This document shows positions 1 to 64,000 of a stretch of DNA of 64,000 nt, in pieces. Positions within the stretch are counted from its first letter, which is position 1, and the number at the start of each line of letters is the position of its first letter. Below the pieces are notes generated by a model. It searched no databases and was not told the DNA's origin. It saw only the letters and a list, made by a program, of their open reading frames with translations. Location of the stretch: IMG/VR virus record IMGVR_UViG_3300003937_000247. One strand, given 5' to 3'. The position numbers and the translations under genes were made by a program. Source of the DNA: a virus.

Positions 1-1
1 T

Positions 2-961
2 GCAGACAAAGAACTAGTTGACGCAGATGTAGTTATATCTCAACCATTCTGGCCGTACTATTTAAATAGAAAAAGAATAGAGAGTGCGCCAAATTTAAAA
101 ATGGCAATTACAGCAGGCATTGGTTCAGACCACGTGGACTTACAAGCAGCGATGGATCATAAAGTTGATGTAGTTGAAGTAACTTATTGTAATTCACGGT
201 CAGTTGCTGAACATATTGTTATGATGATTTTATCTTTAGTAAGAGATTATCACAATCAACATAGAATAGTTAACGAAGGTGGTTGGCATATTGCTGACGC
301 AGTTAAACGATCTTATGATGTAGAAGGTATGCACATAGGAACAATTGCTGCTGGAAGAATTGGTTATGATATGTTAAGAAAAATGAAACCATTTGATGTA
401 CACTTACATTACTTTGATAAACATAGATTGCCAGAAGAAAAAGAAAAAGAATTAAATTTAACTTATCACGATTCAGTAGAATCTTTAGTTAAAAGGTGTG
501 ATGTAATTAATATAAGTTGTCCTTTACATCCAGAAACAGAACATATGTTTAATGATGAATTAATTAGTAAGTGTGTACCAGGTGCATACATAATTAATAC
601 AGCAAGAGGAAAAATTTGTGATAAGGATGCTATTGCAAGAGCATTAAAGTCAGGTCAATTAAGTGGGTACGCAGGTGATGTATGGTTTCCCCAACCAGCA
701 CCTAACGACCACATTTGGAGAACAATGCCTAACCACGGTATGACACCACACACTTCAGGTACTTCACTATCAGCACAAACAAGATATGCAGATGGTGTTA
801 GAGAAATACTTGAATGCTTTTTTGATGGTTCAGAAATTAGAAATCAATATCTAATTGTTAAAGATGGAGACCTTGCAGGTATGGGTGCTCACTCTTATAC
901 AAAAGGAACAGCAACAGGTGGTTCCGAAGAGGCAACAAAGTTTAAAAAAAGGAGAATATAA
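2..961 (+). CDS. fdh: NAD-dependent formate dehydrogenase (5'-truncated by window edge)
   Basis: Frame is open from base 2 (ADKELVDADVVISQPFWPYY...). FDH signatures: AGIGSDHVD, AAGRIG Rossmann motif with downstream Asp (YFDKH), NTARG, WFPQPAP, TPHTSGTSLSAQ. Confidence 0.93.
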   Translation, partial: ADKELVDADVVISQPFWPYYLNRKRIESAPNLKMAITAGIGSDHVDLQAAMDHKVDVVEVTYCNSRSVAEHIVMMILSLVRDYHNQHRIVNEGGWHIADAVKRSYDVEGMHIGTIAAGRIGYDMLRKMKPFDVHLHYFDKHRLPEEKEKELNLTYHDSVESLVKRCDVINISCPLHPETEHMFNDELISKCVPGAYIINTARGKICDKDAIARALKSGQLSGYAGDVWFPQPAPNDHIWRTMPNHGMTPHTSGTSLSAQTRYADGVREILECFFDGSEIRNQYLIVKDGDLAGMGAHSYTKGTATGGSEEATKFKKRRI

Positions 962-1152
962 TGGAAGCAATAATACAAAGAATAGGGAAATTTCATTCAA
1001 AGGTATTTGGAACACTTGCTAGAAAAGCAAAGACTTCAAAATTTTGGGCAATACTATTAACCCTTGCTGTACTATATGAGATTGTTGAACACATTGTTTG
1101 GCCGATATTAGTACCGTATCTGATCTATATGCAATGGTTTAATAATGGATAA
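961..1152 (+). CDS. small membrane protein
   Basis: 63 aa with hydrophobic C-terminal half, coupled to both neighbours. Confidence 0.6.
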   Translation: MEAIIQRIGKFHSKVFGTLARKAKTSKFWAILLTLAVLYEIVEHIVWPILVPYLIYMQWFNNG

Positions 1153-2230
1153 TCCTGCAAAAGAAGTAATAAAGAATTGGAAAGAGAATAAAGGATTTCC
1201 ATACTATCCTGAAGATAGAAAATGGCGTGATGATGAGTTTAATAAACTTACGTCATTTAATAGGGATACTTTATTAGATACACCCAATAAAATCATAGGT
1301 CAATCAACACACGGTTTATCACTTGCGTGGTCTTATATGCACCACGCTTGGGGAATTAAATGTGGTAAGATGAAAACACCTATGGAGATATGGGAAGACG
1401 AAGAACATTTAGAAAAAGGTATTAACAAGATACTTACAGGTACTTTCTTCACAAAACGAGAAGCACACAAAATTACAGAATCAGATATGAGAGCTATGTT
1501 GAGAAGATATAGTGGTACTCAAATGGTATCTAATTTTAGACCTACAGCAGCCGCAACCTTATATGATATATTTGTAGATAAAGATAGTCCACTAGAAGGT
1601 ACTGAAGCAGGTACAGTTTGGGATCCTAGTATGGGATATGGTGGTCGTTTAATAGGTGCAATTGCAGCTGGGGTTAATTATATAGGTACTGATCCGTGCG
1701 TACTTACTTTTAGTGGTTTAAAAAAGATAAAAGAACAATATGGACACGAGCACAAAATCTACACATTATTAAGACAAGGAAGTGAAACGTATATACCTGA
1801 TATGAATACTTTAGATTTTGTATTTACAAGTCCACCTTATTTAGGACACGAACAATATGGTGATGAACCAGAACAATCATATAATAAGTTTACAGCACAA
1901 GATGAATGGCGTAATGGGTTTCTATTACAGACTATTAAAAACGCATACACAGGTTTGAAGCCAGGTAAATATGCAGGCTTCAATGTTGCAAATGTAAAAT
2001 CATATAAGACCTTTGAAGAAGATACCTACGATTGTATGGTTGAGGCAGGATTTGAAGATATAAAGATATGGTGGTTATCACTATCAACTCAACAAGGTAC
2101 AAAGATACAATCTACACTTGAAGGCACAGAAACAGAAAAGAAACAATCTCAAAACTATGTAGGTCGATTCGCAAGACCTGACATTCCAGGCAGAAAATAC
2201 GAACCAATATTCATTGGAATTAAGAAATAA
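1145..2230 (+). CDS. DNA amino-methyltransferase (m4C/m6A, SPPY type)
   Basis: SAM-binding WDPSMGYGG followed by catalytic FTSPPY. Confidence 0.85.
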   Translation: MDNPAKEVIKNWKENKGFPYYPEDRKWRDDEFNKLTSFNRDTLLDTPNKIIGQSTHGLSLAWSYMHHAWGIKCGKMKTPMEIWEDEEHLEKGINKILTGTFFTKREAHKITESDMRAMLRRYSGTQMVSNFRPTAAATLYDIFVDKDSPLEGTEAGTVWDPSMGYGGRLIGAIAAGVNYIGTDPCVLTFSGLKKIKEQYGHEHKIYTLLRQGSETYIPDMNTLDFVFTSPPYLGHEQYGDEPEQSYNKFTAQDEWRNGFLLQTIKNAYTGLKPGKYAGFNVANVKSYKTFEEDTYDCMVEAGFEDIKIWWLSLSTQQGTKIQSTLEGTETEKKQSQNYVGRFARPDIPGRKYEPIFIGIKK

Positions 2231-2237
2231 ATCAAAT

Positions 2238-2252
2238 GTTCTCATTTTGTTC
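2238..2252 (+). promoter_or_regulatory. GTTC-N7-GTTC direct repeat, alphaproteobacterial LexA (SOS) box-like
   Basis: gttc-tcatttt-gttc, intergenic; the 18-mer atgttctcattttgttct recurs at 54356. Confidence 0.65.
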
Positions 2253-2318
2253 TATATAGCGCAATCTGACACACCCTAAAAACCCTTGTTTCCTGCGAAG
2301 GAATAATCCATTATTCGC

Positions 2319-2347
2319 TTGAATTTTATACCAATCTGTAGTAGCAT
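2319..2347 (+). promoter_or_regulatory. sigma70-type early promoter
   Basis: ttgaat-17bp-tagcat; -10 region paralogous to the promoter at 4580. Confidence 0.6.
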
Positions 2348-2357
2348 AGCAGTATAA

Positions 2358-4550
2358 ATGACAAAAGACACTATGAAAAATAAGTCGCAACTTGCAAAAT
2401 TACTTGCTACTGAAAATATTGAAGTACAAGAAAATGCTGTAAAGACTGCTTCCTTTGATGTCAAAAATAGAATTTTAACAGTTCCTATATTTAAAGAGGA
2501 ACACAAATCAAAACACGTATATGATATGTTAGTTGGACACGAAGTTGCCCACGCTTTACATACACCATCAGATTCTTGGGAATCTATGGGGAATAGAAAA
2601 CAAGAATTTAGATCATTTGTAAATGTTATTGAAGACGCTAGAATTGATAAACTTATACAGAAAAAATATCCTGGTCTTGTTAATGACTATCTAAAAGGTT
2701 TTGATAAAATGTACAAAGATAATTTCTTTGGTACTAATAAAAAAGATGTAATGACTTATGCGTTGATTGATAAAATCAACCTATACTATAAGTCTTCAAA
2801 AAGATTAAATTTCAATTTTACTAAAAAAGAAAATTACTTTGTTAAGGCTGTTGATGATTGTAAATCTTTTGATGATGTATTAAAACTTGCTGAAGATATA
2901 TTAGGTCATTGTAAAGAAGAATTAAAGAAAAATCCAGTAATTAAAAAAACATACGTACCTATTATTAAGAAAAAAGAAGGCGAAGATAAAAAAGATGATA
3001 ATTCATCTACTTCAATGCCAGGTAATGATGAAGATAAAAAAGATAATAATGAGAGTAAAGATAAATTACAAGAATGGTTAGATAAAAAAGATCAGGAAGA
3101 AAATCCTAGTCCTAAACCAAAAGATAATAATGATAATAAAGATGATAGTAAAGATGATAAAAACGGTGAAGTTGGAAATGATGGCGCTGGCGGCGAACCT
3201 GCTCCAGTATTAAGATCAGTAACCAATGAACAATATGATACCGCTATCAAAGGAATTACAGATGATAAAAGTAGAGATAGAAGTTATTGTGAATTACCAA
3301 AAGTTAATCTTAAAAAATTAATTGTTCCTTGGGATAAATTAATTAGAGATGTTATGGTTTATGATCATAAGAATCACAATACAGATTATGATAGAGAAAA
3401 TCTTAATAAGGCAAAAATTAAAACACAACAATTTATAAAAGAATCTTCAAACGTTGTAAACTATCTTGTTAAAGAATTTGAAATGAAAAAAAATGCCAAG
3501 TTATATGCTCGTCAATCACAGGATAAAACAGGTGTTATTGACCCATTAAAATTACATAGTTATAAATTTGCTGAAGATATATTTAAAAAGATTACTACTG
3601 TACCAAATCAAAAAAATCACGGTATGATTTTATTACTTGATTGGTCTGGTTCAATGCAAAAACATTTACTACCAACAGTTGAACAGTTATTAAATTTAAC
3701 TTTGTTCTGTAAAAAAATTAATATACCATTTTCAGTTTATGCGTTTATGAATAACCACGATAGTTATCATAGAAAAGATAGATATGAAAACTCTGGGTTT
3801 TCAGTTACACCTAAATCACTACTACCAGACGCTAGTACAAAATTAGTACACTTGTTTAGTCATAAACAATCTAAAGTTGACTATATGAGAGTTGCTCAAA
3901 TAATTCATAGGGCTGCTTTATATTTTAATAGTCATTACAATTGGAGAAGTCCAGAAACAGATAAAGTTCCTAGTATGCCTAGTGAGTATTATCTATCATC
4001 AACACCTCTTAATGAGTCGTTGATTGCAATGGATCATATTATTAAAAAATTTAAGAACGATTATAGAACAGATAAAGTTGCTTTAGTAACTCTTACTGAT
4101 GGTGCTTCAAACTCAATGCACAAACACAACCCTGGTGAGATATGGTTAAAACTTAATAACAAGTATATAAATGCTGATAGTTATTGGGGAGATAAAAATG
4201 ATTTAACAAGTGTTATGTTAAGATATTTAAAAAGAAAATACGATTTACAAACTATTGGGTTTTACCTAGTATCAAAATATAGAGAGTTAAGATATCAAAT
4301 TAGAGTGCCTTACGAAAAAGAAATATTGGCTAGAAAAATGTTTAGTAAAGATAAGTTTATTGCTGACTACAGTACTTCTTATGATGTTTACTTTTATGTT
4401 AATTCTGGCACTAGAGTTTCAAATAAAGTAATGGACGATTCAATAGATACAACTAATAAGAGAATATTAAAAAAGATGTTTATGTCAGGAATGAAAAAAA
4501 GAATCAATTCCAGAGTATTATTACAAAATTTTATTAAGAGGATCGCATAA
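2358..4550 (+). CDS. CobT-like VWA-domain protein with HExxH metallopeptidase-like N-terminus (partner of MoxR/CobS ATPase)
   Basis: GHEVAHALH; MIDAS LDWSGS...T...LTDG; acidic low-complexity linker; adjacent to AAA ATPase. Confidence 0.8.
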   Translation: MTKDTMKNKSQLAKLLATENIEVQENAVKTASFDVKNRILTVPIFKEEHKSKHVYDMLVGHEVAHALHTPSDSWESMGNRKQEFRSFVNVIEDARIDKLIQKKYPGLVNDYLKGFDKMYKDNFFGTNKKDVMTYALIDKINLYYKSSKRLNFNFTKKENYFVKAVDDCKSFDDVLKLAEDILGHCKEELKKNPVIKKTYVPIIKKKEGEDKKDDNSSTSMPGNDEDKKDNNESKDKLQEWLDKKDQEENPSPKPKDNNDNKDDSKDDKNGEVGNDGAGGEPAPVLRSVTNEQYDTAIKGITDDKSRDRSYCELPKVNLKKLIVPWDKLIRDVMVYDHKNHNTDYDRENLNKAKIKTQQFIKESSNVVNYLVKEFEMKKNAKLYARQSQDKTGVIDPLKLHSYKFAEDIFKKITTVPNQKNHGMILLLDWSGSMQKHLLPTVEQLLNLTLFCKKINIPFSVYAFMNNHDSYHRKDRYENSGFSVTPKSLLPDASTKLVHLFSHKQSKVDYMRVAQIIHRAALYFNSHYNWRSPETDKVPSMPSEYYLSSTPLNESLIAMDHIIKKFKNDYRTDKVALVTLTDGASNSMHKHNPGEIWLKLNNKYINADSYWGDKNDLTSVMLRYLKRKYDLQTIGFYLVSKYRELRYQIRVPYEKEILARKMFSKDKFIADYSTSYDVYFYVNSGTRVSNKVMDDSIDTTNKRILKKMFMSGMKKRINSRVLLQNFIKRIA

Positions 4551-4579
4551 AAATGAGGGTTTATAACGCTTTTTTGTGC

Positions 4580-4608
4580 TTGACTTCTAATGAAAACAAT
4601 GATAGCAT
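4580..4608 (+). promoter_or_regulatory. sigma70-type early promoter
   Basis: ttgact-17bp-tagcat preceded by aacgcttttttgtgc, as at 54418. Confidence 0.7.
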
Positions 4609-4640
4609 AGCTGTATAACTTAAATGAAAGGACTTATATA

Positions 4641-5843
4641 ATGATTGAGTTATCAAAAACACAAAAATCCGTACTTCAAGTATTGAAAGATACTTACAAA
4701 AAAGATACGGTGACTAGGGCACAAATAAATGCTCTTGTTAAAAAGAAGGTAATCAAAAATCCTTCTTGGTTAAAATCAGACAAGTTTAAAGTCGGTAGAG
4801 GAGTTTACACTCTTGTTATTGACAATACTGTTGATGATACAACCACAGTAGAACACGTTGATGTGAAACCTACTGATACAAAGGCTGCTTATATAGTTAG
4901 TTCGCTAACTGATAATGTAGTTCCTACTAAAGATAAAAACTTTGTAAATTTCGGAAACTTTTCAGATGTTAAAAATATAATAACTTCTAAAAAATTCTAT
5001 CCTGCATTTATCACAGGTCTTTCAGGTAACGGTAAAACTCTTGCTGTAACCCAGGCGTGTGCTGTTGCAAAAAGGGAGATGATTAGAGTTAACGTAACAA
5101 TTGAAACTGATGAGGATGATTTACTTGGCGGTTATAGATTAAGAAACGGTGAAACTGTTTGGCAAAACGGACCAGTTATTGAGGCGATGGAAAGAGGCGC
5201 TGTTCTTTTACTTGATGAGATAGACCTTGCAAGTAATAAGATAATGTGTTTACAACCTATCCTTGAAGGTTCAGGAATCTATGTTAAGAAAATTAACAAG
5301 TTTGTTAAACCTAAATTTGGTTTCAATGTGATTGCAACTGCTAATACTAAAGGACAAGGTAGTGATGACGGTAAGTTTATCGGTACTAATGTTTTGAACG
5401 AGGCATTCCTTGAAAGATTTCCAGTTACATTTGAACAACAATATCCTTCTGCTAAAACAGAAGAAAAAATTGTTTCTAATTCTTTGCAAACTGCAGGAAA
5501 AAGAGATCAAAAATTTGCTCACAATTTAGTTACTTGGGCTGACGTTATAAGAAAAACTTATAATGATGGCGGTGTTGATGAGATTATATCAACAAGAAGA
5601 TTAGTACACATTGCTGAGGCATATGGAATCTTTAAAAATAAAATGAAGGCAATCGCTGTCTGTACAAATAGATTTGATGATGATACTAAAACATCATTTG
5701 TTGACCTGTACACTAAAGTTGATAGTGGTGCTTCAGTAGAACAGATTCTTGCTGATAAGAAAAAGGCTGAAGAAGCTGAAATATTATCAGAAAAAGAATC
5801 CGATGATAGTGAGGATGATAGTGAAGAAGACTTTACTGTCTAA
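4641..5843 (+). CDS. cobS: CobS-like MoxR-family AAA+ ATPase
   Basis: Walker A GLSGNGKT, Walker B LLLDEID, ATANTKG, NEAFLERF, STRRL; typical of marine T4-like phages. Confidence 0.88.
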   Translation: MIELSKTQKSVLQVLKDTYKKDTVTRAQINALVKKKVIKNPSWLKSDKFKVGRGVYTLVIDNTVDDTTTVEHVDVKPTDTKAAYIVSSLTDNVVPTKDKNFVNFGNFSDVKNIITSKKFYPAFITGLSGNGKTLAVTQACAVAKREMIRVNVTIETDEDDLLGGYRLRNGETVWQNGPVIEAMERGAVLLLDEIDLASNKIMCLQPILEGSGIYVKKINKFVKPKFGFNVIATANTKGQGSDDGKFIGTNVLNEAFLERFPVTFEQQYPSAKTEEKIVSNSLQTAGKRDQKFAHNLVTWADVIRKTYNDGGVDEIISTRRLVHIAEAYGIFKNKMKAIAVCTNRFDDDTKTSFVDLYTKVDSGASVEQILADKKKAEEAEILSEKESDDSEDDSEEDFTV

Positions 5844-5865
5844 ATCTATCCATAGTGTAAGTCCG

Positions 5866-5894
5866 CTTGTGGCCAGAAATGGCCACAAGTTTTC
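5866..5894 (+). terminator. rho-independent terminator
   Basis: cttgtggcca-gaaa-tggccacaag followed by tttt. Confidence 0.8.
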
Positions 5895-5909
5895 TTACAA
5901 GGAGGGACA

Positions 5910-6044
5910 ATGAAAAAAGAAAATAAAAGAAATAAATTAGAAAGATTTTTAGATAGACATAACCATACAATGGAATTAATTAGAACAATACTTCCAATTG
6001 TATTGTTAATTATGCAAACAATAATTATGATAAAGATATTTTAA
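5910..6044 (+). CDS. small membrane protein (not in ORF track)
   Basis: aggagg RBS; MKKENKRNKLERFLDRHNHTMELIRTILPIVLLIMQTIIMIKIF. Confidence 0.55.
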   Translation: MKKENKRNKLERFLDRHNHTMELIRTILPIVLLIMQTIIMIKIF

Positions 6045-6045
6045 T

Positions 6046-6312
6046 ATGAAGAAAGAAACCGTAGAAGAATTTGTAGCAAGAGGTGGTAAGATTCAAAAAT
6101 TAAGACCTGGATCTGCTGCTAAATTAGGCAGTTTAGATAAGTCTAAAAAACCACAATGGGATGCTGACGAAATTAAAAAAGGAAAAACAGGTACAGCACC
6201 TATACCTGATTATTCAAATACTAAACCTAATACATACCACGATTATGATTTAGGTGGAGATAAGATACCAGTTTATGAACCAACAAAGAAAAACGGAGGT
6301 GAAAGTAAGTGA
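6046..6312 (+). CDS. hypothetical protein
   Basis: ORF with EEFVARGGKIQKL motif, coupled to rpsU. Confidence 0.6.
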   Translation: MKKETVEEFVARGGKIQKLRPGSAAKLGSLDKSKKPQWDADEIKKGKTGTAPIPDYSNTKPNTYHDYDLGGDKIPVYEPTKKNGGESK

Positions 6313-6551
6313 GTATTACAGTTGAAGTAAGAGGTGGTAACCTTGAAAAAGCTATGCGTGTATTGAAGAAGAAGATTCAAAAATCAGGCTTAATGGCTGA
6401 GGTAAGAGATAGAAGATATTACAAGAAACCATCTGAAATTAAACGTGAAAAAGCCAAAGAACGATCTAAACTTTTAAGAAAAGCACAAAAACTTAATGAT
6501 GAAACTTTAGGTTATAAGTGGGTTAAAGGGAAAAAAGTAAGAAAAATTTAA
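6309..6551 (+). CDS. rpsU: ribosomal protein bS21
   Basis: GTG start after ggagg; ITVEVRGGNLEKAMRVLKKK...RRYYKKPSEIKR matches the S21 pattern. Confidence 0.92.
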   Translation: MSITVEVRGGNLEKAMRVLKKKIQKSGLMAEVRDRRYYKKPSEIKREKAKERSKLLRKAQKLNDETLGYKWVKGKKVRKI

Positions 6552-6615
6552 GGAATTCTATGCCGTCTGTGTTGAATATTATATATATTATTACTATAAG
6601 GCCATTCGTAAGACC

Positions 6616-6766
6616 TTGTAGGGGTATAGATAGGTTGGGCAGTACCTGTAAGGTTAAAAGACTTACGAAACTGCCCACGTGGTCCATTGGTCTTCATAGA
6701 CTTTCGGGTATAGGCTTAGTAAGATAAGTTAGGGTAAAGATGGCTGTTGACCTACCACTACCACAA
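6616..6766 (+). ncRNA. candidate structured non-coding RNA
   Basis: GC-enriched intergenic tract with nested stems tgggcagt/actgccca, gtaag/cttac, gtct/agac, ggctta/taagtt, and closing stems taggtt/gaccta or gtaggggta/taccactac. Confidence 0.5.
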
Positions 6767-6774
6767 TATAAGGG

Positions 6775-6802
6775 CTTGTAATTTTATAAATAGTTCTTAT
6801 AT
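6775..6802 (+). promoter_or_regulatory. T4 late promoter TATAAATA (6785-6792) nested in a possible RpoH-type promoter
   Basis: cttgta-N15-cttatat upstream of hsp20, with tataaata in the spacer. Confidence 0.5.
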
Positions 6803-6867
6803 AATATAAGAGAACGCCTTAAAGGGTTCTCACAGAAGATAACTTTGCTTAACAAAAGGAGGTTAAT

Positions 6868-7338
6868 ATGACCAATTCAAAAGCACTATCTATTTTCAAT
6901 CAATTAAGACCAGTAACCGTAGGGTTTGATAACGTCTTTGATCATTTTGAAAGAATGTTTAATGACGATGGCAACTTATTTAATGTTGCAAATCTACCTA
7001 CATTTCCACATTACAATATAGTAAAACTAGGAAAGAATAAGTACGATATAGAAATCGCACTTGCTGGTTATAATAAAAAAGATATAACAGTAAACCTTGA
7101 AGAAGGTGTACTATCAATCAAATCTAAAAAAGAAGAAAAGATTGATAACGAAGATAAGGTAAAATCTGATGGCGAAATCTTGCATAAAGGTATAGCTAAA
7201 AGATACTTCTCTAAATCTTTCACAATCGCTGATGACGTAAAAGTTAAAGGCGCTGAATTGAAAGACGGTCTTTTAAAAGTGTCTTTGGAAAGATTAGTTC
7301 CAGAACACAAAAAACCAAAAACAATAGATATTAAATAA
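6868..7338 (+). CDS. hsp20: small heat-shock protein Hsp20 (IbpA-like)
   Basis: FPHYNI, EIALAG, LHKGIAKRYF, AELKDGLL alpha-crystallin motifs; aggagg RBS. Confidence 0.95.
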   Translation: MTNSKALSIFNQLRPVTVGFDNVFDHFERMFNDDGNLFNVANLPTFPHYNIVKLGKNKYDIEIALAGYNKKDITVNLEEGVLSIKSKKEEKIDNEDKVKSDGEILHKGIAKRYFSKSFTIADDVKVKGAELKDGLLKVSLERLVPEHKKPKTIDIK

Positions 7339-7351
7339 CAATATCATAGAT

Positions 7352-7391
7352 AGGGCGGCCTATTGACAGGTCGCCCTTTTTAGTATATAAT
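7352..7391 (+). terminator. terminator hairpin overlapping a consensus sigma70 promoter
   Basis: agggcggcct...aggtcgccct plus T tract; ttgaca(7363)-17bp-tataat(7386). Confidence 0.8.
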
Positions 7392-7420
7392 GATTCATAT
7401 AAATTGAAGGAGAAAATATT

Positions 7421-7942
7421 ATGAACAAAGGTGATAAAATACCACACGTACACTTTAGAGTAAGAGAGTTAGGTGATTGGGCATTTACTAATTCTGATAC
7501 TTATTTTAAAGATAAAAGAGTTATACTATTCTCATTACCAGGAGCATTTACTCCAACGTGTTCAAATCAACAACTACCAGGATACGAGAAATTACATAGC
7601 GTATTTAAAGAACATAACATAGATGAAATTTATTGTATGTCAGTAAATGATTCGTTTGTTATGAATGCCTGGGCACAAAATCAAAAATTACAAAACGTAA
7701 AACTTATACCAGATGGCAATGGTGACTTTACTGACCAAATGGATATGCTTGTAGAGAAAATCCAAATTGGATTCGGTATGAGGTCTTGGAGATATGCAAT
7801 GATTGTAAACAATTCTGTTATTGAAGCAATGTTTGTAGAACCAGGTAAGGGTGATAACGTACAAGGCGACCCATATGGTGAGTCTTCTCCAGAAAACGTA
7901 CTAAAATATTTACAGACAAAGGTTGACAAATCTACAAATTAA
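7421..7942 (+). CDS. peroxiredoxin (Prx5/redoxin family)
   Basis: LPGAFTPTCS, SVNDSFVM, RSWRYAM. Confidence 0.93.
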   Translation: MNKGDKIPHVHFRVRELGDWAFTNSDTYFKDKRVILFSLPGAFTPTCSNQQLPGYEKLHSVFKEHNIDEIYCMSVNDSFVMNAWAQNQKLQNVKLIPDGNGDFTDQMDMLVEKIQIGFGMRSWRYAMIVNNSVIEAMFVEPGKGDNVQGDPYGESSPENVLKYLQTKVDKSTN

Positions 7943-7957
7943 TGTTACAATTATATT

Positions 7958-8221
7958 ATGAAATACAATGAAGACAAAATCTTAAAAGAGATTGGTGACT
8001 ATATTAAGTCAACTTACGGCCAACATTATTCAGAAGATAAGAGAGGCTTTCAAGTTTTAGATTTATTAAGAACACTCAACATTGGAAAAGATTTTTGCCA
8101 CGCCAACGCAATTAAATATTTGTGTAGGTATGGGAAGAAAAACGGACATAATCGTGCTGACTTATTGAAGGCAGTACACTATGTTATACTATTATTAAAT
8201 TATGATAAGGAGATGAAATGA
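7958..8221 (+). CDS. DUF3310-like phage protein
   Basis: HY...F...NAIKYLCRYGKKNG...DLLKAVHY; promoter ttgaca(7923)-17-tacaat upstream. Confidence 0.75.
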   Translation: MKYNEDKILKEIGDYIKSTYGQHYSEDKRGFQVLDLLRTLNIGKDFCHANAIKYLCRYGKKNGHNRADLLKAVHYVILLLNYDKEMK

Positions 8222-8883
8222 AAATAAGTGATAATACAATAGGCATTTTGAGAAATTTCTCGGACATAAATGCCAACATACTATTTAAACCTGGGAAAAC
8301 ATTAACTACTGTTTCAACTATGAAAAACATTATGGCTGAGGCCATTGTTGATAATGATTTTGAGCAAGAGTTTGGTGTATATGATTTACCAGAGTTTTTA
8401 AGAGCATTAGATTCTTTTGCACAACCTGTGCTGAATTTTAATGGAACTACAAATCTAAAAATAGAGGATGAGAAATCTAGTCTATCAGCTAGATATGCGT
8501 TTGCTGATAAATCTACATTGAGATATCCTTCCAAATCAATAACAATGCCAGACAAAACAGTTTCGTTTACATTAAAGAACGAGGACTTTGAAAAGGTTAA
8601 AAAATTATATACTAATTTAAGTTTACCTGATGTTGCATTTAAAGGTGAGAATGGTAAGATTAAACTAGTTGCTTTAGATAAAAAGAATAGTAACTCAAAC
8701 GAATCATCTATTGAAGTGGGTAATACCAACATAGAGTTTACTGCATATATTAAGGCTGAGAATATGAAAATTGTTCCTGGCGATTATGATGTGGCTTTAT
8801 CAAAGGCAAAGATTGCTCATTTTATCAATAAGAAAGTTAAAGTACAATACTGGATAGCATTAGAAGCTGACTCAACATTTTAA
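8218..8883 (+). CDS. gp45: sliding clamp
   Basis: T4 gp45-like (ILRNFSDIN, FGVYDLPEFL, YWIALE); synteny with gp44/gp62. Confidence 0.93.
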   Translation: MKISDNTIGILRNFSDINANILFKPGKTLTTVSTMKNIMAEAIVDNDFEQEFGVYDLPEFLRALDSFAQPVLNFNGTTNLKIEDEKSSLSARYAFADKSTLRYPSKSITMPDKTVSFTLKNEDFEKVKKLYTNLSLPDVAFKGENGKIKLVALDKKNSNSNESSIEVGNTNIEFTAYIKAENMKIVPGDYDVALSKAKIAHFINKKVKVQYWIALEADSTF

Positions 8884-8892
8884 GGTGGTTAT

Positions 8893-9837
8893 ATGTCAGA
8901 ATTTCTATGGGTTGAAAAATACCGTCCAAGAAAAATATCAGAATGTATCTTAACCGAAGACCTTAAAAATACATTTATAAAATTTCTTTCACAAAAAGAA
9001 CTACCAAACCTTCTCCTTTCAGGCACAGCAGGCACAGGTAAGACTACTGTAGCACGTGCTTTATGTGAAGAGCTAGGTGTTGATTACATTATGATTAATG
9101 GATCAGATGAAGGTAGGCATATTGATACTTTAAGAACTACAATTAAAAACTTTGCGTCTAGTGTTTCTTTAGATGGCAATTCAAAACATAAAGTTGTTAT
9201 TATAGACGAGGCAGATTATATGAATGCTGATAGTGTTCAACCTGCGTTAAGAAACTTTATAGAGACCTTTCATAGTAATTGTAGATTTATATTTACTTGC
9301 AATTTTAAGAATAAGATTATACCTGCCTTACATAGTAGGTGTACTGTTATTGATTTTCGTATTATAAATGGTCAAAAAGTAAAAACTGCTACTGAATTTT
9401 TAGGTAGACTAGGTGATATACTTAAACAAGAACAAATAGAGTACGATAAAAGAGTACTTGCTGAACTAATACAAAGACACTATCCAGACTTTAGACGGAC
9501 TATCAATGAACTTCAAAGATATTCTGTAAGAGGTAAAATAGATAGTGGTATACTTGTATCTTTATCAGAAATTAATAACAAAGAGTTAATCAAGTTATTA
9601 AAAGAAAAAAGATTTGGTGATATGCGTAAATGGGTTGTTCAAAACCTAGACAAGGATCCTTCATCTTTATTTTCTGGCATTTACGATATTCTTTATAAAC
9701 ATCTTCAACCATCATCTATACCTGCAGCCGTATTAACAATTGCTGATTACCAATATAAATCCGCTTTTGTGGCTGACCACGAGATAAATATGGTTGCGTG
9801 CCTGACACAAATCATGGCAGAATGTAAATTTAAATAA
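8893..9837 (+). CDS. gp44: clamp loader large subunit
   Basis: LWVEKYRP, GTAGTGKT, IDEAD, SRC. Confidence 0.96.
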   Translation: MSEFLWVEKYRPRKISECILTEDLKNTFIKFLSQKELPNLLLSGTAGTGKTTVARALCEELGVDYIMINGSDEGRHIDTLRTTIKNFASSVSLDGNSKHKVVIIDEADYMNADSVQPALRNFIETFHSNCRFIFTCNFKNKIIPALHSRCTVIDFRIINGQKVKTATEFLGRLGDILKQEQIEYDKRVLAELIQRHYPDFRRTINELQRYSVRGKIDSGILVSLSEINNKELIKLLKEKRFGDMRKWVVQNLDKDPSSLFSGIYDILYKHLQPSSIPAAVLTIADYQYKSAFVADHEINMVACLTQIMAECKFK

Positions 9838-9856
9838 AGAGAGAGTAAAAGTAAAG

Positions 9857-9988
9857 TGGCAAAGAGAACATTATGGAGAGTAATGATAGTAAAATTAAGA
9901 ATGTGGTATGCTGATATAAGAGGACATCACGGACATAAATGGAACTACGAACCTTCAGAAAATTATATGGGCAGAAAACGAAAGTAGA
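9857..9988 (+). CDS. small basic hypothetical protein (not in ORF track)
   Basis: GTG start, MAKRTLWRVMIVKLRMWYADIRGHHGHKWNYEPSENYMGRKRK; fills the gap before the tRNA. Confidence 0.45.
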
Positions 9989-10064
9989 GCTGCTTTAGCT
10001 CAGCTGGTAGAGCAACTGATTTGTAATCAGTAGGTCCGCGGTTCAAGTCCGTGAAGCAGCACCA
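9989..10064 (+). tRNA. tRNA-Thr(UGU)
   Basis: Acceptor gctgctt/aagcagc plus encoded ACCA, D arm gctc/gagc, anticodon arm actga-tttgtaa-tcagt, T loop gttcaag. Confidence 0.96.
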
Positions 10065-10075
10065 GAAAGTATATT

Positions 10076-10474
10076 ATGATTGAGTATAAATTAAGTGATT
10101 ATTTGAATGCAATTAACTGGACAAAGGTTAATCTGCTTGATGGAGACGACCTAACTTGGGAAAAGAAATACCCACCATACGTAATAAATCGTTGTTTATC
10201 ACAACACGTGGACGCTATAATGATGGCGAATGAGATGAATTTTCACCACAGCCTCACTAAACGTCTGCAATTTCACTTCCTACTAAATACTATAAGAAAA
10301 CGAAAACGGTTTGGCGGCAAGTGGACTACTACTGCAAGACCTAAAAATTTAGAGTATGTGAAAGAATATTATGGTTATAGCAATACGAAAGCAAAAGTAG
10401 CCCTTGACATACTGAACAAGAAACAATTAAACTTTATCAAAGAGAAGTTAGATAAGGGTGGGAGAAAAAGATGA
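10076..10474 (+). CDS. gp62: clamp loader small subunit
   Basis: YPPYVINRCLS, ANEMN, EYYGYSNTKA; synteny. Confidence 0.92.
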   Translation: MIEYKLSDYLNAINWTKVNLLDGDDLTWEKKYPPYVINRCLSQHVDAIMMANEMNFHHSLTKRLQFHFLLNTIRKRKRFGGKWTTTARPKNLEYVKEYYGYSNTKAKVALDILNKKQLNFIKEKLDKGGRKR

Positions 10475-10935
10475 GTGATGAAAGTTTTGATTGGTCACCT
10501 GAGCAAATGTTAGAGGTTACACTCAAACAGCCAGATGACTTTCTAAAAATAAGGGAGACCTTGTCCCGAATAGGTGTCGCAAGTAGGAAAGACAAAACGT
10601 TATTCCAATCTTGCCATATACTACACAAACAAGGAAAATATTACATAGTACATTTCAAAGAACTTTTTGCTTTAGATGGCAAGAAGGCAACGTTAGTTGA
10701 GAATGATATTCAAAGACGTAACACAATTTCAGTTTTATTACAAGATTGGAATTTATTATCAATTGTAAAACCAGAAACTGCTGAAAACAAAGCACCATTA
10801 TCACAAATTAAGATTATTGCTTTTAAAGAAAAGAGTGAATGGAACTTACAAGCTAAATATAACATAGGAAAAAAACAATCTACTGAAGAACCAAAAAAAG
10901 ATGATTTTGTAGTTAAAAAAACATTTACTGAATAG
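10471..10935 (+). CDS. regA: translational repressor RegA
   Basis: DDFLKIRETLSRIG, QSCHILHKQGKYYIVHFKELF. Confidence 0.97.
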   Translation: MSDESFDWSPEQMLEVTLKQPDDFLKIRETLSRIGVASRKDKTLFQSCHILHKQGKYYIVHFKELFALDGKKATLVENDIQRRNTISVLLQDWNLLSIVKPETAENKAPLSQIKIIAFKEKSEWNLQAKYNIGKKQSTEEPKKDDFVVKKTFTE

Positions 10936-10944
10936 GAGTATATT

Positions 10945-11247
10945 ATGATTAGATTATACAGACTCACAACAGGTGAGGATGTAATTGGCACACCAGTTAA
11001 AGAAGACACAACGGATTCACTTCAAGCAATCAAAAAACCTTTTGTATTAATTCCAATGCAAGGTCAACCAGGTAAACCTATGCAAATAGGATTTCATCCT
11101 TATATACCTTATACAAAAGACGAAGTTATAAAAATTAAAAAAAATAATATTATTGTAGAAACAACACCAGATAATAATATGATGGATGCTTATGAGCGAA
11201 ATACAAGCTCATTAGTTACCCCTAAAAAATCAATCATCACACACTAA
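10945..11247 (+). CDS. conserved T4-like hypothetical protein (Sm-like fold possible)
   Basis: RLTTGEDVIG N-terminus, located between regA and gp43. Confidence 0.65.
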   Translation: MIRLYRLTTGEDVIGTPVKEDTTDSLQAIKKPFVLIPMQGQPGKPMQIGFHPYIPYTKDEVIKIKKNNIIVETTPDNNMMDAYERNTSSLVTPKKSIITH

Positions 11248-11276
11248 TTGACTTTTTAGTTTTTTTTTGATATAAT
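11248..11276 (+). promoter_or_regulatory. sigma70-type promoter for gp43
   Basis: ttgact-17bp-tataat; ATG only 5 nt beyond the -10, so possibly a leaderless mRNA. Confidence 0.75.
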
Positions 11277-11281
11277 ATATT

Positions 11282-13783
11282 ATGAATTTGGCAAGCACTT
11301 TTTATACAAACGTAATTGAAAACAAGGGTAAGCTCCTTGTTAGAGGAGTCGCTGACGGCAAATCATATTTAAGTCGTATCAATTTTAGTCCTAAACTATA
11401 CCTACCTACAAAAAATAAAACAAATCACAAAACACTAGACGGCATATATCTCAAAGAAAAACAATTTGATACTATATCAAAGGCAAAACATTTCTATAGT
11501 GAGTATAGTACTATACCTGGGTACAAAATCTATGGTATGAATAGATACAACTATCAGTACATAGCAGACACATATAGAGATGATATGCAATGGAAGAAAG
11601 ATTATATTAAGATATTCACACTTGATATAGAAACCGAGTGTGAGAGCGGCTTTCCAGATCCTGATACTGCAAAAGAGAACATTATCTGTATTACAGTAAA
11701 AAATCATAGTAATAAACAGATATTAACGTGGGGGTCTGGCGATTTTATTTCTAAAAAATCTAACGTGACATATGTAAAATGTCAAAATGAAAAACATCTA
11801 TTAATGGAGTTTCTAAAATTCTGGTGTAAAAATCATCCTGATATTGTTACTGGTTGGAACGTTAAATTTTTTGACATACCTTATCTAATGAATCGTATGA
11901 GATTTATATTTGATAACGATACGATCAATAAATTTTCACCATGGAATTATGTTAACGCAGACCGAGTACAACTCGGACAAAAAAATCAACAGTATTGGAA
12001 CATACTTGGTGTTTCCATATTAGATTATTTTGATTTATATAAAAAGTTTACATATACTAGACAAGAGTCTTACAGATTAAATTATATTGCTAAAGTAGAA
12101 TTAGGCGAATCTAAATTAGATAATCCATATGAAACATTTAAAGACTTCTATACAAAAGACTATCAAAGGTTTGTAGAATACAATATACAAGACGTTGAAC
12201 TTGTTGATAGGTTAGAAGACAAGATGAAATTGATTGAGTTATGCTTGACTATGGCATACGATTACAAAGTAAATTATAATGATGTGTATTCACAAGTTAG
12301 ATGTTGGGATACTTTAATCTATAATCATTTACTTAAAAAGAATATTATAATCCCACCAAGAGAAGACCAACAAAAAGATTCACAATACGAAGGTGCATAT
12401 GTAAAAGATCCACAATTAGGTTTACACAATTGGATTGTTTCATTTGACCTCAACTCACTTTATCCACATTTGATTATGCAATACAATATAAGTCCTGAAA
12501 AGTTTATAGGAGTTGAAACAAAATCAATTGGTGTAGAAAATTTTTTAAATGAAAAGTTAGATTTGAATTGGGCTCAGTCCAAGGATGTGACCATCGCACC
12601 AAATGGTGCTATGTTTAAAAGAGATAAGCAAGGCTTTCTTCCAGAGTTAATGGAGAAGATGTATGGTGATAGAGTTATATTTAAAAAGAAAGCAATAGAA
12701 GCTAAAAAAGAATTCCAAAAAACAAAAGACCCAATTTATAAAAATGAAATTTCAAGGTGTCATAATATTCAAATGGCAAAAAAGATTGCATTAAATAGTG
12801 CTTATGGTGCTATCGGCAATCAATACTTTAGATATTTTGATGTTAAACAAGCAGAAGCAATTACACTTGGTGGCCAATTATCTATTCGTTGGGTTGAAAA
12901 AGATGTCAATAAGTTTATGAATAAGATTTTAAATACAAACAATGTAAATTATGTTGTAGCATCCGACACAGATTCTATCTATCTTAAATTAGATACACTT
13001 GTTGAAAAGGTTTGTAAAGATAAAACACCAAAACAAATTACAGACTTTATTGATAAAGCTGCTGAAGACAAAATACAAAAGGTAATTGATAAAAGTTTTG
13101 ATAGACTTGCTAAGTATGTAAATGCTTATGGACAAAAAATGATTATGAAAAGAGAATTAATTGCTAATAAAGGTATATGGGTTGCCAAAAAAAGATATAT
13201 GATGAACGTATTTGATGAAGAAGGTGTCCGATATGAAATACCTAAACTAAAAATTATGGGTGTTGAAGCTGTCAAATCATCTACACCTGAAGTTTGTAGA
13301 GGAAAAATTAAGGATGCTATACGTGTAATAATGAATGAAAGTGAAGAAGTCCTAATTAAATTTGTAAATGATTTTAAAGAAGTGTTTAAAACATTATCGC
13401 CTGAAGAGGTTGCATTTCCTAGGTCTTGTAATAATCTAAACAAGTATAGTGATTCATCACAGATTTATAAAAAAGGATCCCCTATACACGTTAAAGGTTC
13501 ATTGATTTACAATCATAACATTTATAAAAATAAACTACAAAGAAAATATCCACTTATTAAAGATGGTGATAAAATTAAATTCCTAATGTTAAAACAACCT
13601 AATACAGTTAAAGATACTGTCATTGCTTTTTCTACAAGGATACCAGAGGAATTTGATTTACACAAATATGTTGATTACGATACACAATTTGAAAAAACAT
13701 TTACTGATCCATTAAGATTTATTTTAAATTCTATTGGTTGGAAACTAGAACGTGAAGCAAGTTTAGAAAGTTTTTTTGAATGA
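11282..13783 (+). CDS. gp43: family B DNA polymerase
   Basis: Exo DIET, SFDLNSLYP, KIALNSAYG, SDTDS, KKRY; C-terminal clamp-binding SLESFFE. Confidence 0.98.
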   Translation: MNLASTFYTNVIENKGKLLVRGVADGKSYLSRINFSPKLYLPTKNKTNHKTLDGIYLKEKQFDTISKAKHFYSEYSTIPGYKIYGMNRYNYQYIADTYRDDMQWKKDYIKIFTLDIETECESGFPDPDTAKENIICITVKNHSNKQILTWGSGDFISKKSNVTYVKCQNEKHLLMEFLKFWCKNHPDIVTGWNVKFFDIPYLMNRMRFIFDNDTINKFSPWNYVNADRVQLGQKNQQYWNILGVSILDYFDLYKKFTYTRQESYRLNYIAKVELGESKLDNPYETFKDFYTKDYQRFVEYNIQDVELVDRLEDKMKLIELCLTMAYDYKVNYNDVYSQVRCWDTLIYNHLLKKNIIIPPREDQQKDSQYEGAYVKDPQLGLHNWIVSFDLNSLYPHLIMQYNISPEKFIGVETKSIGVENFLNEKLDLNWAQSKDVTIAPNGAMFKRDKQGFLPELMEKMYGDRVIFKKKAIEAKKEFQKTKDPIYKNEISRCHNIQMAKKIALNSAYGAIGNQYFRYFDVKQAEAITLGGQLSIRWVEKDVNKFMNKILNTNNVNYVVASDTDSIYLKLDTLVEKVCKDKTPKQITDFIDKAAEDKIQKVIDKSFDRLAKYVNAYGQKMIMKRELIANKGIWVAKKRYMMNVFDEEGVRYEIPKLKIMGVEAVKSSTPEVCRGKIKDAIRVIMNESEEVLIKFVNDFKEVFKTLSPEEVAFPRSCNNLNKYSDSSQIYKKGSPIHVKGSLIYNHNIYKNKLQRKYPLIKDGDKIKFLMLKQPNTVKDTVIAFSTRIPEEFDLHKYVDYDTQFEKTFTDPLRFILNSIGWKLEREASLESFFE

Positions 13784-14559
13784 TAAAAGAGATTACAAAA
13801 TATGTTGCAACGGAATTTATTATGTCAAGGCATTACTCACCAGTTATGCCTAAACTTACTAAACATTATTGTGGTTATTATGTAGATGATATACTACAAG
13901 GCGTTGTAACTTTTGGTTGGGGAACAAGACCTAAACATACAATACAAAAATTGTTTCCAACATTAGATACAAGAGATTATTATGAAATAGGTAAGATGTG
14001 TATGGACGATAGTATGGGTAAAAATTCTGAAACACAAATGTTATCAAAAGTATTAACTTGGTTAAAACAAAATACTACAATTAAATTTTTATTTACTTGG
14101 GCAGATGGCCTAGTAGGTAAACCAGGTTATGTATATCAAGCATTTAATTTTTTATATGGTGGGTACATATGGACAGATACATATGTTACAGACAAGGGTG
14201 AGAAGGTACATCCTAGAACTATACAAAGTAAATTACCTAACATACATAATTACAAATATGGCAGTAGACCTAATCCAACACAATTAGAACAATTAAAATT
14301 AAGTAGAGTAAAAGGTAAACAGTTTAGATATATTTTACCTATGAATAAAAAAATGAGAAAATTTTTAAAACAAAGTACAGTAGATTGGAATTTAAATTAT
14401 CCTAAAGATAAAGATTTAATATGGAAGATTAAAAGACCTGGTGAATTATCATATACTTTAACAGATATAATGCCATTTAAATTAACAAAAGAAGTATATT
14501 ATAACAAAGACAATGTTGAAAGAAATAAAGGTGCAACGTTAGAAAGTTTTTTTGAATGA
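13763..14559 (+). repeat. 21-bp direct repeat bracketing the Mom-like gene
   Basis: ttagaaagtttttttgaatga at 13763-13783 and 14539-14559. Confidence 0.9.
13780..14559 (+). CDS. Mom-like (GNAT-fold) DNA modification protein
   Basis: RHYS, GVVTFG, YEIGKM, KNSET, TWAD...G.PGYVYQAFNFLYGG pattern of phage Mu Mom-like proteins. Confidence 0.75.
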   Translation: MIKEITKYVATEFIMSRHYSPVMPKLTKHYCGYYVDDILQGVVTFGWGTRPKHTIQKLFPTLDTRDYYEIGKMCMDDSMGKNSETQMLSKVLTWLKQNTTIKFLFTWADGLVGKPGYVYQAFNFLYGGYIWTDTYVTDKGEKVHPRTIQSKLPNIHNYKYGSRPNPTQLEQLKLSRVKGKQFRYILPMNKKMRKFLKQSTVDWNLNYPKDKDLIWKIKRPGELSYTLTDIMPFKLTKEVYYNKDNVERNKGATLESFFE

Positions 14560-15026
14560 AAAAATTTAAAGATAGTTTAGAAGATTTTTTTAAATGGGTA
14601 AAAGGAACCGAGTTAGTTGAGCTTGATGACATAGATGTAGCTGAGGATCCTATTAGACCTCAATTAACTTTAGGTTTTAGAATTACACACGGTAGAAAAA
14701 TATTTGGATTAAAATATAATGATGAAATTGAATCAATTGCTTGTATCGCATTTTGTCCTGAAGTACCTAATACAGTTAGAGAAATGGATTATATGTCCAG
14801 AGTAAAAGGTGGTAAGATTGCCATTGCATATACAGTATGGTCAAGGAAAAGAGGTGCAGGTAAAGAGATTATAAACAAGATAAGAGAGTGGATAATAGAA
14901 AAACAATATAAAAGATTGGTAACTTTATCACCATTAACACCTATGGCAACTCACTTTCATATTAGAAATGGTGCAAAACAGATACACATTAATGAGGAGA
15001 CACAAAATTTTGAATACAAGTTATGA
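14556..15026 (+). CDS. GNAT-like hypothetical protein
   Basis: YTVWSRKRGAGKEII resembles the acetyl-CoA binding loop; TLSP...A..FH..NGA. Confidence 0.55.
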   Translation: MKKFKDSLEDFFKWVKGTELVELDDIDVAEDPIRPQLTLGFRITHGRKIFGLKYNDEIESIACIAFCPEVPNTVREMDYMSRVKGGKIAIAYTVWSRKRGAGKEIINKIREWIIEKQYKRLVTLSPLTPMATHFHIRNGAKQIHINEETQNFEYKL

Positions 15027-15138
15027 AAGAATTAATTATATGGTTGATTGTGATACATTGGGGTTATGCAACAGGATCATATTTGGCTTGGAGAACTGAT
15101 TGGAGTATTGAAAAATTTTCAATTATTATATTATTGAT

Positions 15139-15690
15139 ATGGATATTAACAAAAAATATGGGGTGATATATGCGGACCCGCCATGGCATTTCCAAAATTG
15201 GAACAATGCTAACGCACAAACTAATCCAGAAAATCATTACCCTACAATGACAATGAAAGACATTGAAAATTTACCAGTAGGAAATATTGCTGATAAAGAT
15301 TGTGTATTGTTTATGTGGTGTACAGACCCATTATTACACAAACAAATACCTATAGTTGAGAAGTGGGGTTTTGAATACAAGACAGTAGGATTTACCTGGG
15401 TGAAAACTAATAAAGATAAAATGAAAAATTATTATTTTAAAGGTCCAGGTTATTGGACTAGGGCAAATGCTGAAATTTGTATTTTGGCAACAAAAGGTAA
15501 ACCAAAAAGATTAAGTGGTAATGTAGATAGATTAGTTGTAAGTGAACGGAGAGAACATAGTAGAAAGCCAGATAGAATCAGATCAGATATTGTAAAGTTG
15601 TGTGGTGATGTACCACGTATTGAATTATTTGCTAGACAAGAATGGGATGGTTGGGATTGTTGGGGAAATGAGGTAAATAAATGGAATTGA
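15139..15690 (+). CDS. MT-A70 family adenine methyltransferase
   Basis: YADPPW, LFMW, WGFEYKT, HSRKP, IELFAR, WGNE. Confidence 0.92.
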   Translation: MDINKKYGVIYADPPWHFQNWNNANAQTNPENHYPTMTMKDIENLPVGNIADKDCVLFMWCTDPLLHKQIPIVEKWGFEYKTVGFTWVKTNKDKMKNYYFKGPGYWTRANAEICILATKGKPKRLSGNVDRLVVSERREHSRKPDRIRSDIVKLCGDVPRIELFARQEWDGWDCWGNEVNKWN

Positions 15691-15715
15691 CTTTAGCGAT
15701 AACATATGTTATAAT
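15687..15715 (+). promoter_or_regulatory. sigma70-type promoter
   Basis: ttgact-17bp-tataat. Confidence 0.65.
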
Positions 15716-15753
15716 AATATATGGTTTTATATATTGGTTATTAAGAAAGTGGA

Positions 15754-17058
15754 ATGATGAAGTACCTAAATGATTATGCAGATGTAAATAAATTACCCAT
15801 AATGGATCAACAAACGTTTGAAACTATTACAAACGATATTGGTAAAGAACAATTTAGATTAGATTTAGCACAATACATTGCAGACAATAGACCAAAGTTT
15901 CCTTTAAAGGAGATTTCGTTTGAAGCAATGCGTCAAGCATTTAAAAGTTTACAGAAACAAGACGTATGGGAATATGTAAAACCCATAGAACAAATACATA
16001 AAAATGTAAAAGAAAAATATGACGATTACAAATACACTTTTAAAAAACACGGTCTTGGTATTATAGACGCACCATCTTTATACAATGACGTATCAAATTA
16101 TTTTCATCAACATTTAAGATTAAACTGTTCAAGTTATAGTTTTAAATCACCATTAGATGTATGGTATAATGGTACAGCGAAAGATATATGGAGATGTTTA
16201 GGTCCTATGTGGCGTGGTATTAATGGAATGAAACCAGTTACAGTTGGAGATAAAACAGAATTAAGAGGTGGCAGATTAGATGATAAGAGTTATGTATCTG
16301 CTTTTAGATTACAGACATATATTGCAACACAATTTAAACCTAATGTTGCGAAGACAATATATCAAATGACAAATGCTAAAAGAGTATTAGATACATCTTG
16401 TGGTTGGGGTGATAGACTTGCAGGTTTTTTTGCTAGTGACGCTGAAGAATATATAGGTTGTGATCCTAATCCAAATACTTACAAACAATATTTAAAACAA
16501 ATAGAAACATATAACAGTTTTCTAACTAGACCTAAAAAGGTAACAATATATAATTGTGGCGCTGAAGATTTACCTTGGAATGAAATTGATAATATAGATT
16601 GTGCCTTTACAAGTCCACCTTATTTTTCTACTGAAAGATATAATGAGGGTGGTGAAAAAGAAGAAAATCAATCTTGGAAAAAATTTGATGAATATTTTAA
16701 ATGGCGTGATGATTTTTATTTACCTGTATCACAGAAAAGTTTTGAGAGATCAAAACATACATTTATTAATATAATGGACCCTACAATAAAAGGTAAAAGA
16801 TATTATAGTTGTGATGAATTAGTTGGTAGTTTAAAGGATAACTTTGTAGGTCAAATAGGAATGAGAATTATGCAAAGACCTAAATCAGATAAGTTATTTG
16901 AAAATGAAGAAGAAAAAAAAGAGTTTATGAATCGTACTTACATTGAAAATATATGGTGTTTTTCAAAACCAGAAAAACAAAATCCTAATCATTTTCAATC
17001 CAATTTTCAGGAAAAATTAGATTACTTTAGGCACAGCAGAAGGGCAACGTTATTTTAA
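15754..17058 (+). CDS. DNA amino-methyltransferase (SPPY type)
   Basis: TQFKP, LDTSCGWGDR, GCDPN, FTSPPYF; same family as 1145..2230. Confidence 0.85.
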   Translation: MMKYLNDYADVNKLPIMDQQTFETITNDIGKEQFRLDLAQYIADNRPKFPLKEISFEAMRQAFKSLQKQDVWEYVKPIEQIHKNVKEKYDDYKYTFKKHGLGIIDAPSLYNDVSNYFHQHLRLNCSSYSFKSPLDVWYNGTAKDIWRCLGPMWRGINGMKPVTVGDKTELRGGRLDDKSYVSAFRLQTYIATQFKPNVAKTIYQMTNAKRVLDTSCGWGDRLAGFFASDAEEYIGCDPNPNTYKQYLKQIETYNSFLTRPKKVTIYNCGAEDLPWNEIDNIDCAFTSPPYFSTERYNEGGEKEENQSWKKFDEYFKWRDDFYLPVSQKSFERSKHTFINIMDPTIKGKRYYSCDELVGSLKDNFVGQIGMRIMQRPKSDKLFENEEEKKEFMNRTYIENIWCFSKPEKQNPNHFQSNFQEKLDYFRHSRRATLF

Positions 17059-17684
17059 TGGAAGTTGAATTAATTGATAAAATGGGAAGTGACCTATCAG
17101 TAGTAAATGCTGCTAGAGTTTCTTTCAATAAAAGAAAATTTGCGTGGGAAGAAAAAGATGAGAAGTTAATAAAATATTTAGCAGAACATAATCATTGGTC
17201 CCCATTTGCTCACGCCACATTACAATTCAGAATTAAAGCACCAATATATGTAGCAAGACAATTAGTAAAACATCAAGTTGGTTTAAGTTGGAACGAAGTG
17301 AGTAGAAGATATGTAGATCATAAACCAGAATTTGATATTCCTTTTATGTGGAGAAAGAGACCTGATAAAAATATTAAACAAGGCTCAAGTAAAGAAGAAG
17401 TACCTTATGACATTATGAAGTTAATAAAGGTTGCTACAGAAACTTATAATGATATGTTAGAGGAAGATATAGCACCTGAAATGGCACGTATGATATTGCC
17501 TCAAAATTTATTAACAGAATGGATATGGTCAGGCACTTTATATGCTTTTGCTAGAGTATGTAATTTAAGAGACCACGATAATGCTCAAGTAGAAACAAGA
17601 GAAGTTGCAATGGAGATTTCAGGAAATATTAAAGACCATTTCCCTATAAGTTGGAAGTATTTAACCGATGATAGAAATAGTTGA
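17058..17684 (+). CDS. thyX: FAD-dependent thymidylate synthase
   Basis: VNAARVS, HWSPF, RQLVKHQ, NEVSRRY, EMARMILP, AQVETR. Confidence 0.96.
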   Translation: MEVELIDKMGSDLSVVNAARVSFNKRKFAWEEKDEKLIKYLAEHNHWSPFAHATLQFRIKAPIYVARQLVKHQVGLSWNEVSRRYVDHKPEFDIPFMWRKRPDKNIKQGSSKEEVPYDIMKLIKVATETYNDMLEEDIAPEMARMILPQNLLTEWIWSGTLYAFARVCNLRDHDNAQVETREVAMEISGNIKDHFPISWKYLTDDRNS

Positions 17685-18268
17685 TTTAAATATTACAAAT
17701 CTATGTAACGCTAGATGTCCACAATGTCAAAGAACAGCACGGATAGGATTAGAAGTTTGTAGAGAATTACCATTAACAACGTGGTCATTAGAAGACTTTA
17801 AAAATAAATTTCCTGTTAATGGCAAAAGACATAGAAAAAATATGTCATTATATTATTAACAATTCAAAAGCAAAAATTATTATAACAACCAATGGTAGTA
17901 TTCGTACAGCTGAATTTTATAAAAACCTTGGCGACTATTGTGGCAGAAGATTGTCAATGGTCATAGATGTAGATGGTATTGATGAGCAAATGCACCAGAA
18001 GTATAGAAGAGGAACATCATTGAAAAAATCATTGGCTGCATTGAAAGCATTATCACAAACAAAAGCTATACCATTATCACAAACAGTATTATTTAAACAT
18101 AATGAAGAACATAAAAATGCTATAAAAAAATTATGCTTAGATAATGGTTCTCACTTCCACTTATCTTATCCATCAGATAGATTCCCTGAAGGTTATGATG
18201 AATGGTGGTTTATAAATGAAGAAGGTCAAAAAGAATCATTAGAGAAGGTTGTAAATGTCCACAATTAG
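17668..18268 (+). pseudogene. radical SAM enzyme, split by apparent deletion/frameshift near 17815
   Basis: CNARCPQC in ORF 17668..17859; the barrel continues (ITTNGS, DVDG, YRRG) in another frame 17819..18268; the intervening GGEP/GDP segment is absent. Confidence 0.6.
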
Positions 18269-18545
18269 TTGTAAATGGCGAGCCAAAAAAAAATGTATGG
18301 TTAATCCAGACGGTCAAGTTTTTCAATGTTGTTATTTAAAGGAAGACTTTCCTGTCAATCATTGGAGAACAGACCAGAAAGATGATCCTGTTATTAAACA
18401 ATATAAATTTGAAGATAACAATTTAAATAATCACAGTTTAAAAAGCATATTGAACAATGAATGGTTTACAAAAATATTGCCTGATAGTTGGAAGAATCCT
18501 GACACAGCGCCGAAAGCTTGTCAGCTAAATTGTAAGGAGGAATAA
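18255..18545 (+). CDS. SPASM/twitch-like Fe-S domain protein
   Basis: C...VNPDGQVFQCC...C.LNC directly after the radical SAM. Confidence 0.65.
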   Translation: MSTISCKWRAKKKCMVNPDGQVFQCCYLKEDFPVNHWRTDQKDDPVIKQYKFEDNNLNNHSLKSILNNEWFTKILPDSWKNPDTAPKACQLNCKEE

Positions 18546-18550
18546 TAAAT

Positions 18551-18904
18551 ATGATTATGGCAATATCTAAAGAATCATACCAAGACCTTAAAGCCTATTG
18601 GGACTATCAAAGATTAAGAGAGTATAACAAAGAACTTTTAAGGCACCGATTAAGCAGAGTAAAAGCTCAAATGTCTAATCATATGATTGGACCAGGTCAG
18701 TTAGACGCTAATGCTATGTTTGAAGATATATGGGTGAACGTACAAGATGAAGATTTAGAAAACCCATTACCAGGTTGGATACCACAAGAAGAAAAATTAC
18801 GATTCGAGTGGGAAGGTGAACCAGACAATACAGTTAAGTTGCCTAAATATAAGGGAGGAAGACCAGTAATATTGAGAGCAAGACCAGAAGATGTATGGGA
18901 ATAA
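18551..18904 (+). CDS. hypothetical protein
   Basis: ORF with aggagg RBS. Confidence 0.65.
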   Translation: MIMAISKESYQDLKAYWDYQRLREYNKELLRHRLSRVKAQMSNHMIGPGQLDANAMFEDIWVNVQDEDLENPLPGWIPQEEKLRFEWEGEPDNTVKLPKYKGGRPVILRARPEDVWE

Positions 18905-18965
18905 ATGCAGATTATTATATACAAACAACAAAAGTATATGACATACAATTTTCATAGATCAGAGC

Positions 18966-18994
18966 TTGACATTATCAGAAAGATATGTTATGAT
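18966..18994 (+). promoter_or_regulatory. sigma70-type promoter for uvsX
   Basis: ttgaca-17bp-tatgat. Confidence 0.65.
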
Positions 18995-19036
18995 TTAGGT
19001 ATAAAATATTATTGTATTAACTATCAAGGAGAATAA

Positions 19037-20059
19037 ATGAGTAATGATTTTTTGAAAGACATAATTAAAGAAACTGGCAATGAATATGCTAGTTTAGCAA
19101 GTGAGGGACTGGACACAGGTGATGTTGATAGTTTTATTGACACAGGATCGTATGCTTTAAATGGTTTACTATCTGGTTCAATCTATGGAGGCTTGCCGTC
19201 AAATAAAATTACTGCTATCGCAGGTGAAGCTGCAACAGGTAAAACTTTCTTTGCATTAGGTATTATAAAACACTTCCTTGATAAGAACAAAGACGCAGGT
19301 GTAATTTACTTTGAGTCTGAAAGTGCATTAACAAAAGATTTAATTGAGGCTCGTGCTATTGATAGTAAAAGAATGGTTGTAGTGCCAGTTTCTACAGTAC
19401 AAGAGTTTAGACATCAATCAATCAAAGTGATTGACAAGTATATAGAACATAGTGAAGACAAAAGAAAACCATTGATGTTTGTATTAGATAGTTTAGGTAT
19501 GTTATCTACTACAAAAGAAATGGAAGATACTGCTGAAGGTAAAGAAACTAGAGATATGACAAGGTCTCAAATTGTTAAGGCTGCATTTAGAGTTTTAACA
19601 TTGAAATTAGGTAAGGCAAAAGTGCCAATGATTATGACCAACCACACTTATGATGTGATTGGTTCAATGTTTCCACAAAAAGAAATGGGCGGTGGTTCAG
19701 GTTTGAAATACGCTGCTAGTAATATTGTATACCTATCTAAAAGAAAAGAAAAAGATGGTAAAGAGATTATAGGTAATATAATACATTGTAAGAATTATAA
19801 GTCAAGGCTGACAAAAGAAAACGCTAAGATTGATGTAAGATTAACTTACGACAAAGGTTTAGATAAACATTATGGTTTATTAGACCTGGCAATTAAACAC
19901 GGTATATTTAAATCAGTATCAACAAGAGTAGAATTACCAGACGGAAGTAAACAGTATGCTAAAACAATCAATAATGAACCTGACAAATTCTTTACTAAAG
20001 AGATTCTCGCTAAGATTGACCAAGCAGCCAAAAAAGAGTTTCTCTATGGCACAGAATAA
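19037..20059 (+). CDS. uvsX: RecA-like recombinase
   Basis: [33 protein letters not shown]. Confidence 0.95.
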
Positions 20060-20336
20060 AAGATACGTCTTTGCTCAAAGAGATGTTGACGATTATAGTT
20101 GTATAAAGATTGTAGAAGGACAATATCAGGATATCATATACACATATGGGCACGTAAAATTTGCCTCCGAGGAAAATGACCAAGGTCAGTTACCTTTAAA
20201 ATTTGATTATGATATAAAGAAAAATCCTAACAATGTTGACACCACAAGTATTGATTTTAGAAATTACATTGGTGATATATTAATAGAAGTAGTTGAGAAA
20301 CAATTGGAAAATGGAACAATTAGATTTGACAAATAA
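20046..20336 (+). CDS. gp40-like conserved protein (head vertex assembly chaperone position)
   Basis: Likely start at ATG 20046; lies between uvsX and gp41 as in T4. Confidence 0.5.
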
Positions 20337-20877
20337 GTATATAAAAACTTATGATAATGTTTTGACAAAAGAAAACTGTCAGCATTTAATAGATAAATTT
20401 GAAGACTCATCCTCACAATGGGTTAAAACAGATTTAGATAACCATAGACATTTTACAGAAATCAATTTAAATTTACACAAGGATTGGCAAGACTATGCTA
20501 AATTATTATTTGATAAGTGTAGATCACTTGTTGACAAATATACAAAAGATGTTAAAATAGATAATGTAAAACAATGGCCAGAAACTTTTGGCTTTGAACA
20601 GATAAGATTTAAGAAATACGAAGACAATGATAAAGATGAGTTTAAACAACACGTTGATGTTACAGATTACAATAGTGCTAGGAGATTTTTAGTTATATTT
20701 TTATATTTAAATGATAATGATGGCGGCGAAACAACATTTGCAGATTATGATATTAGAGTTAAACCACAAGCTGGTAAGGCTCTTTTGTTTCCCCCATTGT
20801 GGACTTACCAACACACAGGTGAAAAACCAAAAAATAAACCAAAGTATATTGTAGGAACTTATCTCCATTATGTCTGA
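20311..20877 (+). CDS. 2OG-Fe(II) oxygenase (prolyl-4-hydroxylase-like)
   Basis: HVD, YLND...GGET, FPP.W.Y.H.G, KY. Confidence 0.9.
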   Translation: MEQLDLTNKYIKTYDNVLTKENCQHLIDKFEDSSSQWVKTDLDNHRHFTEINLNLHKDWQDYAKLLFDKCRSLVDKYTKDVKIDNVKQWPETFGFEQIRFKKYEDNDKDEFKQHVDVTDYNSARRFLVIFLYLNDNDGGETTFADYDIRVKPQAGKALLFPPLWTYQHTGEKPKNKPKYIVGTYLHYV

Positions 20878-22261
20878 TCAATTTGAAAAAACACTTTTAT
20901 CCAATCTAATATTCAACGAAGATTTTACTCGTAAAGTTATTCCTTTTCTAAAGGAAGATTTCTTTAAAGATAGGGATCAAGTAACTTTATTTAACATCAT
21001 TAATACCTTTGTTATAAAATATAATAATCTTCCTACAAAAGAAGCCATATCAGTTGAGCTATCTAATAACAAAACACTTACCGAAGACGAATTTAAAAAT
21101 ACAAATCAATTATTAAACAGTTTAACATATGACGAAGTTGAACAACAATGGTTGTTAGATACAACTGAAAGATGGTGTAAAGATCGTGCTGTTTATAATG
21201 CTGTACTCAAAGGTATAAAAATTATAGATGGTAAAGATAAGAAACATACACCAGAAGCAATACCAACTATATTATCAGAAGCACTTGGTGTTTCATTTGA
21301 TTCACACATAGGACACGATTATTTAAAACAAACAGAAGACCGATTTGAATATTACCATAGAACTGAAGAAAGATTAAAATTTGATTTAAGTTATTTTAAT
21401 AGAATTACAAAGGGTGGCTTACCACCAAAAACTTTAAACGTAGCACTTGCAGGCACAGGTGTAGGTAAATCTTTGTTTATGTGCCATCTGGCTGCGTCTA
21501 TGATAAGTCAAGGTAAGAATGTATTGTACATTACTTTAGAGATGGCTGAAGAAAGAATTGCTGAAAGAATAGACGCCAACTTATTAGATGTAACCATTGA
21601 TGACCTTTATGAAATGCCTAAAGCGATTTATGATAATAAAGTTTCTAAACTTCAAAACAAAATAAATGGTCAACTTATTATAAAAGAATACCCTACTGCT
21701 GCTGCTCATAGTGGTCATTTTAAAAATTTACTTGATGAACTTGCATTAAAGAAATCATTTAAACCAGATGTATTGTTTATAGATTATTTAAATATATGTT
21801 CAAGTAGTAGATTTAAAGGTGGAAACATATCATCATATTTTTATGTTAAGGCAATCGCTGAAGAATTAAGAGGCCTTGCAGTACAATATAATGTACCAAT
21901 AATGTCTGCTACACAAACAACAAGAACTGGTTATATGTCAAGTGATGTGGGGTTAGAGGATACTTCAGAAAGTTTTGGTCTTCCTGCAACAGCAGACTTT
22001 ATGTTTGCTCTTATATCAAATGAAGAATTAGAAGAACTTAATCAGATGAAAGTTAAACAATTAAAAAATAGATACAATGATCCTGCAATCAATAGAGCAT
22101 TTATCATAGGTGTTGATAGAGCTAAAATGAGATTGTATGATGTAGAACAAACAGCACAACAGATTGTAGATAGTAATCAGGAATCAAAAGAGAATATAGA
22201 GAAACCATCAGGTCCACAACCTGCTGAAGCGTATGATAAATTTTCAGATTTTAAAGTATGA
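20870..22261 (+). CDS. gp41: replicative DNA helicase
   Basis: AGTGVGKS, TLEMAEE, IDYLNI, SATQTTR, SESFGLPATAD, KNRY. Confidence 0.97.
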   Translation: MSDQFEKTLLSNLIFNEDFTRKVIPFLKEDFFKDRDQVTLFNIINTFVIKYNNLPTKEAISVELSNNKTLTEDEFKNTNQLLNSLTYDEVEQQWLLDTTERWCKDRAVYNAVLKGIKIIDGKDKKHTPEAIPTILSEALGVSFDSHIGHDYLKQTEDRFEYYHRTEERLKFDLSYFNRITKGGLPPKTLNVALAGTGVGKSLFMCHLAASMISQGKNVLYITLEMAEERIAERIDANLLDVTIDDLYEMPKAIYDNKVSKLQNKINGQLIIKEYPTAAAHSGHFKNLLDELALKKSFKPDVLFIDYLNICSSSRFKGGNISSYFYVKAIAEELRGLAVQYNVPIMSATQTTRTGYMSSDVGLEDTSESFGLPATADFMFALISNEELEELNQMKVKQLKNRYNDPAINRAFIIGVDRAKMRLYDVEQTAQQIVDSNQESKENIEKPSGPQPAEAYDKFSDFKV

Positions 22262-22560
22262 TTAAAAAGATGAACAAACCTGCAAGAAAAAGAAAACCAT
22301 CCATCTATTATAAAACAGAAATGGTTAAAGTAAAAGGTGATATACTTTGGCGTGCTGTAGAAATGCCAAGTAAATTAGTTTTGAAAGAATCATTTTTTGA
22401 GGAAGATGTCAAACAACTTGTTAAGTTTCAGAACAAACACAAGACATTTGGTGTATTTGGATTTCCTAAATTTTTTGATATAAGAAAATCAGAGGAAATA
22501 ATACTAGATAATGGTAAATCTTCTTATAATCACCCACCATCCACAAGAGGTCGCAGATAG
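22258..22560 (+). CDS. hypothetical protein
   Basis: ORF coupled to gp41. Confidence 0.6.
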   Translation: MIKKMNKPARKRKPSIYYKTEMVKVKGDILWRAVEMPSKLVLKESFFEEDVKQLVKFQNKHKTFGVFGFPKFFDIRKSEEIILDNGKSSYNHPPSTRGRR

Positions 22561-22578
22561 ACATACATAAATATATGT

Positions 22579-23736
22579 ATGGCAGGTGCAATAGAAACAA
22601 AAAAACAAGAGAATGGCTCAAAGGTCGTATTTGAGTCTGTAATAGAAAAAGGACAGTTCCCAGCAACGTCTTTAATTGAAAAGGTATATCCCAATGTACC
22701 TGCAAAGTGGGTTGACACTTACAAACTCCAATCAACAGCCCTTAAAAAATATTTAGGTTATCATAAACATTTTGTTTATAGTAGAGATGAAGGTATAATG
22801 CCTTTCATTGAAAAACTAGCGAATAAAAAAATGGGTGTGTCTAAAAAGGATGCTTGGAATCCTATGGACATTATCATAGTTAAAAAACAAGCTGAAGCTA
22901 AGGTAATGAAACAGATTGAGAAGATAGCAGACACTAATGGTATGTTACCTAAAGATAAACTTATACAGTTAAATCTTTATATGAAAGACCTTTTACAAAA
23001 AAGAATTATGATACCTATTTCTCTTAAAGAGATAAAGGTAGGTGTAAGAGAAGCTCATATTGATGAATCTAATGTAGGTGCAAAGTCAAAAGGTGTAAGA
23101 TTTAGGTTAGTTCCTAAATCATTAACTTGTGATTTAGATGTAACCAAACCACCTCTATTAGATACAGGAGAGTTTGGTTTTAAAATGTTTGTAGATGATG
23201 AGATGGTCAAAGTGCAAGTAAGAAGTTTTAGATATAGTAAACCAAGCACAAGTGTACAAACAGATTTAACTCCTATAGGTCGTCAAAGTGGTGCCAAATT
23301 AGGTAAAGCAGCTGCTGACGCAATGGTTCAGTTTTTAACAAAAGCTAATTTACAAAGACCTCTATCACCAACACAAGATCCAATGATTGCAGTTGATGGT
23401 AAATTTACAAAAGCTCAAATAAATTTTTGGGATAAATTTTACAAAACTATAAAAGATGTTGCGATAGAAAAAGAGAAAGTAAATTGGGATGCACCAATAG
23501 ATTTAGGTAGTAAACGTGTTACCTTTCAAAGAATAATAGAATATTGTTTAGCAAATAAAGACAAAGATAGAAATGTTTTAGGTAGATTGTATTCAAAATT
23601 AGTAACATTAAGACATATAAAAATGTATCAAACTATAAGTCAGAAGAAAAAATTTAATGAATGGTTAAGTGTTCTATATTATGGTGCTAAAAAAGAGTTT
23701 TCAGATACAAACGGCCCTTTCATAAAGATATATTAA
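22579..23736 (+). CDS. putative PD-(D/E)xK nuclease-like protein
   Basis: QE...DAWNPMDI...PISLK pattern resembling the restriction-endonuclease fold. Confidence 0.45.
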   Translation: MAGAIETKKQENGSKVVFESVIEKGQFPATSLIEKVYPNVPAKWVDTYKLQSTALKKYLGYHKHFVYSRDEGIMPFIEKLANKKMGVSKKDAWNPMDIIIVKKQAEAKVMKQIEKIADTNGMLPKDKLIQLNLYMKDLLQKRIMIPISLKEIKVGVREAHIDESNVGAKSKGVRFRLVPKSLTCDLDVTKPPLLDTGEFGFKMFVDDEMVKVQVRSFRYSKPSTSVQTDLTPIGRQSGAKLGKAAADAMVQFLTKANLQRPLSPTQDPMIAVDGKFTKAQINFWDKFYKTIKDVAIEKEKVNWDAPIDLGSKRVTFQRIIEYCLANKDKDRNVLGRLYSKLVTLRHIKMYQTISQKKKFNEWLSVLYYGAKKEFSDTNGPFIKIY

Positions 23737-23817
23737 TATAAATAGTCAAGTAAGTAGTGATTTATTAATGGAACTAGTGGATTTTCGCTTGACTAAAAGC
23801 GTCAAATTTGTTATAAT
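23737..23817 (+). promoter_or_regulatory. tandem late (TATAAATA 23737) and sigma70 (ttgact 23789-17-tataat 23812) promoters
   Basis: Both consensus elements present upstream of 23836. Confidence 0.7.
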
Positions 23818-23835
23818 GGACATAGTGGGAGACAA

Positions 23836-25059
23836 ATGTATAGTTTTAAACAATATTTAAATGAGGCAAAGAACACTCATTTAGAACATTTAGAAGACGA
23901 AATAATTAATAACGGTTACGAAGGTGGCCTTAACGCAGTAGAATTTCTTAAATCATTAAGAAATATGCTGACAGGATCATCACGTAAACGTTTAAATGTA
24001 TCTGTTAAATGGGATGGAGCACCAGCAGTATTCTGTGGTATCAATCCTGAAAACGGAAAGTTCTTTGTTGGATCAAAATCTGTATTCAACGTCACTCCTA
24101 AAATCAATTACACACAAGCAGACATAAGAAGAAATCACGGTGGTGGTTTAGCAAAAAAATTAGCAATCTGTTTAAAAGAATTGCCGAAACTTAATATAAG
24201 TGGTGTTGTACAAGGCGACTTGTTATTTACACCTGGTGATATTAAGTCGGTATCTATAAGAGGTGAGGATGCTATTGCATTTACACCTAATACTATAACA
24301 TATGCCGTCCCAGAAAATACTGACCTTGCCAGAAGAATTACAAGAGCTAAATTAGGTATCATTTTTCACACTACTTACACAGGAAGAAAAATGGCAGACT
24401 TAAAAGCAGGCTTTGGCGTCAATGTAAAACGATTAGCAAAGACGCCATCAGTATTTTTTGATGACGCAAGTTATAAAGACTCATCTGGTGTTGCTACATT
24501 TACAACTGCTGAAAGCGCTCAGTATGATGGTATGTTAAGAATGGCAATGGGATCAATATCAAAAGGTAAAAGAATTTTAGATTTATTAAAAAGACAAACC
24601 AATATATTATCAGTTGGTGCAAGATTAAAAATATATTTTAACACAATGATTAGACAAGGTCAATCAGTTAGTAATGTTAAAAGATTACAAGCAGATTTTA
24701 GAAAATATTATGCTTCAGTTTTAGATGATGAAATGTCTAAAAGAAAAACAGATACAGCTAAAAGAAAATACAAAGCAATAAGAGATGATGGTTTAAAATT
24801 TATTGATAGATATGATAATGAAATTTACTTTGCAATTGCAAGTTATGTTACCTTACAAAGAGCTAAAACTTTTCTTGTAAGTAAGATGAATCAAATAAAA
24901 TCTATTGGTACATTTTTACAAAAAGGCAATGGGTTTGTAGTAACAAATCCTGAAGGTTATGTTGCTGTTGATAGAATGGGTAACGCAGTAAAATTAGTAG
25001 ATAGACTAGAGTTTAGTACCGCAAACTTTACTTTAGCAAAAAATTGGGTAAAAGGATAA
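23836..25059 (+). CDS. conserved T4-like protein (DUF6267-like) with ATP-dependent ligase-type motifs
   Basis: KNTHLEHLED; VKWDG (motif I-like), QGDLL (III-like), EGYV (IV-like), VKLV (V-like); N-terminus MYSFKQYLNE. Confidence 0.65.
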   Translation: MYSFKQYLNEAKNTHLEHLEDEIINNGYEGGLNAVEFLKSLRNMLTGSSRKRLNVSVKWDGAPAVFCGINPENGKFFVGSKSVFNVTPKINYTQADIRRNHGGGLAKKLAICLKELPKLNISGVVQGDLLFTPGDIKSVSIRGEDAIAFTPNTITYAVPENTDLARRITRAKLGIIFHTTYTGRKMADLKAGFGVNVKRLAKTPSVFFDDASYKDSSGVATFTTAESAQYDGMLRMAMGSISKGKRILDLLKRQTNILSVGARLKIYFNTMIRQGQSVSNVKRLQADFRKYYASVLDDEMSKRKTDTAKRKYKAIRDDGLKFIDRYDNEIYFAIASYVTLQRAKTFLVSKMNQIKSIGTFLQKGNGFVVTNPEGYVAVDRMGNAVKLVDRLEFSTANFTLAKNWVKG

Positions 25060-25433
25060 TGAATAAACAATACGCTTATTTTCTTTTGAAAAAAAAGAGA
25101 ATGCAAAAGAAAAGAAAACCAAGAAAGAGAAAGAAATGATAACGTCTATAAAAAAATTATATAATTGGAAGATTAATCTAATCAGAAAGTATCCTGTTTG
25201 GTGTGCTTATGGTGCTTGGGTTGAAGGATTCCTAATAGCATTGCTAATAGTATGGATATGGTAAAATGATTACTGTAGAAAAAAGATATAAGGATTCAAA
25301 TGACAAATGGGAATTTGATATGATTTATGTTGATGGTATGGAAGGCGGGAAACAAAGAGAAGAAGACCTTGCTAAACAAATGGAAGATAAAGATAGTGAA
25401 AGTCATTTTGAATATAGAGTAGAACGTAAATGA
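25059..25433 (+). CDS. three short coupled ORFs (basic peptide 25059-25139, membrane peptide 25136-25264, acidic peptide 25266-25433)
   Basis: Manual translation; overlapping or adjacent start/stop codons. Confidence 0.45.
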
Positions 25434-26011
25434 AAGGTTTTAGAGATTTTATATTTGAACAAATAGGTCGTATGAGAATTGTGATGTTAGGTGGACCAGG
25501 TTCAGGTAAATCTACTTATGCAGAATATTTAATTAAACACTTTGATATAACACATATTTACCCAGGTGATATGTTAAGAAAAGAAATGGAAAAAAAGAGT
25601 GAAATAGGAAAAGAAATAAAAGATTTAATGGCAAAAGGTAAGTTTGCTCCTAATGATATTGTTTTAGAATTAATAAAAAAGAAAGTTGATCAATCACCTA
25701 AAGGTTATGTGTTTGATGGATGGCCAAGATATATGGAACAAGTTAATGATATGCTAAAGGCACAAATAGGTTACGACCGTGCAGTATTTTTGAACGTAAG
25801 TAAAGAGGAAGTTATGAAAAGATTGTTAGCAAGAGGTCGTGCTGATGATACAGTTGATATTATTAATGATAGAATTGCTTTATATAAAAAAGAAACAGGT
25901 CCTGTTGTTGAATACTTTAGAAAGCAACCAGGATTTATTGAAATAAAAGCAGAGGGTGGCACACCTAAAGAAACGGCCAACGAAATTATAAACAGAATAG
26001 AAGGAGAATAA
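25430..26011 (+). CDS. adk: adenylate kinase
   Basis: GGPGSGKST, GDMLR, FDGWPR, RGRADD (short LID). Confidence 0.92.
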   Translation: MKGFRDFIFEQIGRMRIVMLGGPGSGKSTYAEYLIKHFDITHIYPGDMLRKEMEKKSEIGKEIKDLMAKGKFAPNDIVLELIKKKVDQSPKGYVFDGWPRYMEQVNDMLKAQIGYDRAVFLNVSKEEVMKRLLARGRADDTVDIINDRIALYKKETGPVVEYFRKQPGFIEIKAEGGTPKETANEIINRIEGE

Positions 26012-26173
26012 AATGGGATTTTTTACAGGCTTATGGAAAGATTGGGGTAAAGGTAAACAAGCTGGACCCAAAACAAACAAAGTAGCAAAACCAAAATTAA
26101 AGAAAGTTAATACTAGAAAGAAAAAAAAATATCCAAAGAGGATAGAAACATCATTATCAGGATAAGGAAAAAA

Positions 26174-26362
26174 ATGATAAAGAAAAACGGCACATTTAAA
26201 ACTATATTACTATGGGTAAATACTTTTGCAATATTATTCATATTGTATAAGTTATATGTCACAGAGCAGGATATAATGTCTTTATGGTTACAATTAGGTG
26301 ATCAATCAGATTTATATCACAAGCTTATGAACTGGCTTAACCCGCCAGGAGAAACCCTATGA
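26174..26362 (+). CDS. small membrane protein
   Basis: One hydrophobic helix. Confidence 0.5.
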   Translation: MIKKNGTFKTILLWVNTFAILFILYKLYVTEQDIMSLWLQLGDQSDLYHKLMNWLNPPGETL

Positions 26363-27045
26363 GATTAAAAAGTTTTATGCAAAATATATCTGAAGGTTTA
26401 TATGACCCAGGTATATTTAAAGCATTCTTCTTAGCAGGAGGTCCTGGGTCTGGCAAATCATTTGTAACTTCAAGTGCATTTTCAGGCACAGGATTAAAAC
26501 TAGTTAATTCAGATAACAAATTTGAAAGAGATTTAAAGAAGGCTGGTATGTCATTAAAAATGCCAGATGATGAAGAATATTTTAGAAATATTATTAGAAC
26601 ACACGCAAAGAAATTTGCTGTTACACAATTAGACCAATACATTAAAGGTAGATTAGGTTTAGTTATTGATAGTACAGGTAGAGATTATGATGGTATTGCT
26701 AGAAACGCTAGTATGCTTAGACAATTAGGTTATGATTGTTATATGGTATTTGTTAACTCAACTTTAGAAGTTGCTTTAGCAAGAAATGCTAGACGTGAAA
26801 GAACTATACCAGAATACATTACAAAATCTAGTTGGCAAACTGTACAAAGTAATATGGGGAGATTTCAAAATTTATTTGGCCAAGGTAATTTTTTAGTAGT
26901 TGATAATAATAGATCAGATTTAGAATTAACAACCGTTATAATGAATAGAGTAAGAAAGGAAGTTAATAAATATATGAGGGCGCCTATCTCTAGTTATATA
27001 GCAAAAAGATGGATGGCAGGTGAGAGAAAGGCCAAGAGAAGATAG
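26359..27045 (+). CDS. P-loop kinase (AAA_33/zeta-toxin/polynucleotide-kinase-like)
   Basis: LAGGPGSGKS, NSD, VIDST, ALARNARRER lid. Confidence 0.8.
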   Translation: MRLKSFMQNISEGLYDPGIFKAFFLAGGPGSGKSFVTSSAFSGTGLKLVNSDNKFERDLKKAGMSLKMPDDEEYFRNIIRTHAKKFAVTQLDQYIKGRLGLVIDSTGRDYDGIARNASMLRQLGYDCYMVFVNSTLEVALARNARRERTIPEYITKSSWQTVQSNMGRFQNLFGQGNFLVVDNNRSDLELTTVIMNRVRKEVNKYMRAPISSYIAKRWMAGERKAKRR

Positions 27046-27047
27046 AG

Positions 27048-29519
27048 ATGAGATTTAAAGAATTTATAAAAGAGTCTATAATAGACATACCTAGAAAGAC
27101 TTATGCTGGAGGAGTATTTGATAAAGCAGATACACCTAAACCTACAATAAAGCCTTCAGTAAAAAAACAAATATTAGACGGAATTAAAACGTTTGAAAAA
27201 TTTGGAAAAGTAGTTAAGTATACCTTAATAGGATCAATACTAACTAAACAATATAGAGATGACGCCGACCTTGATATCAATATACTATTTGACATCCCTG
27301 GTTCACAAGCAGAACAGGAAAAAGTCCACGATAGTATAAGAGAATATCAAGGAGAGATAAATGGTAAAGTAATACCAGGCACAAAACATCCTATCAACTA
27401 CTTTTCTATCATAGATCCTGCAACATTTAGTAAGGCTCGGGACATGGCTGATGGTACTTTTGATATTGACACTAACAAGTGGATCAGAAGACCAGAACCT
27501 GGTAAATTTGAGCCAGAAAAATACGTTGCGGATTTTCAGAAACACGTTTCTGAAATAGATGTTGTTAAAGGTGAATTGGTGAGGGATATGATTGATTATG
27601 AGGAACTAAAGAGTTTGACGAGCTCCGAAATTGATAACTTGTCAAAATTAGTATCCGAAAAGTTAGATGAAATTAAAGATTCTATTAACACGTTAATTGA
27701 TATTGGCGCTAAGACAATTGCAAACCGAAAGGCTGCTTTTGATAAAGATATGTCGCCAGACGAAATCAGAAAGTTCGGTGTGAAGAATCGACTTCCGAAA
27801 AATGTGATTTATAAAATGTTAGAAAAGTATCATTATCTCAAATTTTTCAAAAAGTTGAACGAGATTATGGAAGACGGTAAAATTACACCAGATGAACTGA
27901 AATCACTATCAAAAATAAAGGAAGCGGCTGGGGGTAGATCAATAGCATTTACCTTTGGTCGCTTTAATCCACCTACAATAGGACACGAAAAACTTATTAA
28001 CAAAGTGGCACAACAAAGAACAGATGATTACAAAATTTATTTAAGTAAAACTGAAGACACATCTAAAAATCCACTATCACATAGAATTAAATTAGCAACT
28101 ATGAAACAAATGTTTCCTAGACACGCTAGAAATATGTTAGTCAATTCATCTAATATGATTTTAGATATTGCAACTGATTTATATAAACGAGGTTATTCAG
28201 ACATAACAATGGTTGTTGGTAGTGATAGAGTAAGAGAATTTGATACTATCTTAAAAAAATATAACGGCGTTAAGAGCCGTCATGGTCTATATGACTTTGA
28301 TAGTATAAATGTGGCGTCAGCAGGAGAAAGAGATCCAGACGCTGAAGGTGCCACAGGTATGAGTGCTAGTAAAATGAGAATGGCTGCAAAAGAAAAAGAC
28401 TTAACATTATTTAAAAGAGGTCTGCCATCCAATTTTGCTAGAACTAAAAATGCACAAGACCTTTTTAGAAACGTAAGAAAAGGAATGATGTTAACCTCAA
28501 GTATGGACTACACAACTTTAGGTGCATTTAAATTTAAGCCATTTATAACTGCCTCTACAAAAGAGGAGTTAGAAAAGATGACATTAAGGGACAAATATAT
28601 TTCTGAACATTTATATGATGTAGGAGATATAGTTGATGATATAGAGAGTAATATAACTGGTGTTATCATAAGAAGAGGAACAAACTATGTAACTTTAGAA
28701 GATGTTGATATGAAGTTACACAAAGCTTGGTTGTATAATATAATGGAAACTCCTGTTTATCCTACTAGTTTAGAGGAAAGAGCAAAGAAGTTGAAAGAAG
28801 AAAAAGACCAACCGAAAGATAAAGGATTAAAAGATTCAAACGAACTTGTAGGGTTTAAAGTACAAACTAAAGCAAGTAAAACCAAACGATTTAAAGAAAT
28901 TTATAAAGAATTAAAGACAAAAAAAGGTGAGTCAGAACCTGAAAAAAGAGGTAATGAATTTCAAGCAGATGTAGGTGGACCACTAGCGTCCCTAAATGCA
29001 CCACAAGAGGCATACGAAATAGGCCACGATTGGGCAAAATATACATCTTCAATTACCCCAGGTGAGAAGAATTATAATCCTAAATTTCAAGGTGGTCCTT
29101 ATAAACCAAGTAAACATAGTGATAATTTAATCAACGTTAACGCAGGTAAGGATATAAAACCAATGAATAAGAAAGTTGAACTAAAAGATATAGAGGAATG
29201 GGCAAGTAACGCACAAACAATAGATAAATATAAGGAAAGATATGGGGAAGAGTGGAAATCAAAAATAGAAGAAACATACAATAAAATGTTTAATAAAGTG
29301 ATTGACACCAGCAAAAATATGCAAGAAGGAAGAATGAAAGACATCGCTATTGACCTTAAATCTAAGGAAGAAGGCGGGTTAGATCCAGAAACATTTAAAA
29401 GAAAATATGCTAAATCTAAAGCCGATATGGAGAGAGATTTAGGGGGACAACCTAGTGTCATTAAGAAATCATTTAAAGAATTTTGGGCACAATCGGAGAC
29501 TAAAAATGAGCAAGTATAA
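27048..29519 (+). CDS. multidomain protein: Pol-beta-type nucleotidyltransferase fused to HIGH-class cytidylyl/adenylyltransferase
   Basis: IGS...DADLDI (NTase); FTFGRFNPPTIGHEKL, VGSDR, MSASKMR (cytidyltransferase). Confidence 0.8.
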   Translation: MRFKEFIKESIIDIPRKTYAGGVFDKADTPKPTIKPSVKKQILDGIKTFEKFGKVVKYTLIGSILTKQYRDDADLDINILFDIPGSQAEQEKVHDSIREYQGEINGKVIPGTKHPINYFSIIDPATFSKARDMADGTFDIDTNKWIRRPEPGKFEPEKYVADFQKHVSEIDVVKGELVRDMIDYEELKSLTSSEIDNLSKLVSEKLDEIKDSINTLIDIGAKTIANRKAAFDKDMSPDEIRKFGVKNRLPKNVIYKMLEKYHYLKFFKKLNEIMEDGKITPDELKSLSKIKEAAGGRSIAFTFGRFNPPTIGHEKLINKVAQQRTDDYKIYLSKTEDTSKNPLSHRIKLATMKQMFPRHARNMLVNSSNMILDIATDLYKRGYSDITMVVGSDRVREFDTILKKYNGVKSRHGLYDFDSINVASAGERDPDAEGATGMSASKMRMAAKEKDLTLFKRGLPSNFARTKNAQDLFRNVRKGMMLTSSMDYTTLGAFKFKPFITASTKEELEKMTLRDKYISEHLYDVGDIVDDIESNITGVIIRRGTNYVTLEDVDMKLHKAWLYNIMETPVYPTSLEERAKKLKEEKDQPKDKGLKDSNELVGFKVQTKASKTKRFKEIYKELKTKKGESEPEKRGNEFQADVGGPLASLNAPQEAYEIGHDWAKYTSSITPGEKNYNPKFQGGPYKPSKHSDNLINVNAGKDIKPMNKKVELKDIEEWASNAQTIDKYKERYGEEWKSKIEETYNKMFNKVIDTSKNMQEGRMKDIAIDLKSKEEGGLDPETFKRKYAKSKADMERDLGGQPSVIKKSFKEFWAQSETKNEQV

Positions 29520-30909
29520 AACAACTTGGACAGAAATAAGAAATCATCTACACGAAATACAATTAGCATATGTTGTAAGATATTTGGACCCTAAAAATGG
29601 TAAGAGATTTGCTATACCATATAAAACTGAACCAGACGCAAAGAAAAAACGTGACCAATTAAAAGGTGATGGTGCTAGACAGTTATCAATTACAAAAGAT
29701 TATTTAAAAGGTAAGTTTAAAGAAGAAGTAGATTTACAAGAGCTTATTAGAACAGGCGGTGGTGCTGTTCGTTATGATAATAAAAAAGTTGGTTGGTTTG
29801 ATAAGTCAGGTAAGAGAGTTTATCTTGGCAAGGCTGATACACAGAAATTAATGTCAAAAGATTTAGAAAGAAAAAAACAAACAGGTGATTGGATTACTCC
29901 ATATGATTTGTCAAAAGAAGATGTATCTAAAGATAGTGCATACGCAATCGGTATGGCAAAAGCTAAAGATATGAAAAATGATGAACCGCCTGTAGAAAAA
30001 AGTACAATTACAAAAGCACACGATATTGCTAAAGCAATATTAAGAAAAGAAGAAGTTATTAGTGAAGAACTATTAATAGAATGGGACAAACAAGAACTAC
30101 AAGAATTTTCTAGGTCTCAATTAGACGCTTTGGCAAGACAATATTCAGACCTTAAAGGCAAAACTATATCTATTGATAATGCAAACAAATTAAGAAAAAT
30201 TTTTGATAAGATACCTAATCATTTTTTAAATGATTTAAGAAAAAAACATATACCTTTCTTATCAGGTTTAGCTTTATCACGTATGGTACAAAAAGGCATA
30301 CCTGTTAGAGAAGATACTGATTATTTAAAAAGTAAATTAACTACCTTCCAAATAAACAATATTAAAAATACATGGAAGATGAAAAAGGCTTCGGATGTAA
30401 CTCCTGCTGTTAAAGATATGATTAAGAAAATGGATATACCAACTCAAATAGCAATTAAACAAGCAAATATTCCACACTTATCAAAACTAGTAGAAGAAAT
30501 TGAAGAAGCTAGTAATACAACTTACAAAGTAAAAAAAGATGGTAAGGTAGTATTCACAGGTAAGTATAATGATGTTTTATTATACCGTAAAAAACATGGT
30601 GGAGAAATAGTTACCGAAGACGCTTCTGATATGGCACAAGCAAAAGCGACAGGTACACAAAAGAAAATTGCAGACCTGACAACACGTATTAAAGATACGG
30701 AAGTTAGGGGAAGAGATATACCCCTAGTTGATAAACCTAAAATTGCAATTAATAAAGCTGATGTCAATCATATGAAATTGAAACTTGCAGATTTAAAAAA
30801 CAAGTTGAGATCAGATAGACAGCAGAGAGCAATGGCGGCTCAGAACGAACCTGAAACAGATAGTTCAGGTAAACCCAATAAGAAAAAGGAAATTACAGAA
30901 AATGAATAA
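29506..30909 (+). CDS. large basic hypothetical protein, probable internal head protein
   Basis: Likely start at ATG 29506; modules separated by (L/I/V/F)xE motifs resembling prohead protease sites. Confidence 0.55.
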   Translation: MSKYKTTWTEIRNHLHEIQLAYVVRYLDPKNGKRFAIPYKTEPDAKKKRDQLKGDGARQLSITKDYLKGKFKEEVDLQELIRTGGGAVRYDNKKVGWFDKSGKRVYLGKADTQKLMSKDLERKKQTGDWITPYDLSKEDVSKDSAYAIGMAKAKDMKNDEPPVEKSTITKAHDIAKAILRKEEVISEELLIEWDKQELQEFSRSQLDALARQYSDLKGKTISIDNANKLRKIFDKIPNHFLNDLRKKHIPFLSGLALSRMVQKGIPVREDTDYLKSKLTTFQINNIKNTWKMKKASDVTPAVKDMIKKMDIPTQIAIKQANIPHLSKLVEEIEEASNTTYKVKKDGKVVFTGKYNDVLLYRKKHGGEIVTEDASDMAQAKATGTQKKIADLTTRIKDTEVRGRDIPLVDKPKIAINKADVNHMKLKLADLKNKLRSDRQQRAMAAQNEPETDSSGKPNKKKEITENE

Positions 30910-31615
30910 GAAATACTTTGAAACAAAGTCTGGCAGCTTAGAAGAAGTTTCTACAAAAATTGCTACCGAGCAGCCGACAATAAAAAAACAAGAACCAAAA
31001 GTTAAATTAACAGTAGATAAAACTTACTTTGATGTCAAACCAGGATCACTTGCAGACGCAGCTGCTAAAGTCGTAAGTGAAGGTAAAGAAATTAAAGAAG
31101 ACTGTGAATGCAAATGTGGTAAATCTCCATGCAAGGCGTGTGGTAAAGATCATCATCCAGTTAAAGAAGAAACTATTGTAGAATTTACAACACAACAAAT
31201 CAAACAAGCGTATGGCATATTGAATGATCCTAGATACAAACAAGGTAATTATTCAGGTGCTGTTAAGGCAATTGAAAAACTTGCAAAAGGTTTATCAGAC
31301 CATCCAGATGTTGCAAACGCATTAAAGAGAGCTAATGAATCAGTTGTAAAAGAAAATCCATTAATGGCTTTAGGAAGAACTGCAGCCGCAGCTGCTGGTG
31401 CAGCCGCAGGCGAAACAGCAGTAAATAAAGCTGCTGAGTTAATGAGCAATGTTGCTTCTGATAAAAAAATTGTTGGTAAGAAAGATAAAAAGTCTTTTTC
31501 AGATATACGTAAAGAACAGAAGTTAGTTAAGACAGGTGACAAAGTAAAGGGAAAGACTGCAACAGGAAAAAAAGCTGCAGTTATTGATGTAGAACCGTCA
31601 TCTCGTCCAATCTAG
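30902..31615 (+). CDS. hypothetical protein, probable internal head protein
   Basis: Repeated VKE/IKE/VSE sites, KYFxxKxGSL repeat, short Cys/His cluster. Confidence 0.55.
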   Translation: MNKKYFETKSGSLEEVSTKIATEQPTIKKQEPKVKLTVDKTYFDVKPGSLADAAAKVVSEGKEIKEDCECKCGKSPCKACGKDHHPVKEETIVEFTTQQIKQAYGILNDPRYKQGNYSGAVKAIEKLAKGLSDHPDVANALKRANESVVKENPLMALGRTAAAAAGAAAGETAVNKAAELMSNVASDKKIVGKKDKKSFSDIRKEQKLVKTGDKVKGKTATGKKAAVIDVEPSSRPI

Positions 31616-31631
31616 GAAGTAGTAGTCTAAT

Positions 31632-32120
31632 ATGAAGCCTATTATTTACTGTGACATGGACGGAGTATTAGCAGATTTCAAAACAGCCGCACAAAGAACT
31701 ACAGGTATGTCCATTAATAAATGGATGAACATACCATCTTCAAAAGAAAAGTGGGCACCTATTAAAGCTAATAAGAATTTTTGGTCTACTCTTCCTTGGA
31801 TGGCTGGGGGAAGACAACTATGGACTTACATATCAAAGTTTGACCCACATATATTATCAGCATACGTAGAAGGATCATTTGATCCAAATTGTATACCTGG
31901 CAAAACTCAATGGGCAAGAAGTCGTTTAGGTATTGGTAGTTCAAAAATCAATTTAGTAACAAGAAAAGAAAAGAAACTCTTTGCTAAAAGAGGCCAACCT
32001 GCAATCTTAATTGATGATTATGAGAAGAATGTTAGAGAATTTACACGATCAGGCGGCGTTGGTATTCACCACACTAGTACATCAAAGACTATTTCTCAAC
32101 TGAAAAAGTTGGGTTACTAA
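31632..32120 (+). CDS. HAD-family 5'(3')-nucleotidase/phosphatase
   Basis: CDMDGVLADF, ILS, K, LIDD. Confidence 0.88.
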   Translation: MKPIIYCDMDGVLADFKTAAQRTTGMSINKWMNIPSSKEKWAPIKANKNFWSTLPWMAGGRQLWTYISKFDPHILSAYVEGSFDPNCIPGKTQWARSRLGIGSSKINLVTRKEKKLFAKRGQPAILIDDYEKNVREFTRSGGVGIHHTSTSKTISQLKKLGY

Positions 32121-32130
32121 TCTCATTCCT

Positions 32131-32138
32131 TATAAATA
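32131..32138 (+). promoter_or_regulatory. T4 late promoter
   Basis: TATAAATA upstream of aaggag RBS. Confidence 0.75.
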
Positions 32139-32188
32139 GTACTAGTTATATAACAGAATAAATTAATTAATTTAAAAGGAGAAAAGAT

Positions 32189-32803
32189 ATGAGTGGATGG
32201 GCAAAAGGAGCGGATACCGCTACAAATAAACCAAAACATTTATCTACTAACGAGAACTCCCAGTATAAAAAGCAAGATGTTTACGCAACCAATTCAGGTT
32301 GGGTACAAAGAGCTGGTACGAAAGCGTCTGGTAACGATAATGCCAACGCACAACCAGAAGTCTTGGTCGCTATACGAGGGCTTGCAGGTACATCAGCAAC
32401 GACTGGACTACAGGAAGCAACTATTACAAATGTAAGATTTGTAGCAGGCACTACTGCAGCTACAGACTTAACTGCTGGTTCATCTAGTCAAACAGTTCAA
32501 ATAGAGGTAACTTGGGATGAAGCAGTTACAGTTACTGGAGCACCAGTAATGAAAGTTGTAAATGGTGGCGGTGGAACACACGATTGTGTTTATACTGCAA
32601 CTGGTTCAACAGCTAACAGAAAGAGATTTACAGTAGCGAGTCAAACACTTGCAACTGGCAATGTTCTTTCATTAGGAACTGCTCTCCATGACGCAGTAAC
32701 ATTACCAGGTGGAGCAACAATCAAAGATACTGCTTCAGGTACTATTAATTCGCAAAGAACTATTGCTGCTGGTATAAGAGTTACACATACAGTAGCTGCG
32801 TAG
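32189..32803 (+). CDS. probable virion structural protein
   Basis: Thr/Ala/Gly-rich beta protein (WDEAVTVTGAP) behind a late promoter. Confidence 0.65.
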   Translation: MSGWAKGADTATNKPKHLSTNENSQYKKQDVYATNSGWVQRAGTKASGNDNANAQPEVLVAIRGLAGTSATTGLQEATITNVRFVAGTTAATDLTAGSSSQTVQIEVTWDEAVTVTGAPVMKVVNGGGGTHDCVYTATGSTANRKRFTVASQTLATGNVLSLGTALHDAVTLPGGATIKDTASGTINSQRTIAAGIRVTHTVAA

Positions 32804-32826
32804 TAGAACATAATTATTAACAATTT

Positions 32827-32854
32827 AGGGGCGGTCAATCCGCCCTTATAAATA
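32827..32854 (+). terminator. hairpin overlapping late promoter TATAAATA (32847)
   Basis: aggggcgg-tcaat-ccgccctt followed by tataaata. Confidence 0.65.
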
Positions 32855-32919
32855 TATTAACAAAGTGATCTAGGCAATTACCTAGAGTAGCATTCCCGAA
32901 AGGGTTTAAAGGAGAATAA

Positions 32920-33378
32920 ATGGCAGACAAAAAGATAACGGCATTGACCGATTTGGGAGACTCGTTGGCAGCAGCTGACTTGCTCCATGTAGTTGACGAT
33001 CCGTCAGGTACACCAATCAATAAAAAAATATCAGCAGAAAATGTGTTTAACAATATACCATCGTGGTTAGGTTTAGCACAGACTTCACAGTCAATTACTG
33101 CTGACGCTTCATCACAAGTTGCTAACATAACAAGCGCTGTAACTGAAATCAACGCTACAAGTGCAACAGGTGCTATCTCATTAGCAGATGGTTCAGATGG
33201 ACAAATTAAAACTTGTATAAACACTTCAACATCAGGTACAAACAACGTAGTAATTACACCAACTAATTTAAGAGGTGGTTCTACAGTTACTTTGAACGCT
33301 GAAGGTGAAAATGTGACTTTGTTATTTAAAAATTCAAATTGGAATGTAATCGCAGGACACGGTTACGTTGTTGCATAA
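32920..33378 (+). CDS. probable virion structural protein
   Basis: MADKKITALTDL N-terminus, LADG.DGQIK; late promoter. Confidence 0.65.
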   Translation: MADKKITALTDLGDSLAAADLLHVVDDPSGTPINKKISAENVFNNIPSWLGLAQTSQSITADASSQVANITSAVTEINATSATGAISLADGSDGQIKTCINTSTSGTNNVVITPTNLRGGSTVTLNAEGENVTLLFKNSNWNVIAGHGYVVA

Positions 33379-33395
33379 TTTTATAGGAGAATATT

Positions 33396-33737
33396 ATGGG
33401 TATAACTACACAAACGTTAATGAAAGAAAGATTTACATTACAAAAAACGCTGAGCGATATGAACGGCAAAATACAAGTGATTGAAAAGGAAGTGACGCAG
33501 ATGAAAAATAATATGAATGCTGTACACGGAGCTTTACAACAATGTGAGAAACTAATTAAACTTGACGCTGAACATGGAAGAGATGATGGAACACAAGCAC
33601 CGATAAAAGAAATTGAAAACGGTCCACCAGCTCCTTTTGATGACGCTCTTAATGTATTGAATAAAGGGTCATCTTTAGATATTAAACCTAAAGAGGAGGC
33701 TCATCTTTTAAATGAAAAGAAAGAGCAAGAAAAATGA
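33396..33737 (+). CDS. coiled-coil hypothetical protein
   Basis: ORF with aggag RBS. Confidence 0.6.
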   Translation: MGITTQTLMKERFTLQKTLSDMNGKIQVIEKEVTQMKNNMNAVHGALQQCEKLIKLDAEHGRDDGTQAPIKEIENGPPAPFDDALNVLNKGSSLDIKPKEEAHLLNEKKEQEK

Positions 33738-33906
33738 AAGAAGATATCAACAATTTTTTAGAAGAACTGGCTAACAACACACCACACGTAGATCAGTTTA
33801 AAGATGTTGATAAGTTGAAGGAAAGTAATATGAAAGAGGTTGAAGAAGACCTTGTGGGTGGTAAAACTTTTAAGAAATTAAAGGACGAAGTAAACAGAGG
33901 AGAAAA

Positions 33907-34332
33907 ATGAAAACATTTAAACAACATATAAAAGAAGATGGTAAGATGGTTGGCACAGCCACATCTAACGCAGTTGAAGATGGTTCTATTGGTGTTCATA
34001 ACATCCATGAACCTGCAATTTTGAATAAAGTAAATGCTTTTGTTGGCTCTATTGCTAATGGAGAATACATCAAACCTGAGGCTGCTCTTAATCAATTAAG
34101 TGCAAAATTAAGTACAATTGGTGTGACAGTAAAAGATAAAATTGAAATTAAAGATAAAAAGGGTAACTTTGAAAGTGCATTAGTTTATGCTGGAGGCCGT
34201 TTCGGAAAAGATACTGACGGTTCTGATTTAAATGATGATGGTATATCTCATAAAGGTAATAGTATAAAACTAAAAGGTAATTACGAAACATTAAAGAACG
34301 GCGCTGTTAAAGTTTATGCAGAGCTTGGCTAA
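33907..34332 (+). CDS. hypothetical protein with capsid-targeting-like N-terminus
   Basis: MKTFKQHIKE. Confidence 0.65.
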   Translation: MKTFKQHIKEDGKMVGTATSNAVEDGSIGVHNIHEPAILNKVNAFVGSIANGEYIKPEAALNQLSAKLSTIGVTVKDKIEIKDKKGNFESALVYAGGRFGKDTDGSDLNDDGISHKGNSIKLKGNYETLKNGAVKVYAELG

Positions 34333-34694
34333 TGTTTGATAGGATAACAAAGAAAAATTGGTTATTTTACGCTATAAAAAACTACAATGTTCCTAATTTA
34401 GATAGTGAACAGGAGTTTTATGAGGATGTAAAAAGATTTAAATATCTTAAACGTCTATTTCGTAAATATAAAACCACAGGCGAACTGAAAACTAGATTAG
34501 TATTAAATCATATTATAGTATTAACAAATGTATTTGGTAATGAGGCAGCGGCTACATTATTATTATTTAAAGTTGAAAGAGAGTATTGGTCGGTATTAAA
34601 AACTTTCTTACAATATTTAAATGTAATTACAATAGATGAGTTGCCAAACATAAAAGTACATAAAACTTTGTTGTCAAGTTTGGAGAAATTATAA
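34332..34694 (+). CDS. conserved marine T4-like hypothetical protein
   Basis: EFYEDVKRFKYLKRLF...LNHIIVL.NVFG. Confidence 0.75.
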   Translation: MFDRITKKNWLFYAIKNYNVPNLDSEQEFYEDVKRFKYLKRLFRKYKTTGELKTRLVLNHIIVLTNVFGNEAAATLLLFKVEREYWSVLKTFLQYLNVITIDELPNIKVHKTLLSSLEKL

Positions 34695-35284
34695 TGGGAC
34701 GAGCCATAGATTTATTAATAACATATAGAGTAATCAAAATGTTGGTTACACCTTGGACGAGCCATGACGCATATAAGTATGGGATTATTGATGATAATGG
34801 AAAAATATTACGAAGAATGAGAGACCTGAAGATAGCTAAAGAGAAAGATTCTTATACTATACTTCATAGATTTGTTTTTAATTTGAAAAGATTACTAGGG
34901 TTATTACCTGGAGGTAAATCAAAGTTTGCTTCATATGCAGCTGCTTTGGCTTTATTATTAAAAGAAAACAAAGATGTAAATGCTATTGAAATAGAAAAAG
35001 CATTGTACAAACATCTTGTTGAGAATAATTTAATAGCATATGATGATGATGTAAAAGAGTCTGTTGGATTTGATTTCTTACCAGAAGGTAAATATATAAT
35101 GACAGATAGATTGGAAGATTTAGAAGGTGATACAACTGGTGATGTAGGTGATGTTGTTTATACAACTGAAAACCAAAAACCTTTTGAGAATTATTTTGGA
35201 GTTAATCTTTACCATGTTATAAACGAAGATACAAGAAAACAGATTATAGTATCCGAGGATAATATAGAGAGGATAAAATTGTAA
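34694..35284 (+). CDS. conserved marine T4-like hypothetical protein
   Basis: YR.IKMLVTPW...AYKYGIID..G...HRFVFNLKR. Confidence 0.75.
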   Translation: MGRAIDLLITYRVIKMLVTPWTSHDAYKYGIIDDNGKILRRMRDLKIAKEKDSYTILHRFVFNLKRLLGLLPGGKSKFASYAAALALLLKENKDVNAIEIEKALYKHLVENNLIAYDDDVKESVGFDFLPEGKYIMTDRLEDLEGDTTGDVGDVVYTTENQKPFENYFGVNLYHVINEDTRKQIIVSEDNIERIKL

Positions 35285-35692
35285 ATGAAATCGTTTAAAG
35301 AATTTAGAATTTCAGAAGACGCTCCTACAAATGCAGTAGGCGATGGATCAAATGTTGCAATGCCACCATCACACGAGCCTGGTGTTCACGTAAAGAAGAA
35401 AAAGAAAGAGAATCCTTTAACAAGATTAATCAGTAGATTTAAAGTAAAGGAAGACTATAATAAGATAGAGGTTGAAAACTTAATTAACAAGATTGAAAGT
35501 AGCCAAGAGGTACAATTAACTCAAATTGAACCTATCAAAAACAATATAAAATCTAAAAAACAACAAGGTACATATACTGAACAATTTGGTATGGCTGCAT
35601 TTAGATATGTGGTAGATAGTCAAATCACATCAACTGTATCTGAAAAATTTAGAAATCAGGTTGCTTCTCAATTACTTTCAAAACACGTATGA
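35285..35692 (+). CDS. hypothetical protein with capsid-targeting-like N-terminus
   Basis: MKSFKEFRISE-DAPTNAVG. Confidence 0.65.
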   Translation: MKSFKEFRISEDAPTNAVGDGSNVAMPPSHEPGVHVKKKKKENPLTRLISRFKVKEDYNKIEVENLINKIESSQEVQLTQIEPIKNNIKSKKQQGTYTEQFGMAAFRYVVDSQITSTVSEKFRNQVASQLLSKHV

Positions 35693-35946
35693 AAACATTT
35701 AAAGAAATAAGAGGAGAGAGTTATATGAGAGGGTTTGGAATAGGTCCTTTAGATACATTAAAACCTATGAACTCTATGGGTTCATCTGGTCAATTTTTTC
35801 CAAACAGAAGATACGCAACTACAATGCCTGCTTTAACAGCAACGGCAAAGGGACCTGGGTTGGGAACAATTAAACCGTCAGCAAGTATGTTGACTGCAAA
35901 CAAAAAGAAAAACAAAAAGGGAGATAAAGATGTCAGAAGAAATTAG
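35689..35946 (+). CDS. hypothetical protein with capsid-targeting-like N-terminus
   Basis: MKTFKEIRGE. Confidence 0.6.
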   Translation: MKTFKEIRGESYMRGFGIGPLDTLKPMNSMGSSGQFFPNRRYATTMPALTATAKGPGLGTIKPSASMLTANKKKNKKGDKDVRRN

Positions 35947-36103
35947 ATATGGCGCTGGTGGCGTTCCTTACAAAGCAAAAGCCGCAGTAGCGCCTAAGGA
36001 AAAAGTTAAAAAAGCTGAAGTTAAAGACGAAGTAATTTCAGAAATTTTAATTAAAAATCCTAATAAAGAAGACAAAGAAGAAAACAAAAAGGACTAATCA
36101 TAT

Positions 36104-36685
36104 ATGATAGAAACATTAATCGCATTAGCAATGAAGTTTTGGATGTGGTCATTATTAATATTATTTGTTGTTATAGGTTTTGTTATTAATTTACTAGATA
36201 AAAGAAAAACAACGAGCTTAAATTTTTCTTATGAAAAGTTACCACACTTACAACCACTTGTTATGCCTACAAAAGATAAAGGTTTTTTTAGAGGTATAGT
36301 GATGTGGTTATTAAGCACAAGAAATTGGAAACTTTTAACTGATTTTAGATATACTATGCACGGTATAGATTATGTGATACCTGAAGGTTTTACATTTGAC
36401 GGTGCAAGTATTCCTAAATTTTTAAGATCGTTTTTTTCACCAGTTGGTGTATTACTAATTGGTGGTCTTGTACACGATTTTATGTACAAGTATGCTGCTT
36501 TAAAACCTGCAGCTAAAAAAGGTTCACTTCTATTAGTTGATCAAAAGAAAGCAGATCAAATCTTTAGAGATATAAACATAGAGGTAAACGGCTTCTATTT
36601 TATGAACTACTTGGCGTACTGGTCATTAAGATTAGGTGGTTGGCTCGCTTGGAATGGTCATAGAAGAAGAAATATTAAACTTTAA
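36104..36685 (+). CDS. DUF1353-like membrane protein
   Basis: IPEGFTFDGASIP, VHDFMY, ADQIF, LRLGGW. Confidence 0.8.
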   Translation: MIETLIALAMKFWMWSLLILFVVIGFVINLLDKRKTTSLNFSYEKLPHLQPLVMPTKDKGFFRGIVMWLLSTRNWKLLTDFRYTMHGIDYVIPEGFTFDGASIPKFLRSFFSPVGVLLIGGLVHDFMYKYAALKPAAKKGSLLLVDQKKADQIFRDINIEVNGFYFMNYLAYWSLRLGGWLAWNGHRRRNIKL

Positions 36686-36701
36686 AAAGGAGATAAAAAA
36701 T

Positions 36702-36863
36702 ATGTTAAGTTGGATTACAAATAGAGTAAAAGAAGTATCATCATGGCATGGCGGTGCTTTAATTGCAATGGGTCTAATAATATTGTTTGCTGGACCTATA
36801 GCTAAAATGGCTGCATGGGCTGCTATCGCTTGGGGCTTGTGGGCAATTTGGAAAAAAGGCTAA
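36702..36863 (+). CDS. small two-TM membrane protein (holin-like candidate)
   Basis: aaggag RBS before ATG 36702; RVKEVSSW plus two hydrophobic helices; upstream of the spanin-like pair. Confidence 0.5.
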   Translation: MLSWITNRVKEVSSWHGGALIAMGLIILFAGPIAKMAAWAAIAWGLWAIWKKG

Positions 36864-36864
36864 A

Positions 36865-37332
36865 ATGTTTGGCCTTAGATTATTTTTTATAGGAATAGTT
36901 GCTACCGCCATTGCTGGCGGTGGCTTCTATGTGATGAAGTTGAGAAGTGATAATGCTATTTTGAAACTAAATCAAATCAAATTAGAATCAGCAGTCGCTG
37001 AACAACAACAACTCATAGAAAATCAACAGAAGGACTTTGAAGAAATACTAGTCGCAAATCAAAAGATGAACGAGTTAGTAGGTGTTTTGAAAAAAGACCT
37101 TGATGATTTAGATAAAAGATTTAACAAAAAAAATAGAGATGTAGGCAAGCTTGCAATTTCAAAAACAAAAGCAATAGAACGAATTACAAACAATGGTTCT
37201 AAAAATGCTAATAGATGTATGGAAATAGCAAGTGGTGCTGAATTAACAGAAAAAGAAAAGAATGCTACAAAGAAGTCCGAAATTAATCCTGAATGTCCTA
37301 GTATCGCTAATCCTAATTACGTTCCTTACTAG
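36865..37332 (+). CDS. putative inner-membrane spanin (Rz-like)
   Basis: N-terminal TM, long coiled coil, C-terminal cysteines. Confidence 0.6.
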   Translation: MFGLRLFFIGIVATAIAGGGFYVMKLRSDNAILKLNQIKLESAVAEQQQLIENQQKDFEEILVANQKMNELVGVLKKDLDDLDKRFNKKNRDVGKLAISKTKAIERITNNGSKNANRCMEIASGAELTEKEKNATKKSEINPECPSIANPNYVPY

Positions 37333-37654
37333 TTGCTCGGGTGTTAAAAAATTAAGTATCTTCAAAGAAGAGGTGCCTAGAGCACAACTTAATTTAGATA
37401 AACCTACGCCACTACAATTAGAACAATTACAATGGATTATTATTACTAGTGAGAACGCTGAGGAAGTGTTCAAAAAACTAGAGGAAAAGGGTATAGACCC
37501 AGTATTATGGGGATTAACAGACAAAGACTTTGAATTATTAGCAAAAAACTTCGCAAGAATTAGAAATCAAATGAAGATTACAAATGATTTACTAGATAAA
37601 TATAAAGAGTATTACGAAGGAGAAGACGAGAAGAAAGAGGGAGACTCAAAGTAA
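37262..37654 (+). CDS. putative outer-membrane spanin lipoprotein (Rz1-like)
   Basis: Lipobox LTSC; overlaps the 3' end of the Rz-like gene. Confidence 0.6.
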   Translation: MLQRSPKLILNVLVSLILITFLTSCSGVKKLSIFKEEVPRAQLNLDKPTPLQLEQLQWIIITSENAEEVFKKLEEKGIDPVLWGLTDKDFELLAKNFARIRNQMKITNDLLDKYKEYYEGEDEKKEGDSK

Positions 37655-37720
37655 ACCAGGAAAAAAGATGTCGCTCCAAAAGCGGAGTAGCTTTTTGCTG
37701 AAAAAGACGGACAATATAAT

Positions 37721-38170
37721 ATGGGTAGATTAAATATATCAAGTGAATCGGCAGTAAGTATGCCAATGAAAAACTTAATTGCTATTGTTGGAGCAGTAGC
37801 TATGGGAGTGTGGGCTTACTTCGGTGTGATTGAGCGATTGAACAAATTGGAAACTAATACAACACTATTAGAAAAAGATTTAATACAGACAGAGGAAGCG
37901 CTTACAACTGATATTGAACAGAATAACGAATTTAGGATTAAATGGCCAAGGGGAGATTTAGGTTCTCCACCTGCTGATTCAGAGCAATTTATGCTGATTG
38001 AATTTTTAAGTGGCCAGGTGGAATCTATACAGAAGCAACTTGAAGGAATGATGAACAATAAGGTTAACATTGAAAGGTTACAGACAGATATGGATAAAGC
38101 TTTAGAAGATATAGAAAAATTAAAGGACAAATTAAGAGAAGCCAAGAACGGCTATAACACAGGAGAATAA
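37721..38170 (+). CDS. membrane-anchored coiled-coil protein
   Basis: Single TM plus coiled coil. Confidence 0.6.
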   Translation: MGRLNISSESAVSMPMKNLIAIVGAVAMGVWAYFGVIERLNKLETNTTLLEKDLIQTEEALTTDIEQNNEFRIKWPRGDLGSPPADSEQFMLIEFLSGQVESIQKQLEGMMNNKVNIERLQTDMDKALEDIEKLKDKLREAKNGYNTGE

Positions 38171-38173
38171 CAT

Positions 38174-38476
38174 ATGGACGCAACAACTTTAGTCACTATA
38201 ATAACAATGTTTGTTGTGACAAATACATCAAGCGAATTTATAAAATATGATGGATTAATGGATTGTCTTAAAGACAAAAGAGCCATAGAAAAGAAAAAAG
38301 ATGGTCGTAGAGCAATTTGTGGTCCATCCATGGCAGAAATTGACGCAGACGGTAACATTGTCAGTATTAAAAATAAAATGCCAGACCAATCAGGTAGTTT
38401 AAAACTTGGTGGTACAGCGAAGTCACTTACTGAAAAGAAAAAGAAGAAACAAACAGAAGTGTTAACACAGGATTAA
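38174..38476 (+). CDS. hypothetical exported protein
   Basis: Hydrophobic N-terminus; MDCLK.KR motif shared with 39517 ORF (SDCLKTKR). Confidence 0.55.
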   Translation: MDATTLVTIITMFVVTNTSSEFIKYDGLMDCLKDKRAIEKKKDGRRAICGPSMAEIDADGNIVSIKNKMPDQSGSLKLGGTAKSLTEKKKKKQTEVLTQD

Positions 38477-38480
38477 TTAT

Positions 38481-39515
38481 ATGAAAAAATTATTAATGAT
38501 ATTATTTACAACTCTATTATTAGTAGGTTGTAATACAAATAAAAGTATTAAAATAGAACAAGAAGTAGGTTTACTTCAAACTGTAAAAGAACGAGGTTAT
38601 GTTGTATGTGGAGTTAATGCAGGCTTGCCTGGTTTCTCTGCTCAGGATGACGCAGGAAACTGGAGTGGTTTAGATGTTGACTTCTGTAAAGCAGTATCCG
38701 CTGGCATATTTGGAGATTCAAGTAAAGTAGAATTTGTAGGATTAAATGCTGCTCAAAGATTTCCAACATTAGCGTCTGGCAATATTGATGTACTTGCAAG
38801 AAACACAACTTGGACAATCAGTAGAGATGTGAACTTAATGTTTGAATTTGCAGGTGTTAATTATTATGATGGTCAAGGATTTTTAGTACCAACACATTTA
38901 GAGATTAGAAGTGCAACACAATTAGATGGTGCGTTTGTTTGTATTACAAAAGAAACTACAAGTGAATTAAATCTAAATGATTATTTTGCAGAAAATAATA
39001 TGCAATATCAACCAATTTATGTTGAAGGTAATAAAGACGCAAAGGCAAAACTATTTGCTGGCGAGTGTGATGTATTTACTACAGACGCTTCTGGTTTAGC
39101 ATCCGCAAGAGCAGGTGCAGAAGACCCTAGTAAATGGGTAGTCTTACCAGAAATTATATCTAAAGAACCATTAGGTCCACTTGTAAGACAAGGCGACCAA
39201 GAGTGGGAAGATGTAATAAGATGGACACATTTCATTATGATAAATGCTGAAGAGGCAGGTATTACTTCTGAAAATGTTGACTCAATGTTAGATAGTAAGA
39301 ACAAAGAAGTTTTAAGAATTTTAGGTGAAGAAGGTTATATCGGTCCTATGTTAGGACTTGGTATGAAATTTGGTTATAATATTATCAAACAAGTTGGTAA
39401 TTACGGAGAATCTTTTGAAAGAAACGTAGGACCAAAAACACCTCTTGCATTAGAAAGAGGACTAAATAAACTATGGAAGGATGGTGGCGTGATGTACGTA
39501 CCACCAATCAGATAA
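38481..39515 (+). CDS. aapJ: general L-amino acid ABC transporter substrate-binding lipoprotein (AapJ/BztA family)
   Basis: Lipobox LVGC; GLDVDFC, RNTTWT.SRD, YYDGQGF, ISKEPLGP.VRQGD.EW, VGNYGE.FERN.G, RGLN.LW..GG. Confidence 0.92.
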   Translation: MKKLLMILFTTLLLVGCNTNKSIKIEQEVGLLQTVKERGYVVCGVNAGLPGFSAQDDAGNWSGLDVDFCKAVSAGIFGDSSKVEFVGLNAAQRFPTLASGNIDVLARNTTWTISRDVNLMFEFAGVNYYDGQGFLVPTHLEIRSATQLDGAFVCITKETTSELNLNDYFAENNMQYQPIYVEGNKDAKAKLFAGECDVFTTDASGLASARAGAEDPSKWVVLPEIISKEPLGPLVRQGDQEWEDVIRWTHFIMINAEEAGITSENVDSMLDSKNKEVLRILGEEGYIGPMLGLGMKFGYNIIKQVGNYGESFERNVGPKTPLALERGLNKLWKDGGVMYVPPIR

Positions 39516-39516
39516 T

Positions 39517-39987
39517 ATGTTTAAAAAAATTAAAGACGCAATTAAATTTCACAATCCATGGGAAAAATGGGCTGTGATAATTTGTCTTGCTGTATTATTA
39601 TGTGTTAGTTTTTCAGCTGCTAAAGCAGACTGCACAGGTTGTGGAGATGATGGTCATCAACAATGTCCATTAGACGGCAATGAACATTCACACGCACCAA
39701 AACCCGAAGTAGTATTTGCTGTTTGTGTATTTGCAGATGGCTCATTGATAGACCATAAAGGTGCTAACTCAATGTCCGATTGCTTAAAGACTAAAAGAGA
39801 AGTTGAAAAGGCTTGGAGAAATAAATCAGAAGAAACAGATAGTGTTGAAATAAATGGTATTACTTACAAGATTGATGGAGAAAGTTTAGCATTTATGTGT
39901 GATTTAGTGGATGCTCAAGTACATCATTATGAAGATGGTACTTGGGAAATTATAGAAATTTTAGGTAAACATAAAAAGGACGAATAA
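39517..39987 (+). CDS. exported Cys/His-containing hypothetical protein
   Basis: Signal peptide ending AKA, then DCTGC...HQQC...HSH. Confidence 0.6.
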   Translation: MFKKIKDAIKFHNPWEKWAVIICLAVLLCVSFSAAKADCTGCGDDGHQQCPLDGNEHSHAPKPEVVFAVCVFADGSLIDHKGANSMSDCLKTKREVEKAWRNKSEETDSVEINGITYKIDGESLAFMCDLVDAQVHHYEDGTWEIIEILGKHKKDE

Positions 39988-40175
39988 TTTACAATGATAG
40001 ATAATGATACAATATTGACAATATCCAGATTATGGCCAATCTTTGTGGCATTTATTATCCTAATTATTAACCTAGCACAATCTCATTACAGAATTAAGGT
40101 ATTAGAGGAAAAAGTTAAGACAGCTTTTGATTTAATTAATAAGTTACAAGATAAAAAATAAATAAATATTATATT

Positions 40176-40994
40176 ATGGGAACGAACTTGAAAAGAATGA
40201 TAGTAAGTGGTGATAGTTGCACCGAAGCAGAATTTTGGTCTAATTGTCATCCTACTTGGGATTTTAATTATCCAAAATGGCCTGAATATGTAGCCGAACA
40301 TTTTGGTTTGAAGTTAATTAATTTAGCTAGAGGCGGACAAGGCAATCAATACATATATCACACACTATTAGAAGAAGTTACAAATACACCTAAAGAAGAC
40401 ATAGGTTTAGTTATGGCTGGTTGGTCACAATGTCATAGAAAAGATTATGAAACAGGTTGGATGAATAATTGTTGGCATTCCAAAAGAGTAGATCAGGATG
40501 GCGACTTATTACATTGGGTAAGTAAAACTTTAAGACACTATTTAAGTTTTCAAATAATGTGTGAAAGATATAGTCTACCATACTATCATTTCCAAATGGG
40601 TGATTTATTTGAATGTTATTTGAACGGATTACAACCTACTGAAAATGACAGATTATTAGGCAAGACAGATGAAAATGATACAATGGAATATCCAGGAAAA
40701 AGAGATAGAGATGAACAACATATACTTGGTAGAATTACGTCATATGATCCTCACATAAAGAATTTTATTGGTTGGCCAGGCCTACAAGATAAGTATAGAG
40801 GATTTAATTGGCAGTTAGCTGGTAAAAAAGGATTTACTATGCACGATCAAATAATAGGTAAAGATAGGGTAGAAATAAAAAGAAGACAAAGATCCGTATC
40901 AGAATTAGATGATCATCCGAATAAAGAAGGTCATAAAGCAATGGCAGATTTTATAATAGGACAAATGACTGGCTTTGATCCAAATGCTAGATAA
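40176..40994 (+). CDS. SGNH/GDSL-like hydrolase
   Basis: GDS, NLARGGQGN, DDHPNKEGH. Confidence 0.7.
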   Translation: MGTNLKRMIVSGDSCTEAEFWSNCHPTWDFNYPKWPEYVAEHFGLKLINLARGGQGNQYIYHTLLEEVTNTPKEDIGLVMAGWSQCHRKDYETGWMNNCWHSKRVDQDGDLLHWVSKTLRHYLSFQIMCERYSLPYYHFQMGDLFECYLNGLQPTENDRLLGKTDENDTMEYPGKRDRDEQHILGRITSYDPHIKNFIGWPGLQDKYRGFNWQLAGKKGFTMHDQIIGKDRVEIKRRQRSVSELDDHPNKEGHKAMADFIIGQMTGFDPNAR

Positions 40995-41051
40995 GATTTA
41001 CTTCTACGCAGGTATTATCGGTATAGTAATTACTTTAAGTATCACTCTTAT

Positions 41052-41690
41052 TTGGCTATTCAGTTTTTTATTCTAATGAAAAAAAATATAATTAAAAAAG
41101 ATAAAACTTTATTATTATTAATTGAGTTTGAAGGCGTTCCAGAAGCACAAGCCGACAATCTACTTGATGAGATTAGGTATAGTTATCTAAAAAGATTACT
41201 ATTTGAGCACCCAGCAACTTCTTTACTTATTCTATCAGACCACCGAAGAGCAAATACTAGAATAGCCGCAATATTAGATCATTTACAAGATAGTAGAAGA
41301 ACACATACACATTCCATTGTGAATATTACACCAATCAAAACAACAATGGAAGATATCTACTCTATAGCAGATGTCCAAGGTTATAATATTCAGAATGTTA
41401 TTGTAGCAGGTTGTAATACAACAGGTTGTGTCTTTGAATCTATGCCTTATTCAGCAGTAAAATGGGCTCAAGCAGGCCATTTTGTACAGATAGTATTACC
41501 AATGTGTGGTGACGCTGACATACACGGTATAGGTCCTGAAAAATATATAAGATCATTTGCTCGTTTATATAAAAAAATTAAAAAGGCTAATGTTTTTAAA
41601 AATGTTGAAATAGTAAGTGAACTTCATACTGTGTTGCATTTTAATAATGGTGTGCAATCTAACAGATTTGATATAGAACCTAAAATTTAA
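41052..41690 (+). CDS. isochorismatase-like hypothetical protein
   Basis: VIVAGCNTTGCV resembles the cysteine hydrolase motif; start uncertain. Confidence 0.45.
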   Translation: MAIQFFILMKKNIIKKDKTLLLLIEFEGVPEAQADNLLDEIRYSYLKRLLFEHPATSLLILSDHRRANTRIAAILDHLQDSRRTHTHSIVNITPIKTTMEDIYSIADVQGYNIQNVIVAGCNTTGCVFESMPYSAVKWAQAGHFVQIVLPMCGDADIHGIGPEKYIRSFARLYKKIKKANVFKNVEIVSELHTVLHFNNGVQSNRFDIEPKI

Positions 41691-43317
41691 TAGTATAGAC
41701 GTTTATAGGTTCTTCTTTACCTTTTACTTTAATCTCATCAATATATTTAAAATTAAATCTTTCAAATAAAGGTTCTCTAGTATTTTCAGATATAACAATA
41801 TCTTGTCCTAAAGTTTTACTTGAACTTTCCAATCTACTTGCTAAATTAACAGCGTCTCCTATTACTGAATAATCAAACCTTTGTTCAGACCCCATATTAC
41901 CTACAAGACATTGACCAGTATTGATACCTATACCTATGTTTAAAGGTGGATCAAACTCTTTAGTTTTATTCATTAATGCTAGTTTTTGTTTCATCTCTTT
42001 AGCAGATTTAACTGCCATCTCTCTATGATTTTTACAATCTAATGGTGCGTTCCAAAATGCCATAATACAATCACCCATATACTTGTCTATTGTCCCTTCA
42101 TTTTTTAATATAATATTTGTCATTGCAGTTAGAAACTTATTAACATAACGAGTAAGTTGTTCAGGATTATCTTTAAACCTTTCCGATATAGGAGTAAAAC
42201 CTCTAATATCTGAAAATAAAAATGTTAATTCTTTTCTTTCCCCACCTAGTTTTAATAGAGAAGGATCTTTTTGTAATTTTTTAACCATACCAGGTGCAAG
42301 GTAATGCTCAAATTGTTTTTTGATTTGTAGTTTTAATCTATTCTCTCTAGCAAAATTATTATAGATTAAATGAGACCATATAATACTTCCTATAATCATA
42401 GGAGTTATCCAATCAACCATTATCATATGTTGAGTCCATAGATAACCACTTGCAAGTGCTATATCAAAATAGAAACCTACTAAACATAATGCAGACCATA
42501 GTAATCCTAATCTAGGCATTATAATCAAAAGGAATAATAAAGCAATTATAGTTATTCCTATTTCACTTATATACAACCAATTAGGTCTTGTAATAAACTT
42601 ACCAGACAATAAAGTTTCTGTTGACAATGCCATTATTTCGTGTGTGTTTTTTAAACCGTTTGGAGTAAGAACGAAAGTAGAACCTTTAAAGGTTGTTCCA
42701 ATAAAAACTATTTTACCCTTCATAGATGACCAATCTTTATCAGTATAATCTATTCTAGGTATCTGGTGTCTGAAATCAATCCAAATATCGTCTTGGTTAG
42801 GTATTGGAAATTTAATGACTTTCAGTATAACACTTGGGACGGATTTGTCAAGCGGTAATTTTCTAATAGTACCATCAATATCAATAGGCACTTCTACATT
42901 TCCTACAGCAAGTGCTTTTCTCTCTATACTTTTTAGGTTTTTTGCTTGACTTGTTTCAGTTAATATGATAGGGTACTTGGTAATCATCTTCAAAAACATT
43001 TCATCACCACCTAATCTATCTTTATGTACAAAGACTACATTTAAGAAGACTAGAGCTGCACCATTTTTATATGCGTTGATTATAGTACGACCTAATAAAT
43101 CTCTTTTCCAAGGCCATTGACCAGATTTAACTAAAGCTTCATCCGAAATATCCAGGAGTACTAGACTTTTGGATTCGTAGTTATTCCCAAAATTTTGATA
43201 ATTATCTAAAGCAGAAAGTCTTGTTTTTTGTATCAATACAGGATTAGAAATATAGATTATAATCAATATTAAAGCAATCATCCATACAGACCATTTATTA
43301 GTTAGCAGTTTTATCAT
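41680..43317 (-). CDS. CHASE2-domain class III adenylate cyclase
   Basis: N-terminal TM, GQWPW.R and D.DG.IR (CHASE2), three TMs, FSDIRGFT, DKYMGD, GIGINTG, DYSVIGDAVNLASRLES; Lys/Asp pair indicates ATP specificity. Confidence 0.93.
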   Translation of the reverse strand: MIKLLTNKWSVWMIALILIIIYISNPVLIQKTRLSALDNYQNFGNNYESKSLVLLDISDEALVKSGQWPWKRDLLGRTIINAYKNGAALVFLNVVFVHKDRLGGDEMFLKMITKYPIILTETSQAKNLKSIERKALAVGNVEVPIDIDGTIRKLPLDKSVPSVILKVIKFPIPNQDDIWIDFRHQIPRIDYTDKDWSSMKGKIVFIGTTFKGSTFVLTPNGLKNTHEIMALSTETLLSGKFITRPNWLYISEIGITIIALLFLLIIMPRLGLLWSALCLVGFYFDIALASGYLWTQHMIMVDWITPMIIGSIIWSHLIYNNFARENRLKLQIKKQFEHYLAPGMVKKLQKDPSLLKLGGERKELTFLFSDIRGFTPISERFKDNPEQLTRYVNKFLTAMTNIILKNEGTIDKYMGDCIMAFWNAPLDCKNHREMAVKSAKEMKQKLALMNKTKEFDPPLNIGIGINTGQCLVGNMGSEQRFDYSVIGDAVNLASRLESSSKTLGQDIVISENTREPLFERFNFKYIDEIKVKGKEEPINVYTIKF

Positions 43318-43345
43318 ATTATCTATTTATTTAGCCAACTTATCA

Positions 43346-43353
43346 TATAAATA
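43346..43353 (+). promoter_or_regulatory. T4 late promoter for the curli-like operon
   Basis: TATAAATA in the 58-bp divergent spacer. Confidence 0.65.
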
Positions 43354-43375
43354 ATAGTATCATAAGGGGAGAAAT

Positions 43376-43840
43376 ATGAGAATTATACTAACAATTTTAG
43401 TGTGGTTTTCTATGTTTTCTATGACGAATGCTAGTGAATTAGGATTTAAATTTGATAGTCCATCGTTTTCTGGTCAAGGAAAGTCATCACATTATTTAAC
43501 AATTGAAAATATAGAGAAAACAAGAAAAGACGCAATTAAGGCTGCGAATAAAGCAGCAGCAGATAAAGTAATAGCAGACGCCAAGGCAACAGCCATAGCA
43601 AAATTCAAAGCAAATGTAGAGGCAAGATTCTATACAGCACTTGCTAAACAGCTTACAGATAATGTTTTCGGTACAGATGGTCTACAACAAGACTCTGGTA
43701 CATTTACATCACCAATTGGTGGTGAAGTAGTTACTTGGGCAACAACAACAACAGGTAATAATGATACTGTAACCGTAACTGTTACAGAATCAGATGGTAC
43801 CGTAACAACATTTACAATGCCTAAAGAGGACAATTCATAA
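43376..43840 (+). CDS. csgF: CsgF-like curli assembly protein
   Basis: Signal peptide then SELGFKFDSPSFSG (CsgF-type N-terminus); precedes csgG. Confidence 0.75.
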   Translation: MRIILTILVWFSMFSMTNASELGFKFDSPSFSGQGKSSHYLTIENIEKTRKDAIKAANKAAADKVIADAKATAIAKFKANVEARFYTALAKQLTDNVFGTDGLQQDSGTFTSPIGGEVVTWATTTTGNNDTVTVTVTESDGTVTTFTMPKEDNS

Positions 43841-44877
43841 TGTTAAGAGCAATAGGAATATTTTTATTAACATTGTTGTTAGTTAGTTGTGCTGGAAGAC
43901 CTGATTTTGATGTACGAACCCAACCTGTACAATATAAAGATTTAACTGAAATCAAATCACCAAAAGGCGATCCAATAGTGATTGCAGTTTATGATTTCCT
44001 AGATATGACAGGACAAAAGAAACCAGGTGGTAACTTTGCCTCAATGAGTACAGCGGTTACTCAAGGATCATATCAGTTATTAATTAAAGCATTACAGGAT
44101 GCAGGTGATGGTAATTGGTTTAAAGTAGTAGAAAGAACAAGTCTCCCAAGTCTATTACAAGAAAGAAAACTAATTAGGTCTACAAGACAACAAGTTAATG
44201 GAGAAGGTGCAGAACCTTTACCACCATTATTATTTGCAGGTGCATATATCACAGGTGGTATAGTAGGTTACGATTCAGATATTAAATCTGGTGGTGTTGG
44301 TGCTAGAATTTTAGGCATACAAGCACATAAACAATGGCGACAAGATGTAGTTACTGTTATATTAAGACTAGTTAATGTACAAACTGGTGAAGTAGTTGTA
44401 TCAATTACTGTTGAGAAAACTATAATTTCAGGTGAAACTGGTGGCGATATATTTAAATATTTAGATACTGATACAATGTTATTAGAAGTTGAAGCTGGTG
44501 TTGCTAGAAATGAACCTGTTACTTATGCAGTAAGAAAAGCAATTGAAAAAGGTGTAGTAGAATTAATTAATGAAGGTGCTAAAAAAGATTTATGGGAATT
44601 TGATATACCAGTTGTAGAAATTACTGAAAAAAAAGTAATAGATTATACAAATAATACTGAAATAGGTGTACACGTTGATATGGGAGTGGTAAAAGAGGAA
44701 AAGACTTACGAAGAATACCTTGAAGAAAAGAAATTAAAAGAAGAAAACGAAGTAGCAGACGAGAAATTAAAAACAGAAGCTGCTGAAGAAGAATGGAACC
44801 AAATAGATACAGACGAGGAGGAGCAAGATGAAAAAACTGATAATGATTCTAGTGACTCTGGTAACCCTAACCAGTAA
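43840..44877 (+). CDS. csgG: CsgG curli secretion channel lipoprotein
   Basis: Lipobox LVSC; AVYDF.D.TGQ.KP, STAVTQG, WF.VVER, LLQERKLIR, GGIVGYD, NEPV. Confidence 0.93.
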   Translation: MLRAIGIFLLTLLLVSCAGRPDFDVRTQPVQYKDLTEIKSPKGDPIVIAVYDFLDMTGQKKPGGNFASMSTAVTQGSYQLLIKALQDAGDGNWFKVVERTSLPSLLQERKLIRSTRQQVNGEGAEPLPPLLFAGAYITGGIVGYDSDIKSGGVGARILGIQAHKQWRQDVVTVILRLVNVQTGEVVVSITVEKTIISGETGGDIFKYLDTDTMLLEVEAGVARNEPVTYAVRKAIEKGVVELINEGAKKDLWEFDIPVVEITEKKVIDYTNNTEIGVHVDMGVVKEEKTYEEYLEEKKLKEENEVADEKLKTEAAEEEWNQIDTDEEEQDEKTDNDSSDSGNPNQ

Positions 44878-45922
44878 TTGCTGGGCAGGTAATTCAGTTT
44901 GGATTCAGCAAGATAACCAAAACAGCAACAACTCTATCTTTATAAAACAAGATGGTACAGGCAACACGGTTGGTTATAGCACATCATATCCATTTAAAAT
45001 AGATGGAGAGAACATCACCATCATCATTAAACAAATAGGCGACAATAATAAAACTGATTGGTCAAATCATAACTCTTTTAAAGGTGATGATATGACTTTT
45101 GATTATACAGCAACTGGTGATTCTAATACATTGAGACCAGATATTGATGATACAGGTGCTGATGGTCATTATTATGACATAGATATTACAGGTGATTCAA
45201 ACAATGTAGATTTTGATACTTGGACGGCCGATGATGTACAGAAAACTAATGTTGATTTAGATATTACAGGTGACTCAAATGTTTTTTGGGTGCGTAGTAG
45301 AGGTGATGGTCATTTCTGGTATGTTCTTATGTCTGGCGACTCAAATAATGTACAAATTTATACCACAGCAGATTCAGTAGGATTTAATACAAACTCCAAT
45401 AAGGCTATTGGTCCACAAACAACATCACACGGACAATTTGCAGATAGTTCAGGTAGTGAAGGCGCAAGTGCCGACATTTATATTATTGGTAATTCCAATA
45501 CACTACACACTTCATCATACGGTACAGGCAATTATCAACTACACGATATTATAGGTAATGATAATCTTTTAGATATTCATTCTAGTTATACTAGTGCCGA
45601 TAGCGACCCATATGGAGATACAATGACGATATTAGGTGATAGCAATTGGTTAAGAACAATAATAAATGGTGATGATAACACAATAAGATTACATATGGCA
45701 GGTGGAAATAATACTGCTAGAATTTTCCTTTATACAGATGATTCAGTAATAAACTTTGCTCAAGTGGGTGGTGGTAATACTGGTAAGGTAACTATCACAG
45801 GTGATTCAATTTACGATTACACATTAAACTTTTCACAAGACGGTTCAGATAATTGTACATACTCATATAATAGAAATAATCAAACAGCAGACGTAACTGC
45901 TACAGTATCAAACGGTTGTTAA
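44828..45922 (+). CDS. curlin-repeat (CsgA/CsgB-like) secreted protein
   Basis: Signal peptide; repeated Q.G..N / ITGDSN units. Confidence 0.7.
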   Translation: MKKLIMILVTLVTLTSNCWAGNSVWIQQDNQNSNNSIFIKQDGTGNTVGYSTSYPFKIDGENITIIIKQIGDNNKTDWSNHNSFKGDDMTFDYTATGDSNTLRPDIDDTGADGHYYDIDITGDSNNVDFDTWTADDVQKTNVDLDITGDSNVFWVRSRGDGHFWYVLMSGDSNNVQIYTTADSVGFNTNSNKAIGPQTTSHGQFADSSGSEGASADIYIIGNSNTLHTSSYGTGNYQLHDIIGNDNLLDIHSSYTSADSDPYGDTMTILGDSNWLRTIINGDDNTIRLHMAGGNNTARIFLYTDDSVINFAQVGGGNTGKVTITGDSIYDYTLNFSQDGSDNCTYSYNRNNQTADVTATVSNGC

Positions 45923-45923
45923 A

Positions 45924-47952
45924 ATGAAGAAGTTATTTTTATTAGTATCAATCTTGGTACTTTTATGTACTAGTCTTTCCTCAGCACAAATAACAGGACC
46001 TAAAGTAGGTACTGTATCAGGCCAAATGGGTACTACTTGGAATGAGCGTGATGGTCAAACTGAAAATACAGCAATGGGTTATGAGTTGCAGATGAACGAC
46101 TTTCTCCAAACTGGAGAAGATGGTGGTATGATTTTATCTTACGTTGATGATACTAAATTTACAATGGGACCAAATACAGAATTAGTTATTGATGAATTTG
46201 CTTTTGATACTTCTTCTGTACCAATTGAAATTGCAATGAACATATCAGTTAATGTAGGTTCATTTACATATGAATCAGGTCAAGTATCCAATTTAGGTGG
46301 TGAAGTTAATATCAATGCTGGATTCGCTACAGTTACAGTACAAGGTACTGCCTTTTCAGGAACAGTTGACACTAGTGGTGAGGTTACAATTACCTTACTA
46401 CCAGATAGTGATGGTGATATAGGGTCTGTAACGGTCTCTAATGACGCAGGTTCTCAAACCATAACTAACGCATACAATTCAGTAACAGTTGTGTCAAACG
46501 ACCTGACACCAACTCCTCCAAAGATAGAAACTAATAAATCAGACATTATTGAGTTAGAAGAATTTGAAGAAGATATAAAAGATGAATCAACAAAAACTTT
46601 TGGTGATGTAGATAAAAAATCTGAATTGTCTAAAGACGAACAAGAAGCTCAGGAAATGGAAGAGGCGATAATAAATGAAGAGGCAAGTATTGTAGAAAAT
46701 AGTGATACAATTGTTGCTACAGATTTATCTGCTAGTGAAGCAGATACAATGATTGAAACAAAATCAGTAGAAGAAAATACTTTAGTTGAAGTAGATGAAG
46801 TTGATACATCTTACTATGATGAATGGGAAGATGATTTAAAAGATTGGGGTTATATAGATGAAGACAACCAGATTTCAGTTTGGGATGCCGAAGGTGAAAA
46901 AACTATGGATTGGGATGACGCAAAGAAAATGACTATTAGAAGACTATGGTTTAACTTCTTGGAATGTTGATGTAGATGAACAAGATGTTGTTGAAGATAC
47001 AAAAGATGAAACAGAAGCAACTGTTGTTGAAGGATATACTTGGGAAGATTTTGCTTTAGATGATGACTATTATAATAATAATGAATACAAAAACGCAGGT
47101 GGTCCTCCGACATTAACAGTACAAAACTATTGTGAGTACAATGGCTATGATGATTACTGGTGTAACCAAGATTATGTTGATTATCTAAATGACTGGTACA
47201 AAGATGATTGGACTTTAAAAGTAACCAATGATAGTTGGACTAAAGAATCTAAAAAGATATTTGGTAAACTATATGGTTGGTGTGGAAGTTGGCCAAACTA
47301 TAAAATGTGTGATGACCAGCCTAAACCTTGGAAGATGAAAGACTTAAAGAAGACTTATATAACTAATTGGAGTTGGGACGATTGGGACATATATTGGGAC
47401 GCATTATACGATTGGTGGTGGACAGGTTACGATTATAATAATGAAGATGATGAGAGTAATTGGGAAGATGAATATTCTTATGAAGATGACTATGATATAG
47501 ACGCAGAATTGGAAATATTATTAGCAAGTTATGATGAGGAAGATTGTTTAAATTATGGATACTATTGGGACAATGCAAATCAATCCTGTGGTACAGAATG
47601 GGTTGACAATAGTGGTTCAGAAACACAGGTAACTGCTAGTGGTGAAACTTTAAATTATACTACTGGAGATGTAACTCAAACTTTAACTACAACAAGTGGT
47701 GGTGTGTCAACAAGTACCACTTCAACAGGAAGAGTTTCAACGTTAGATAACGACTTTAACGCAACAGCTTCAACCTCTGGTGATTACACAATCATAAATA
47801 GATATAACGACAATCATAGGGCTTATATTAAGGTTGAAACTTCCAAGACAGCTGATATTCAAATTTTACAAGATTCAGAAGCACAGAATATAGATGTTGG
47901 CGATATTATACCTCCTGGATACCCATACATAACAATAATACAGACGGACTAA
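45924..47952 (+). pseudogene. FecR-domain secreted protein with acidic Trp/Tyr-rich C-terminus, interrupted by a frameshift near 46931
   Basis: FecR-like (D.LQTG.DG, TVQGTAF) in 45924..46970; the frame of 47305..47952 is open from 46933 with the same D/E/W-rich composition. Confidence 0.6.
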
Positions 47953-48047
47953 CTATGGACTACGGAACTATAAATTTATTAATAATATTCGGTTTATTAA
48001 TTTGGATGAATTGGTCTATTAACAAATGGATAGATAGGAATTTTTAA

Positions 48048-48506
48048 ATGGCGGATAGTGATATTCAAAAATTAAACACACAATTACAAGTCTTAAAAAA
48101 TGAAGTAGGACAAGTATCAACTGTTAACTCAAAACTTGATCAGGCAATAGATAAACTAACAGATATTTCTGCTAGTATTAAATCTATGTTGGCTGTACAC
48201 GAAGAAAAATTAGCAAAGCAAGAAGAAATAGATAAAGCGATATTCAATTTATTAGAAAATCGTAGAGTTGAAAGTGACAATAAATTTGAAGATATACACG
48301 GCAGATTGAATAAGTCTGTTGATAATTTAAGACAAGAAGTTGAACTATCAGAAAAGCGTTTAATGTGTGAAATTAAGACTTTAGCGTCAAATTTAGACGG
48401 TAGGATCGGCGTGTTTGAGAAATATAGATATATCATCATAGGTGCCTCAATCATCATAGGACTGTCTATGCCATCTATATTAAGTGTCTTAAAGATAGTA
48501 GGGTAA
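48048..48506 (+). CDS. coiled-coil protein with C-terminal TM (conserved upstream of primase)
   Basis: MLAVHEEKL motif, C-terminal hydrophobic helix. Confidence 0.65.
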   Translation: MADSDIQKLNTQLQVLKNEVGQVSTVNSKLDQAIDKLTDISASIKSMLAVHEEKLAKQEEIDKAIFNLLENRRVESDNKFEDIHGRLNKSVDNLRQEVELSEKRLMCEIKTLASNLDGRIGVFEKYRYIIIGASIIIGLSMPSILSVLKIVG

Positions 48507-48511
48507 ACTGC

Positions 48512-48540
48512 TTGACTTTTTCACATATATAGTATATACT
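48512..48540 (+). promoter_or_regulatory. sigma70-type promoter for primase
   Basis: ttgact-17bp-tatact. Confidence 0.7.
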
Positions 48541-48547
48541 TTTTGTT

Positions 48548-49570
48548 ATGAGTGGTTACATTGATTTAAATTATATATCTAAAATACAGCCGAGATTACA
48601 ACAGTTTAAAAAGAAAAGAGATTATCTTTTCAATTTTAGATGTCCAGTTTGCGGAGATTCTAAAAAATCTAAAACAAAAGCAAGAGCATATCTTTATAGA
48701 GTTAAAAATGATATGTTTTTTAAATGTCATAATTGTAGTGCTTCACACAATTTGGCTAATCTTATAAAATTAGTTGACAGACCTCTATATGATGAATATA
48801 TTTTAGAAAGATATAAGGGTAGTAAACCTACCAATGAACAAAGTCTATTTGATAAATTCAAAACAGACACAAAAGCAAAATTAAAATCTACACCCCTACA
48901 AGGCCTTACAGCCTTTAGTACTTTGGAGGATACACATCCTGCAAAAAAATATTTGCTAAAAAGAAAAATACCAAAGGATTACTTTGATAGATTATATTAT
49001 TGCGACAAGTTTCAAGCCTTTGTAAATAAGGTGCGTCCAGGGACTTTCACCTCCCTAAATACACTTACAAGATACGAACATCCGAGATTGATTATACCAT
49101 TTTATGATGTTGACAATGAAGTCTTTGCTTTGCAAGGACGATCATTTGGGAAAGAACAGCCAAAATATCTAACAATTAAACTACAGGAAAACAAACAAAA
49201 AATATTTGGACTTGAACGAGTAAATCTTCATAATACTTTATACATAGTTGAAGGTCCGTTAGATAGTTTATTTTTAGATAATTGTCTTGCTGCTGGTGGG
49301 GCTGACTTACAACTACCTGTTGAAAAAAAGGATGTTGTTTTTATATTTGATAATGAGCCGAGAAATAAAGAGATAATAGATAGAATGTATAAAATGATTG
49401 ATAAGACTTATATGATAGTAATATGGCCAGAAGGTACAAAGGAAAAAGATATTAACGAAATGATAGTGAACGGCAAGACAAAAGAAGAAATACAAAATAT
49501 TATATCAGATAATACCTATTCAGGTTTATCAGCAATCACACAACTAAATTCATACAAACGCATAAGTTAA
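48548..49570 (+). CDS. gp61: DNA primase
   Basis: RCPVCGDS...CHNC zinc finger, VEGPLDS, DNEPRN, KDIN TOPRIM. Confidence 0.96.
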   Translation: MSGYIDLNYISKIQPRLQQFKKKRDYLFNFRCPVCGDSKKSKTKARAYLYRVKNDMFFKCHNCSASHNLANLIKLVDRPLYDEYILERYKGSKPTNEQSLFDKFKTDTKAKLKSTPLQGLTAFSTLEDTHPAKKYLLKRKIPKDYFDRLYYCDKFQAFVNKVRPGTFTSLNTLTRYEHPRLIIPFYDVDNEVFALQGRSFGKEQPKYLTIKLQENKQKIFGLERVNLHNTLYIVEGPLDSLFLDNCLAAGGADLQLPVEKKDVVFIFDNEPRNKEIIDRMYKMIDKTYMIVIWPEGTKEKDINEMIVNGKTKEEIQNIISDNTYSGLSAITQLNSYKRIS

Positions 49571-49578
49571 GGAGTAAT

Positions 49579-51906
49579 ATGGTAAGCACAGGATACGAGT
49601 CTATTAATGTCAATAAAAGAAATGGAAGAAAAAGCGAACCCCTTAACATTGATAAGATACACGAAATGGTGGAGTATGCTTGTGAAGATATAACAGGTGT
49701 ATCAGCTTCACAGGTAGAAATGAATAGTGGCTTACAATTTTATGATGGAATATCTACCAACGAAATACAACAAATTTTAATAAAATCAGCTGCAGATTTA
49801 ATTTCATTAGAAACTCCTAACTACACTTATGTAGCATCCAGATTACTACTTTACAGTTTAAGAAAACAAGTTATACACAAATTATGGGACCATCCACACT
49901 TTTATGACCACGTAAAAAAAGTTGTAGATTCAGGTTTATATGATAAAGAAGTAACTACACATTATCAAAGAAAAGATTTTGATAGAATGGAGAACTGGAT
50001 TAATCATAATAGAGATTATGATTTTACCTATGCAGGTTTAAGACAAGTTATAGACAAATATTTAGTACAAGATAGGAGCATTAATACAATATATGAAACA
50101 CCGCAGTTTATGTATATGATGATTGCTGCTACTCTCTTTGCAAAATATCCAACAGAAAGGAGAATGTCATATGTTAAAAAATATTATGACGCAATTAGTC
50201 AATTCAAAATCAATATACCTACGCCTGTTATGGCTGGTGTTCGTACTCCTCTTCGGCAGTATGCGAGTTGTGTATTGGTTGATATTGATGATACCTTACC
50301 TTCTATTTTCTCTGGCGATATGGCCATTGGAAGGTATATCGCACAAAGAGCTGGAATCGGAATCAATGCTGGAAGAATACGAGGTATCAATAGCAGGATC
50401 CGAGGGGGAGAGGTCCAACATACTGGAGTTATACCTTTTCTTAAAAAGTTTGAAGCTACGGTTAAGTGTTGCACTCAAAATGGAGTTAGAGGCGGTTCAG
50501 CAACTGTACACTTCCCTATCTGGCACCAAGAAATAGCAGACATTATAGTCTTAAAAAATAATAAAGGTAGTGAAGATAATAGAGTTAGAAAATTAGACTA
50601 CTCTATACAACTATCTAAATTATTTTATGAAAGATTTATTAATGAAGAAGAAATAACATTATTCTCACCACACGAAGTTCCTGAATTATATGAAGCGTGG
50701 GGTACACCAGAGTTTGATGAACTTTATGTAAAGGCAGAAAGAAAAATAAGTGTTAATAAAAAGAAAGTATCAGCACAAACTTTATTTTTTGATATTTTAA
50801 AAGAAAGAGCAGAAACAGGTCGTATATACATAATGAATATTGACCATTGTAATACTCACTCCTCTTTTAAAGATAAGGTGACTATGAGTAACCTATGCCA
50901 AGAAATTACTTTACCAACCACTCCAATACAACACATTGATGGAGAAGGTGAAATTGCTTTATGTATTTTATCTGCCATCAATGTGGGTAAAATAAACCAA
51001 TATGATGACTTACAATCATTGTGTGATTTAGCAGTTAGGGCTTTAGATGAAATTATAGATCACCAAAAATATCCAATTAATGCAGCTGAAGTTTCTACAA
51101 AAGCGAGAAGAAGTTTAGGTGTTGGTTATATTGGACTTGCTCATTATCTTGCTAAAAAAGGATACAAATATGACCAGAAATTAGCTTGGAGAGAAGTTGA
51201 TAAATTATCAGAAGCATTCCAATATTTCTTATTAAGTGCTAGTGTTAAACTTGCAAAAGAAAAAGGACCTTGCTCAGCATTTAAACAAACAAAATATGCT
51301 GATGGTATATTACCTATTGATACATATAAGAAAGATGTTGATGATATAGTTAAACGAGATTTAACATATGATTGGGAATGGTTAAGAAAACAAATTAAAG
51401 AACACGGATTAAGACATAGTACATTATCAGCACAAATGCCAAGTGAGTCGTCTAGTGTTGTTTCAAATGCTACAAATGGTATTGAACCACCTAGAGATTA
51501 TTTGTCTGTTAAGAAATCTAAAAAGGGACCATTAAAACAGATTGTACCTGAATATAATAAATTAAAAAACTTTTATACCCTTCTTTGGGATATGAAAGGG
51601 AATGAAGGATACATAAATATCGTTGCAGTAATGCAAAAATATTTTGACCAAGCAATTAGTGGTAATTGGTCATACAATCCTGAACATTATACAGAAGGTC
51701 AAGTGCCAATATCAAAAATGGCCGAAGATTTATTGACAACCTATAAATTAGGTTGGAAGACTTCTTATTATCAAAACACTTATGATAGTAAGAGAGATGA
51801 AGATGAACCAGCACATCCTATTGGGTTCCATGACAATGTGTTAGATGATAAACAAGAAGTAAAAGAGGAAGACGATCCAGAAAACTGTGATACGTGTACA
51901 ATTTAA
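49579..51906 (+). CDS. nrdA: class Ia ribonucleotide reductase alpha subunit
   Basis: ATP cone, PTPVMAG, SCVL, SNLCQEI, MPSESSS, KTSYY, C-terminal CDTC. Confidence 0.98.
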   Translation: MVSTGYESINVNKRNGRKSEPLNIDKIHEMVEYACEDITGVSASQVEMNSGLQFYDGISTNEIQQILIKSAADLISLETPNYTYVASRLLLYSLRKQVIHKLWDHPHFYDHVKKVVDSGLYDKEVTTHYQRKDFDRMENWINHNRDYDFTYAGLRQVIDKYLVQDRSINTIYETPQFMYMMIAATLFAKYPTERRMSYVKKYYDAISQFKINIPTPVMAGVRTPLRQYASCVLVDIDDTLPSIFSGDMAIGRYIAQRAGIGINAGRIRGINSRIRGGEVQHTGVIPFLKKFEATVKCCTQNGVRGGSATVHFPIWHQEIADIIVLKNNKGSEDNRVRKLDYSIQLSKLFYERFINEEEITLFSPHEVPELYEAWGTPEFDELYVKAERKISVNKKKVSAQTLFFDILKERAETGRIYIMNIDHCNTHSSFKDKVTMSNLCQEITLPTTPIQHIDGEGEIALCILSAINVGKINQYDDLQSLCDLAVRALDEIIDHQKYPINAAEVSTKARRSLGVGYIGLAHYLAKKGYKYDQKLAWREVDKLSEAFQYFLLSASVKLAKEKGPCSAFKQTKYADGILPIDTYKKDVDDIVKRDLTYDWEWLRKQIKEHGLRHSTLSAQMPSESSSVVSNATNGIEPPRDYLSVKKSKKGPLKQIVPEYNKLKNFYTLLWDMKGNEGYINIVAVMQKYFDQAISGNWSYNPEHYTEGQVPISKMAEDLLTTYKLGWKTSYYQNTYDSKRDEDEPAHPIGFHDNVLDDKQEVKEEDDPENCDTCTI

Positions 51907-52083
51907 ATGAAAAGAAAAAACAAAAAAATAAATAAGGTTGTATGTGACTCTTGGCCACATCCACATTCATATGAAAGTCTATATGATTGTATAGTATCAG
52001 ACCAAGTACCAGCTGAAGATATAGCATTTTACTTTGAAGATATGGGATTTAAAAAGTATTACGATAATAGAGAAAGTATTTAA
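51907..52083 (+). CDS. small hypothetical protein (not in ORF track)
   Basis: MKRKNKK...YESLYDCIVSDQVPAEDIAFYFED...; exactly abuts nrdA stop and next ATG. Confidence 0.55.
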   Translation: MKRKNKKINKVVCDSWPHPHSYESLYDCIVSDQVPAEDIAFYFEDMGFKKYYDNRESI

Positions 52084-52221
52084 ATGGAAAAATGTAAGAA
52101 CTGTAAATGTGAAGCTCATTGTCCCGAAACTTGTATGAATTGCAAGTGTAAGAAATGTGATTGTTCGGTTTGTGAGAAACCAAGACCAAATGTTAAAACA
52201 GGAGATGAAATAGTACAATAA
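52084..52221 (+). CDS. metallothionein-like Cys-rich peptide (not in ORF track)
   Basis: MEKCKNCKCEAHCPETCMNCKCKKCDCSVCEKPRPNVKTGDEIVQ: 10 Cys and 1 His in 27 residues; stop overlaps nrdB start. Confidence 0.65.
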   Translation: MEKCKNCKCEAHCPETCMNCKCKKCDCSVCEKPRPNVKTGDEIVQ

Positions 52222-53327
52222 TGAAAAGTGTATTTAATAAAAGTAAAAAACTAGACGCTACAAAACAACAAATGTTTTTTGGTCCTGATTTAGCAGTACA
52301 AAGATATGATACGTTTAAATATCCTGTCTTTGATAGATTGGCACAACAACAATTAGGGTTCTTTTGGAGACCAGAAGAAGTATCTTTACAAAAAGATAGA
52401 AACGATTATAATGAATTATCTGAAGCACAAAAGTTTATATTTACAAGTAATTTAAAATATCAAACAATGTTAGATAGTGTACAAGGTAGAGGACCTTGTT
52501 TAGCATTCTTACCTTTTGTTTCTTTACCAGAACTAGAAGGTTGTATAGTTGCTTGGGATTTCTTTGAAACAATCCATAGTAGAAGTTACACATATATTAT
52601 CAAAAATTTATATTCAAATCCTAGTGAAGTTTTTGATACTATAATAGAAGATGAAAAGATAGAGAAAAGATCAAAGTCAGTTACAGAAGCATATGACCAT
52701 TTGATTCATTTAGGTTATAAGTATCAATTAAATCCTAAATCAGTTAATGAATATGATTTAAAGAAAGCATTATATTTAGCAATGATAACTGTAAATGTAT
52801 TAGAAGGAATAAGATTTTATGTTTCATTTGCTTGCTCATTTGCATTTGGAGAACTTAAATTATTAGAAGGTTCAGCAAAAATTATTTCAATGATTGCTAG
52901 AGATGAGAGTCAACACCTTGCAATGTCACAACAAATTCTTAACTTATATAAAAACAAAGAGAACGATAAAGTGATGTTAAAAATAATTAAAGATACAGAA
53001 AAAGAAGTTTATAAAATTTATGATGAAGCTGTACAAGAAGAAAAACGTTGGGCGACCCATTTGTTTTCACAAGGCAGTATGATTGGATTATCAGAAAAAT
53101 TATTACACCAATATGTTGAATATATAGCAAATAGAAGAATGAGAGCAATAGGATTAGAACAAAAGTATGAGCAATCATCAGCAAATAATCCATTACCTTG
53201 GACGACACATTGGTTGAATAGTAGATCACAACAAAACGCACCACAAGAAACTGAAATAGAAAGTTATGTAATTGGTGGTGTTAAACAAGATGTTATAAAG
53301 GATCAATTTAAAAAGTTTAAACTATAA
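52221..53327 (+). CDS. nrdB: ribonucleotide reductase beta subunit
   Basis: FWRPEEV, DSVQ, ETIHSRSY, EGIRFYVSF, RDESQH, APQETE. Confidence 0.98.
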   Translation: MKSVFNKSKKLDATKQQMFFGPDLAVQRYDTFKYPVFDRLAQQQLGFFWRPEEVSLQKDRNDYNELSEAQKFIFTSNLKYQTMLDSVQGRGPCLAFLPFVSLPELEGCIVAWDFFETIHSRSYTYIIKNLYSNPSEVFDTIIEDEKIEKRSKSVTEAYDHLIHLGYKYQLNPKSVNEYDLKKALYLAMITVNVLEGIRFYVSFACSFAFGELKLLEGSAKIISMIARDESQHLAMSQQILNLYKNKENDKVMLKIIKDTEKEVYKIYDEAVQEEKRWATHLFSQGSMIGLSEKLLHQYVEYIANRRMRAIGLEQKYEQSSANNPLPWTTHWLNSRSQQNAPQETEIESYVIGGVKQDVIKDQFKKFKL

Positions 53328-53647
53328 TGCCATCATACGAACCATTACCAGCAAGTTTAAGAATAGAAAAGAGTGAAATAGAAGGACAAGGTTTATTTAC
53401 TTTGATGTTTCTAAAGAAAGATACAAATTTAGGAGTATCTCATATAATTTTTAACCAAGGGCAACACAACCAATTTCCAGATGAAATCATAAGAACACCA
53501 TTAGGTGGTTTTATTAATCATAGTGAAGACCCTAACTGTACTAAAGTGAAAGAAGGCCATAAGTATTATTTAAAAACAATAAAAGATATAACTGGTGGTG
53601 AGGAATTAACCGTAAAATATAGTTTTTATAGTATAAATAAAAAATAA
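53327..53647 (+). CDS. minimal SET-domain protein
   Basis: G.GLF, FINHSEDPNC, GEELTVKY. Confidence 0.85.
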   Translation: MPSYEPLPASLRIEKSEIEGQGLFTLMFLKKDTNLGVSHIIFNQGQHNQFPDEIIRTPLGGFINHSEDPNCTKVKEGHKYYLKTIKDITGGEELTVKYSFYSINKK

Positions 53648-53838
53648 TGCCAGAAGACGAATCAAAAAAAATACAAATCAGCTGTAGCAATTGTGATGTA
53701 TCTTATTGGGTAAAATGGAAGATTGAAGAAGAAGCTGAACCAGAACATTGTCCTTTTTGTGGTGCTGACGCCACAATAACAGAAGATGAGGATGCGATAT
53801 TTGATGATGAAGACGAAGACCAAGATAGTTGGAATTGA
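53647..53838 (+). CDS. zinc-ribbon protein
   Basis: CSNC...CPFCG with acidic tail. Confidence 0.7.
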   Translation: MPEDESKKIQISCSNCDVSYWVKWKIEEEAEPEHCPFCGADATITEDEDAIFDDEDEDQDSWN

Positions 53839-54355
53839 TTATAGTTTAAGTAGTCCTGCAATTTGTATTTGTAAAGGACAATTTAAGTTTAAAAACTGTA
53901 AGATATATTATTTAACAAATGTGAAAAAATATGAAGGTAATTTTTATAATGGACAGATAAATGGCAGACTACATTTACCCTATACCTCCCAGACACAACG
54001 ACACGACCAAATTTCAGATTGGGCGCTTTCTATTATTGATACTGCTATTGGTAATATTTTTATAGAAGGTTACTCATTTGGAAGTAAAGGACTTGTATTC
54101 AACCTAGCAGAGAATATGGGTGCTCTCAAACATAAACTATACAAACTCAATAAACGATTTGATATGATAGTGCCAGGTAGAATTAAAAAGAACGCTACAG
54201 GCAAAGGTAATGCAGACAAACTTAAAATGTATGAGCAGTTTGTAAAAGATACTAATATTGATTTAATGAAAGAATTTGATCAGACAAAACTCAACAATCC
54301 AGTTACAGACATAGTTGACTCGTATTATATCACAAAATATGGGTCAGAATCATAG
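53786..54355 (+). CDS. RuvC-like (RNase H fold) nuclease
   Basis: GIDYS, FIEGY, KK.ATGKGNADK, D..DS. Confidence 0.75.
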   Translation: MRMRYLMMKTKTKIVGIDYSLSSPAICICKGQFKFKNCKIYYLTNVKKYEGNFYNGQINGRLHLPYTSQTQRHDQISDWALSIIDTAIGNIFIEGYSFGSKGLVFNLAENMGALKHKLYKLNKRFDMIVPGRIKKNATGKGNADKLKMYEQFVKDTNIDLMKEFDQTKLNNPVTDIVDSYYITKYGSES

Positions 54356-54357
54356 AT

Positions 54358-54372
54358 GTTCTCATTTTGTTC
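54358..54372 (+). promoter_or_regulatory. GTTC-N7-GTTC LexA box-like element
   Basis: gttc-tcatttt-gttc, intergenic, 45 bp upstream of a -35. Confidence 0.65.
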
Positions 54373-54417
54373 TTATAATTATTCCTAAAAACCTAGTAAA
54401 ATCAACGCTTTTTGTGC

Positions 54418-54446
54418 TTGACTTTCTTATGTTTTTAGTGTATTAT
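54418..54446 (+). promoter_or_regulatory. sigma70-type early promoter
   Basis: aaaatcaacgctttttgtgc-ttgact-17bp-tattat. Confidence 0.7.
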
Positions 54447-54456
54447 ATACGTATAA

Positions 54457-54876
54457 ATGATAAAAAACACTATGAAAAAACAAGTTTCCAAAGAATTATT
54501 AGAACATCTTAAACAGATGAACATCAAATCCCAAAAGTGGGTTGATGAAGACCCAAAACATAGATGGTCTTCAATGATTACAGAAGACCCAAAACATTGG
54601 GCAAATTACAAAATTTACACCCTAAAAGAATTTAAACATTATATGGCTGAATCTACACATTGGGATTTATACAAATCTATCAATGGAGTAAGACCTAGAT
54701 TTATGCAATATCATTTAATGACTACAGAAGAAATTGAAGCAGAAAATGACGCTATGTTCAAAGAACAAGAAGAACAAATTGCTGCTGAAAAAAAAGAGAA
54801 AGAAGATACTATAAAAAGAGTATCACAATACGGTAATTTTACCGAAAAACAATTAGAGAAATGGAGAGTAATATAA
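54457..54876 (+). CDS. hypothetical early protein
   Basis: D.YK..NGVRPR motif; first gene after the promoter. Confidence 0.65.
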   Translation: MIKNTMKKQVSKELLEHLKQMNIKSQKWVDEDPKHRWSSMITEDPKHWANYKIYTLKEFKHYMAESTHWDLYKSINGVRPRFMQYHLMTTEEIEAENDAMFKEQEEQIAAEKKEKEDTIKRVSQYGNFTEKQLEKWRVI

Positions 54877-54877
54877 T

Positions 54878-55321
54878 ATGAGTTTAGATACAAACATACA
54901 TCCTTTTAAAGAGGATTTAGGAAAGAACCTATACAGAAAGAAAACTTACTACACCTTATGTGTAGAACAAGAAGTATTGGCAAAAAATAAAGATGACGCT
55001 GATAATAAATTTATGGACGGTGGTGGAATAAACCATTCAAACATTGGTAGAGATTTAACAGATGAAAATCAAGGTGTTGAAACCTATATGGTAGACGCCA
55101 ACTATACAGATTCAGGTGATACTGAATATGTTGCTAAAGTTTGTTATGAAGATGATGAATTTGCTAAAGAAGATGGTTTTGTAGAATTAGATACCTATGC
55201 TTTAGAAGATGACATAATCAACGAAAAGGGAGATTGTGTTGCTAAAGAAAAAGAAATTAAACCTTTAGACGATTTAAAAAAAATTGTTGATGAACACAAA
55301 CCAATTAAGGCAATATTATAA
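54878..55321 (+). CDS. acidic hypothetical protein
   Basis: Coupled ORF. Confidence 0.6.
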   Translation: MSLDTNIHPFKEDLGKNLYRKKTYYTLCVEQEVLAKNKDDADNKFMDGGGINHSNIGRDLTDENQGVETYMVDANYTDSGDTEYVAKVCYEDDEFAKEDGFVELDTYALEDDIINEKGDCVAKEKEIKPLDDLKKIVDEHKPIKAIL

Positions 55322-55518
55322 TGATTGAAATATTAAAATTTATAGAAGAACTAGAACTATTACATAAAATGCTTACTGTTGACAATTCAATAGATGATGA
55401 CCCAAGGAAGATTTTTACTAGAGGTAAAATTAGAGAATTGCTTGCGAAGTATAAAAAAATAGAGTCAGATTTTGACATTCATTTAAATTTAGAAAATGAA
55501 AGTAAGTTAGGAAAATAG
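55321..55518 (+). CDS. hypothetical protein
   Basis: Coupled ORF. Confidence 0.5.
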   Translation: MIEILKFIEELELLHKMLTVDNSIDDDPRKIFTRGKIRELLAKYKKIESDFDIHLNLENESKLGK

Positions 55519-55612
55519 TGAAATTAGGGGGATACAATCATACACAGACAGCTCTTAAACCGTCCCAGGAGGCGGCTATGAGAGGATTATTCCACGGAAA
55601 TATGAGGAAACA

Positions 55613-56035
55613 ATGAGAAACGGATATTTTGCAGTTGTATTGAATAAAGAGAGCTGTGATGCTGTGAGGAAATATTCCACGATGGAAGATGTAAAAGGAG
55701 ACCATATTACACTTGCATATAAACCAGATGATAAAACTTATGAACAGTTAAACGGATTGGTTAATGAGGATGTTGACGCTTATATTAGTGAGATAAGATC
55801 AAATAAAAATATAGAAGCATTGTGGGTTGACGAAATGAACTTAACTAGATTTCCATCAATAAAATTAAAAAGATTTAATCCAGGCCCAGCACACGTTACA
55901 ATATCACATAAGAAAGATTTTAAATCTGGTGACGCAAATAGTATGTTTAAAGATCCAGACCACCTTGTTCCAGTAGACCATACACACGAATTGGGATATT
56001 TGAAAGGTACAGTTAAATGGATATCATATGAGTGA
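55613..56035 (+). CDS. 2H phosphoesterase-fold protein
   Basis: Two HxT motifs (DHITL, AHVTI) about 63 aa apart in 140 aa. Confidence 0.7.
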   Translation: MRNGYFAVVLNKESCDAVRKYSTMEDVKGDHITLAYKPDDKTYEQLNGLVNEDVDAYISEIRSNKNIEALWVDEMNLTRFPSIKLKRFNPGPAHVTISHKKDFKSGDANSMFKDPDHLVPVDHTHELGYLKGTVKWISYE

Positions 56036-56169
56036 AAAAATAAAAGAATTACAAAAAGAAGTTAAAGAGTTGGAAGAAGAAAAAAAGATTACCAATTCTC
56101 AAGCAAGAATTAATGATATAGATGAGAGTATCTATAATACAAATCAAAGTATTGAAGAATTGAGGAAAT

Positions 56170-56619
56170 ATGAAAGACATTGATATGAAAACAGAAGCAC
56201 CAGAATTATACATTAATGGTATGGAGACTTTACCAGATGTAATTAATATGATTAAAGATACAATGGATGAAGGTAAAACTGAATCTGCTAAAGATTACTT
56301 AAATCAATTACAAGAATATTTAGCAAAAAGAGATATCAATATTTTAGAATTACAGGAGACAGGTGAAAAAATATTACAAGGACTTGAAAAAAATACAGAA
56401 ATTTTAGACCCACAACAAACAGTAGTTGATAATTTCCACGAGTGGAATATGAAACAAATGGATAGATATGAACCTGTTATGGTACTAATGACAATTTTAG
56501 GACAAACGTTGAAGATTATGAAATCGGCAATGCCTAAACACCAATACGATTCAATTATGGACAACGTCTATGAGTCGAAGGACAGAATTGAACCGTTTAC
56601 TAAACCACAAATACATTAA
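56170..56619 (+). CDS. hypothetical protein
   Basis: ORF track; RBS gagg. Confidence 0.6.
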   Translation: MKDIDMKTEAPELYINGMETLPDVINMIKDTMDEGKTESAKDYLNQLQEYLAKRDINILELQETGEKILQGLEKNTEILDPQQTVVDNFHEWNMKQMDRYEPVMVLMTILGQTLKIMKSAMPKHQYDSIMDNVYESKDRIEPFTKPQIH

Positions 56620-56628
56620 TGGAGGAAA

Positions 56629-56835
56629 ATGAAAACTTTAATGTCAATATTAGTATTAATCTGTTTAACAGTTAGTGCTAACGCAAATCCAGTATTGAAC
56701 TGGTTTGAAACTGAAAAAAACAAAACAATTGAGTTTCAAAAGAAATCGTGGGCTGATGGCAAAGTGCAATTAGCAAACACAAAACAATCTATTATAGACC
56801 TATTTCACAAGGTAACTAATGTTACACAGGATTAG
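56629..56835 (+). CDS. small exported protein
   Basis: Signal peptide ending ANA; ggagg RBS. Confidence 0.6.
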   Translation: MKTLMSILVLICLTVSANANPVLNWFETEKNKTIEFQKKSWADGKVQLANTKQSIIDLFHKVTNVTQD

Positions 56836-57010
56836 TGATTTCTGTAAAAAGATTGATAGTATCAAAGCCCAGGCGGATAAGTTGTATAATTTAAAGTATA
56901 ACAACACTAAAACGCCTGGTCGGGATGCTGAGATTAACCATTTAATAGAAGATATACAATCAACGTGTAAAATCGTTGGTGCAGATAAGACACCCTATCA
57001 AAAAGGTTGA
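56819..57010 (+). CDS. hypothetical protein
   Basis: Coupled ORF. Confidence 0.5.
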   Translation: MLHRISDFCKKIDSIKAQADKLYNLKYNNTKTPGRDAEINHLIEDIQSTCKIVGADKTPYQKG

Positions 57011-57032
57011 AAAATCAACGTTTTTAGAGAGC

Positions 57033-57061
57033 TTGACAAATCTGTTATATTATGATAGAAT
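57033..57061 (+). promoter_or_regulatory. sigma70-type early promoter
   Basis: aaaatcaacgttttt...gc-ttgaca-17bp-tagaat. Confidence 0.75.
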
Positions 57062-57073
57062 ATATTACATACA

Positions 57074-57493
57074 ATGAAAATAAGTGAGAAGGACGATACT
57101 ATGGTAACTAAAGAAGAAATATTTGAAGAATTTAAGATTGCAAAACAAAAAGACATTGCAAAATCAACAACAAAACCACCTTATGAGAACTGTTTTAAAA
57201 ACAGATTAAAGTTATTAAAATCTCATAGGGACGCAAAAATAACAAATCCAAAAGTGTACAGACATTTACAAGTAAATTTTGATAATCTAATACTTGCTTA
57301 TTCGTCACCTGTACCTATTGACGCATTCTATAAGACAGTATTCAATAAGACATTTACTCAATATAATGAGTCTAAAAGAGTTGAAGATATGACAGAATTA
57401 CAAAAAGAAAAAGATGAAAGACGTAGAAAAAAAGAAAAAGAAGAATTAAAGAAACAAAAAGCTGAAGATGTTAAAGAAATTACTATTAATTAG
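57074..57493 (+). CDS. hypothetical protein
   Basis: First ORF after the promoter. Confidence 0.6.
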   Translation: MKISEKDDTMVTKEEIFEEFKIAKQKDIAKSTTKPPYENCFKNRLKLLKSHRDAKITNPKVYRHLQVNFDNLILAYSSPVPIDAFYKTVFNKTFTQYNESKRVEDMTELQKEKDERRRKKEKEELKKQKAEDVKEITIN

Positions 57494-57959
57494 TTGTTTG
57501 TTGTTACTTACAAATTGTGCCAGTAAGCAGTCTTATATAGGTGCTAGCACCACCGCAGCTGTTGCTGGTACAGCGTGTTGGCAGTATATAAGTGACAATC
57601 CTGCAGTTGTGGCGACTTGTGCTGTTGTAGGTTCATTTAAAGGTGCCGATATGATGAATAGTGAAACGGATGATCAATTAATGACAAGAGCATTTGTGGA
57701 TCATTTAGACAATGCACCTAATAGTCCAGGTTTTACAACGTGGATGAATCCTAAAACAAATAGTAATGGTATAATTAAAACTACAGGTTTCTATTTAAAG
57801 GGACCTATTAAATGTTCAATGGTTGAAGTTACACATAATCAGAATTTAGATAATACAAGATTTTTTGATTCAATATTATATGGAAATCCATATAGACAAA
57901 TACAATTACACGAAGTTTGTAAAATGCCCGATGGAAGGTGGATGATGATAAATGATTAA
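57468..57959 (+). CDS. 17-kDa surface-antigen-like lipoprotein
   Basis: Lipobox LTNC, small-residue zipper, W.NP.T...G and C..PDG.W C-terminal domain. Confidence 0.7.
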   Translation: MLKKLLLISCLLLLTNCASKQSYIGASTTAAVAGTACWQYISDNPAVVATCAVVGSFKGADMMNSETDDQLMTRAFVDHLDNAPNSPGFTTWMNPKTNSNGIIKTTGFYLKGPIKCSMVEVTHNQNLDNTRFFDSILYGNPYRQIQLHEVCKMPDGRWMMIND

Positions 57960-58413
57960 AAATATTATAATTTTTGTACTGTTATTAATTTGTGTATCAC
58001 AATGTGGTGGTAACGATACGAAAGCAAAACAAATAGAATTAAAAGCAATGGATAACTTTTTTGATAAACTATTGCAAAATGCAACACCAATACCTTTAGT
58101 AGATAAACAATGTTTGAAATATGAAGATTGTCCTAAATGGGATGGTAATCCAGATACTAAAATGTATTATGACCTAATGAAAGGTCTTAACGGCTCTGGG
58201 AAGATTGAAAAATCAGACTTCAATTGGAATGTTCATCTATATCTATGCCACCAAAATAAGTTGTTGGATAGTATAAACGGTGAAGGTGCATTTGAAAGAC
58301 TTGCAATCATTTCAGCAAAAGACGGAATGATACCTTGTCCTATAGATAACAATCCACATTGGAATTATGATTGGGAAAATCATATATTAAAAGCTAGAGC
58401 GGAGGCAGTATGA
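57952..58413 (+). CDS. exported hypothetical protein
   Basis: Hydrophobic N-terminus with Cys. Confidence 0.55.
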   Translation: MIKNIIIFVLLLICVSQCGGNDTKAKQIELKAMDNFFDKLLQNATPIPLVDKQCLKYEDCPKWDGNPDTKMYYDLMKGLNGSGKIEKSDFNWNVHLYLCHQNKLLDSINGEGAFERLAIISAKDGMIPCPIDNNPHWNYDWENHILKARAEAV

Positions 58414-58835
58414 TGAATAATAATTTTAAAAGAATTGTTATGTTTACATTTACAATTATAGCACTATTATTAATATGTAATATATTATACGCTGAAGATT
58501 CATTTGAAAACACAATTAAAAAAATAAACATATTAGAAAATGGAAACAATGAAGTCACTTATGATAAAATACAACCTTTAAAAGACCAGTATTGTTTCAT
58601 AAAAGTAAAAATTACAGAAGTTGATGGTGAAATCATCAAAGAAGAAGTTGTTGAATGTGCCGATGGTAGAAAGGCGTATGATGGACCAAGTTATTGGGAG
58701 TTATTCGCTATGTTTTATTATGGTGATATGAATACACCTGCCTATTGTAGGCATTATGAACGACCTAAACACGCATACCATAAACCTGGTAAAGTATGTT
58801 TAGACAAAAATGGAAACTGGGAGGTAAAAAAATAA
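58410..58835 (+). CDS. exported Cys-containing hypothetical protein
   Basis: Signal peptide; C...NG.W C-terminus similar to the 57468 protein. Confidence 0.6.
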   Translation: MMNNNFKRIVMFTFTIIALLLICNILYAEDSFENTIKKINILENGNNEVTYDKIQPLKDQYCFIKVKITEVDGEIIKEEVVECADGRKAYDGPSYWELFAMFYYGDMNTPAYCRHYERPKHAYHKPGKVCLDKNGNWEVKK

Positions 58836-58996
58836 TGATAAAAGGTATAATAACCCTAGTAGTACTATGGATAATCATAGCTTTTACTTGGGATCCATTT
58901 GTATCAACAGTTGAGAAAACACAGGCTGTTGACAAAACTAAGGAATTAGTGTATAATGTGTTTAATAAAGCGAAGGAGAAAGTGAAAAATGAGTAA
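58835..58996 (+). CDS. small membrane protein
   Basis: TM helix; contains ttgaca(58929)-17-tataat promoter for the next gene. Confidence 0.5.
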   Translation: MIKGIITLVVLWIIIAFTWDPFVSTVEKTQAVDKTKELVYNVFNKAKEKVKNE

Positions 58997-59597
58997 AGTA
59001 CTCAAATATATAATAATTGGTTTATTAAGTGTCACGCTTGCAAATTGTTCAAGCAATACTTATAAAATCAAAAAAGAAAGCAAGAATCAGGTACTAAAAG
59101 TTCCTTCTTGGTATATGAAAGACTATTCCGAGAATAAAGAATGTGGTACTAAAATGTTCGGCAAAAAGAAAGACAAAAAATGTGTCTTCGGTGTCGGAAC
59201 TTCTACATCACCTGACCTAGAATTGGCAATTGACAAGGCGACAATGATCGCTAAGGCTGAAGTTGCTGATAAGATAAAAGGGGAGATGAATAAGAAGGCA
59301 AAGATTTTTACTACCGAGTTAGGTAAATCTCAAACCAAAACTGTTGTAACAGATGTTGAAACAACTATAGTAAACATTATTAAGAATACACCAGTACGTG
59401 GTTATGAAGTATTTAAGCAAGAGGTAACTTTAACGAAAAATGGTTACTACCGTGCTTGGATAGGATTAAGATTGCCTATGGGACCATACAACAAGATGTA
59501 CAATTATTCTTTAGAAGAAATAGTTGACGCTTACAAGTTAAAAGAACTTGCTGAAAAATCGTATGATGAAGTAGAGATAATTGCTAATGAGCAGTAA
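58989..59597 (+). CDS. LPP20-like lipoprotein
   Basis: Lipobox LANC, VPSWY, G.G.S.DLELAIDKA...AK. Confidence 0.7.
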   Translation: MSKVLKYIIIGLLSVTLANCSSNTYKIKKESKNQVLKVPSWYMKDYSENKECGTKMFGKKKDKKCVFGVGTSTSPDLELAIDKATMIAKAEVADKIKGEMNKKAKIFTTELGKSQTKTVVTDVETTIVNIIKNTPVRGYEVFKQEVTLTKNGYYRAWIGLRLPMGPYNKMYNYSLEEIVDAYKLKELAEKSYDEVEIIANEQ

Positions 59598-59856
59598 AAT
59601 CCAAATATACTCAAAGCCTAATTGTACTTATTGTACAAAATCAAAACACTTGATGAAAACGTTAGGCTTTGAATACGAAGAACATATGTTTGGGAAAGAT
59701 TTTACTACACCTGAACAGTTATTTGAGGCAATAGGTAAACAAGTACGAACTATGCCTCAAATTGTTATAGAAGATAAACATATCGGCGGCTATAACGAAT
59801 TAATAGAGTATTTTGCCGATAAGAAGTTAGTAAATTACAAAGGTGAAAAAATATAA
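59587..59856 (+). CDS. nrdC: glutaredoxin
   Basis: YSKPNCTYC, RTMPQI, HIGGY. Confidence 0.92.
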   Translation: MSSKIQIYSKPNCTYCTKSKHLMKTLGFEYEEHMFGKDFTTPEQLFEAIGKQVRTMPQIVIEDKHIGGYNELIEYFADKKLVNYKGEKI

Positions 59857-60268
59857 TATGAGTGATGATGGACAATTAGAATTTGATTTTGGGTTAGAAT
59901 CTAAAATACCCGATAATGTAATATTATTTCCTAAAATACCTTTACGAAGACCTAATTGGGCACAACAAAAATTAGACGCTAAAAAACAAGATATGTTGAG
60001 AAGACAACACAATCAGGTTTACGTACAGGCCATTACAGAACAATTAACTGAACAGATGTTATTAAGATTAAGAGAAGAAAACATTAACATAACAACAAAA
60101 GAATTTTTAAGTGACTATAAGTTGTCACTAGAGGCGCTTAAGTCTATGTTGCTTAGGGCAGTACATATGAAACACCCATTACAACAACGTGTAGATAGGG
60201 CGGTCAAATGTAAACAAGGAGAAGGTAAGGACGTATATGCCATTACCATTGACTATAACAAATTTTAA
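59843..60268 (+). CDS. hypothetical protein
   Basis: DNVILFP and HPLQ motifs. Confidence 0.65.
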   Translation: MKKYNMSDDGQLEFDFGLESKIPDNVILFPKIPLRRPNWAQQKLDAKKQDMLRRQHNQVYVQAITEQLTEQMLLRLREENINITTKEFLSDYKLSLEALKSMLLRAVHMKHPLQQRVDRAVKCKQGEGKDVYAITIDYNKF

Positions 60269-60505
60269 ATTAGATAACAATATGCGTAACATTTATATAA
60301 TTGCAAATATATTAATCTGTCTGGCTGAACATAGTTTAAGAGGACTAAACGCATGGACAAGGAGGGTTATGGGCGAATGCCTGAAGACACCTTGGGCAGT
60401 TTTGAGTAGGGACCTATCTTGCAATAGATGGACTCTTCCTGGAAGATTGTGGGTGAGTTCCAACAAATCCCACGACAGACACATATTGTTATCTAATTTA
60501 AAATT
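60261..60505. repeat. perfect 24-bp inverted repeat enclosing a structured RNA
   Basis: aattttaaattagataacaatatg (60261-60284) / catattgttatctaatttaaaatt (60482-60505). Confidence 0.9.
60316..60479 (+). ncRNA. multi-stem structured ncRNA (possibly manA-motif class)
   Basis: GC-rich island; closing tctgtc/gacaga; stems tagttt/ggacta, caagg/ccttg, ggc-gaat-gcc, gagt/actc, gtggg/cccac; family assignment is from memory only. Confidence 0.65.
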
Positions 60506-60599
60506 ACAGAATTCCATAAAGCACTTTGGGATAATTGCTAGTACTGGCAAAGTTAGCAATTCTAATTATAATGCCACAATAGAAAAGGAGATTTAAACA

Positions 60600-60932
60600 A
60601 TGTTTAAATTTTTATTTAAAAACGACTCATTAAGAGTTGTATCAAAATCTAAAAGAAAATCTACTAGAGGTAGAAAAACTTTATCAAAAAGAGTTAAAGT
60701 TTTAAATCTTTTAAACAAAGGCGAATCTGTTACTTGGAAGACTTTAAGAAGCAGATTTGATCTAGTGTCTCCAAGAGCACTAGTTGACACATTGAGATCA
60801 GAAGGTAATATGATCTATGTTAACAAATCAGCAAAAGGAACATCTTATAGAATAGGTGAACCTACAAAAGCGATAATCGCTGCTGGGATCAAAAAATTAT
60901 ATGGTACTCCGTACGCATATAAAACTGCCTAA
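60600..60932 (+). CDS. winged helix-turn-helix DNA-binding protein
   Basis: Basic N-terminus; VLNLL..G..VTW.TL...F...SPRA.VD.LR.EG..I. Confidence 0.7.
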   Translation: MFKFLFKNDSLRVVSKSKRKSTRGRKTLSKRVKVLNLLNKGESVTWKTLRSRFDLVSPRALVDTLRSEGNMIYVNKSAKGTSYRIGEPTKAIIAAGIKKLYGTPYAYKTA

Positions 60933-60943
60933 TACTCATTGAG

Positions 60944-60982
60944 TATAAATAGAGGTATAGGGGTAGGGAGACTTACCCCTTT
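60944..60982 (+). promoter_or_regulatory. late promoter followed by terminator-like hairpin
   Basis: TATAAATA at 60944; aggggtag-ggaga-cttacccct-tt. Confidence 0.65.
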
Positions 60983-61008
60983 ACACATAACAAAATGAGG
61001 AGGCAAAT

Positions 61009-61497
61009 ATGCCAATGACATCCGCACAATTAAACGCAGGTATGGACACATCAGGATCAGGTGCTCCACTACTACACGAAATCTTACTAAAAGTAAACAA
61101 CGCAAAAGACAAATCCCAAAAAATTGAGGCTCTGAAAAAGAACGATTCAGTACCTTTAAGACAAATTTTAAAAGGTGCTTTTGATCCTAGTATCAAGTGG
61201 GATTTACCAGAAGGTACGCCACCATATAGAGAAAATGACGCACCAGCAGGTACAGAACACACGTCCCTATTTACAGAAGCCAAAAGATTATGGCACTTTG
61301 TAGAGGGAGCAGATAAGAAAACTTCCAGAACGAAGAAAGAAATGATGTTTATTCAATTGCTTGAAGGATTACACGCTAATGACGCTAAACTTATGATTTC
61401 AGTTAAAGAAAAAGAACTGAATCTCGTATATAAAGGGTTAACAGACGCTGTGGTTAAAGAAGCATTTGGATGGAATGCAGATTACAAAACATCCTAA
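61009..61497 (+). CDS. conserved marine T4-like hypothetical protein (DUF6433-like)
   Basis: FDP...W.LPEG.PPY, E.MFIQLLEGLH. Confidence 0.75.
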   Translation: MPMTSAQLNAGMDTSGSGAPLLHEILLKVNNAKDKSQKIEALKKNDSVPLRQILKGAFDPSIKWDLPEGTPPYRENDAPAGTEHTSLFTEAKRLWHFVEGADKKTSRTKKEMMFIQLLEGLHANDAKLMISVKEKELNLVYKGLTDAVVKEAFGWNADYKTS

Positions 61498-61544
61498 TAT
61501 AAATATTGTAGAGTGATTCTATAATATTTCAACTATAGGGTGTA

Positions 61545-61559
61545 GAACAAAAGTAGAAC
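61545..61559 (-). promoter_or_regulatory. GAAC-N7-GAAC LexA box-like element
   Basis: gaac-aaaagta-gaac, intergenic, 69 bp upstream of ttgatt(61629)-17-tatatt. Confidence 0.6.
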
Positions 61560-61698
61560 ATTCTACTTGACAGATTGTCGCACCCTATAACCCTTTGATT
61601 TTACACAATTATTTACTCCATTTTTTGCTTGATTTATAGTGCAATATCTGATATATTAGTACTATGAAATCAAATAATTATAAGGAGAGATATATATT

Positions 61699-61893
61699 AT
61701 GGGTAAAGTAAAACAATGGGCTGAAGATACAGCCGAAAAAGCAGTTGATACTGTCCTTGTTAAATTGACAAAAGGATTAATCAATAAAGAAGTTGCTAAA
61801 ACTGAAATTATGAAGTTAGATGTAAATTTAGGTCTAGTAGGTATTGACGAATTTAATATAGATGAAGTTATTGATGAGGCCGCTAATGCGTAA
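61699..61893 (+). CDS. hypothetical early protein
   Basis: aaggag RBS; MGKVKQW. Confidence 0.65.
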   Translation: MGKVKQWAEDTAEKAVDTVLVKLTKGLINKEVAKTEIMKLDVNLGLVGIDEFNIDEVIDEAANA

Positions 61894-62206
61894 ATCATTT
61901 TTAATATTATTTCTAGTATTCATTTATACTTGGTCTTGGGCAATATTTAATGCTGTCAAGGCTGACGACTATAACACCGCAGTTATTGGACACGTTATAT
62001 CTGAAAAAATTAAAGGCACAAATATTGATACGTCATATATAATGGAGCAAGAGATAGAAAAACTTGTACATAAGTTTGCTATTGATTCAGTATATATTTT
62101 GCAGGCATACCTTCCACAAATATTAGAAGGTGTTGCGAGTGATTTAAGATTAAAACTTGACGAAAAATACAAAAAGGAAATTTTAAATGGCGAAAACAGT
62201 AACTAA
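61862..62206 (+). CDS. exported hypothetical protein
   Basis: Signal peptide (likely start at MRKSF). Confidence 0.55.
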   Translation: MKLLMRPLMRKSFLILFLVFIYTWSWAIFNAVKADDYNTAVIGHVISEKIKGTNIDTSYIMEQEIEKLVHKFAIDSVYILQAYLPQILEGVASDLRLKLDEKYKKEILNGENSN

Positions 62207-62615
62207 AAAAACTAGAAAAAAGAAGGCAATTAAGTTAAAGAAAAAACTTAAAAGAGAATTTTCTTTAAAAAGAAAATATAAGACCACCTACAAAGATATT
62301 AGGATTTGGTTTAAACAATTTAATGACACCGTATTTGAAGGTAAACTATCTCCATTCGGACAGGTAGAAATAAAAGATTTAGCAAGAGAAAAATGTATAG
62401 GACAAGTAGTGACCTTGGAATGGAAAAGAAAAGGAACAAGACTTTTTAGATTAGAGATGTTACCTGACTATCCTGAAAAGAAGGATTTTTTAGATACTTT
62501 AGTACACGAAATGGTACATTTATATCAAATGCAAAATTTAGGAGATACAGGAAACCATAACGATTTGTTTTGGTCGTTTGAACCAAAAGTAAACTACGTA
62601 GGTTTACGACTATAA
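62187..62615 (+). CDS. SprT-like zinc metalloprotease
   Basis: FN..VF.G.L, TLVHEMVH, H...F. Confidence 0.85.
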   Translation: MAKTVTKKTRKKKAIKLKKKLKREFSLKRKYKTTYKDIRIWFKQFNDTVFEGKLSPFGQVEIKDLAREKCIGQVVTLEWKRKGTRLFRLEMLPDYPEKKDFLDTLVHEMVHLYQMQNLGDTGNHNDLFWSFEPKVNYVGLRL

Positions 62616-62632
62616 CAAAAGAAGTTTATATT

Positions 62633-62914
62633 ATGAAAAATAAAGATGAAAAAAACCACATTGACGAATGGTTAAAAATACAAATTAAAAAAGGTATTGA
62701 AATCATTGATAATGTTTTAAGAAACAATAATAATAAGTGGGAATTATATTATACAGGTCATTTACAAAAAGACATTTTCAATAATTTTCCAGGCAGAACT
62801 AGTAAAAAGATATTCAAAGGCTATAGAGCACATTTGGATAATAATAAACTTTTGTTTGTTCAAAAGAAGTTTGAACATAACGGATATGAATATTATGTAA
62901 AGAGAGGTATATAA
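62633..62914 (+). CDS. hypothetical protein
   Basis: YY.G.L and FVQKK...YEY motifs. Confidence 0.6.
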   Translation: MKNKDEKNHIDEWLKIQIKKGIEIIDNVLRNNNNKWELYYTGHLQKDIFNNFPGRTSKKIFKGYRAHLDNNKLLFVQKKFEHNGYEYYVKRGI

Positions 62915-63198
62915 TGAAAAAACTTGATAAAAAATCTAAAGACATATTGAAACTATTGGTTAAAGGTAAAGGCTTCTATAAGACGCCGATTGTACCTAAA
63001 GACCATACGGATGGAAACATTAACTTGCTTGTACCGTTGTACCTTGCAGGTCTTCTTTCCTTTCAAAGACAATACGACATCCCCCTTATAGGTCCTTCTA
63101 ACGAACACCTAGTAAGGTTTAAATGGTATGATGTTATGATAGACAAAAAGAAAACTGTAAAGGATTTAAAAAAGGTAATTAAAAATGGCCAAATTTAA
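62914..63198 (+). CDS. hypothetical protein
   Basis: Coupled ORF. Confidence 0.55.
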   Translation: MKKLDKKSKDILKLLVKGKGFYKTPIVPKDHTDGNINLLVPLYLAGLLSFQRQYDIPLIGPSNEHLVRFKWYDVMIDKKKTVKDLKKVIKNGQI

Positions 63199-63877
63199 AC
63201 TAACAATGAAGTGGCAAAAAGTATTAGATAGAACCTGGTTTTTGACCAAAGTATTTGCTATTCTATGTATTATGTGTGGAGTTGCTTTTACGTGGGGTAC
63301 TTTTTATCCCAATCAAACTGCTGTGAAGAACGTCAATTTAAAACTGGATCAGTTTTATATGCAGAAGATAAAAGATATGGACCTACGAGAACCTGAATTT
63401 ACATACAATAACGATATTCAATTTGTACGTGCTATGCACAAATGTATAAATTATATAAATTTTTCATTACCTAAAACTAAAAGAGTTCCATATGAAATGA
63501 TTATAGGTCAGGCTGCATTAGAGTCTGGTTGGGGAACTAGTAGATTTGGAACAGAAGGTAATAATTTATTCGGGATAAGAACTTGGACCAAAGAAGTGCC
63601 ACACCTTATGCCTTTAGGTATTAAGAAATGGCCTGGTTGGGGTGTTAAAGTATTTGCTAGTAAGTGTGATAGTGTAAAAGAATATATTAGATTATTAAAT
63701 GAACATCCTGCTTATAAAGAATTTAGAGAAATCAGAGCAAATATGCTTAAACAAAATAAACAATTAGATAGTTTGGTCTTAATAAAGACACTTGATAAAT
63801 TTTCTACAACTGCTGACTATGATAAAAGAGTTACTAGAATGATTATGAAGATAAGAAAACTTGAGGTGAACAAATGA
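63185..63877 (+). CDS. GH73/Bax-like glucosaminidase with N-terminal TM (endolysin candidate)
   Basis: QAALESGWGTSRF, GNNLFGI, LN.HPAY..FR. Confidence 0.88.
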   Translation: MAKFKLTMKWQKVLDRTWFLTKVFAILCIMCGVAFTWGTFYPNQTAVKNVNLKLDQFYMQKIKDMDLREPEFTYNNDIQFVRAMHKCINYINFSLPKTKRVPYEMIIGQAALESGWGTSRFGTEGNNLFGIRTWTKEVPHLMPLGIKKWPGWGVKVFASKCDSVKEYIRLLNEHPAYKEFREIRANMLKQNKQLDSLVLIKTLDKFSTTADYDKRVTRMIMKIRKLEVNK

Positions 63878-64000
63878 TGACAATTGCAGATGGAATATTA
63901 CTATTTTTTATAGGGTGTACATTAACAGTAATTGGATTTGGTATTGCTTTACACATAGGAAGTAAATCACTTAAACCAAAAGAGAAATTAACAACTGTAC

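Follow-up and report, generated by a model that had tools for sequence, protein, structure and literature searches.

Why would a T4-like phage carry, in front of a few of its early genes, direct repeats of the type bound by the LexA protein of its probable host? The question is raised by a stretch of viral DNA of 64,000 nt (hereafter the window), in which the core GTTC-N7-GTTC is read on the plus strand at two sites and the reverse form GAAC-N7-GAAC at a third (Table 1). LexA operators are well known in temperate phages, where they link prophage induction to DNA damage. The SAR11 clade, to which the host was assigned because of the similarity of the phage to HTVC008M and Mosig, is the most abundant bacterial clade of the ocean; to our knowledge, it has few regulators and almost no known regulatory link with its phages. 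A previous study on pelagimyophages defined only predicted early promoters, without further success, and does not mention LexA (PMC7029224). Described here is a small, conserved set of putative LexA operators of host grade in an obligately lytic phage type (T4-like Kyanoviridae infecting SAR11). The reading that we favor, with a probability of roughly 0.55, is that the boxes are SAR11 LexA operators kept by selection, through which a few early units would be tied to the SOS state of the host.

LexA-type boxes of the window and operators of SAR11

The SOS box of alphaproteobacteria is a GTTC-N7-GTTC direct repeat with a period of 11 bp (PMC8565304). All three boxes of the window are intergenic, and sites 1 and 2 share 18 identical bp (ATGTTCTCATTTTGTTCT), as had been noted in the preliminary description of this DNA. 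The boxes start 7, 2, and 47 nt past the stop codon of the preceding gene at sites 1, 2, and 3, respectively. The preliminary description had also estimated about one chance match per window and regarded three at promoters as notable. Analysis of shuffled sequences agreed with this estimate, with six bare repeats observed in the window vs 1.2 expected, and the three intergenic boxes obtained the highest scores of the matrix described below. The three copies located in coding DNA probably represent chance matches or weak sites; the 15-mer of the copy at 42669 recurs in Mosig at position 90683, where the corresponding 21-mer reaches 18.3 bits.

To derive the host operators, up to 61 SAR11 genomes were examined at their lexA, recA, and umuD-like genes; LexA scored above the family cut-off in 53 of the 61 genomes and RecA in 57. 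The operator of lexA was AGAACTTTTRTAGAACA, accompanied by a second box (35/35), that of recA was AGAACAAAATGTGTACATT (30/30), and that of the umuD-like gene was AGAACAAAAYAAGAACAT (20/20). In the host, these operators lie over the promoter or directly next to the start codon. The extended operator pattern occurs only 5–7 times per SAR11 genome of 1.3–1.4 Mb, four of the occurrences being the lexA, recA, and umuD-like operators. This analysis defines the SOS operator of SAR11 and a minimal regulon composed of lexA, recA, and the umuD-like gene.

A position weight matrix (PWM) made from the host operators only, with no phage sites, placed the three boxes in ranks 1 to 3 of the window (scores in Table 1), the next best site scoring 15.8 bits. 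The null expectation for scores of at least 20 bits was 0.023 matches per window and 0.05 per genome. Host operators themselves span 12.0–26.3 bits, so the phage boxes fall within or above their range. The agreement with SAR11 operators extends beyond the GTTC repeats to the flanks and the A4 spacer: operator 1 shares 17 of 19 positions with the invariant recA operator, the boxes vary solely at positions carrying no information in the host operators, and the 21-mers of some relatives are exactly the umuD operator of the host. The proposal that these are LexA operators of the alphaproteobacterial type was thus upheld by the comparison with the recA and lexA operators of the likely host clade, to which the conservation in relatives described below can be added. 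A PhoB/OmpR-type direct-repeat site, in which the box would be parsed as a pair of 7-bp repeats separated by 4 bp, was ruled out by the match to the host lexA, recA, and umuD operators.

Table 1. Positions of LexA-type boxes and associated features (window coordinates unless another genome is named).
Feature	Position	Strand	Remarks
LexA-type operator 1	2235..2255, core 2238-2252	-	Minus strand reads ATAGAACAAAATGAGAACATT; 26.3 bits, top score of the window with the host-only PWM
Early promoter, sigma70-type, TTGAAT-N17-TAGCAT	2319..2347	+	Read from sequence; 74 bp from operator 1 centre to -35 start
Unit after operator 1	2358..5843	+	phrog_459 'peptidase', then CobS/MoxR-like AAA+ ATPase
Coding GTTC-N7-GTTC copies	4055-4069, 33983-33997		PWM ≤15.2 bits
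Weak coding GTTC-N7-GTTC	42669..42683	-	Within CHASE2-cyclase gene; PWM ≤15.2 bits
LexA-type operator 2	54355..54375, core 54358-54372	-	24.2 bits; 2 nt past stop codon of RuvC-like gene
Upstream element CCTAAAAACCTAGTAAAATCAACG	54384-54407	+	Read from sequence; element and spacing kept in relatives
Early promoter TTGACT-N17-TATTAT	54418-54446	+	Read from sequence; 53 bp from operator 2 centre to -35 start
Unit after operator 2	54457..57010	+	Small early genes without family match
Terminator-like hairpin	61534..61589, arms 61534-61543 and 61580-61589	+	Operator 3 in loop; T-rich tract after
LexA-type operator 3	61542..61562, core 61545-61559	+	Sequence GTAGAACAAAAGTAGAACATT; 22.7 bits
Early promoter TTGATT-N17-TATATT	61629..61657	+	Read from sequence; 77 bp from operator 3 centre to -35 start
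Unit after operator 3	61699..63877	+	Small genes, SprT-like metalloprotease (62187-62615), glucosaminidase (63185-63877)
HTVC008M boxes	87256, 133403, 134994, 30097; 23257		Box at 23257 in coding DNA; box-adjacent genes gp107/gp108, gp165-170, gp171, gp048

Cassette architecture and conservation

A GCTTGA-type -35 is present downstream of every box, as previously claimed, at 64, 43, and 67 nt from the box end at sites 1, 2, and 3, respectively. Only three of about nine early-type promoters of the window have a box, and at these three the box overlaps neither the core promoter nor the transcription start. In relatives, boxes are located 18–96 bp upstream of the -35, with a mode at 53–54 bp and in both orientations, the T-rich one being the commoner (61 vs 33). 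Such a placement is unusual for LexA repression, and the earlier remark that an upstream position fits simple occlusion poorly holds over this whole range. Overlap of the box with a promoter, the arrangement seen at host recA, was also considered and discarded: no convincing -35/-10 pair was found in either direction, and box orientation flips among relatives.

Regarding the genes behind the boxes, the unit at site 1 had been described as a VWA/CobS operon. The CobS/MoxR-type ATPase is indeed present; for the protein following site 1, searches against Pfam and PDB sequences did not confirm the VWA label. HTVC008M (gp107/gp108) and Mosig likewise have the phrog_459/CobS pair behind a box. Small genes do follow sites 2 and 3, as claimed, accompanied at site 3 by the protease and the glucosaminidase.

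The boxes are associated with hairpins and with repeated promoter segments. The promoter and 5′ leader of site 1 (2317-2380) are duplicated at site 2 (54416-54479; repeat family D6). At site 3, the DUF6433 junction, the inverted repeat enclosing the operator is maintained among relatives through compensatory changes. Hairpins beside boxes are also found in HTVC008M, Mosig, and a further relative, G001, with variable genes downstream. In relatives devoid of a box at the DUF6433 junction the hairpin persists, its loop being smaller by about 21 nt, and at the RuvC junction boxless relatives have a hairpin in the place of the box. A stem-loop immediately preceding an early promoter of the sigma70 type, with copies at the boundaries of variable regions, is the arrangement known from PeSL (promoter-early stem-loop) cassettes. 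Each box is a separate module of about 21 bp added to a terminator-plus-early-promoter cassette of this type.

Conservation in related myophages was also examined, and boxes were found to recur at the same junctions in metagenomic relatives and to be present in the cultured phages HTVC008M and Mosig, both of which can be grown on SAR11 strain HTCC1062. A box was present upstream of the homologous gene at site 1 in 47 of 53 relatives, an exact box at the RuvC junction, at a fixed offset and in either orientation, in 47 of 78, and a box at the DUF6433 junction, as a ~21-bp insertion in the hairpin loop, in 38 of 77; these counts over loci of relatives are phylogenetically non-independent. At the RuvC and DUF6433 junctions, about half of the relatives are boxless yet keep the promoter. 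Same-junction boxes persist down to 51% protein identity. Complete relatives have 4–5 boxes per genome of 147–166 kb (G001, four; HTVC008M, 4–5), and the numbers obtained for the cultured phages were five in HTVC008M and two in Mosig. Among the 119 exact-box matches listed from IMG/VR, 75 were pelagimyophage-like.

On the contrary, the relative Melnitz, which infects the non-alphaproteobacterium OM43, has no box, with a PWM maximum of 14.7 bits; this phage also lacks homologues of phrog_459, CobS, and RuvC, so it does not provide a like-for-like comparison at those junctions. A swap in Melnitz to the beta/gamma-type box CTGT-N8-ACAG was not supported either, with six sites, mostly coding, vs a null of 3.1 (P = 0.09). 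In distant relatives (27–37% identity), the same junction shows plain sigma70 promoters and no recognizable LexA-type box of another host.

These data bear on the idea that the likeness to LexA operators is incidental, the boxes being conserved as part of a recombining cassette, for instance as the T-rich tract of a terminator or as homology for recombination. The location of boxes beside or within terminator-like hairpins, the RuvC-junction hairpin that takes the place of the box, the duplicated cassette common to sites 1 and 2, and the excess of the T-rich orientation would be in line with it. However, it leaves unexplained the identity of 17–21 out of 21 positions to three different host operators, the confinement of variation to positions uninformative in the host, and the absence from the OM43 phage, and both orientations are in use. 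We regard this explanation as scarcely credible.

Reader of the boxes and proposed function

Searches with the TIGR00498 and PF01726 profiles revealed no homologue of LexA or of its DNA-binding domain in G001, G002, HTVC008M, or Mosig, and a SAR11 LexA HMM gave no match in the six frames of the window. Given this absence of LexA homologues from every phage genome examined, host LexA is likely the reader of the boxes. The preliminary description had suggested as an alternative a phage-encoded protein, the winged helix at 60600-60932, which is indeed a conserved protein of 110 aa encoded just upstream of site 3. Its structural model (pLDDT 64) gave weak best matches to ArsR, MarR, and NolR types (E about 0.03), and LexA was missing from the 50 best matches, so this protein was rejected as a LexA-like reader. 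Proteins of the ArsR/MarR/NolR type usually bind palindromes and not direct repeats with an 11-bp period. This observation, the lack of LexA or LexA_DNA_bind homologues in the five phage sequences, and the reproduction of host operators to the base make a phage-encoded reader very unlikely.

The boxes most likely serve to tune a small number of early units to the SOS state of the host. Upon entry of the phage DNA, host LexA dimers would bind the 4–5 sites of each genome, as predicted from the operator match. Because LexA acts as a repressor nearly everywhere it has been studied, the most likely effect would be lower transcription at or into the units adjacent to the boxes; this might come about by interference upstream of the promoter or by a roadblock formed at the terminator. 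The units responsive to SOS would be the phrog_459/CobS pair, the operon of the SprT-like protease, and the blocks of small early genes. Relief would come from RecA-stimulated cleavage of LexA, triggered by UV damage, by other stress, or by the infection itself; in a SAR11 host infected by another pelagiphage, induction of a complete set of SOS genes takes place (PMC12753301). At two junctions, about half of the relatives are without the box and show no other visible difference, so the effect may be small or conditional.

A more ambitious proposal had been a dormancy or pseudolysogeny switch in which early transcription is gated by host LexA. This proposal is not supported: the boxes are few, occur at a minority of the promoters, vary in placement, and are missing from about half of the relatives at two junctions, and so can neither control the early programme as a whole, as a switch with one regulator over the early or lytic programme would require, nor act as a dormancy switch.

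As a tentative variant, possible but not probable, the box, sited within or next to the terminator stem-loop of a PeSL-type cassette, would work as a conditional insulator, with bound LexA blocking read-through into selected early units and perhaps also the upstream DNA contacts of RNA polymerase. An equivalent function of box and hairpin would fit their interchange at the RuvC junction. Units would then open with the cleavage or decay of LexA, either in the course of the long infection cycle in SAR11 or in cells damaged by UV, and a host protein would run a delayed-early or damage-responsive class in a phage without MotA/AsiA.

Two further readings also assign the boxes to host LexA. In one of them, the boxes would have no regulatory role for phage genes; on replicating phage genomes they would act as decoys soaking up the scarce LexA of a very small cell, so that the host SOS regulon (recA, umuDC, lexA) is turned on without damage. 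The strength of the boxes, equal to that of the best host operators, the addition of 4–5 sites per phage genome to about four core operators per host genome, the variable distance and orientation, suited to a position-independent function, and the SOS induction by the other pelagiphage (PMC12753301) agree with it. Yet 4–5 sites per genome are few, as more would help a decoy; they are held at specific junctions before the same genes in distant relatives, autoregulation of lexA would offset titration, and there is no clear gain for a phage with its own RecA-like protein. We consider this reading unlikely. In the other, LexA bound upstream of an UP-like element would play a positive or architectural role, boosting early promoters in undamaged hosts, with SOS lowering the units. 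At most junctions the box centre lies about 90–130 bp upstream of the inferred start, distances to the -35 form clusters spaced by helical turns (43–44, 53–54, 74–78, 85–87, and 96 bp), and the alphaproteobacterial LexA of Rhodobacter sphaeroides reportedly plays a dual role at recA (Tapias et al. 2002, cited in PMC6182141). Nevertheless, spacings of 18, 49–50, and 59 bp are off phase, both orientations occur at an identical offset, boxless relatives retain the same promoter, and the clusters stem from related cassettes and are non-independent events, making a positive role quite improbable.

Altogether, the preferred reading of SOS-dependent tuning suggests that the virus senses or manipulates the SOS stress state of its host. 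If LexA binds, part of the early programme would depend on the UV and stress state of the host, with a bearing on the diel dynamics of infection in surface waters. The boxes may also provide a host-prediction signal for uncultured phages, because they are found in SAR11 myophages and not in the OM43-infecting relative.

Comparison with known systems

The phage boxes resemble the alphaproteobacterial host SOS boxes of lexA, recA, and umuDC in their direct-repeat core, and those of SAR11 recA and umuD in flanks and A4 spacer. The host boxes lie over the promoter or start codon, whereas the phage ones stand 18–96 bp upstream of the -35, beside terminator hairpins.

The dinBoxes of phage GIL01, with its proteins gp7 and gp6, and the CTX phage also tie phage transcription to SOS via host LexA operators (PMC4551915, PMC6182141). 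Those phages are temperate, and LexA maintains lysogeny from boxes within promoters, aided by gp7 or by the LexA homologue gp6. In contrast, the phage studied here is of the T4-like lytic type, no homologue of LexA's DNA-binding domain comparable to gp6 was found, few early units are concerned, and the boxes are outside the core promoter.

An architectural likeness exists with the PeSL cassettes of T4-like phages, which combine a stem-loop terminator with a sigma70 early promoter at the boundaries of variable early blocks and bear signs of exchange (PMC2839356, PMC4122927). LexA is not mentioned in the latter PeSL paper (PMC4122927). Published PeSLs are without a reported site for a host transcription factor, whereas a subset of the cassettes described here carries an insertion of about 21 bp that corresponds to a putative LexA operator.

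Boxes of the window and SOS operators of SAR11 hosts

Re-reading of the sequence confirmed the exact positions given in the preliminary description for the three intergenic boxes (sites 1, 2 and 3, see table). The window has a GC content of 32% and belongs to a T4-like phage, akin in patches (~78% nucleotide identity) to the Pelagibacter phages HTVC008M and Mosig. The direct repeat GTTC-N7-GTTC occurs six times in it, against 1.2 copies expected from dinucleotide shuffles, so that the suspected enrichment of the motif was borne out; three copies are intergenic and three are coding. Sites 1 and 2 are identical over 18 bases and read AGAACAAAATGAGAACAT on the GAAC strand, site 3 reading AGAACAAAAGTAGAACAT. 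Downstream of each site lies a sigma70-type promoter, GCTTGA(C)-N17-TAnnnT, and the promoters and 5′ leaders of sites 1 and 2 form a repeat pair. Only three of the approximately nine early-type promoters of the window have a box.

SAR11 genomes were reached via the SAR11-441R 16S probe sequence, the matches listed being all Pelagibacteraceae. LexA (TIGR00498) and RecA were above their family cut-offs in 53 and 57 of 61 genomes, respectively. Analysis of upstream regions revealed AGAACTTTTRTAGAACA 37-40 nt ahead of the lexA start codon (35/35 loci), AGAACAAAATGTGTACATT between the TTGCAA-type -35 and TACATT-type -10 of recA (30/30 loci), and AGAACAAAAYAAGAACAT upstream of a umuD-like gene (20/20 loci). 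The lexA loci carry a second box, inverted and partly degenerate, abutting the ATG; since this box and that of umuD abut the start codon, the sequences suggest very short leaders or leaderless mRNAs. The motif AGAAC-N7-GWACA was present only 5-7 times per genome in three host genomes that are complete or nearly so, four of these copies being the lexA, recA and umuD-like operators. The core SOS regulon at these host loci (L356-L440) looks very small, since apart from the pair of boxes at lexA only recA and the umuD-like gene have a box, one each. SAR11 bacteria possess a complete, co-expressed SOS gene set (recA, lexA, umuDC), which is induced while another pelagiphage infects (PMC12753301, PMC2864753).

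The phage boxes match these host operators. Site 1 shares 17 of 19 positions with the SAR11 recA operator, and a 21-position weight matrix (PWM; 19.3 bits) derived exclusively from the four classes of host operator gave the three boxes 26.3, 24.2 and 22.7 bits, the top three values in 128 kb of scanned strands; host operators scored 12.0-26.3 bits on the same matrix. The next-best match in the window reached 15.8 bits, the three coding copies did not exceed 15.2 bits, and first-order Markov shuffles gave 0.023 matches of at least 20 bits per window. An unlikely alternative is that the resemblance to LexA operators is incidental. Among 41 distinct box 21-mers from relatives, picked with the same PWM, only spacer positions 12-13 and the outer flanks varied; in these PWM-selected boxes the variable positions are those without information in host operators, and among them are exact 21-mer copies of host umuD operators. 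Altogether, the three boxes are very probably LexA operators (probability of roughly 0.85), as judged from sequence.

Distribution of the boxes among relatives

The boxes are conserved in relatives. An exact box was found upstream of the phrog_459 'peptidase' gene in 47 of 53 IMG/VR relative loci, with protein identities as low as 51%; identities were at most 37% in the six that lack it. Boxes also follow the RuvC-like gene (47/78 IMG/VR loci, at a fixed offset and in either orientation) and the DUF6433 gene (38/77). Whole-genome scans, which are unbiased by locus choice and have a null expectation of 0.05 boxes per genome, revealed four boxes of at least 20 bits in the relative G001 (165.7 kb, rated complete), four of at least 20 bits plus one of 19.8 in HTVC008M, and two of at least 18 bits in Mosig, where a box precedes the phrog_459 homologue.

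Melnitz is a near relative whose host, OM43, is not an alphaproteobacterium (PMC9004378). In its whole genome the PWM scan gave nothing above 14.7 bits, and the beta/gamma-type LexA motif was not in significant excess. A tblastn search of this genome (MZ577097) gave no match to the phrog_459, CobS-like and RuvC-like proteins of the window; because these homologues are absent, the comparison is genome-wide and not junction by junction. Melnitz is otherwise syntenic with pelagimyophages; it lacks, together with the boxes, the two genes that they most consistently accompany.

Exact IMG/VR matches to AGAACAAAANNAGAACAT were on pelagimyophage-like contigs in 75 of 119 cases among the matches listed. 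The extended A/T-rich box was also seen on viral contigs of GC 0.50-0.63 (L475, L499, L519, L520, L524, L534 and others from IMG/VR), a high GC at which chance is unlikely; such contigs probably represent LexA operator-carrying phages or prophages that belong to other alphaproteobacteria.

Candidate readers and other genes of the window

The boxes could instead be read by a phage-encoded protein. No homologue of LexA or its DNA-binding domain was found in G001, G002 (a further relative), HTVC008M or Mosig, and a SAR11 LexA HMM had no match in the six reading frames of the window. One window gene encodes a 110-aa protein that folds as a winged helix (model pLDDT 64); structurally it comes closest to proteins of NolR/ArsR/MarR type (E about 0.03), and LexA was not among the top 50 matches. 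Host LexA is thus the only identified candidate reader, and we infer its binding to the boxes. The winged-helix protein has a basic, disordered N-terminus and is at least 75% identical in 37 distinct relatives; palindromic stem-loop motifs near its gene are candidate targets for it.

Regarding other genes, the window has a single long minus-strand gene, whose product joins a CHASE2 sensor domain to a class III adenylate/guanylate cyclase domain (Pfam E about 1e-25 each); its annotated homologue in HTVC008M, gp019, adjoins curli-type csgF, csgG and csgB. Two genes have a 45-nt stretch in common (82% identical), and one of them matches N6/N4 DNA methyltransferase weakly, below threshold; the two may thus be related methyltransferase-like genes. 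A tRNA gene is 93% identical over 56 nt to an annotated tRNA-Thr of an unrelated phage record.

Coordinates of boxes, cassette elements and other features
Feature	Record	Position	Remarks
Site 1	window	2238-2252	7 nt past preceding stop codon; centre 74 bp from -35 start
Site 2	window	54358-54372	2 nt past preceding stop codon; centre 53 bp from -35 start
Site 3	window	61545-61559	47 nt past preceding stop codon; centre 77 bp from -35 start
Promoter/leader repeat pair	window	2317-2380 / 54416-54479	sites 1 and 2
A/T-rich element and T-run	window	54384-54407
GC-rich stem-loop	window	61567-61586
GC-rich stem-loops	HTVC008M	87277-87300, 133424-133447
GC-rich stem-loop	Mosig	upstream of phrog_459 gene
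Box	HTVC008M	gp106/gp107 boundary	followed by peptidase, then CobS
Boxes	HTVC008M	gp164/gp165, gp170/gp171, gp047/gp048
Box	HTVC008M	within gp032
Winged-helix gene	window	60600-60932
CHASE2-cyclase gene	window	41680-43317 (-)
Common 45-nt stretch	window	1798-1842, 16581-16625
Putative methyltransferase-like gene	window	1145-2230
tRNA gene	window	9989-10060

Cassette architecture and putative role of the boxes

The cassettes have the order stop codon, box and/or GC-rich stem-loop, A/T-rich element, -35/-10 and short leader. The conserved A/T-rich element is CCTAAAAACCTAGTAAAATCAACG, in both orientations. At many early promoters of the window and relatives this element, followed by a T-run, sits between box and -35; its TAAAATCAACGTTTTTA core is found in both orientations (e.g. 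relative loci L198 and L162), and a second factor may bind there, in which case it would be more than a plain UP element.

The DUF6433 junction has its box within the loop of an inverted repeat; a T-rich tract comes next, and the repeat is kept by compensatory changes (GGGTGT/ACACCC, GGGACGAGA/TCTTGTCCC, GGGAGTG/CACTCCC, GGGGTG/CACCCC). The hairpin is kept in 39/39 relatives without the box, with 15-20 nt between arms, vs 28-41 nt in 36 of the 38 relatives with the box, which have the same hairpin; the box here is thus a ~21-bp indel. Relatives lacking the box at the RuvC junction have a GTGCG...CGCAC-type hairpin in its place; HTVC008M and Mosig have a similar hairpin 7 nt after the box, and G001 has one ahead of one box.

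Box centres in relatives were 53-54 bp from the -35 in 41/80 non-identical, though not phylogenetically independent, contexts, with further clusters, equally non-independent, at 43-44, 74-78, 85-87 and 96 bp; off-phase distances of 18, 49-50 and 59 bp also occur. Orientation relative to the genes was 61 vs 33, counts that are likewise not phylogenetically independent.

The preliminary description had envisaged that LexA may gate early transcription as a dormancy switch. The boxes can act neither as such a switch nor as a gate for the whole early programme, because their number is small, two junctions can do without them, and they are distant from the core promoter. Titration of LexA by replicating phage DNA is an alternative to be weighed against the same small number of boxes. 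Most parsimoniously, host LexA would tune a small number of early units to the SOS state of the host. Its effect would likely be negative, given the action of LexA elsewhere, with LexA either interfering immediately upstream of the UP-like element or forming a roadblock at the terminator. LexA might instead act positively or architecturally, for which a Rhodobacter paper cited in PMC6182141, to go by its title, reportedly offers a precedent. One unit downstream of a box encodes a SprT-like protease, of a family linked to DNA-protein crosslink repair. Its presence fits a damage-related logic, though only one gene is concerned and its neighbours are mostly of unassigned function.

A family of GC-rich stem-loops (GTGCGAnnTGACGCAC, GTGCGTCAGAATAGCAC, GGTGCATGACAGAATGTCGCACC) with a conserved ACAGAAT loop core is repeated at operon boundaries and is probably the stem-loop part of cassettes similar to PeSL, the promoter-early stem-loop cassettes of T4-like phages. 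The architecture of the box cassettes matches that of these elements, in which no site for a host regulator has been reported (PMC2839356, PMC4122927).

Follow-up and report, generated by a model that had tools for sequence, protein, structure and literature searches.

A polymerase-like C-terminal tail on a Mom-family DNA-modifying enzyme is a probable sliding-clamp peptide in marine T4-like phages

The Mom-family DNA-modifying enzyme encoded directly behind gp43 in IMG/VR virus record IMGVR_UViG_3300003937_000247 (a stretch of 64,000 nucleotides, hereafter the window) ends in the same kind of peptide as its own DNA polymerase. This peptide is likely to be a T4-type clamp peptide that tethers the enzyme to the sliding clamp gp45 on new DNA, a device that would be general among marine T4-like phages. 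Since hundreds of relatives keep the tail, whatever the position of their Mom gene, Mom most likely rides the clamp and modifies newly copied DNA. In the mechanism we propose, the flexible Mom C-terminus, bearing [S/T/N]-L-x-x-F-[F/L] at most two residues from its end, would insert its Leu and Phe into the hydrophobic pocket that a gp45 subunit presents on its C-face. Mom tethered to clamps on newly replicated duplex would then slide along the DNA, which could make adenine modification fast and processive. Production of the enzyme would be tied to that of the polymerase through co-transcription and translational coupling with gp43. The features of the window that bear on this proposal are as follows.

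8218 to 8883, + strand: gp45 sliding clamp, the proposed docking partner (PF09116 gp45-slide_C, E = 7e-13)
11248 to 11276, + strand: sigma-70-like promoter match (11/12, TG-extended) close 5' of gp43; a consensus match only
11282 to 13783, + strand: gp43 family-B DNA polymerase with C-terminus ASLESFFE (PF00136, PF03104)
13763 to 13783, + strand: repeat copy 1, gp43 codons L-E-S-F-F-E and stop, overlapping the Mom start codon (ATGA)
13780 to 14559, + strand: Mom-family (GNAT-fold) DNA-modifying enzyme (PF25680; phrog_1384; Mu Mom 8BV8)
14533 to 14559, + strand: Mom C-terminal tail ATLESFFE and stop, the proposed gp45-binding peptide (conservation, modelled contacts)
14539 to 14559, + strand: repeat copy 2, with the GNAT start codon overlapping it (ATGA)
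14556 to 15026, + strand: GNAT-fold protein of 156 aa (AF2 model, Foldseek), directly behind gp43 in most relatives
14571 to 14591, + strand: DSLEDFF codons (GNAT protein residues 6-12) within a third, imperfect repeat copy (14571-14602, 75-81% identical)
15139 to 15690, + strand: MT-A70 adenine methyltransferase without a tail, the negative case (PF05063)
15754 to 17058, + strand: SPPY methyltransferase-like enzyme of 434 aa (PF01555, 24.6 bits, under the 26.7 cut-off)
17044 to 17058, + strand: shortened tail ATLF and stop of the 434-aa enzyme, by comparison with relatives' full tails

The window gp45 also matches the RB69 and T4 clamps (1B77/1B8H/1CZD) in sequence (E = 3e-24). ATGA overlaps join gp43 to Mom and Mom to the 156-aa ORF. 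On the 5' side of MT-A70, neither a terminator nor a promoter site comparable to that at 11248-11276 was found, so the single consensus match ahead of gp43 implies one transcript for gp43, Mom, the GNAT gene and MT-A70.

The preliminary description of this DNA had stated that the gp43 and Mom tails are encoded by an identical 21-bp repeat, and both the translations and the DNA confirm it. The gp43 protein ends in REASLESFFE and Mom in KGATLESFFE, each followed by a stop codon, and the exact direct repeat TTAGAAAGTTTTTTTGAATGA lies at 13763-13783 and 14539-14559. The 434-aa ORF terminates in HSRRATLF and the 156-aa ORF begins with MKKFKDSLEDFFKW. Across the 19,675 residues of the + strand ORFs of the window, the motif [STN][LI]xxF[FLMWY] occurs five times; C-terminal occurrences number two, compared to about 0.07 expected, which is more than chance would give. 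The nucleotide repeat is weaker evidence than the peptide, because codon bias in the window alone makes 18 identical bases for the same hexapeptide about 3% likely and the same 21 bases terminate gp43 in phages L116 and L151, whose gp43 is only ~60% identical.

Conservation of the tails in homologues had been named as a check on the proposal, and for Mom the tail is kept in every genomic context. Of the 120 best Mom homologues (56-100% identity), about 114 carry [S/T/N]L-x-x-F[F/L/M] as their ending, in more than 35 spellings (e.g., TLSEFL, NLDEFFA, SLEKFF, NLNKFFK, and TLDTFFT). In the Mom alignment, L254 and F257 are each at least 90% conserved and the linker is variable. The C-terminal motif is carried by 79 Mom copies in 80 IMG/VR loci, where Mom may follow gp43 directly, follow it with another gene between, follow the 434-aa gene, precede gp43 or sit well away from it, with the tail kept in all of these positions. 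The motif is specific: these loci contain 944 ORFs of 80 aa or longer, and the 112 that carry it are the 79 Mom genes, 21 gp43 genes (all 21 gp43 copies terminate in the motif), 8 genes from the 434-aa family and 4 antisense ORFs. In Melnitz, a cultured phage, Mom lies 65 kb from gp43 and ends in TATLEGFF, with gp43 ending in TTLEDFFG; across the whole Melnitz genome the motif is confined to gp43, Mom and a TET/JBP enzyme (three seen versus 0.17 expected). The tails of gp43 and Mom also match more often within genomes (35 matches) than between them (22.6 ± 3.5; permutation p = 1.5e-4, a statistic that ignores relatedness). Three Mom homologues from phages that are not T4-like and lack gp45, Mu included, were examined and are without the motif, those of Edwardsiella and Psychrobacter phages ending in MDVF.HNFQKY. 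Judged from these sequences, the Mom tail is a selected peptide and no insertion scar.

The assignment of the enzyme itself is clear of the curated Pfam cut-off for PF25680 (161.1 bits compared to 27.1), and it matches Mu Mom (8BV8) with E = 4.8e-13. It comprises a core of approximately residues 1-199, a structured extension (200-230) and a flexible end; the AF2 model has a mean pLDDT of 86, with 85, 77 and 59 in the last blocks, the lowest value covering the final 20 residues. Residues important for Mu Mom activity are H58, Y59, R111, S124, D149, R151 and Y159. When mapped by hand from a HMMER alignment onto the published Mu numbering, H58, Y59, D149 and Y159 are kept as H18, Y19, D109 and Y119, and R111, S124 and R151 are replaced by K72, T85 and L111. 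The window enzyme shares with Mu Mom, which carries out Gly-tRNA-Gly-dependent N6-adenine hypermodification, the PF25680 domain, the GNAT fold and four activity residues, but with both arginines replaced its chemistry may differ from that of Mu. Unlike Mu Mom, which ends ~10 residues past the shared domain, it has ~60 extra C-terminal residues that finish in the candidate clamp peptide. Mu mom is a late, tightly regulated gene, whereas the promoter consensus match would place the window gene in one transcript with the polymerase. The premise that Mu Mom modifies adenines during replication had to be corrected: it works post-replicatively, on double-stranded DNA, using Gly-tRNA-Gly (PMC13219725). 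As it does so without any known clamp, tethering is unnecessary for the reaction itself.

Complex modeling of the tail with gp45, also proposed as a check in the preliminary description, placed the Mom tail in a clamp pocket. A gp45 trimer with Mom residues 200-259 scored an ipSAE of 0.61 in three runs, compared to 0.00 for the best of three controls. In a calibration that used other chain arrangements and alignments, 58 of 80 solved complexes attained the ipSAE mark applied, as did 2 of 110 mismatched pairs. Contact agreement between runs was at least 57% and partner pLDDT at least 39, a partner fold of low confidence. Modeled contacts join Mom 251-259 to gp45 residues 32, 35-39, 106-111, 178-182, 197-199 and 212-217, and L254 and F257 are predicted to occupy the hydrophobic pocket of one gp45 subunit. 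The score may owe something to likeness with the solved RB69 clamp-peptide complex (1B8H). In T4, gp43, gp55 and gp33 bind gp45 through hydrophobic-acidic C-termini that follow flexible linkers and can be exchanged for one another (PMC2988020). Mom resembles these T4 and RB69 epitopes, including the polymerase 11-mer solved on the RB69 clamp, in having a short hydrophobic-acidic peptide at its extreme C-terminus behind a variable linker; as in that system, the tail resembles that of its own polymerase, a cognate gp45 is encoded, and the modeled placement is in one clamp subunit. In contrast to the T4 and RB69 clients, which are polymerase and transcription factors, the carriers here are base-modifying enzymes (Mom-type, SPPY methyltransferase-like, and TET/JBP) whose binding is predicted. 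One earlier observation counts against Mom on gp45: the sole previous claim of a T4 modifier interacting with gp45, made in vitro for T4 alpha-glucosyltransferase, was not reproduced by a 2025 preprint. For that enzyme, likewise a T4-family modifier, action on the clamp as DNA is replicated was proposed, but no polymerase-like tail was invoked for it, whereas the evidence for Mom is an explicit conserved tail.

The preliminary description went further and had all modifiers of the island docking on gp45, with DSLEDFF as the contact of the GNAT protein and RATLF as that of the 434-aa enzyme. We consider this unlikely. The 156-aa protein is modeled by AF2 with a pLDDT of 95.3 and is matched by Foldseek to malonyl-CoA decarboxylase GNAT domains and acetyltransferases (probability 1.0, TM ~0.6); G100 and G102 are invariant in its family, within an R-K-R-G-A-G-K stretch. 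Its N-terminus fits [STNK][LIV]xDFF in the close clade, and an internal clamp epitope does work in an engineered gp55-gp33 fusion (PMC2988020). However, some members read YEFDFF or YNFNFF instead, and the motif is present in only 7 of 93 diverged full-length representatives. Residues 2-17, DSLEDFF among them, form a predicted helix that continues into the fold and on into a core strand, with the invariant KWVKGTELVE after the motif. The motif thus probably belongs to the structure and is no clamp peptide, and docking of the GNAT protein through it was not upheld. The 434-aa family is better placed. SPPY and a D-x-S-C-G-W-G stretch can be recognized by eye in the window copy, for which searches of PDB and NCBIfam gave no match of value, and other lineages have full tails of the form A/G-[TN]-L-D-x-F-F-x at the ATLF position (ANLDKFFG, GTLDSFFE, ATLDNFFA, and GNLDEFFG, alongside QTLENFLQ). 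The window's ATLF is shortened, without the x-x-F-F part. MT-A70 ends in WGNEVNKWN in the window and similarly in related loci, and a tail was never present in either. The TET/JBP dioxygenase family in relatives keeps a clamp-type tail (48-100% identical homologues). Docking of modifiers is thus supported for Mom, given its conserved tail and pocket model, and the idea extends to the 434-aa and TET/JBP families in relatives, but docking as a set is not supported in the window, where Mom alone among the modifiers has an intact tail. Across marine T4-like phages of the Kyanoviridae type, the mechanism would involve tails kept by Mom, the 434-aa SPPY methyltransferase-like family and the TET/JBP family, and not by MT-A70.

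It is also rather improbable that the tail is functional but docks elsewhere, on another replisome protein, RNA polymerase or a protease, or that it serves mainly as a regulator competing with gp43, gp55 and gp33 for the clamp. T4 late transcription also uses gp45 (PMC2988020), the clamp offers three sites at most, and Melnitz gp55 retains a GLEKFY-plus-acidic ending, so that competition is conceivable. Nevertheless, the motif matches the polymerase tail, which binds gp45 in T4 and RB69 (PMC2988020), L254 and F257 are modeled inside the pocket of a single gp45 subunit where the controls scored 0.00, and all carriers are DNA-acting enzymes.

The repeat had further suggested that Mom is a recombinable cassette. 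Its presence and absence are real: in many relatives gp43 is ATGA-coupled straight to the GNAT gene with a single copy of the tail, so that in the window Mom is an insertion between these two genes. A precise repeat-mediated deletion junction was looked for and not found. It is highly improbable that Mom entered in or next to the gp43 3' end, duplicated its last 21 bp and kept a functionless peptide: an exact repeat flanks an insertion, relatives have single-copy empty sites and the window Mom/GNAT junction resembles the gp43/GNAT junction of L151, but two unrelated enzyme families are also tailed, the DNA identity is ~3% probable from codon bias and recurs in distant gp43 genes, and conservation independent of context (far from gp43, upstream of it, or 65 kb off in Melnitz, in varied codings and spellings) largely refutes such a scar.

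Clamp-guided modification has a precedent in animals, where DNMT1 is recruited to newly replicated DNA by a PCNA-binding PIP box (PMC9690074). By analogy, a DNA-modifying enzyme would be brought to new DNA through a short clamp-binding peptide in both cases, although enzyme, clamp and motif are unrelated and DNMT1 carries the PIP box in its N-terminal part. Polymerase and T4 late-transcription-factor tails are well known; our literature search found no paper on clamp-binding tails of phage DNA-hypermodification enzymes. We tentatively raise a wider reading, in which marine T4-like phages might possess a plug-in toolbelt of swappable hypermodification enzymes (Mom-type, SPPY methyltransferase-like, and TET/JBP) with portable tails that evolve in concert with that of the polymerase, and with tail DNA as a recombination handle for the slot behind gp43. 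The varied gene orders around gp43 mark this slot as a hot spot for the swapping of anti-restriction genes. For T4-like phages, the tail also suggests a simple sequence rule for picking out DNA-acting enzymes whose function has yet to be assigned, by which a protein ending like the polymerase is a candidate. Mom on gp45 would give viruses a counterpart of DNMT1 on PCNA, and a conserved, encoded tail offers a testable mechanism for the old question of how each new genome is modified fast enough to evade host nucleases.

The window comes from a marine T4-like myophage (32% G+C). Among cultured phages, two Kyanoviridae, Pelagibacter phage Mosig and Methylophilales phage Melnitz, are its closest relatives.

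Genes of the region, in order (window coordinates)
8218-8883: gp45, the sliding clamp, first in the order
after gp45: gp44 and gp62, the clamp loader
after the clamp loader genes: regA
between regA and gp43: 100-aa ORF
11282-13783: gp43, the family-B DNA polymerase
13780-14559: Mom-family gene (PF25680, 161 bits)
14556-15026: 156-aa ORF (GNAT protein)
between the 156-aa ORF and MT-A70: 47-aa hydrophobic ORF
15139-15690: MT-A70
15754-17058: 434-aa SPPY methyltransferase-like ORF
after the 434-aa ORF: ThyX

Near-consensus σ70-type sites (consensus matches only) lie at 11248-11276, 15687-15715, and 18966-18994, all intergenic, and their placement suggests a single transcription unit made up of gp43, Mom, the GNAT gene, and MT-A70. 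Each is a near-perfect TTGAC(T/A)-17-TATAAT/TATGAT with an extended −10 TG. Only 5 bases lie between the first site and the gp43 start codon, so the mRNA would be almost leaderless. At 17668-18545, a radical-SAM-like gene is apparently divided among three overlapping ORFs (17668-17859, with C-x3-C-x2-C; 17819-18268, a partial PF04055 match; 18255-18545, Cys-rich), and a frameshift, recoding, or a true split could account for this.

The matching tails and repeat claimed in the preliminary description are real. Polymerase gp43 ends in ASLESFFE and Mom in ATLESFFE, the last 21 bases of the two genes are identical (13763-13783 and 14539-14559), and both copies overlap the start codon of the next gene as ATGA. 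A third copy, 75 to 81% identical, encodes DSLEDFF at residues 6 to 12 of the 156-aa ORF. The core motif [STN][LI]xxF[FLMWY] occurs five times in the 19,675 residues of the window's plus-strand ORFs, giving an expectation of 0.07 C-terminal occurrences compared to the 2 seen. We reject the 21-bp identity as proof of recent duplication, because the same hexapeptide written in the window's codon usage would yield identical DNA ~3% of the time, and the same 21 bases end gp43 in contigs L116 and L151, with polymerases only ~60% identical.

Conservation of the tail in homologues, set beforehand as a test, was borne out. About 114 of the best 120 of 1,680 Mom homologues end in [S/T/N]-L-x-x-F-[F/L/M] plus zero to two residues, in more than 35 spellings, and most of the exceptions among these 120 look truncated. 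In the Mom alignment, conservation is at least 90% at both L254 and F257, and residues 236 to 250 are variable. Across 80 IMG/VR loci (L-numbers), the tail is kept in every position of the gene: directly after gp43 (window, L004-6, L016-18), after gp43 and a small kinase-like gene (L007-9), after the 434-aa gene (L011, L012, L014, L034), directly before gp43 (L036, L046, L060-63, L131), and, at most loci, without gp43 nearby. In Melnitz, 65 kb separate the homologue (62% identical, ending in TATLEGFF) from gp43 (ending in TTLEDFFG). Conservation of the Mom tail therefore cannot be imposed by an overlapping downstream gene, and conservation as a by-product of a downstream start or ribosome-binding site is rejected, because downstream genes differ among loci. 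A scar of local duplication is excluded by the same distant Melnitz gene. These comparisons mark the Mom tail as a selected peptide.

The repeat had also been proposed to make Mom a cassette that may be gained and lost, and the presence/absence expected among relatives holds. In many relatives, including L089 (gp43 86% identical), the GNAT gene follows gp43 immediately, overlapping it as ATGA, and the tail is present once. Since such direct junctions exist and the order gp43-Mom-GNAT is confined to the window's clade, Mom in the window is an insertion. The precise-deletion junction (gp43-specific bases, repeat, and GNAT start) had zero exact matches in viral and metagenome contigs, a search of little power given that the occupied junction itself was found only 4 and 2 times there. 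Tails of gp43 and Mom match more often within genomes (35) than between them (22.6 ± 3.5; permutation P = 1.5e-4, relatedness ignored), a pattern that either gene conversion between the tails or co-adaptation to the cognate clamp would explain. Between gp43 and uvsX lies a hypervariable island of DNA-modification genes. In close relatives (L009:3246-5438), a P-loop kinase-like gene, a 50-aa membrane protein, and a tail-less DPPY N6/N4 methylase also occupy the slot behind gp43. L117 carries an inverted partial duplicate of gp43-GNAT-MT-A70, with gp43 and ORF156 matches on both strands, which may reflect chimeric assembly or a true inversion.

Modeling of the gp45 trimer (alignment A1) with Mom residues 200 to 259 (alignment A2) gave an ipSAE of 0.60 to 0.61 in three runs, compared to 0.00 for the best of three controls; of solved complexes, 58 of 80 reach this ipSAE mark, as do 2 of 110 mismatched pairs. 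The complex runs shared at least 57% of contacts, with a partner pLDDT of at least 39. In the predicted complex, confident Mom contacts fall at residues 251 to 255 and 257 to 259, centered on L254 and F257, and meet one gp45 subunit at residues 32, 35 to 39, 106 to 111, 178 to 182, 197 to 199, and 212 to 217. The pass may reflect likeness to a solved complex, because the RB69 clamp, crystallized with the polymerase peptide (1B8H), is a homologue of the window gp45. The prediction that had been suggested as a check supports binding of the Mom tail to gp45 but does not show it. As a single chain (AF2), Mom has a mean pLDDT of 86. Its core is confidently predicted, a structured extension follows as far as about residue 230, and pLDDT then declines to 77 and to 59 at the C-terminal end, as expected of a tethered peptide.

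That a whole set of modifiers docks on gp45 is supported for Mom but not for its neighbors in the window: the 434-aa enzyme has a degenerate ending, the GNAT motif is doubtful, and MT-A70 never has a tail, here or in relatives. The 434-aa family ends in a shortened RRATLF in the window's clade (nine loci) and in ANLDKFFG, GTLDSFFE/S, ATLDNFFA, GNLDEFFG, or QTLENFLQ in other lineages; for this enzyme, sequence searches of NCBIfam and the PDB returned nothing useful. The 156-aa protein has a GNAT fold (AF2 pLDDT 95; Foldseek matches to the malonyl-CoA decarboxylase GNAT domain and acetyltransferases), and its DSLEDFF lies within a predicted helix (residues 2 to 17) running straight into a core strand. 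Close-clade members share x-[LIV]-x-D-F-F-K-W-V-K-G-T-E-L-V-E at the N terminus, and constraint therefore extends well beyond FF. In some family members YEFDFF or YNFNFF replaces the motif, which is present in 7 of 93 diverged full-length representatives; the others start near the DDPVRP core. An internal clamp epitope can work in engineered T4 proteins (PMC2988020). We judge DSLEDFF to be a structural N-terminal extension that is unlikely to bind the clamp as well.

Among 944 ORFs of at least 80 aa at the 80 loci, 112 carry the motif (79 Mom, 21 gp43, 8 of the 434-aa family, and 4 antisense), and the tail appears specific to the polymerase and DNA modifiers. On the plus strand of the complete Melnitz genome, it occurs only on gp43, Mom, and the gene after a C5-cytosine methylase, a TET/JBP-type dioxygenase (PF12851) whose homologues (48 to 100% identical) all end in [N/S]-L-x-x-F-[F/L/I/M]. 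This methylase and dioxygenase adjoin directly behind gp43 in Melnitz (L002:4010-6194) and L166-L236, the dioxygenase always with a clamp-type tail and the methylase without. Melnitz gp55 keeps a GLEKFY-plus-acidic ending, as in T4 gp55, consistent with the clamp clients already known (PMC2988020). Mu Mom stops ~10 residues past the shared domain. Mom homologues of two non-T4-like phages, of Edwardsiella and Psychrobacter (L243, L244), share the ending ...[FN][ND]MDVF.HNFQKY, in which MDVF loosely recalls bacterial β-clamp-binding peptides and might be a counterpart for phages using the host clamp.

By sequence, the window protein belongs to the Mom family. Mu Mom acts on already replicated duplex DNA, moving glycine from Gly-tRNA-Gly onto adenine N6. 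Its activity requires R111, S124, and R151 and drops drastically when other residues, H58, Y59, and Y159 among them, are replaced (PMC13219725). D149 is described as important in earlier work cited there. In an alignment mapped by hand, the window protein keeps four of these (H18 = H58, Y19 = Y59, D109 = D149, Y119 = Y159) but has K72 for R111, T85 for S124, and L111 for R151. T4 gp43, gp55, and gp33 bind gp45 via interchangeable hydrophobic-acidic C termini on flexible linkers (PMC2988020), and DNMT1 contacts PCNA through a PIP box (PMC9690074). In vitro work had led to the proposal that T4 α-glucosyltransferase binds gp45, a result that a 2025 preprint did not reproduce. A full-text literature search of incomplete coverage turned up no account of clamp tails on Mom, methyltransferase, or TET enzymes of T4-like phages. 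We consider a gp45-docking tail on a Mom-type modifier the best reading, and a likely one. Clamp-tailed modifiers would appear to be a wider habit of marine T4-like phages.

Follow-up and report, generated by a model that had tools for sequence, protein, structure and literature searches.

A run of enzymes and three small proteins encoded on a 64-kb stretch of viral DNA (the window, 64,000 nucleotides in all) share a T4-like N-terminal tag, which suggests that finished enzymes travel in the virion to the next cell together with the DNA. The window belongs to a T4-like pelagimyophage, an abundant kind of ocean phage, and its nearest isolate is HTVC008M (Kyanoviridae). The explanation that we favor, and consider probable as a whole, is that the proteins share a capsid targeting sequence (CTS) of the T4 type, joined to a prohead-protease cleavage site, by which the enzymes would dock on the prohead, undergo cleavage and be injected with the DNA.

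To describe the tag, we used the pattern M-x-x-F-K-[EQ]-[FYIH]-[ILR]-x-E, searched as a regular expression in all six frames. Six ORFs carried it at the N-terminus, every match coinciding with the first start codon of an ORF on the + strand between 23836 and 35689, and the strict pattern was absent from the rest of the 64-kb window. A looser, position-based expression matched 6 of 126 ORF starts, compared with ∼0.44 expected from the internal background of 0.0035 per site. An earlier note on this DNA had described a motif shared by consecutive enzymes, with ORF starts at 23836, 25430, 26359 and 27048, and recurring at 33907, 35285 and 35689. The starts and quoted N-termini proved exact at all seven positions, and all three recurrences match the strict expression; membership holds for six ORFs, while the P-loop kinase at 26359 is only a loose match that fits neither expression. 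In outline, the tag has an aromatic residue at position 4, an aromatic or bulky one at 7, an aliphatic one at 8, and Glu at 10. The aromatic residue at position 4 is present in six window proteins (at 3 in a tag that is one residue shorter), and F, Y, H or I occupies position 7. Propeptide endings of the gp21-site type (Leu/Ile-x-Glu) were found in five proteins, as L-N-E, I-F-E, I-K-E, I-K-E, and I-S-E, and the prefix of 26359 also has an I-S-E ending.

Mullaney and Black are said to have described the capsid targeting sequences of T4 internal proteins in 1996. When we compared the window tags with T4's own gene sequences, they matched the targeting sequences of IPI, IPII, and IPIII: ipII and ipIII begin MKTYQEFIAE, ipI begins MKTFKEF, and gene 61.1 begins MKTFKEFIKE. 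The likeness to T4 capsid targeting sequences to which the earlier note had pointed is real. Residues 62-65 of T4 gp23, its known cleavage site, read F-L-T-E, and the aligned capsid-protein stretches of HTVC008M (F-L-G-E) and S-CREM2 (L-L-T-E) have the same ending as the tags. The targeting sequences of IPI, IPII, IPIII, and Alt have been reviewed (PMC9026906 and PMC3012670); in a summary of T4 mutants, residues 4 and 7 matter for targeting and residues 8 and 10 for processing (PMC9026906). T4-type internal head proteins have a propeptide of 10 to 19 residues that is absent from the mature virion. Five of the seven window proteins satisfy positions 4, 7, 8, and 10, with or without a one-residue shift. 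HTVC008M encodes a gp21-family prohead protease (PF03420, E 3e-34) with scaffold and capsid genes adjoining; no protease or capsid gene was found within the 64-kb window, which stops short of the head module.

The tag and the T4 CTS are alike in being N-terminal, 9 to 12 residues long, and near-identical in sequence, with aromatic residues at positions 4 and 7 and an aliphatic-x-Glu ending. Both are portable across unrelated cargo in a phage family with a gp21-type protease, and T4 Alt is a precedent for enzyme cargo. They differ in that the tagged phage here is a marine member of the Kyanoviridae rather than of the Tevenvirinae, in that the cargo would be a run of nucleotide- and nucleic acid-handling enzymes that includes a host-type adenylate kinase with a tag, and in that tag-like junctions occur within multi-domain proteins too. 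The internal junctions were seen in the protein at 27048 and in DUF6267 fusions.

Several enzyme families named in the earlier note were borne out by profile and fold comparisons. The gene at 25430..26011 (+ strand) encodes an adenylate kinase (Pfam ADK, PF00406, E 2e-37; a score of 129 bits where 26.8 is the cut-off, spanning positions 1-149 of the 151 in the profile) with the P-loop G-x-P-G-S-G-K-S. Its tag occupies residues 1-10 of a 14-residue N-terminal add-on, the canonical kinase start being residue 15, and NCBIfam adenylate kinase models start at residues 15-17. This add-on was present in 120 of the 120 closest adenylate kinase homologues. A second P-loop kinase, AAA_33 or Zeta-toxin-like and closest to Zeta toxin and PSTK, is encoded at 26359..27045 (+ strand); its 12-residue prefix has F at position 6 and I-S-E at positions 10-12. 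Orthologues in HTVC008M and Melnitz have short F4...x-E prefixes before the conserved G-[LV]-Y-D-P start of the domain.

The gene at 27048..29519 (+ strand) encodes an 823-residue protein in which a tag (residues 1-9) is followed by a Pol-beta-fold domain (∼20-150) and, beyond a linker of helices, by an HxGH cytidylyltransferase-like domain (∼298-480) and a tail that holds an internal copy of the tag (29463-29498). The tag is conserved among homologues. In the first domain G62, S63, D74, and D76 are invariant and form a GS...DxD signature, and the top Foldseek matches all belong to the Pol-beta superfamily (MNT, CD-NTase, ANT, Cid1, and CCA), with a probability of at most 0.98 and an E-value of only 6e-3; Pol-beta Pfam matches were weak and below their cut-offs. 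The second domain matches the HxGH class of NMNAT, PPAT, and cytidylyltransferases: CTP_transf_like (PF01467) narrowly exceeded its cut-off of 21 bits with 21.3, phrog_395, annotated as a cytidyltransferase, matched with E 6e-66, and both P-P-T-I-G-H, in agreement with the (T/H)-x-G-H motif, and a later S-x-S-K-M-R are conserved. The fold and the GS...DxD signature support the Pol-beta assignment made in the earlier note.

The block continues with a 467-residue protein (29506..30909, + strand) with no Pfam or PHROG match, whose Y4, W8, and E10 are common to the HTVC008M and Melnitz orthologues; its N-terminus may be a variant of the tag. A 237-residue protein with no family in Pfam or PHROG and no tag follows (30902..31615, + strand). 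As previously noted, the block ends in a HAD-superfamily phosphatase without the motif (31632..32120, + strand), which is 5′(3′)-deoxyribonucleotidase-like (phrog_2643, E 6e-28; Pfam NT5C, E 7e-5); its HTVC008M orthologue has a 22-residue N-terminal extension.

The first gene of the block (23836..25059, + strand) encodes a 407-residue DUF6267 protein (Pfam E 2e-125) with the tag at residues 1-10. Its AF2 model (pLDDT 93) shows a putative ligase-fold nucleotidyltransferase core interrupted by inserted helices. In a VIA comparison, 12 of the 13 best among 48,161 chains were RNA or DNA ligases with Z of 5.8-8.3, a range near the tool's noise ceiling, where it cautions that matches may reflect nothing more than a shared arrangement. 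These matches included 5cot (Z 8.3), 6n0t (Z 7.8), 1s68 and 2hvq (both Z 7.3), and 9do4 (Z 6.7), with 166-197 residues aligned, and the top structural matches comprise ATP-dependent RNA ligases, namely T4 Rnl1 and Rnl2, NgrRnl/Rnl5, the Trl1 ligase domain, and archaeal Rnl3. Viral RNA ligases also recurred, besides the protein's own family, among weak matches in BFVD, and a Foldseek search of the PDB returned nothing significant. Across 102 DUF6267 sequences at 36-50% identity, K58, D60, G374, and K386 are invariant and G61 and E373 exceed 90% conservation. The K-x-D-G, the almost unvarying E-G, and the invariant Lys beyond it succeed one another as ligase motifs I, IV, and V do. Unlike the ATP-dependent RNA ligases, DUF6267 has a ∼130-residue helical domain inserted before motif IV, has neither an OB domain nor an Rnl-type C-terminal domain, and shows no sequence-level relationship to Rnl1 or Rnl2: phmmer and a profile search against the PDB gave no ligase match, Pfam gave DUF6267 only, and hhalign against T4 Rnl2 gave a probability of 0.1%. 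The earlier description of a ligase-like KxDG protein is upheld by the fold matches and the invariant KxDG, as a predicted ligase-like nucleotidyltransferase.

In the models of the 23836 and 27048 proteins the tag residues are disordered and lie outside the folded domains (pLDDT below 50 for residues 1-10 and 1-15, respectively). The tag was found on 42 of 116 DUF6267 representatives, and 15 of the 116 have nothing ahead of the conserved domain. Where DUF6267 is part of a fusion extended at the N-terminus, a hydrophobic-x-E junction precedes the domain internally too, so the motif could in part be a feature of the DUF6267 family instead of a portable signal.

Three small tagged proteins are encoded downstream, all on the + strand: a 141-residue protein with no family (33907..34332), a candidate internal head protein whose gene lies downstream of TATAAATA boxes at 32131 and 32847; a 135-residue protein with no family (35285..35692); and an 85-residue protein (35689..35946) whose mature form would have a pI of ∼10.9. 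They are comparable to T4 internal proteins. The tag of 35689 ends in R-G-E and departs from the gp21-site rule; both it and 26359 are poor fits to the cleavage rule, which we count against packaging. The three ORFs sit among late and structural-type genes, as might be expected if the tag brought proteins to the prohead core only to act or be degraded there as assembly or scaffold-associated factors, like T4 gp22, gp67, and gp68, and the T4 protease and core do handle pure assembly proteins (PMC5694885). We give this reading little credence since the catalytic signatures are intact in the adenylate kinase, both nucleotidyltransferase domains, and DUF6267, since peptides of the mature enzymes occur in finished S-CREM2 virions, and since T4 Alt and the internal proteins are a precedent for injected cargo.

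The tagged genes are clustered within 12 kb, and T4 internal-protein loci vary behind a constant 5′ end (PMC3012670), both of which would suit a functionless trace of recombination or shared ancestry in which a common 5′ segment was shuffled between neighbors. This account is very improbable: the upstream DNA and the codons differ among tag copies, the tag is kept on unrelated enzymes across distant Kyanoviridae, including orthologous genes in Melnitz, and adenylate kinase homologues have it unchanged even though the rest of each protein shares only 75-80% identity with the window enzyme.

Independent support came from the virion proteomes of relatives. Of the 219 ORFs of S-CREM2, 52 were detected in CsCl-purified virions (PMC10665884). 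When we applied the T4-position expression to the whole S-CREM2 genome, it matched four gene starts (ORFs 6, 14, 136, and 154), namely a SAM hydrolase, a kinase, ORF136, and a cytidylyltransferase, and all four are in the published virion proteome. This association between tag and virion detection had a hypergeometric P of ∼0.003, and a Fisher P of 0.014 on the 70 S-CREM2 ORFs first examined, in both cases with an expression chosen after seeing the data. In S-CRM01, the virion-detected kinase begins with the tag, as do its neighboring genes, including a cytidyltransferase. Tagged orthologues or neighbors detected in purified virions thus comprise the cytidylyltransferase, kinase, and SAM hydrolase of S-CREM2 and the kinase of S-CRM01. 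Together with the match of the tag to T4, these detections make packaging of the tagged enzymes in virions of the window phage likely.

Cytidylyltransferase/NMNAT-like proteins and kinases are present in virions of S-CREM2 (PMC10665884) and, as cited in that paper, of S-CRM01, S-CBWM1, S-SZBM1, and S-SCSM1. The resemblance to the window extends to gene order, with orthologous or syntenic cytidyltransferase and large kinase genes adjoining the DUF6267 gene. The cyanophage papers, so far as PMC10665884 represents them, differ in offering no targeting mechanism, in leaving contamination open, and in not reporting adenylate kinase or DUF6267 as virion proteins. Our literature search found no treatment of cyanophages or pelagiphages that uses the term "capsid targeting sequence."

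The block had been placed behind a late promoter. A T4-type late-promoter box, TATAAATA, is indeed located at 23737..23744 (+ strand), right where the preceding gene has ended with its stop codon, and the box is under-represented in the window (8 copies versus 15.8 expected), with all copies on the + strand and seven of the eight intergenic. The control is not purely late, as a near-consensus sigma-70 promoter with a TG (TTGACT-N17-TATAAT, 11 of 12 positions; 23789..23817, + strand) had been missed. This promoter has the best score in the 22-37 kb stretch. Sites of the form TTGAC-N17-19-TATAAT occur five times, all on the + strand, versus 0.43 expected, and another of the five precedes the DNA polymerase gene (at 11248). 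Because a consensus sigma-70 promoter precedes the block, its enzymes are probably made early as well. Early synthesis is something that packaging does not need, and it is counted against the packaging reading.

A promoter of the same class as that before the DNA polymerase gene is what ordinary early auxiliary metabolic genes would have. On this account the enzymes act only inside the cell, the shared N-terminus serves another purpose (such as efficient initiation of translation through A/T-rich codons, binding of another phage protein, or a degradation signal), and the proteins detected in virions of relatives were carried over because they are abundant. The motif codons are indeed A/T-rich, pelagimyophages are already known to have adk among their auxiliary genes (PMC7029224), and the S-CREM2 authors cautioned that soluble proteins present in abundance may be purified along with the virions (PMC10665884). 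We nevertheless consider this account improbable. It is the peptide rather than the codons that is conserved from 32% GC pelagimyophages to the ∼50% GC S-CREM2, the tag marks only a small subset of genes and fits the T4 targeting and processing positions, and its ending resembles the capsid protein's own maturation site. Moreover, all four strict S-CREM2 matches were detected in virions, while most S-CREM2 proteins were not.

Under the favored CTS explanation, the tag would dock proteins onto the prohead scaffolding core late in infection, a gp21-family protease would cleave after the tag Glu, and the mature proteins would remain in the head with the DNA. Upon injection the cargo would enter the next cell before any phage gene is read. 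We infer that this cargo would comprise the DUF6267 ligase-fold nucleotidyltransferase, the adenylate kinase, probably the second P-loop kinase, the two-domain nucleotidyltransferase (Pol-beta fold and NMNAT-like HxGH fold), and the three small proteins. Our best guess at their role on arrival is nucleotide and cofactor handling together with sealing or adenylylation of nucleic acid ends at time zero, and the sigma-70 promoter, active early, would then supply more of these enzymes to carry on the work.

The earlier proposal of a virion-delivered RNA/nucleotide repair kit can be entertained by analogy only. As in T4 tRNA repair by Pnk and Rnl1, an AAA_33-type P-loop kinase, a HAD phosphatase, and a ligase-fold enzyme are encoded close together. 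Unlike in T4, the kinase and phosphatase of the window are separate genes of generic families, the kinase being closest to Zeta toxin and PSTK and the phosphatase to deoxyribonucleotidases, and there is no anticodon-nuclease context in the window. The T4 Pnk and Rnl1 enzymes are not known to be packaged. As a candidate, a T4 Pnk/Rnl1-type system was rejected: the genes include no bifunctional kinase-phosphatase, and phmmer and profile searches revealed no sequence relationship to Rnl1.

A large share of SAR11 and picocyanobacterial cells falls to marine T4-like phages each day. Proteomic studies of their virions have found enzymes, with cargo versus contamination left unsettled, and a T4-type tag on exactly the enzymes found in virions offers both a mechanism and a checkable sequence rule. 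Candidate injected proteins now include adenylate kinase, two nucleotidyltransferase folds, and DUF6267, a family of thousands of sequence clusters that receives here its first fold-level assignment, as ligase-like. The adenylate kinase is a host-type enzyme that ∼10 added codons are predicted to have turned into virion cargo. More tentatively, and with the balance of our judgment against it, the virions of pelagimyophages and cyanomyophages, the most abundant myophages of the ocean, may generally inject a tag-marked enzyme set, including DUF6267 paired or fused with an NMNAT-like nucleotidyltransferase, that acts before phage gene expression. If so, in hosts that are starved or mounting a defense the injected set could, for instance, replenish pools of nucleotides or NAD or repair nucleic acids that have been cut, and the tag would predict the injected proteome of any Kyanoviridae genome from sequence.

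When we scanned all six reading frames of the window with a strict regular expression for the ten-residue tag M-x-x-F-K-[EQ]-[FYIH]-[ILR]-x-E, we obtained six matches, each at the first start codon of a plus-strand ORF between 23836 and 35689. A looser, position-based expression matched 6 of 126 ORF starts, where the internal background of 0.0035 per site predicts ∼0.44. On the six-frame scan and this background rate, we rejected a chance origin of the motif. Since codons and upstream DNA are unlike between copies, the tag is not a DNA repeat either. The seven ORF starts (23836, 25430, 26359, 27048, 33907, 35285, and 35689) and the N-termini quoted in the earlier note were all found in the window as it gave them. 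Its claim that seven proteins share the motif holds for six ORFs by regular expression, whereas the P-loop kinase at 26359 is only loosely similar. A different start, M-[ST]-[RK]-Y-x-K-T-[MW]-x-E, is common to the 467-aa protein at 29506-30909 and its orthologues in HTVC008M (13585) and Melnitz (7851). It differs from the tag and has an aromatic residue at position 4 and Glu at position 10; this conserved start is possibly a tag of a second type.

Packaging directed by such a tag is already established for T4. In the T4 sequence (NC_000866), ipII and ipIII start with MKTYQEFIAE and ipI starts with MKTFKEF. On the minus strand at 19130, gene 61.1, encoding a hypothetical protein of 54 aa, starts with a perfect tag, MKTFKEFIKE; we know of no listing of this protein among T4 head proteins. 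Residues 62-65 of T4 gp23 are F-L-T-E, the site of cleavage by gp21, and the aligned capsid-protein stretches are F-L-G-E in HTVC008M and L-L-T-E in S-CREM2. The second half of the tag thus resembles the lineage's own maturation site, and HTVC008M encodes a gp21-family protease adjoining its scaffold and capsid genes. For IPIII, the first ten residues are enough for packaging, with residues 4 and 7 acting in targeting and residues 8 and 10 in processing (PMC9026906). Five window proteins have these critical positions, in register or shifted by one residue.

In CsCl-purified virions of S-CREM2, 52 of 219 ORFs were detected; cytidyltransferases and kinases are often seen in cyanophage virions, with contamination left open (PMC10665884). 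We placed five stretches of the S-CREM2 record on its coordinates and searched them with a regular expression built solely from the T4 critical positions. Apart from one site within nrdA, the matches were gene starts, those of the SAM hydrolase ORF6, the kinase ORF14, ORF136, and the cytidylyltransferase ORF154. Each of the four is among the virion-detected ORFs (hypergeometric P ∼0.003, our own arithmetic from the counts), and for the first 70 ORFs examined Fisher's test gave P 0.014. Looser matches included ORF13, which was detected in virions, and two others that were not. The kinase of S-CRM01 is a reported virion protein, as cited in PMC10665884, and the tag starts this kinase and two of its neighbors, one being a cytidyltransferase. 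Melnitz carries the tag on its phrog_1462 protein, DUF6267 protein, cytidyltransferase, and P-loop kinase. In S-CREM2 ORF12 (7704-10313; virion-detected, "Cas9-like") and S-CRM01 g128 (10394-10945), a tag-like F-x-S-F-[MI]-x-E stands ∼17-25 residues from the start, a position reminiscent of the longer, 19-residue propeptide of T4 IPI.

The tag is an extra element, separate from the enzymes themselves. AlphaFold modeled the DUF6267 protein with pLDDT 93 and pTM 0.89, and only residues 1-10 are below pLDDT 50; when the N-terminal domain of 27048 was modeled, residues 1-15 were below this value. Adenylate kinase models align to 25430 from residue 15-17, and the canonical M-R-I-V start is kept behind a 14-residue extension found in all 120 closest homologues, whose overall identity to the window kinase is 75-100%. 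DUF6267 comprises 2,740 clusters at 50% identity; among the 116 representatives listed with a domain start in the first 60 residues, 42 have the tag and 15 start directly at the conserved K-N-T-H-L-E-H. Homologues of 27048 keep the tag and differ in their C-terminal partners (PAP2, DUF5824, and others). The HTVC008M deoxyribonucleotidase (15284-15874) has a 22-residue N-terminal extension starting M-K-Y-S-A-F-K-A-E, whereas its orthologue in the window, a HAD protein, is untagged, so the tag seems to have been gained and lost between orthologues. The same is seen for DUF6267, which is tagged in the window and in Melnitz and lacks the tag in S-CRM01. In the DUF6267 fusions P0186, P0236, P0239, P0248, P0262, and P0270, in which other domains come first, the junction leading directly into the conserved domain retains a hydrophobic-x-Glu ending, and one such junction includes F-K-E-L-L-T-E. 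Read from these residues, the junctions suggest either polyprotein-like cleavage or a short segment native to the family.

Downstream of 23836, the plus strand encodes a complete, short-type adenylate kinase at 25430, assigned by family models, and a P-loop kinase at 26359 that is nearest Zeta toxin and PSTK. These are followed at 27048 by a protein that joins a Pol-beta-fold nucleotidyltransferase to an HxGH cytidylyltransferase-like domain and at 31632 by an untagged HAD deoxyribonucleotidase-like protein. In the Pol-beta domain of 27048 the signature G-S...D-x-D is invariant and the top Foldseek matches are all from the Pol-beta superfamily, and family matches support the HxGH domain; the identity first proposed for this protein, a Pol-beta nucleotidyltransferase plus cytidyltransferase, is supported. 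Sequence searches of the PDB with the HxGH domain gave nothing informative on its substrate. We rejected the idea that 27048 and the next ORF are one frameshifted gene: longer relatives can be aligned only as far as ∼29483-29585, beyond which they carry different C-terminal domains, and this gives no evidence of a frameshift break. Many ∼1,130-aa homologues (P0282, P0288, P0290, and similar) hold the Pol-beta-type domain deep within the protein, with ∼200 extra residues before it in P0290, and also have a PAP2 phosphatase domain (PF01569), in some cases together with PF22778. This arrangement points to an N-terminal module joined to varied partner domains. An internal tag copy, K-K-S-F-K-E-F-W-A-Q-S-E, lies at 29463-29498, six residues before the C-terminus of the 27048 protein, and in longer relatives a DUF5824 domain comes after the same K-S-F-K-E-F. 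The internal copy may be left over from a fused gene, or it may serve as a protease site within the protein.

The 23836 product belongs to DUF6267 (E 2e-125), a family with no named function and for which our literature search found no paper. Upon comparison of its model with 48,161 PDB representatives by an all-against-all structural aligner, 12 of the 13 best matches were RNA/DNA ligase nucleotidyltransferase domains, RNA ligases on top, with modest Z values of 8.3 to 5.8 over 166-197 aligned residues. BFVD matches outside its own family were weak, and viral RNA ligases recur among them. Across DUF6267, four residues (K58, D60, G374, and K386) never vary and two more (G61 and E373) hardly do, and they follow one another as in ligase motifs I, IV, and V. 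Motif IV is preceded by an inserted helical domain of ∼130 residues. The ligase signal came only from the structural aligner and BFVD: phmmer and a 102-sequence DUF6267 profile run against the PDB returned low-complexity helical matches and no ligase, hhalign against T4 Rnl2 gave a probability of 0.1%, and Foldseek against the PDB gave nothing significant. With no ligase recognized at the sequence level and only modest Z values, we describe 23836 as ligase-fold rather than as belonging to a ligase family. Its earlier description as ligase-like is supported by the fold and the conserved motif residues, but no sequence link to Rnl2 or other ligases was found. An ESM Atlas search yielded unnamed viral clusters only. 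When 20 fusion proteins of DUF6267 were scanned with Pfam, the only partners named were CTP_transf_like and DUF5824, other extensions having no name. DUF6267 and the HxGH domain are neighbors in cyanophages and are fused in many proteins; they probably work together.

All long ORFs of the window are on the plus strand, and its GC content is ∼32%. The flagged region is closest to the Pelagibacter phage HTVC008M (Kyanoviridae), with which the window has a common gene order: DNA polymerase, UvsX, gp41 helicase, phrog_1462 protein, DUF6267, kinase, cytidyltransferase, deoxyribonucleotidase, and late-type genes. Four small ORFs (42-62 aa) lie between enzyme genes at 25136-25433 and 26013-26362, two with hydrophobic, membrane-like stretches and one extremely basic. 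The tagged genes at 25430 and 26359 each have a start that overlaps the stop of one of these small ORFs, an arrangement suggestive of translational coupling. The sequence TATAAATA, which is under-represented in the window, confined to the plus strand, and intergenic in 7 of 8 cases, occurs at 23737, just after the preceding stop codon. A near-consensus sigma-70 promoter follows at 23789-23817, before the enzyme block. TTGAC-N17-19-TATAAT sites occur at 7363, 11248, 15687, 23789, and 58929, all on the plus strand (5 versus 0.43 expected), with one immediately preceding the DNA polymerase gene; these are probably phage early promoters. The block had been placed behind a late promoter, and TATAAATA agrees with this, but the sigma-70 promoter precedes the block as well; together, the two elements imply that the block is probably read both early and late. 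Early reading of the block is the best argument for the rival explanation that the products are ordinary early enzymes. Late transcription fits packaging, and early transcription fits enzymes wanted throughout infection too.

Taken together, tagged-enzyme packaging in this phage is a well-supported candidate on which lines of indirect evidence converge, and we consider it likely. The RNA repair kit suggested for these enzymes is a function by analogy only: relative to T4 Pnk/Rnl1, three chemistries are present in the block, but the features of Pnk/Rnl1 membership were not found. Virion-associated cytidyltransferases and kinases have already been published (PMC10665884); our literature search found no paper that joins T4-type tag packaging to them or extends either to adenylate kinase and DUF6267.

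Follow-up and report, generated by a model that had tools for sequence, protein, structure and literature searches.

manA, the described RNA that the element reported here resembles, has been an orphan motif since 2010, when Weinberg et al. rated it as probably cis-regulatory (PMC2864571); it is classed as cis-regulatory in Rfam and has been treated as a riboswitch candidate. Other described systems are comparable in setting rather than in sequence. GOLLD and ROOL are structured, phage-carried RNAs embedded in tRNA arrays (PMC5737381), and the gene 32 translational operator of T4 and RB69 is a pseudoknotted fold at the 5' end of an early leader (PMC535899).

The element studied here lies in a 64,000-nt stretch of viral DNA (IMG/VR record IMGVR_UViG_3300003937_000247), which we refer to as the window. 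A reading made from the sequence alone had described it as an RNA of roughly 165 nt enclosed by inverted repeats. We compared it with its homologues in other viral contigs, with the manA model and with related loci from which it is missing.

A conserved structured RNA enclosed by an inverted repeat, on comparative evidence

The perfect 24-bp inverted repeat that had been claimed is real and extends to 27 nt (60261-60287 and 60479-60505; 96% complementary, with 24 perfect pairs and one C.A mismatch within the 27 nt, and an inter-arm distance of 191 nt). As had also been noticed, the left arm contains the TAA stop codon (60266-60268) of the upstream ORF, and ACA is present at both outer ends (60258-60260 and 60506-60508). 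The perfect 24-mer occurs at two places only in the window, while shuffled sequences predict 0 occurrences. Since eleven IMG/VR loci share the repeat, with sequence variants and compensating changes, it is not an assembly artefact, a possibility that the earlier reading had named as a refutation; these loci come from nine contigs and nine different IMG samples, and the window is additional to them.

The enclosed segment has a G+C content of 44 to 50%, compared to about 30% in its surroundings. The folding energy of the element is low (z = -4.4), but this is owed to the repeat alone (z = +0.56 for the core by itself), and the case for structure therefore rests on comparison between sequences. 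In an alignment of 72 sequences, 94.5% of the cells were paired, versus 35 to 46% when the structure was slid along the alignment, and compensatory changes were found at 44 of 63 pairs; RNAalifold counted 29 compensatory pairs out of 56. Helix P1 (60280-60287/60479-60486) encloses helices running from 60292 to 60478 (Table 1). The element is thereby, as judged from covariation, a genuine conserved structured RNA. Both the multi-stem structure and the higher G+C content proposed for 60316-60479 were borne out, although the RNA bounded by P1, at roughly 200 nt, is larger than the 165 nt first assigned to it.

A pseudoknot is present as well, but not the ggaa/ttcc pairing suggested earlier: TCC at 60438-60440 pairs with GGG at 60409-60411, with covariation, and the pseudoknot forms between AAGAG and CUCUU. 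It covaries over the 72 sequences, one pair being AU in 52, CG in 14 and UA in 6 of them and another alternating between AU and UA. The loop of hairpin Pa contains a palindromic hexamer, TTGCAA (60301-60306), replaced by TTCGAA in other lineages. The most conserved part of the RNA is the almost invariant interior of P3 (GAGGGUUAUGGSCGAAUGSCUGAAGACAC), which we presume to be the functional core.

Table 1. Features of the element and its flanks (positions in the window)
Feature	Position	Strand	Basis or remark
Upstream 141-aa ORF	59843..60268	+	Stop codon within left arm
Left arm of repeat	60261..60287	+	5' strand of extended closing helix; homologous to -10/leader/P1 of canonical copies, e.g., L133
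Segment missing from empty-site relatives (240 nt, boundaries ambiguous by 1-2 nt)	60268..60507	+	Filled versus empty alignment
Family-wide P1, inner 8 nt of left arm	60280-60287	+	Structure alignment
Open frame overlapping the RNA, AUG in P1 5' strand	60282..60596	+	Stop codons depleted
Hairpin Pa (60292-60299/60308-60315)	60292..60315	+	7/7 pairs changed on both sides
P2 5' strand CTGTC, pairs with GACAG 60474-60478	60317..60321	+	5/5 pairs covary, 97.5% paired
Stem 60324-60326/60350-60352 and hairpin 60332-60335/60344-60347, conserved loop TTAAGAGG	60324..60352	+	Covariation helices
Pseudoknot 5' strand AAGAG, pairs with CUCUU 60433-60437	60338..60342	+	5 bp, 100% paired
P3 (60354-60374/60379-60398)	60354..60398	+	9 pairs covary, 99.3% paired
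Helix 60409-60411/60438-60440 around variable hairpin 60413-60419/60425-60431 and pseudoknot 3' strand 60433-60437	60409..60440	+	Covariation
Hairpin P6, GUGGG...CCCAC	60449..60473	+	Matches manA consensus UGUGGGUA..AAUCCCACC
Right arm of repeat	60479..60505	+	3' strand of extended P1
Window-specific 6-nt insertion AATTAC	60502-60507	+	Extends pairing into end of upstream CDS
Promoter-like CTGGCA-17-TATAAT for 110-aa gene (60600-60932)	60544..60572	+	Also in empty-site relatives

Homologues beside gene 32 and their relation to manA

More than 100 homologues of the RNA were found in marine T4-like (pelagimyophage) viral contigs. A degenerate 26-mer matched 112 stretches in viral contigs; searched with it, the genomes of 185,579 prokaryote species gave no match. 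A single 16-mer from the RNA found 36 loci, and phage HTVC008M carries a homologue as well. A megablast search with the 56- to 64-kb part of the window against a phage collection gave no match, and in the literature on pelagiphage noncoding RNAs or a gene 32-linked marine RNA we found no description of this RNA.

The approximately 100 copies outside the window's lineage all lie, wherever their flanks are present, in the interval between a 286-aa gene and gene 32 (ssb); a few loci are truncated where their contig stops, and in some a 55-aa ORF or rubrerythrin comes in between. At this canonical site, the RNA directly follows a sigma-70-type early promoter, with the gene of about 286 aa on one side and gene 32 on the other. 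Such a promoter precedes 78 of 78 unique canonical copies and none of 8 relocated ones. The gene that follows the RNA varies and may be ssb, the 55-aa ORF, rubrerythrin or another small gene. In some canonical copies, a ribosome-binding site lies within about 10 nt of the 3' strand of P1, and in HTVC008M-type phages an A-rich unstructured tract runs from the RNA to the ribosome-binding site. Gene 32 is absent from the window.

The resemblance to manA had been noted from the sequence alone, with a search against Rfam as the proposed check. Two scans at E<=10 left the window copy without a match, and only a tRNA reached the gathering threshold in the window. The similarity surfaced only on scanning homologues, three of which (L038, 26.6 bits; HTVC008M, 25.9 bits; L151, 22 bits) aligned over the full manA model (RF01745, positions 1-192 of 192) at scores below the Rfam gathering score of 55.2. 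The manA E-value was 6.8e-6 per genome for HTVC008M and 4e-5 on a 351-nt stretch. Reciprocally, a model built from our own alignment matched the manA of Pelagibacter phage Mosig EXVC030M weakly (8.5 bits, E 0.003; 451 nt, filters off). This bona fide manA (64 bits) is flanked by a 282-aa gene and by rubrerythrin/ssb, and ahead of it lies a near-identical promoter and leader (TTGACA..TATATTAATAAACAATGC) that is common to L140 and L195. The resemblance appears real, as indicated by the full-length matches and by the Mosig manA at the orthologous site, but it is distant.

Both RNAs are found in marine T4-like phages and have the same architecture: a 5' hairpin, a long-range helix that closes a multi-stem junction (P2 here, the helix written [[[[[ ]]]]] in the manA model) and a 3' hairpin (UGUGGGUA..AAUCCCACC). 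They also have junction nucleotides in common (UGnCUGAAnAA and UGGCUGAAC...AAAC/GUAAGG). However, they differ in the interior of P3, where manA has three small hairpins and the RNA described here has one hairpin with an invariant 30-nt internal loop. Additionally, the RNA described here contains the covarying loop pseudoknot and the outer closing helix P1, which the Rfam model of manA lacks. To our knowledge, neither long flanking inverted repeats nor relocation has been described for manA. On the basis of these alignments, we read the element as a divergent manA-like subfamily, a branch specific to pelagimyophages.

A relocated copy without promoter

In the window's lineage, which comprises the eleven IMG/VR loci and the window, the RNA lies about 10 kb from the canonical site, lacks the promoter and stands right behind a stop codon; in the sister contigs L010 and L135, it is about 10.5 kb away from gene 32. 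The insertion point falls exactly between the stop of the 141-aa ORF and the promoter region of the 110-aa gene. Aligning orthologous loci, as had been proposed in search of an empty site, revealed a discrete insertion, 234 nt long in the other relocated copies. The RNA is present in 3 of the 80 loci having the 110-aa gene, and 77 of them are clean empty target sites. The boundaries of the insertion are symmetric with the ends of the arms.

Five long related contigs gave no match in a DNA search for the RNA, which was repeated as a pattern search with HTVC008M as the control. At the canonical, or donor, site, no RNA is present in L010, in L135 or in G001, which is a complete genome, and the sequence of the empty donor site, TATATTA|TAATG, is a short palindrome. 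G001 lacks the RNA at both sites but retains that promoter and leader of gene 32. Simple cut-and-paste within one genome and loss of the RNA followed by its re-acquisition from another phage are equally possible, and the relocated copies have a mosaic composition.

The sequence-only reading had considered ACA a 3-bp target duplication. This is rejected, because the right-hand ACA derives from the window-specific AATTAC insertion and is absent in the other relocated copies. TTAA, present at both ends of the insert and once in the empty site, might be the only candidate for such a duplication. Being palindromic, it is equally readable as an extension of the repeat, and the flanking TTAA evolves to TTAG/CTAA as a pair rather than as a repeat.

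The genes around the element are co-oriented, and no promoter was found within or just before it. A candidate within the element (ATAACA-16-TATAAT, 60274-60301) was discarded: it would deprive the RNA of P1 and of half of hairpin Pa, and L132 has not conserved it. Since the RNA has no promoter of its own at this site, it is presumably cotranscribed with the 141-aa ORF.

The long stem as a probable processing device

The inverted repeat is an outward extension of the closing helix P1. The left arm derives from the former -10/leader/P1 region, being near-identical to that of the canonical copy at locus L133, and the right arm is the complement. The stem measures 25 bp in the relocated relatives; in the window it reaches 27 bp and holds a single mismatch. 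Across the relocated copies, 94.6% of the stem is paired. Both sides have changed at four pairs, compared to 1.4 in shuffles and 0 when slid, and one mismatch at an inner position is retained in 8 of 8 relocated variants. At canonical sites, the length of the closing stem forms a graded series of 9, 11, 13, 15, 17, 20, 24 and 28 bp; several of the long stems carry G.T wobbles on the + strand, and in the longest ones (L140 and L167) the 5' arm overlies the -10 hexamer of the promoter. An origin of the right arm by fold-back priming on the 5' leader at relocation was considered and is weakened, as canonical copies already have stems of 17 to 28 bp.

We explain these data best, with a probability of about 0.55, by a manA-branch RNA gene that has been relocated, is released from a message by its stem and acts in trans. 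The relocated RNA would be transcribed as part of the upstream polycistronic message, in which the fully transcribed 25- to 27-bp duplex would serve as a processing and/or stabilizing stem. Host RNase III could cut this stem, as it does with rRNA precursors and T7 early mRNAs, or, alternatively, the stem could block exonucleases; the RNA would be released in either way. Its action in trans would then rely on the pseudoknot and on the invariant interior of P3, with a protein or a small ligand as a possible binding partner. We infer an action of its own, in trans, from the retention of the RNA when uncoupled from gene 32 and from a bona fide manA in cyanophage S-B43, which lies flush between tRNA-Arg and tRNA-Thr.

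Substrates of RNase III present a duplex of at least two helical turns around a structured RNA in a polycistronic transcript, with an internal mismatch. Here too, a duplex of at least 20 bp is formed from both flanks of a structured RNA. The stem differs from the rRNA precursor and T7 stems in being AT-rich and in lying partly over coding sequence, its cleavage is only predicted, and similar palindromes occur at canonical sites, where the local promoter leaves half of the stem untranscribed. Because the relocated copies are all without promoter, some release device is needed, and the favored reading of the long stem, which the sequence-only reading had offered as one of two options, is that it is probably an RNA-processing device.

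The repeat could instead be chiefly a DNA-level palindrome without a role in the RNA, which would leave the enclosed RNA functional; such a palindrome could have aided excision and insertion of the cassette, e.g., by hairpin or cruciform cutting. In T4-type genomes, intrastrand template switching during replication enlarges quasi-palindromes and makes them perfect (Ripley-type templated mutation), and the graded series of canonical stems speaks for this reading. In L140 and L167, where the 5' arm overlies the untranscribed -10 hexamer, a transcript started at that promoter cannot contain the arm, so the repeat may in part be a palindrome of the DNA and not a feature of the RNA. Furthermore, the 6-nt insertion in the window complements the pre-existing end of the upstream CDS, a signature of templated extension, the empty donor site resembles the outer remnant of such a stem, and both boundaries of the insertion match the ends of the arms symmetrically. 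The compensatory switches, too, could result from arm-to-arm templated correction and not from selection. However, the G.T pairs in several long stems pair in RNA and are mismatches in DNA, the inner mismatch common to all relocated variants should have been erased by arm-to-arm correction, and the relocated copies are all promoter-less. We therefore hold a purely DNA-level role to be conceivable but doubtful.

Cis-regulation, transposition and coding

Besides our preferred reading of a processed, trans-acting RNA, we asked how the data fit a cis-regulatory leader, that is, a riboswitch or gp32-bound operator for gene 32 or the small gene that follows, which in the window would be the 110-aa gene. 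Canonical copies do occupy the 5' portion of an early transcript that carries gene 32 or a short ORF, sometimes with the ribosome-binding site within about 10 nt of P1, and the invariant internal loops resemble a binding pocket, all of which would suit the cis-regulatory classification of manA. At canonical sites, the RNA is, like the T4/RB69 operator, a pseudoknotted fold at the 5' end of an early leader, and the A/U-rich unstructured tract of HTVC008M-type phages resembles that operator; but the RNA is about six times larger, has no sequence relation to it and often has another gene between itself and gene 32.

Moreover, in the window's lineage a 92-nt spacer, containing the next gene's own promoter, separates the RNA from the start codon, and the RNA is fully conserved there although uncoupled from gene 32. 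The downstream genes and the distances to them vary among copies, neither a conserved expression platform nor a terminator was found, and a 27-bp P1 could not switch. The manA of S-B43 is outside any 5' UTR, and G001 retains the gene 32 promoter and leader without the RNA. Overall, the RNA does not seem to regulate the gene behind it in cis, and we consider such a role unlikely.

The sequence-only reading had also proposed a MITE-like mobile cassette. In such a nonautonomous transposon, a transposase would recognize the terminal repeats, the RNA would be cargo and the target site would be duplicated. Like MITEs and other IS-derived elements, the element is a short noncoding insertion of 234 to 240 nt whose two ends fall exactly on inverted repeats. 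Of 80 related loci, 77 are empty, and 4 bp may have been duplicated (TTAA on both sides versus a single TTAA when empty). Unlike MITEs, it has one known insertion site: when 2.9 million viral contigs were scanned with the arm sequence, the repeat-bounded form turned up at one site only, the remaining true matches to the arm pattern being canonical-site copies, and the window holds a single copy. One further match, in L136, was due to chance. The arms are native to the cargo, coming from the -10 box, leader and P1 of the RNA gene and not from a foreign terminus, and they evolve by compensation; the changes of TTAA to TTAG/CTAA are likewise compensatory and not duplicative, and ACA is not conserved. 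A generic MITE is thus very unlikely, given the one site for all repeat-bounded copies and the origin of the arms.

Finally, the conserved sequence might encode a small protein of about 60 to 100 aa to which the RNA structure is secondary, as one frame, annotated as gp008 in HTVC008M, is open over a median of 80 codons (versus 12 in the other two) with 2 distinct stop-codon variants (8.5 expected; other frames as expected), an AUG in the 5' strand of P1 in about two-thirds of the copies, a few nucleotides from the predicted transcription start, and an insertion length that is a multiple of 3; yet this is highly improbable, and the open frame in the window is probably not a conserved protein, considering that codon periodicity is lacking (column entropy, 0.40/0.39/0.51 and, over a longer span, 0.56/0.56/0.59), amino acids vary freely at covarying base pairs, the C-terminal third is in three different frames depending on the lineage (ORFs end after 36 to 140 codons), HTVC008M-type copies have no AUG, no Pfam or PHROG family matches, and the 30-nt invariant block shows no synonymous variation over 72 sequences.

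Implications for manA-family RNAs

These data add to manA a large pelagiphage branch that is below the detection of Rfam 15, with a well-supported fold including a pseudoknot, and define its transcription unit, driven by an early promoter of consensus type immediately upstream of gene 32. Two natural experiments, the relocated promoter-less lineage and the manA between cyanophage tRNAs, point to a self-standing RNA. If so, tests for a protein partner or an in-trans phenotype make more sense than ligand screens. The question can be tested directly, since each of the two variants is found in a cultured SAR11 phage, HTVC008M or Mosig, and both occupy the same locus.

The position of the S-B43 manA flush between two tRNAs is like that of GOLLD and ROOL, and these are phage RNAs released from multi-gene transcripts. 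GOLLD and ROOL are far larger and unrelated in sequence, and the element gave no Rfam match to them.

We tentatively propose, as a suggestion that goes well beyond the locus, that manA-family RNAs are not riboswitches but autonomous, early, trans-acting phage RNAs, portable as cassettes with interchangeable release devices and moved by palindrome-mediated excision and re-insertion. If this holds, release would be achieved by the RNA's own promoter and a short P1, by flanking tRNAs or by a long RNase III-type stem, and the long stem would have been built by palindromic extension of P1. The graded growth of P1 to a palindrome of 24 to 28 bp, seen alongside an empty donor site and the empty target sites that match it, also offers a natural example of the shuffling of a noncoding gene in T4-type genomes.

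A conserved, pseudoknotted, manA-like RNA

Comparison across 72 distinct sequences bore out the structured noncoding RNA proposed by the sequence-only reading. A 75%-identical counterpart of its core lies between gp007 and the ssb gene of Pelagibacter phage HTVC008M, where a 56-aa "gp008" is annotated. A conserved 16-mer retrieved 46 viral contigs, 36 of them with true homologues, and a degenerate 26-mer gave 112 matching stretches in viral contigs and none in 185,579 prokaryote species (one genome each). We tested ten helices, taken from an RNAalifold prediction plus a pseudoknot spotted by eye, on the alignment of these 72 sequences (A4), using partners slid by 1 to 3 columns as a control. 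Pairing was found in 94.5% of the cells versus 35 to 46% in the slid controls, 44 of 63 pairs changed on both sides, and the covariation score was 0.48 versus 0.07 to 0.10. The pseudoknot, AAGAG/CUCUU, was paired in all 72 sequences, with A-U, C-G, and U-A at one position and A-U and U-A at another. It replaces the ggaa/ttcc pseudoknot suggested earlier, which we rejected: TCC pairs with an upstream GGG, and that pairing covaries. The direction of the promoters and the many G.U pairs place the RNA on the plus strand. These data show a conserved, pseudoknotted RNA.

In the 5' hairpin, Pa, the loop invariably consists of a self-complementary hexamer (UUGCAA or UUCGAA); this GC-to-CG swap leaves it palindromic, a pattern expected of either a kissing-loop dimer or a binding site with dyad symmetry. 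One copy (L012) joins a 5' half of the L038 type to a 3' half and flank of the HTVC008M type. The strands of its closing helix, P1, are mismatched because the halves come from two RNA lineages, and it is either a recombinant or a chimeric assembly.

The resemblance to manA (RF01745), an orphan motif with no function assigned (PMC2864571; PMC9964418), held through homologues of the window copy, which itself had no Rfam match even at an E value of ≤10. The full model matched L038, HTVC008M, and L151 at 26.6, 25.9, and 22 bits, below the cutoff of 55.2 (per-genome E value for HTVC008M, 6.8e-6). In these alignments, the homologues have in common with manA a 5' hairpin, a long-range helix, the UGnCUGAA/GUAAGG junction, and the UGUGGGUA..AAUCCCACC hairpin. 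Moreover, the canonical site described below is occupied in Pelagibacter phage Mosig EXVC030M by a bona fide manA scoring 64 bits, with a promoter and leader near-identical to those of related loci L140 and L195, which argues decisively for the relation. Because our covariance model R1 gave the window copy 216 bits and the Mosig manA only 8.5, we assign the RNA to a divergent subfamily that is manA-like but falls outside the family by the Rfam criterion.

Locations of features in the window and in related loci
Feature	Location	Strand	Remark
tRNA gene	window 9989-10061	+	Rfam, 73 bits; sole window match at gathering threshold
545-aa ORF	window 41680-43317	-	matches phrog_35576; sole long minus-strand ORF, the rest read left to right
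Upstream ORF	window 59843-60268		TAA stop at 60266-60268
Repeat arms	window 60261-60287 / 60479-60505
Open frame	window 60282-60596	+
Core	window 60288-60478
Pa loop	window 60301-60306		A4 columns 31-36
Pseudoknot	window 60338-60342 / 60433-60437
P3 hairpin	window 60354-60398		near-invariant interior
Conserved spacer stretch	window 60508-60533		before 110-aa gene
Dyad	window 60538-60562		TTGCTA...TAGCAA
RNA-less spacer, G001	L210:1370-1490
RNA-less spacer, L010	L010:300-430
Two-lineage RNA copy	L012:5625-5874
tmRNA	L140:5866-6166	+	Rfam permuted tmRNA, 105 bits; beta_tmRNA, 91 bits
S-B43 manA	L217:1058-1268	-	82.5 bits

Relocation of the RNA without its promoter

The window belongs to a T4-like phage, with genes for DNA polymerase, clamp loader, DnaB-like helicase, and NrdAB. 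At about 100 homologous loci, the RNA is placed between a gene of about 286 aa and gene 32 (ssb), occasionally with a 55-aa ORF, rubrerythrin, or another small gene intervening. Upstream of every one of the 78 unique canonical copies are a TTGACA-like box, a 16- to 18-nt spacer, and a TAnnnT box, the latter ending 7 to 21 nt before P1, so that transcription is predicted to start at the foot of P1. In many, the T4-type late promoter TATAAATA follows the RNA. From this layout we infer that the RNA is a product of the early promoter and is not part of late gene 32 transcripts. In a related pelagimyophage-type contig (L140), a tmRNA lies about 3.5 kb upstream of the manA-like RNA.

Neither gene 32 nor the 286-aa gene was found in the 64-kb window. 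In sister contigs L010 and L135, both lie about 10 kb downstream of the RNA copy, and the canonical spacer keeps the early promoter and TATAAATA and lacks the RNA. The 110-aa gene downstream of the element is encoded at 80 loci, of which 3 have the RNA; the remainder show a clean empty site joining AAATTTTA directly to AGAATTCC, while filled sites read TTTTAA-ATTAG...CTAAT-TTAA-AGAATTCC. TTAA occurs once in the empty site and stands at both element ends in filled ones, but it is a palindrome and behaves as part of the stem. The trinucleotide ACA does lie beside both repeat ends in the window; its reading as a target duplication was rejected, as the right-hand ACA belongs to a 6-nt insertion, AATTAC, present only in the window. 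Through this insertion, the right arm gained complementarity to the end of the upstream gene, which was already there.

A scan with the arm sequences recovered the same arrangement in further contigs, at one site only, and also canonical copies L133 and L128, whose -10/leader/P1 sequence TATATTAGATAACAATATGCGTAA nearly equals the left arm. The left arm therefore represents the old promoter-proximal leader and P1; the -35 box stayed behind, as did half of the -10 box. The 8 unique relocated copies all lack a promoter, and relocation of the RNA without it is shown. These copies are mosaics that draw on different canonical types. The complete 165.7-kb relative G001 has the RNA at neither site (the same search recovered the HTVC008M control); hence, the history may be loss followed by reacquisition rather than a jump within one genome.

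In G001 and L010, the spacer before gene 32 retains both promoters, the early one and TATAAATA, along with a short palindrome (TATATTATAATG); this RNA-less spacer resembles a scar left by deletion of an RNA gene bounded by a stem. Ahead of the 110-aa gene, the spacer carries AGAATTCCATAAAGCACTTTGGGATA, near-invariant across relatives with varying flanking genes, next to a dyad overlapping a predicted promoter, and these may form an operator for the 110-aa gene product.

The inverted repeat is a prolonged P1

The inverted repeat was confirmed and extended to 27 nt with one mismatch, its outer 24 nt being perfectly complementary; the 24-mer has no further copy in the 64 kb and none in shuffles. 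The stop codon of the upstream ORF falls inside the left arm, and the enclosed segment has a G+C content of 44 to 50% against a background of roughly 30%. Folded alone, the whole element is very stable (z = -4.4 and -5.5 on the two strands) because of the repeat, as the core alone gives z = +0.56. Folding thermodynamics are uninformative on the interior, and the case for structure therefore rests on sequence comparison.

The repeat is an extension of P1. In the 8 distinct relocated copies, pairing across the 27 stem positions is 94.6%, with one inner position mismatched in all 8. Both partners changed in four pairs (two A-U/G-C switches, one U-A/A-U, and one A-U/C-G), versus 1.4 in shuffles and 0 in slid controls; one switch includes the stop codon, TAA becoming TAG opposite a change from TTA to CTA. 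A 25- to 27-bp duplex of the RNA flanks is thus maintained. A rival reading is that templated mutation of the DNA itself lengthens the palindrome. In its favor, closing stems range from 9 to 28 bp in canonical copies of the same RNA clade, and in two of them (L140 and L167) the 5' arm spans the -10 box itself, which is the main caution on a purely RNA-level role.

Translation of the locus into a conserved protein is unlikely, even though one frame across the window and homologues stays open over a median of 80 codons, compared with 12 for the other frames. Its distinct stop codon variants number 2 against an expectation of 8.5, while the other two frames show the numbers expected, and in about two thirds of the copies it has an AUG in the 5' strand of P1 near the predicted transcription start. 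However, codon periodicity was not found, amino acids vary freely where pairs covary, the final third is read in three frames across lineages, HTVC008M-type copies lack the P1 AUG, and Pfam and PHROG gave no family match. Ribosomes could conceivably still pass through the 5' half of the RNA.

Proposed role of the RNA

At its new site, the RNA would be cotranscribed with the genes upstream. The duplex, whose length suffices for RNase III, would release or stabilize it, in line with the processing stem envisaged earlier. By analogy, release from precursors is probably normal for the manA-like family, since a bona fide manA of Synechococcus phage S-B43 sits flush between tRNA-Arg and tRNA-Thr (spacers of 0 to 1 nt) inside a six-tRNA-gene array, where tRNA-processing enzymes would set its ends. 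The RNA is conserved even where it is no longer coupled to gene 32, and some relatives do without it; together, these observations favor an accessory, trans-acting RNA over a leader that controls the following gene. The near-invariant interior of P3 and the self-complementary UUGCAA/UUCGAA hairpin loop are the obvious candidates for contacts. Overall, a known orphan motif is represented here by a new variant that Rfam does not detect, in an unusual form that is relocated and clamped by a stem.
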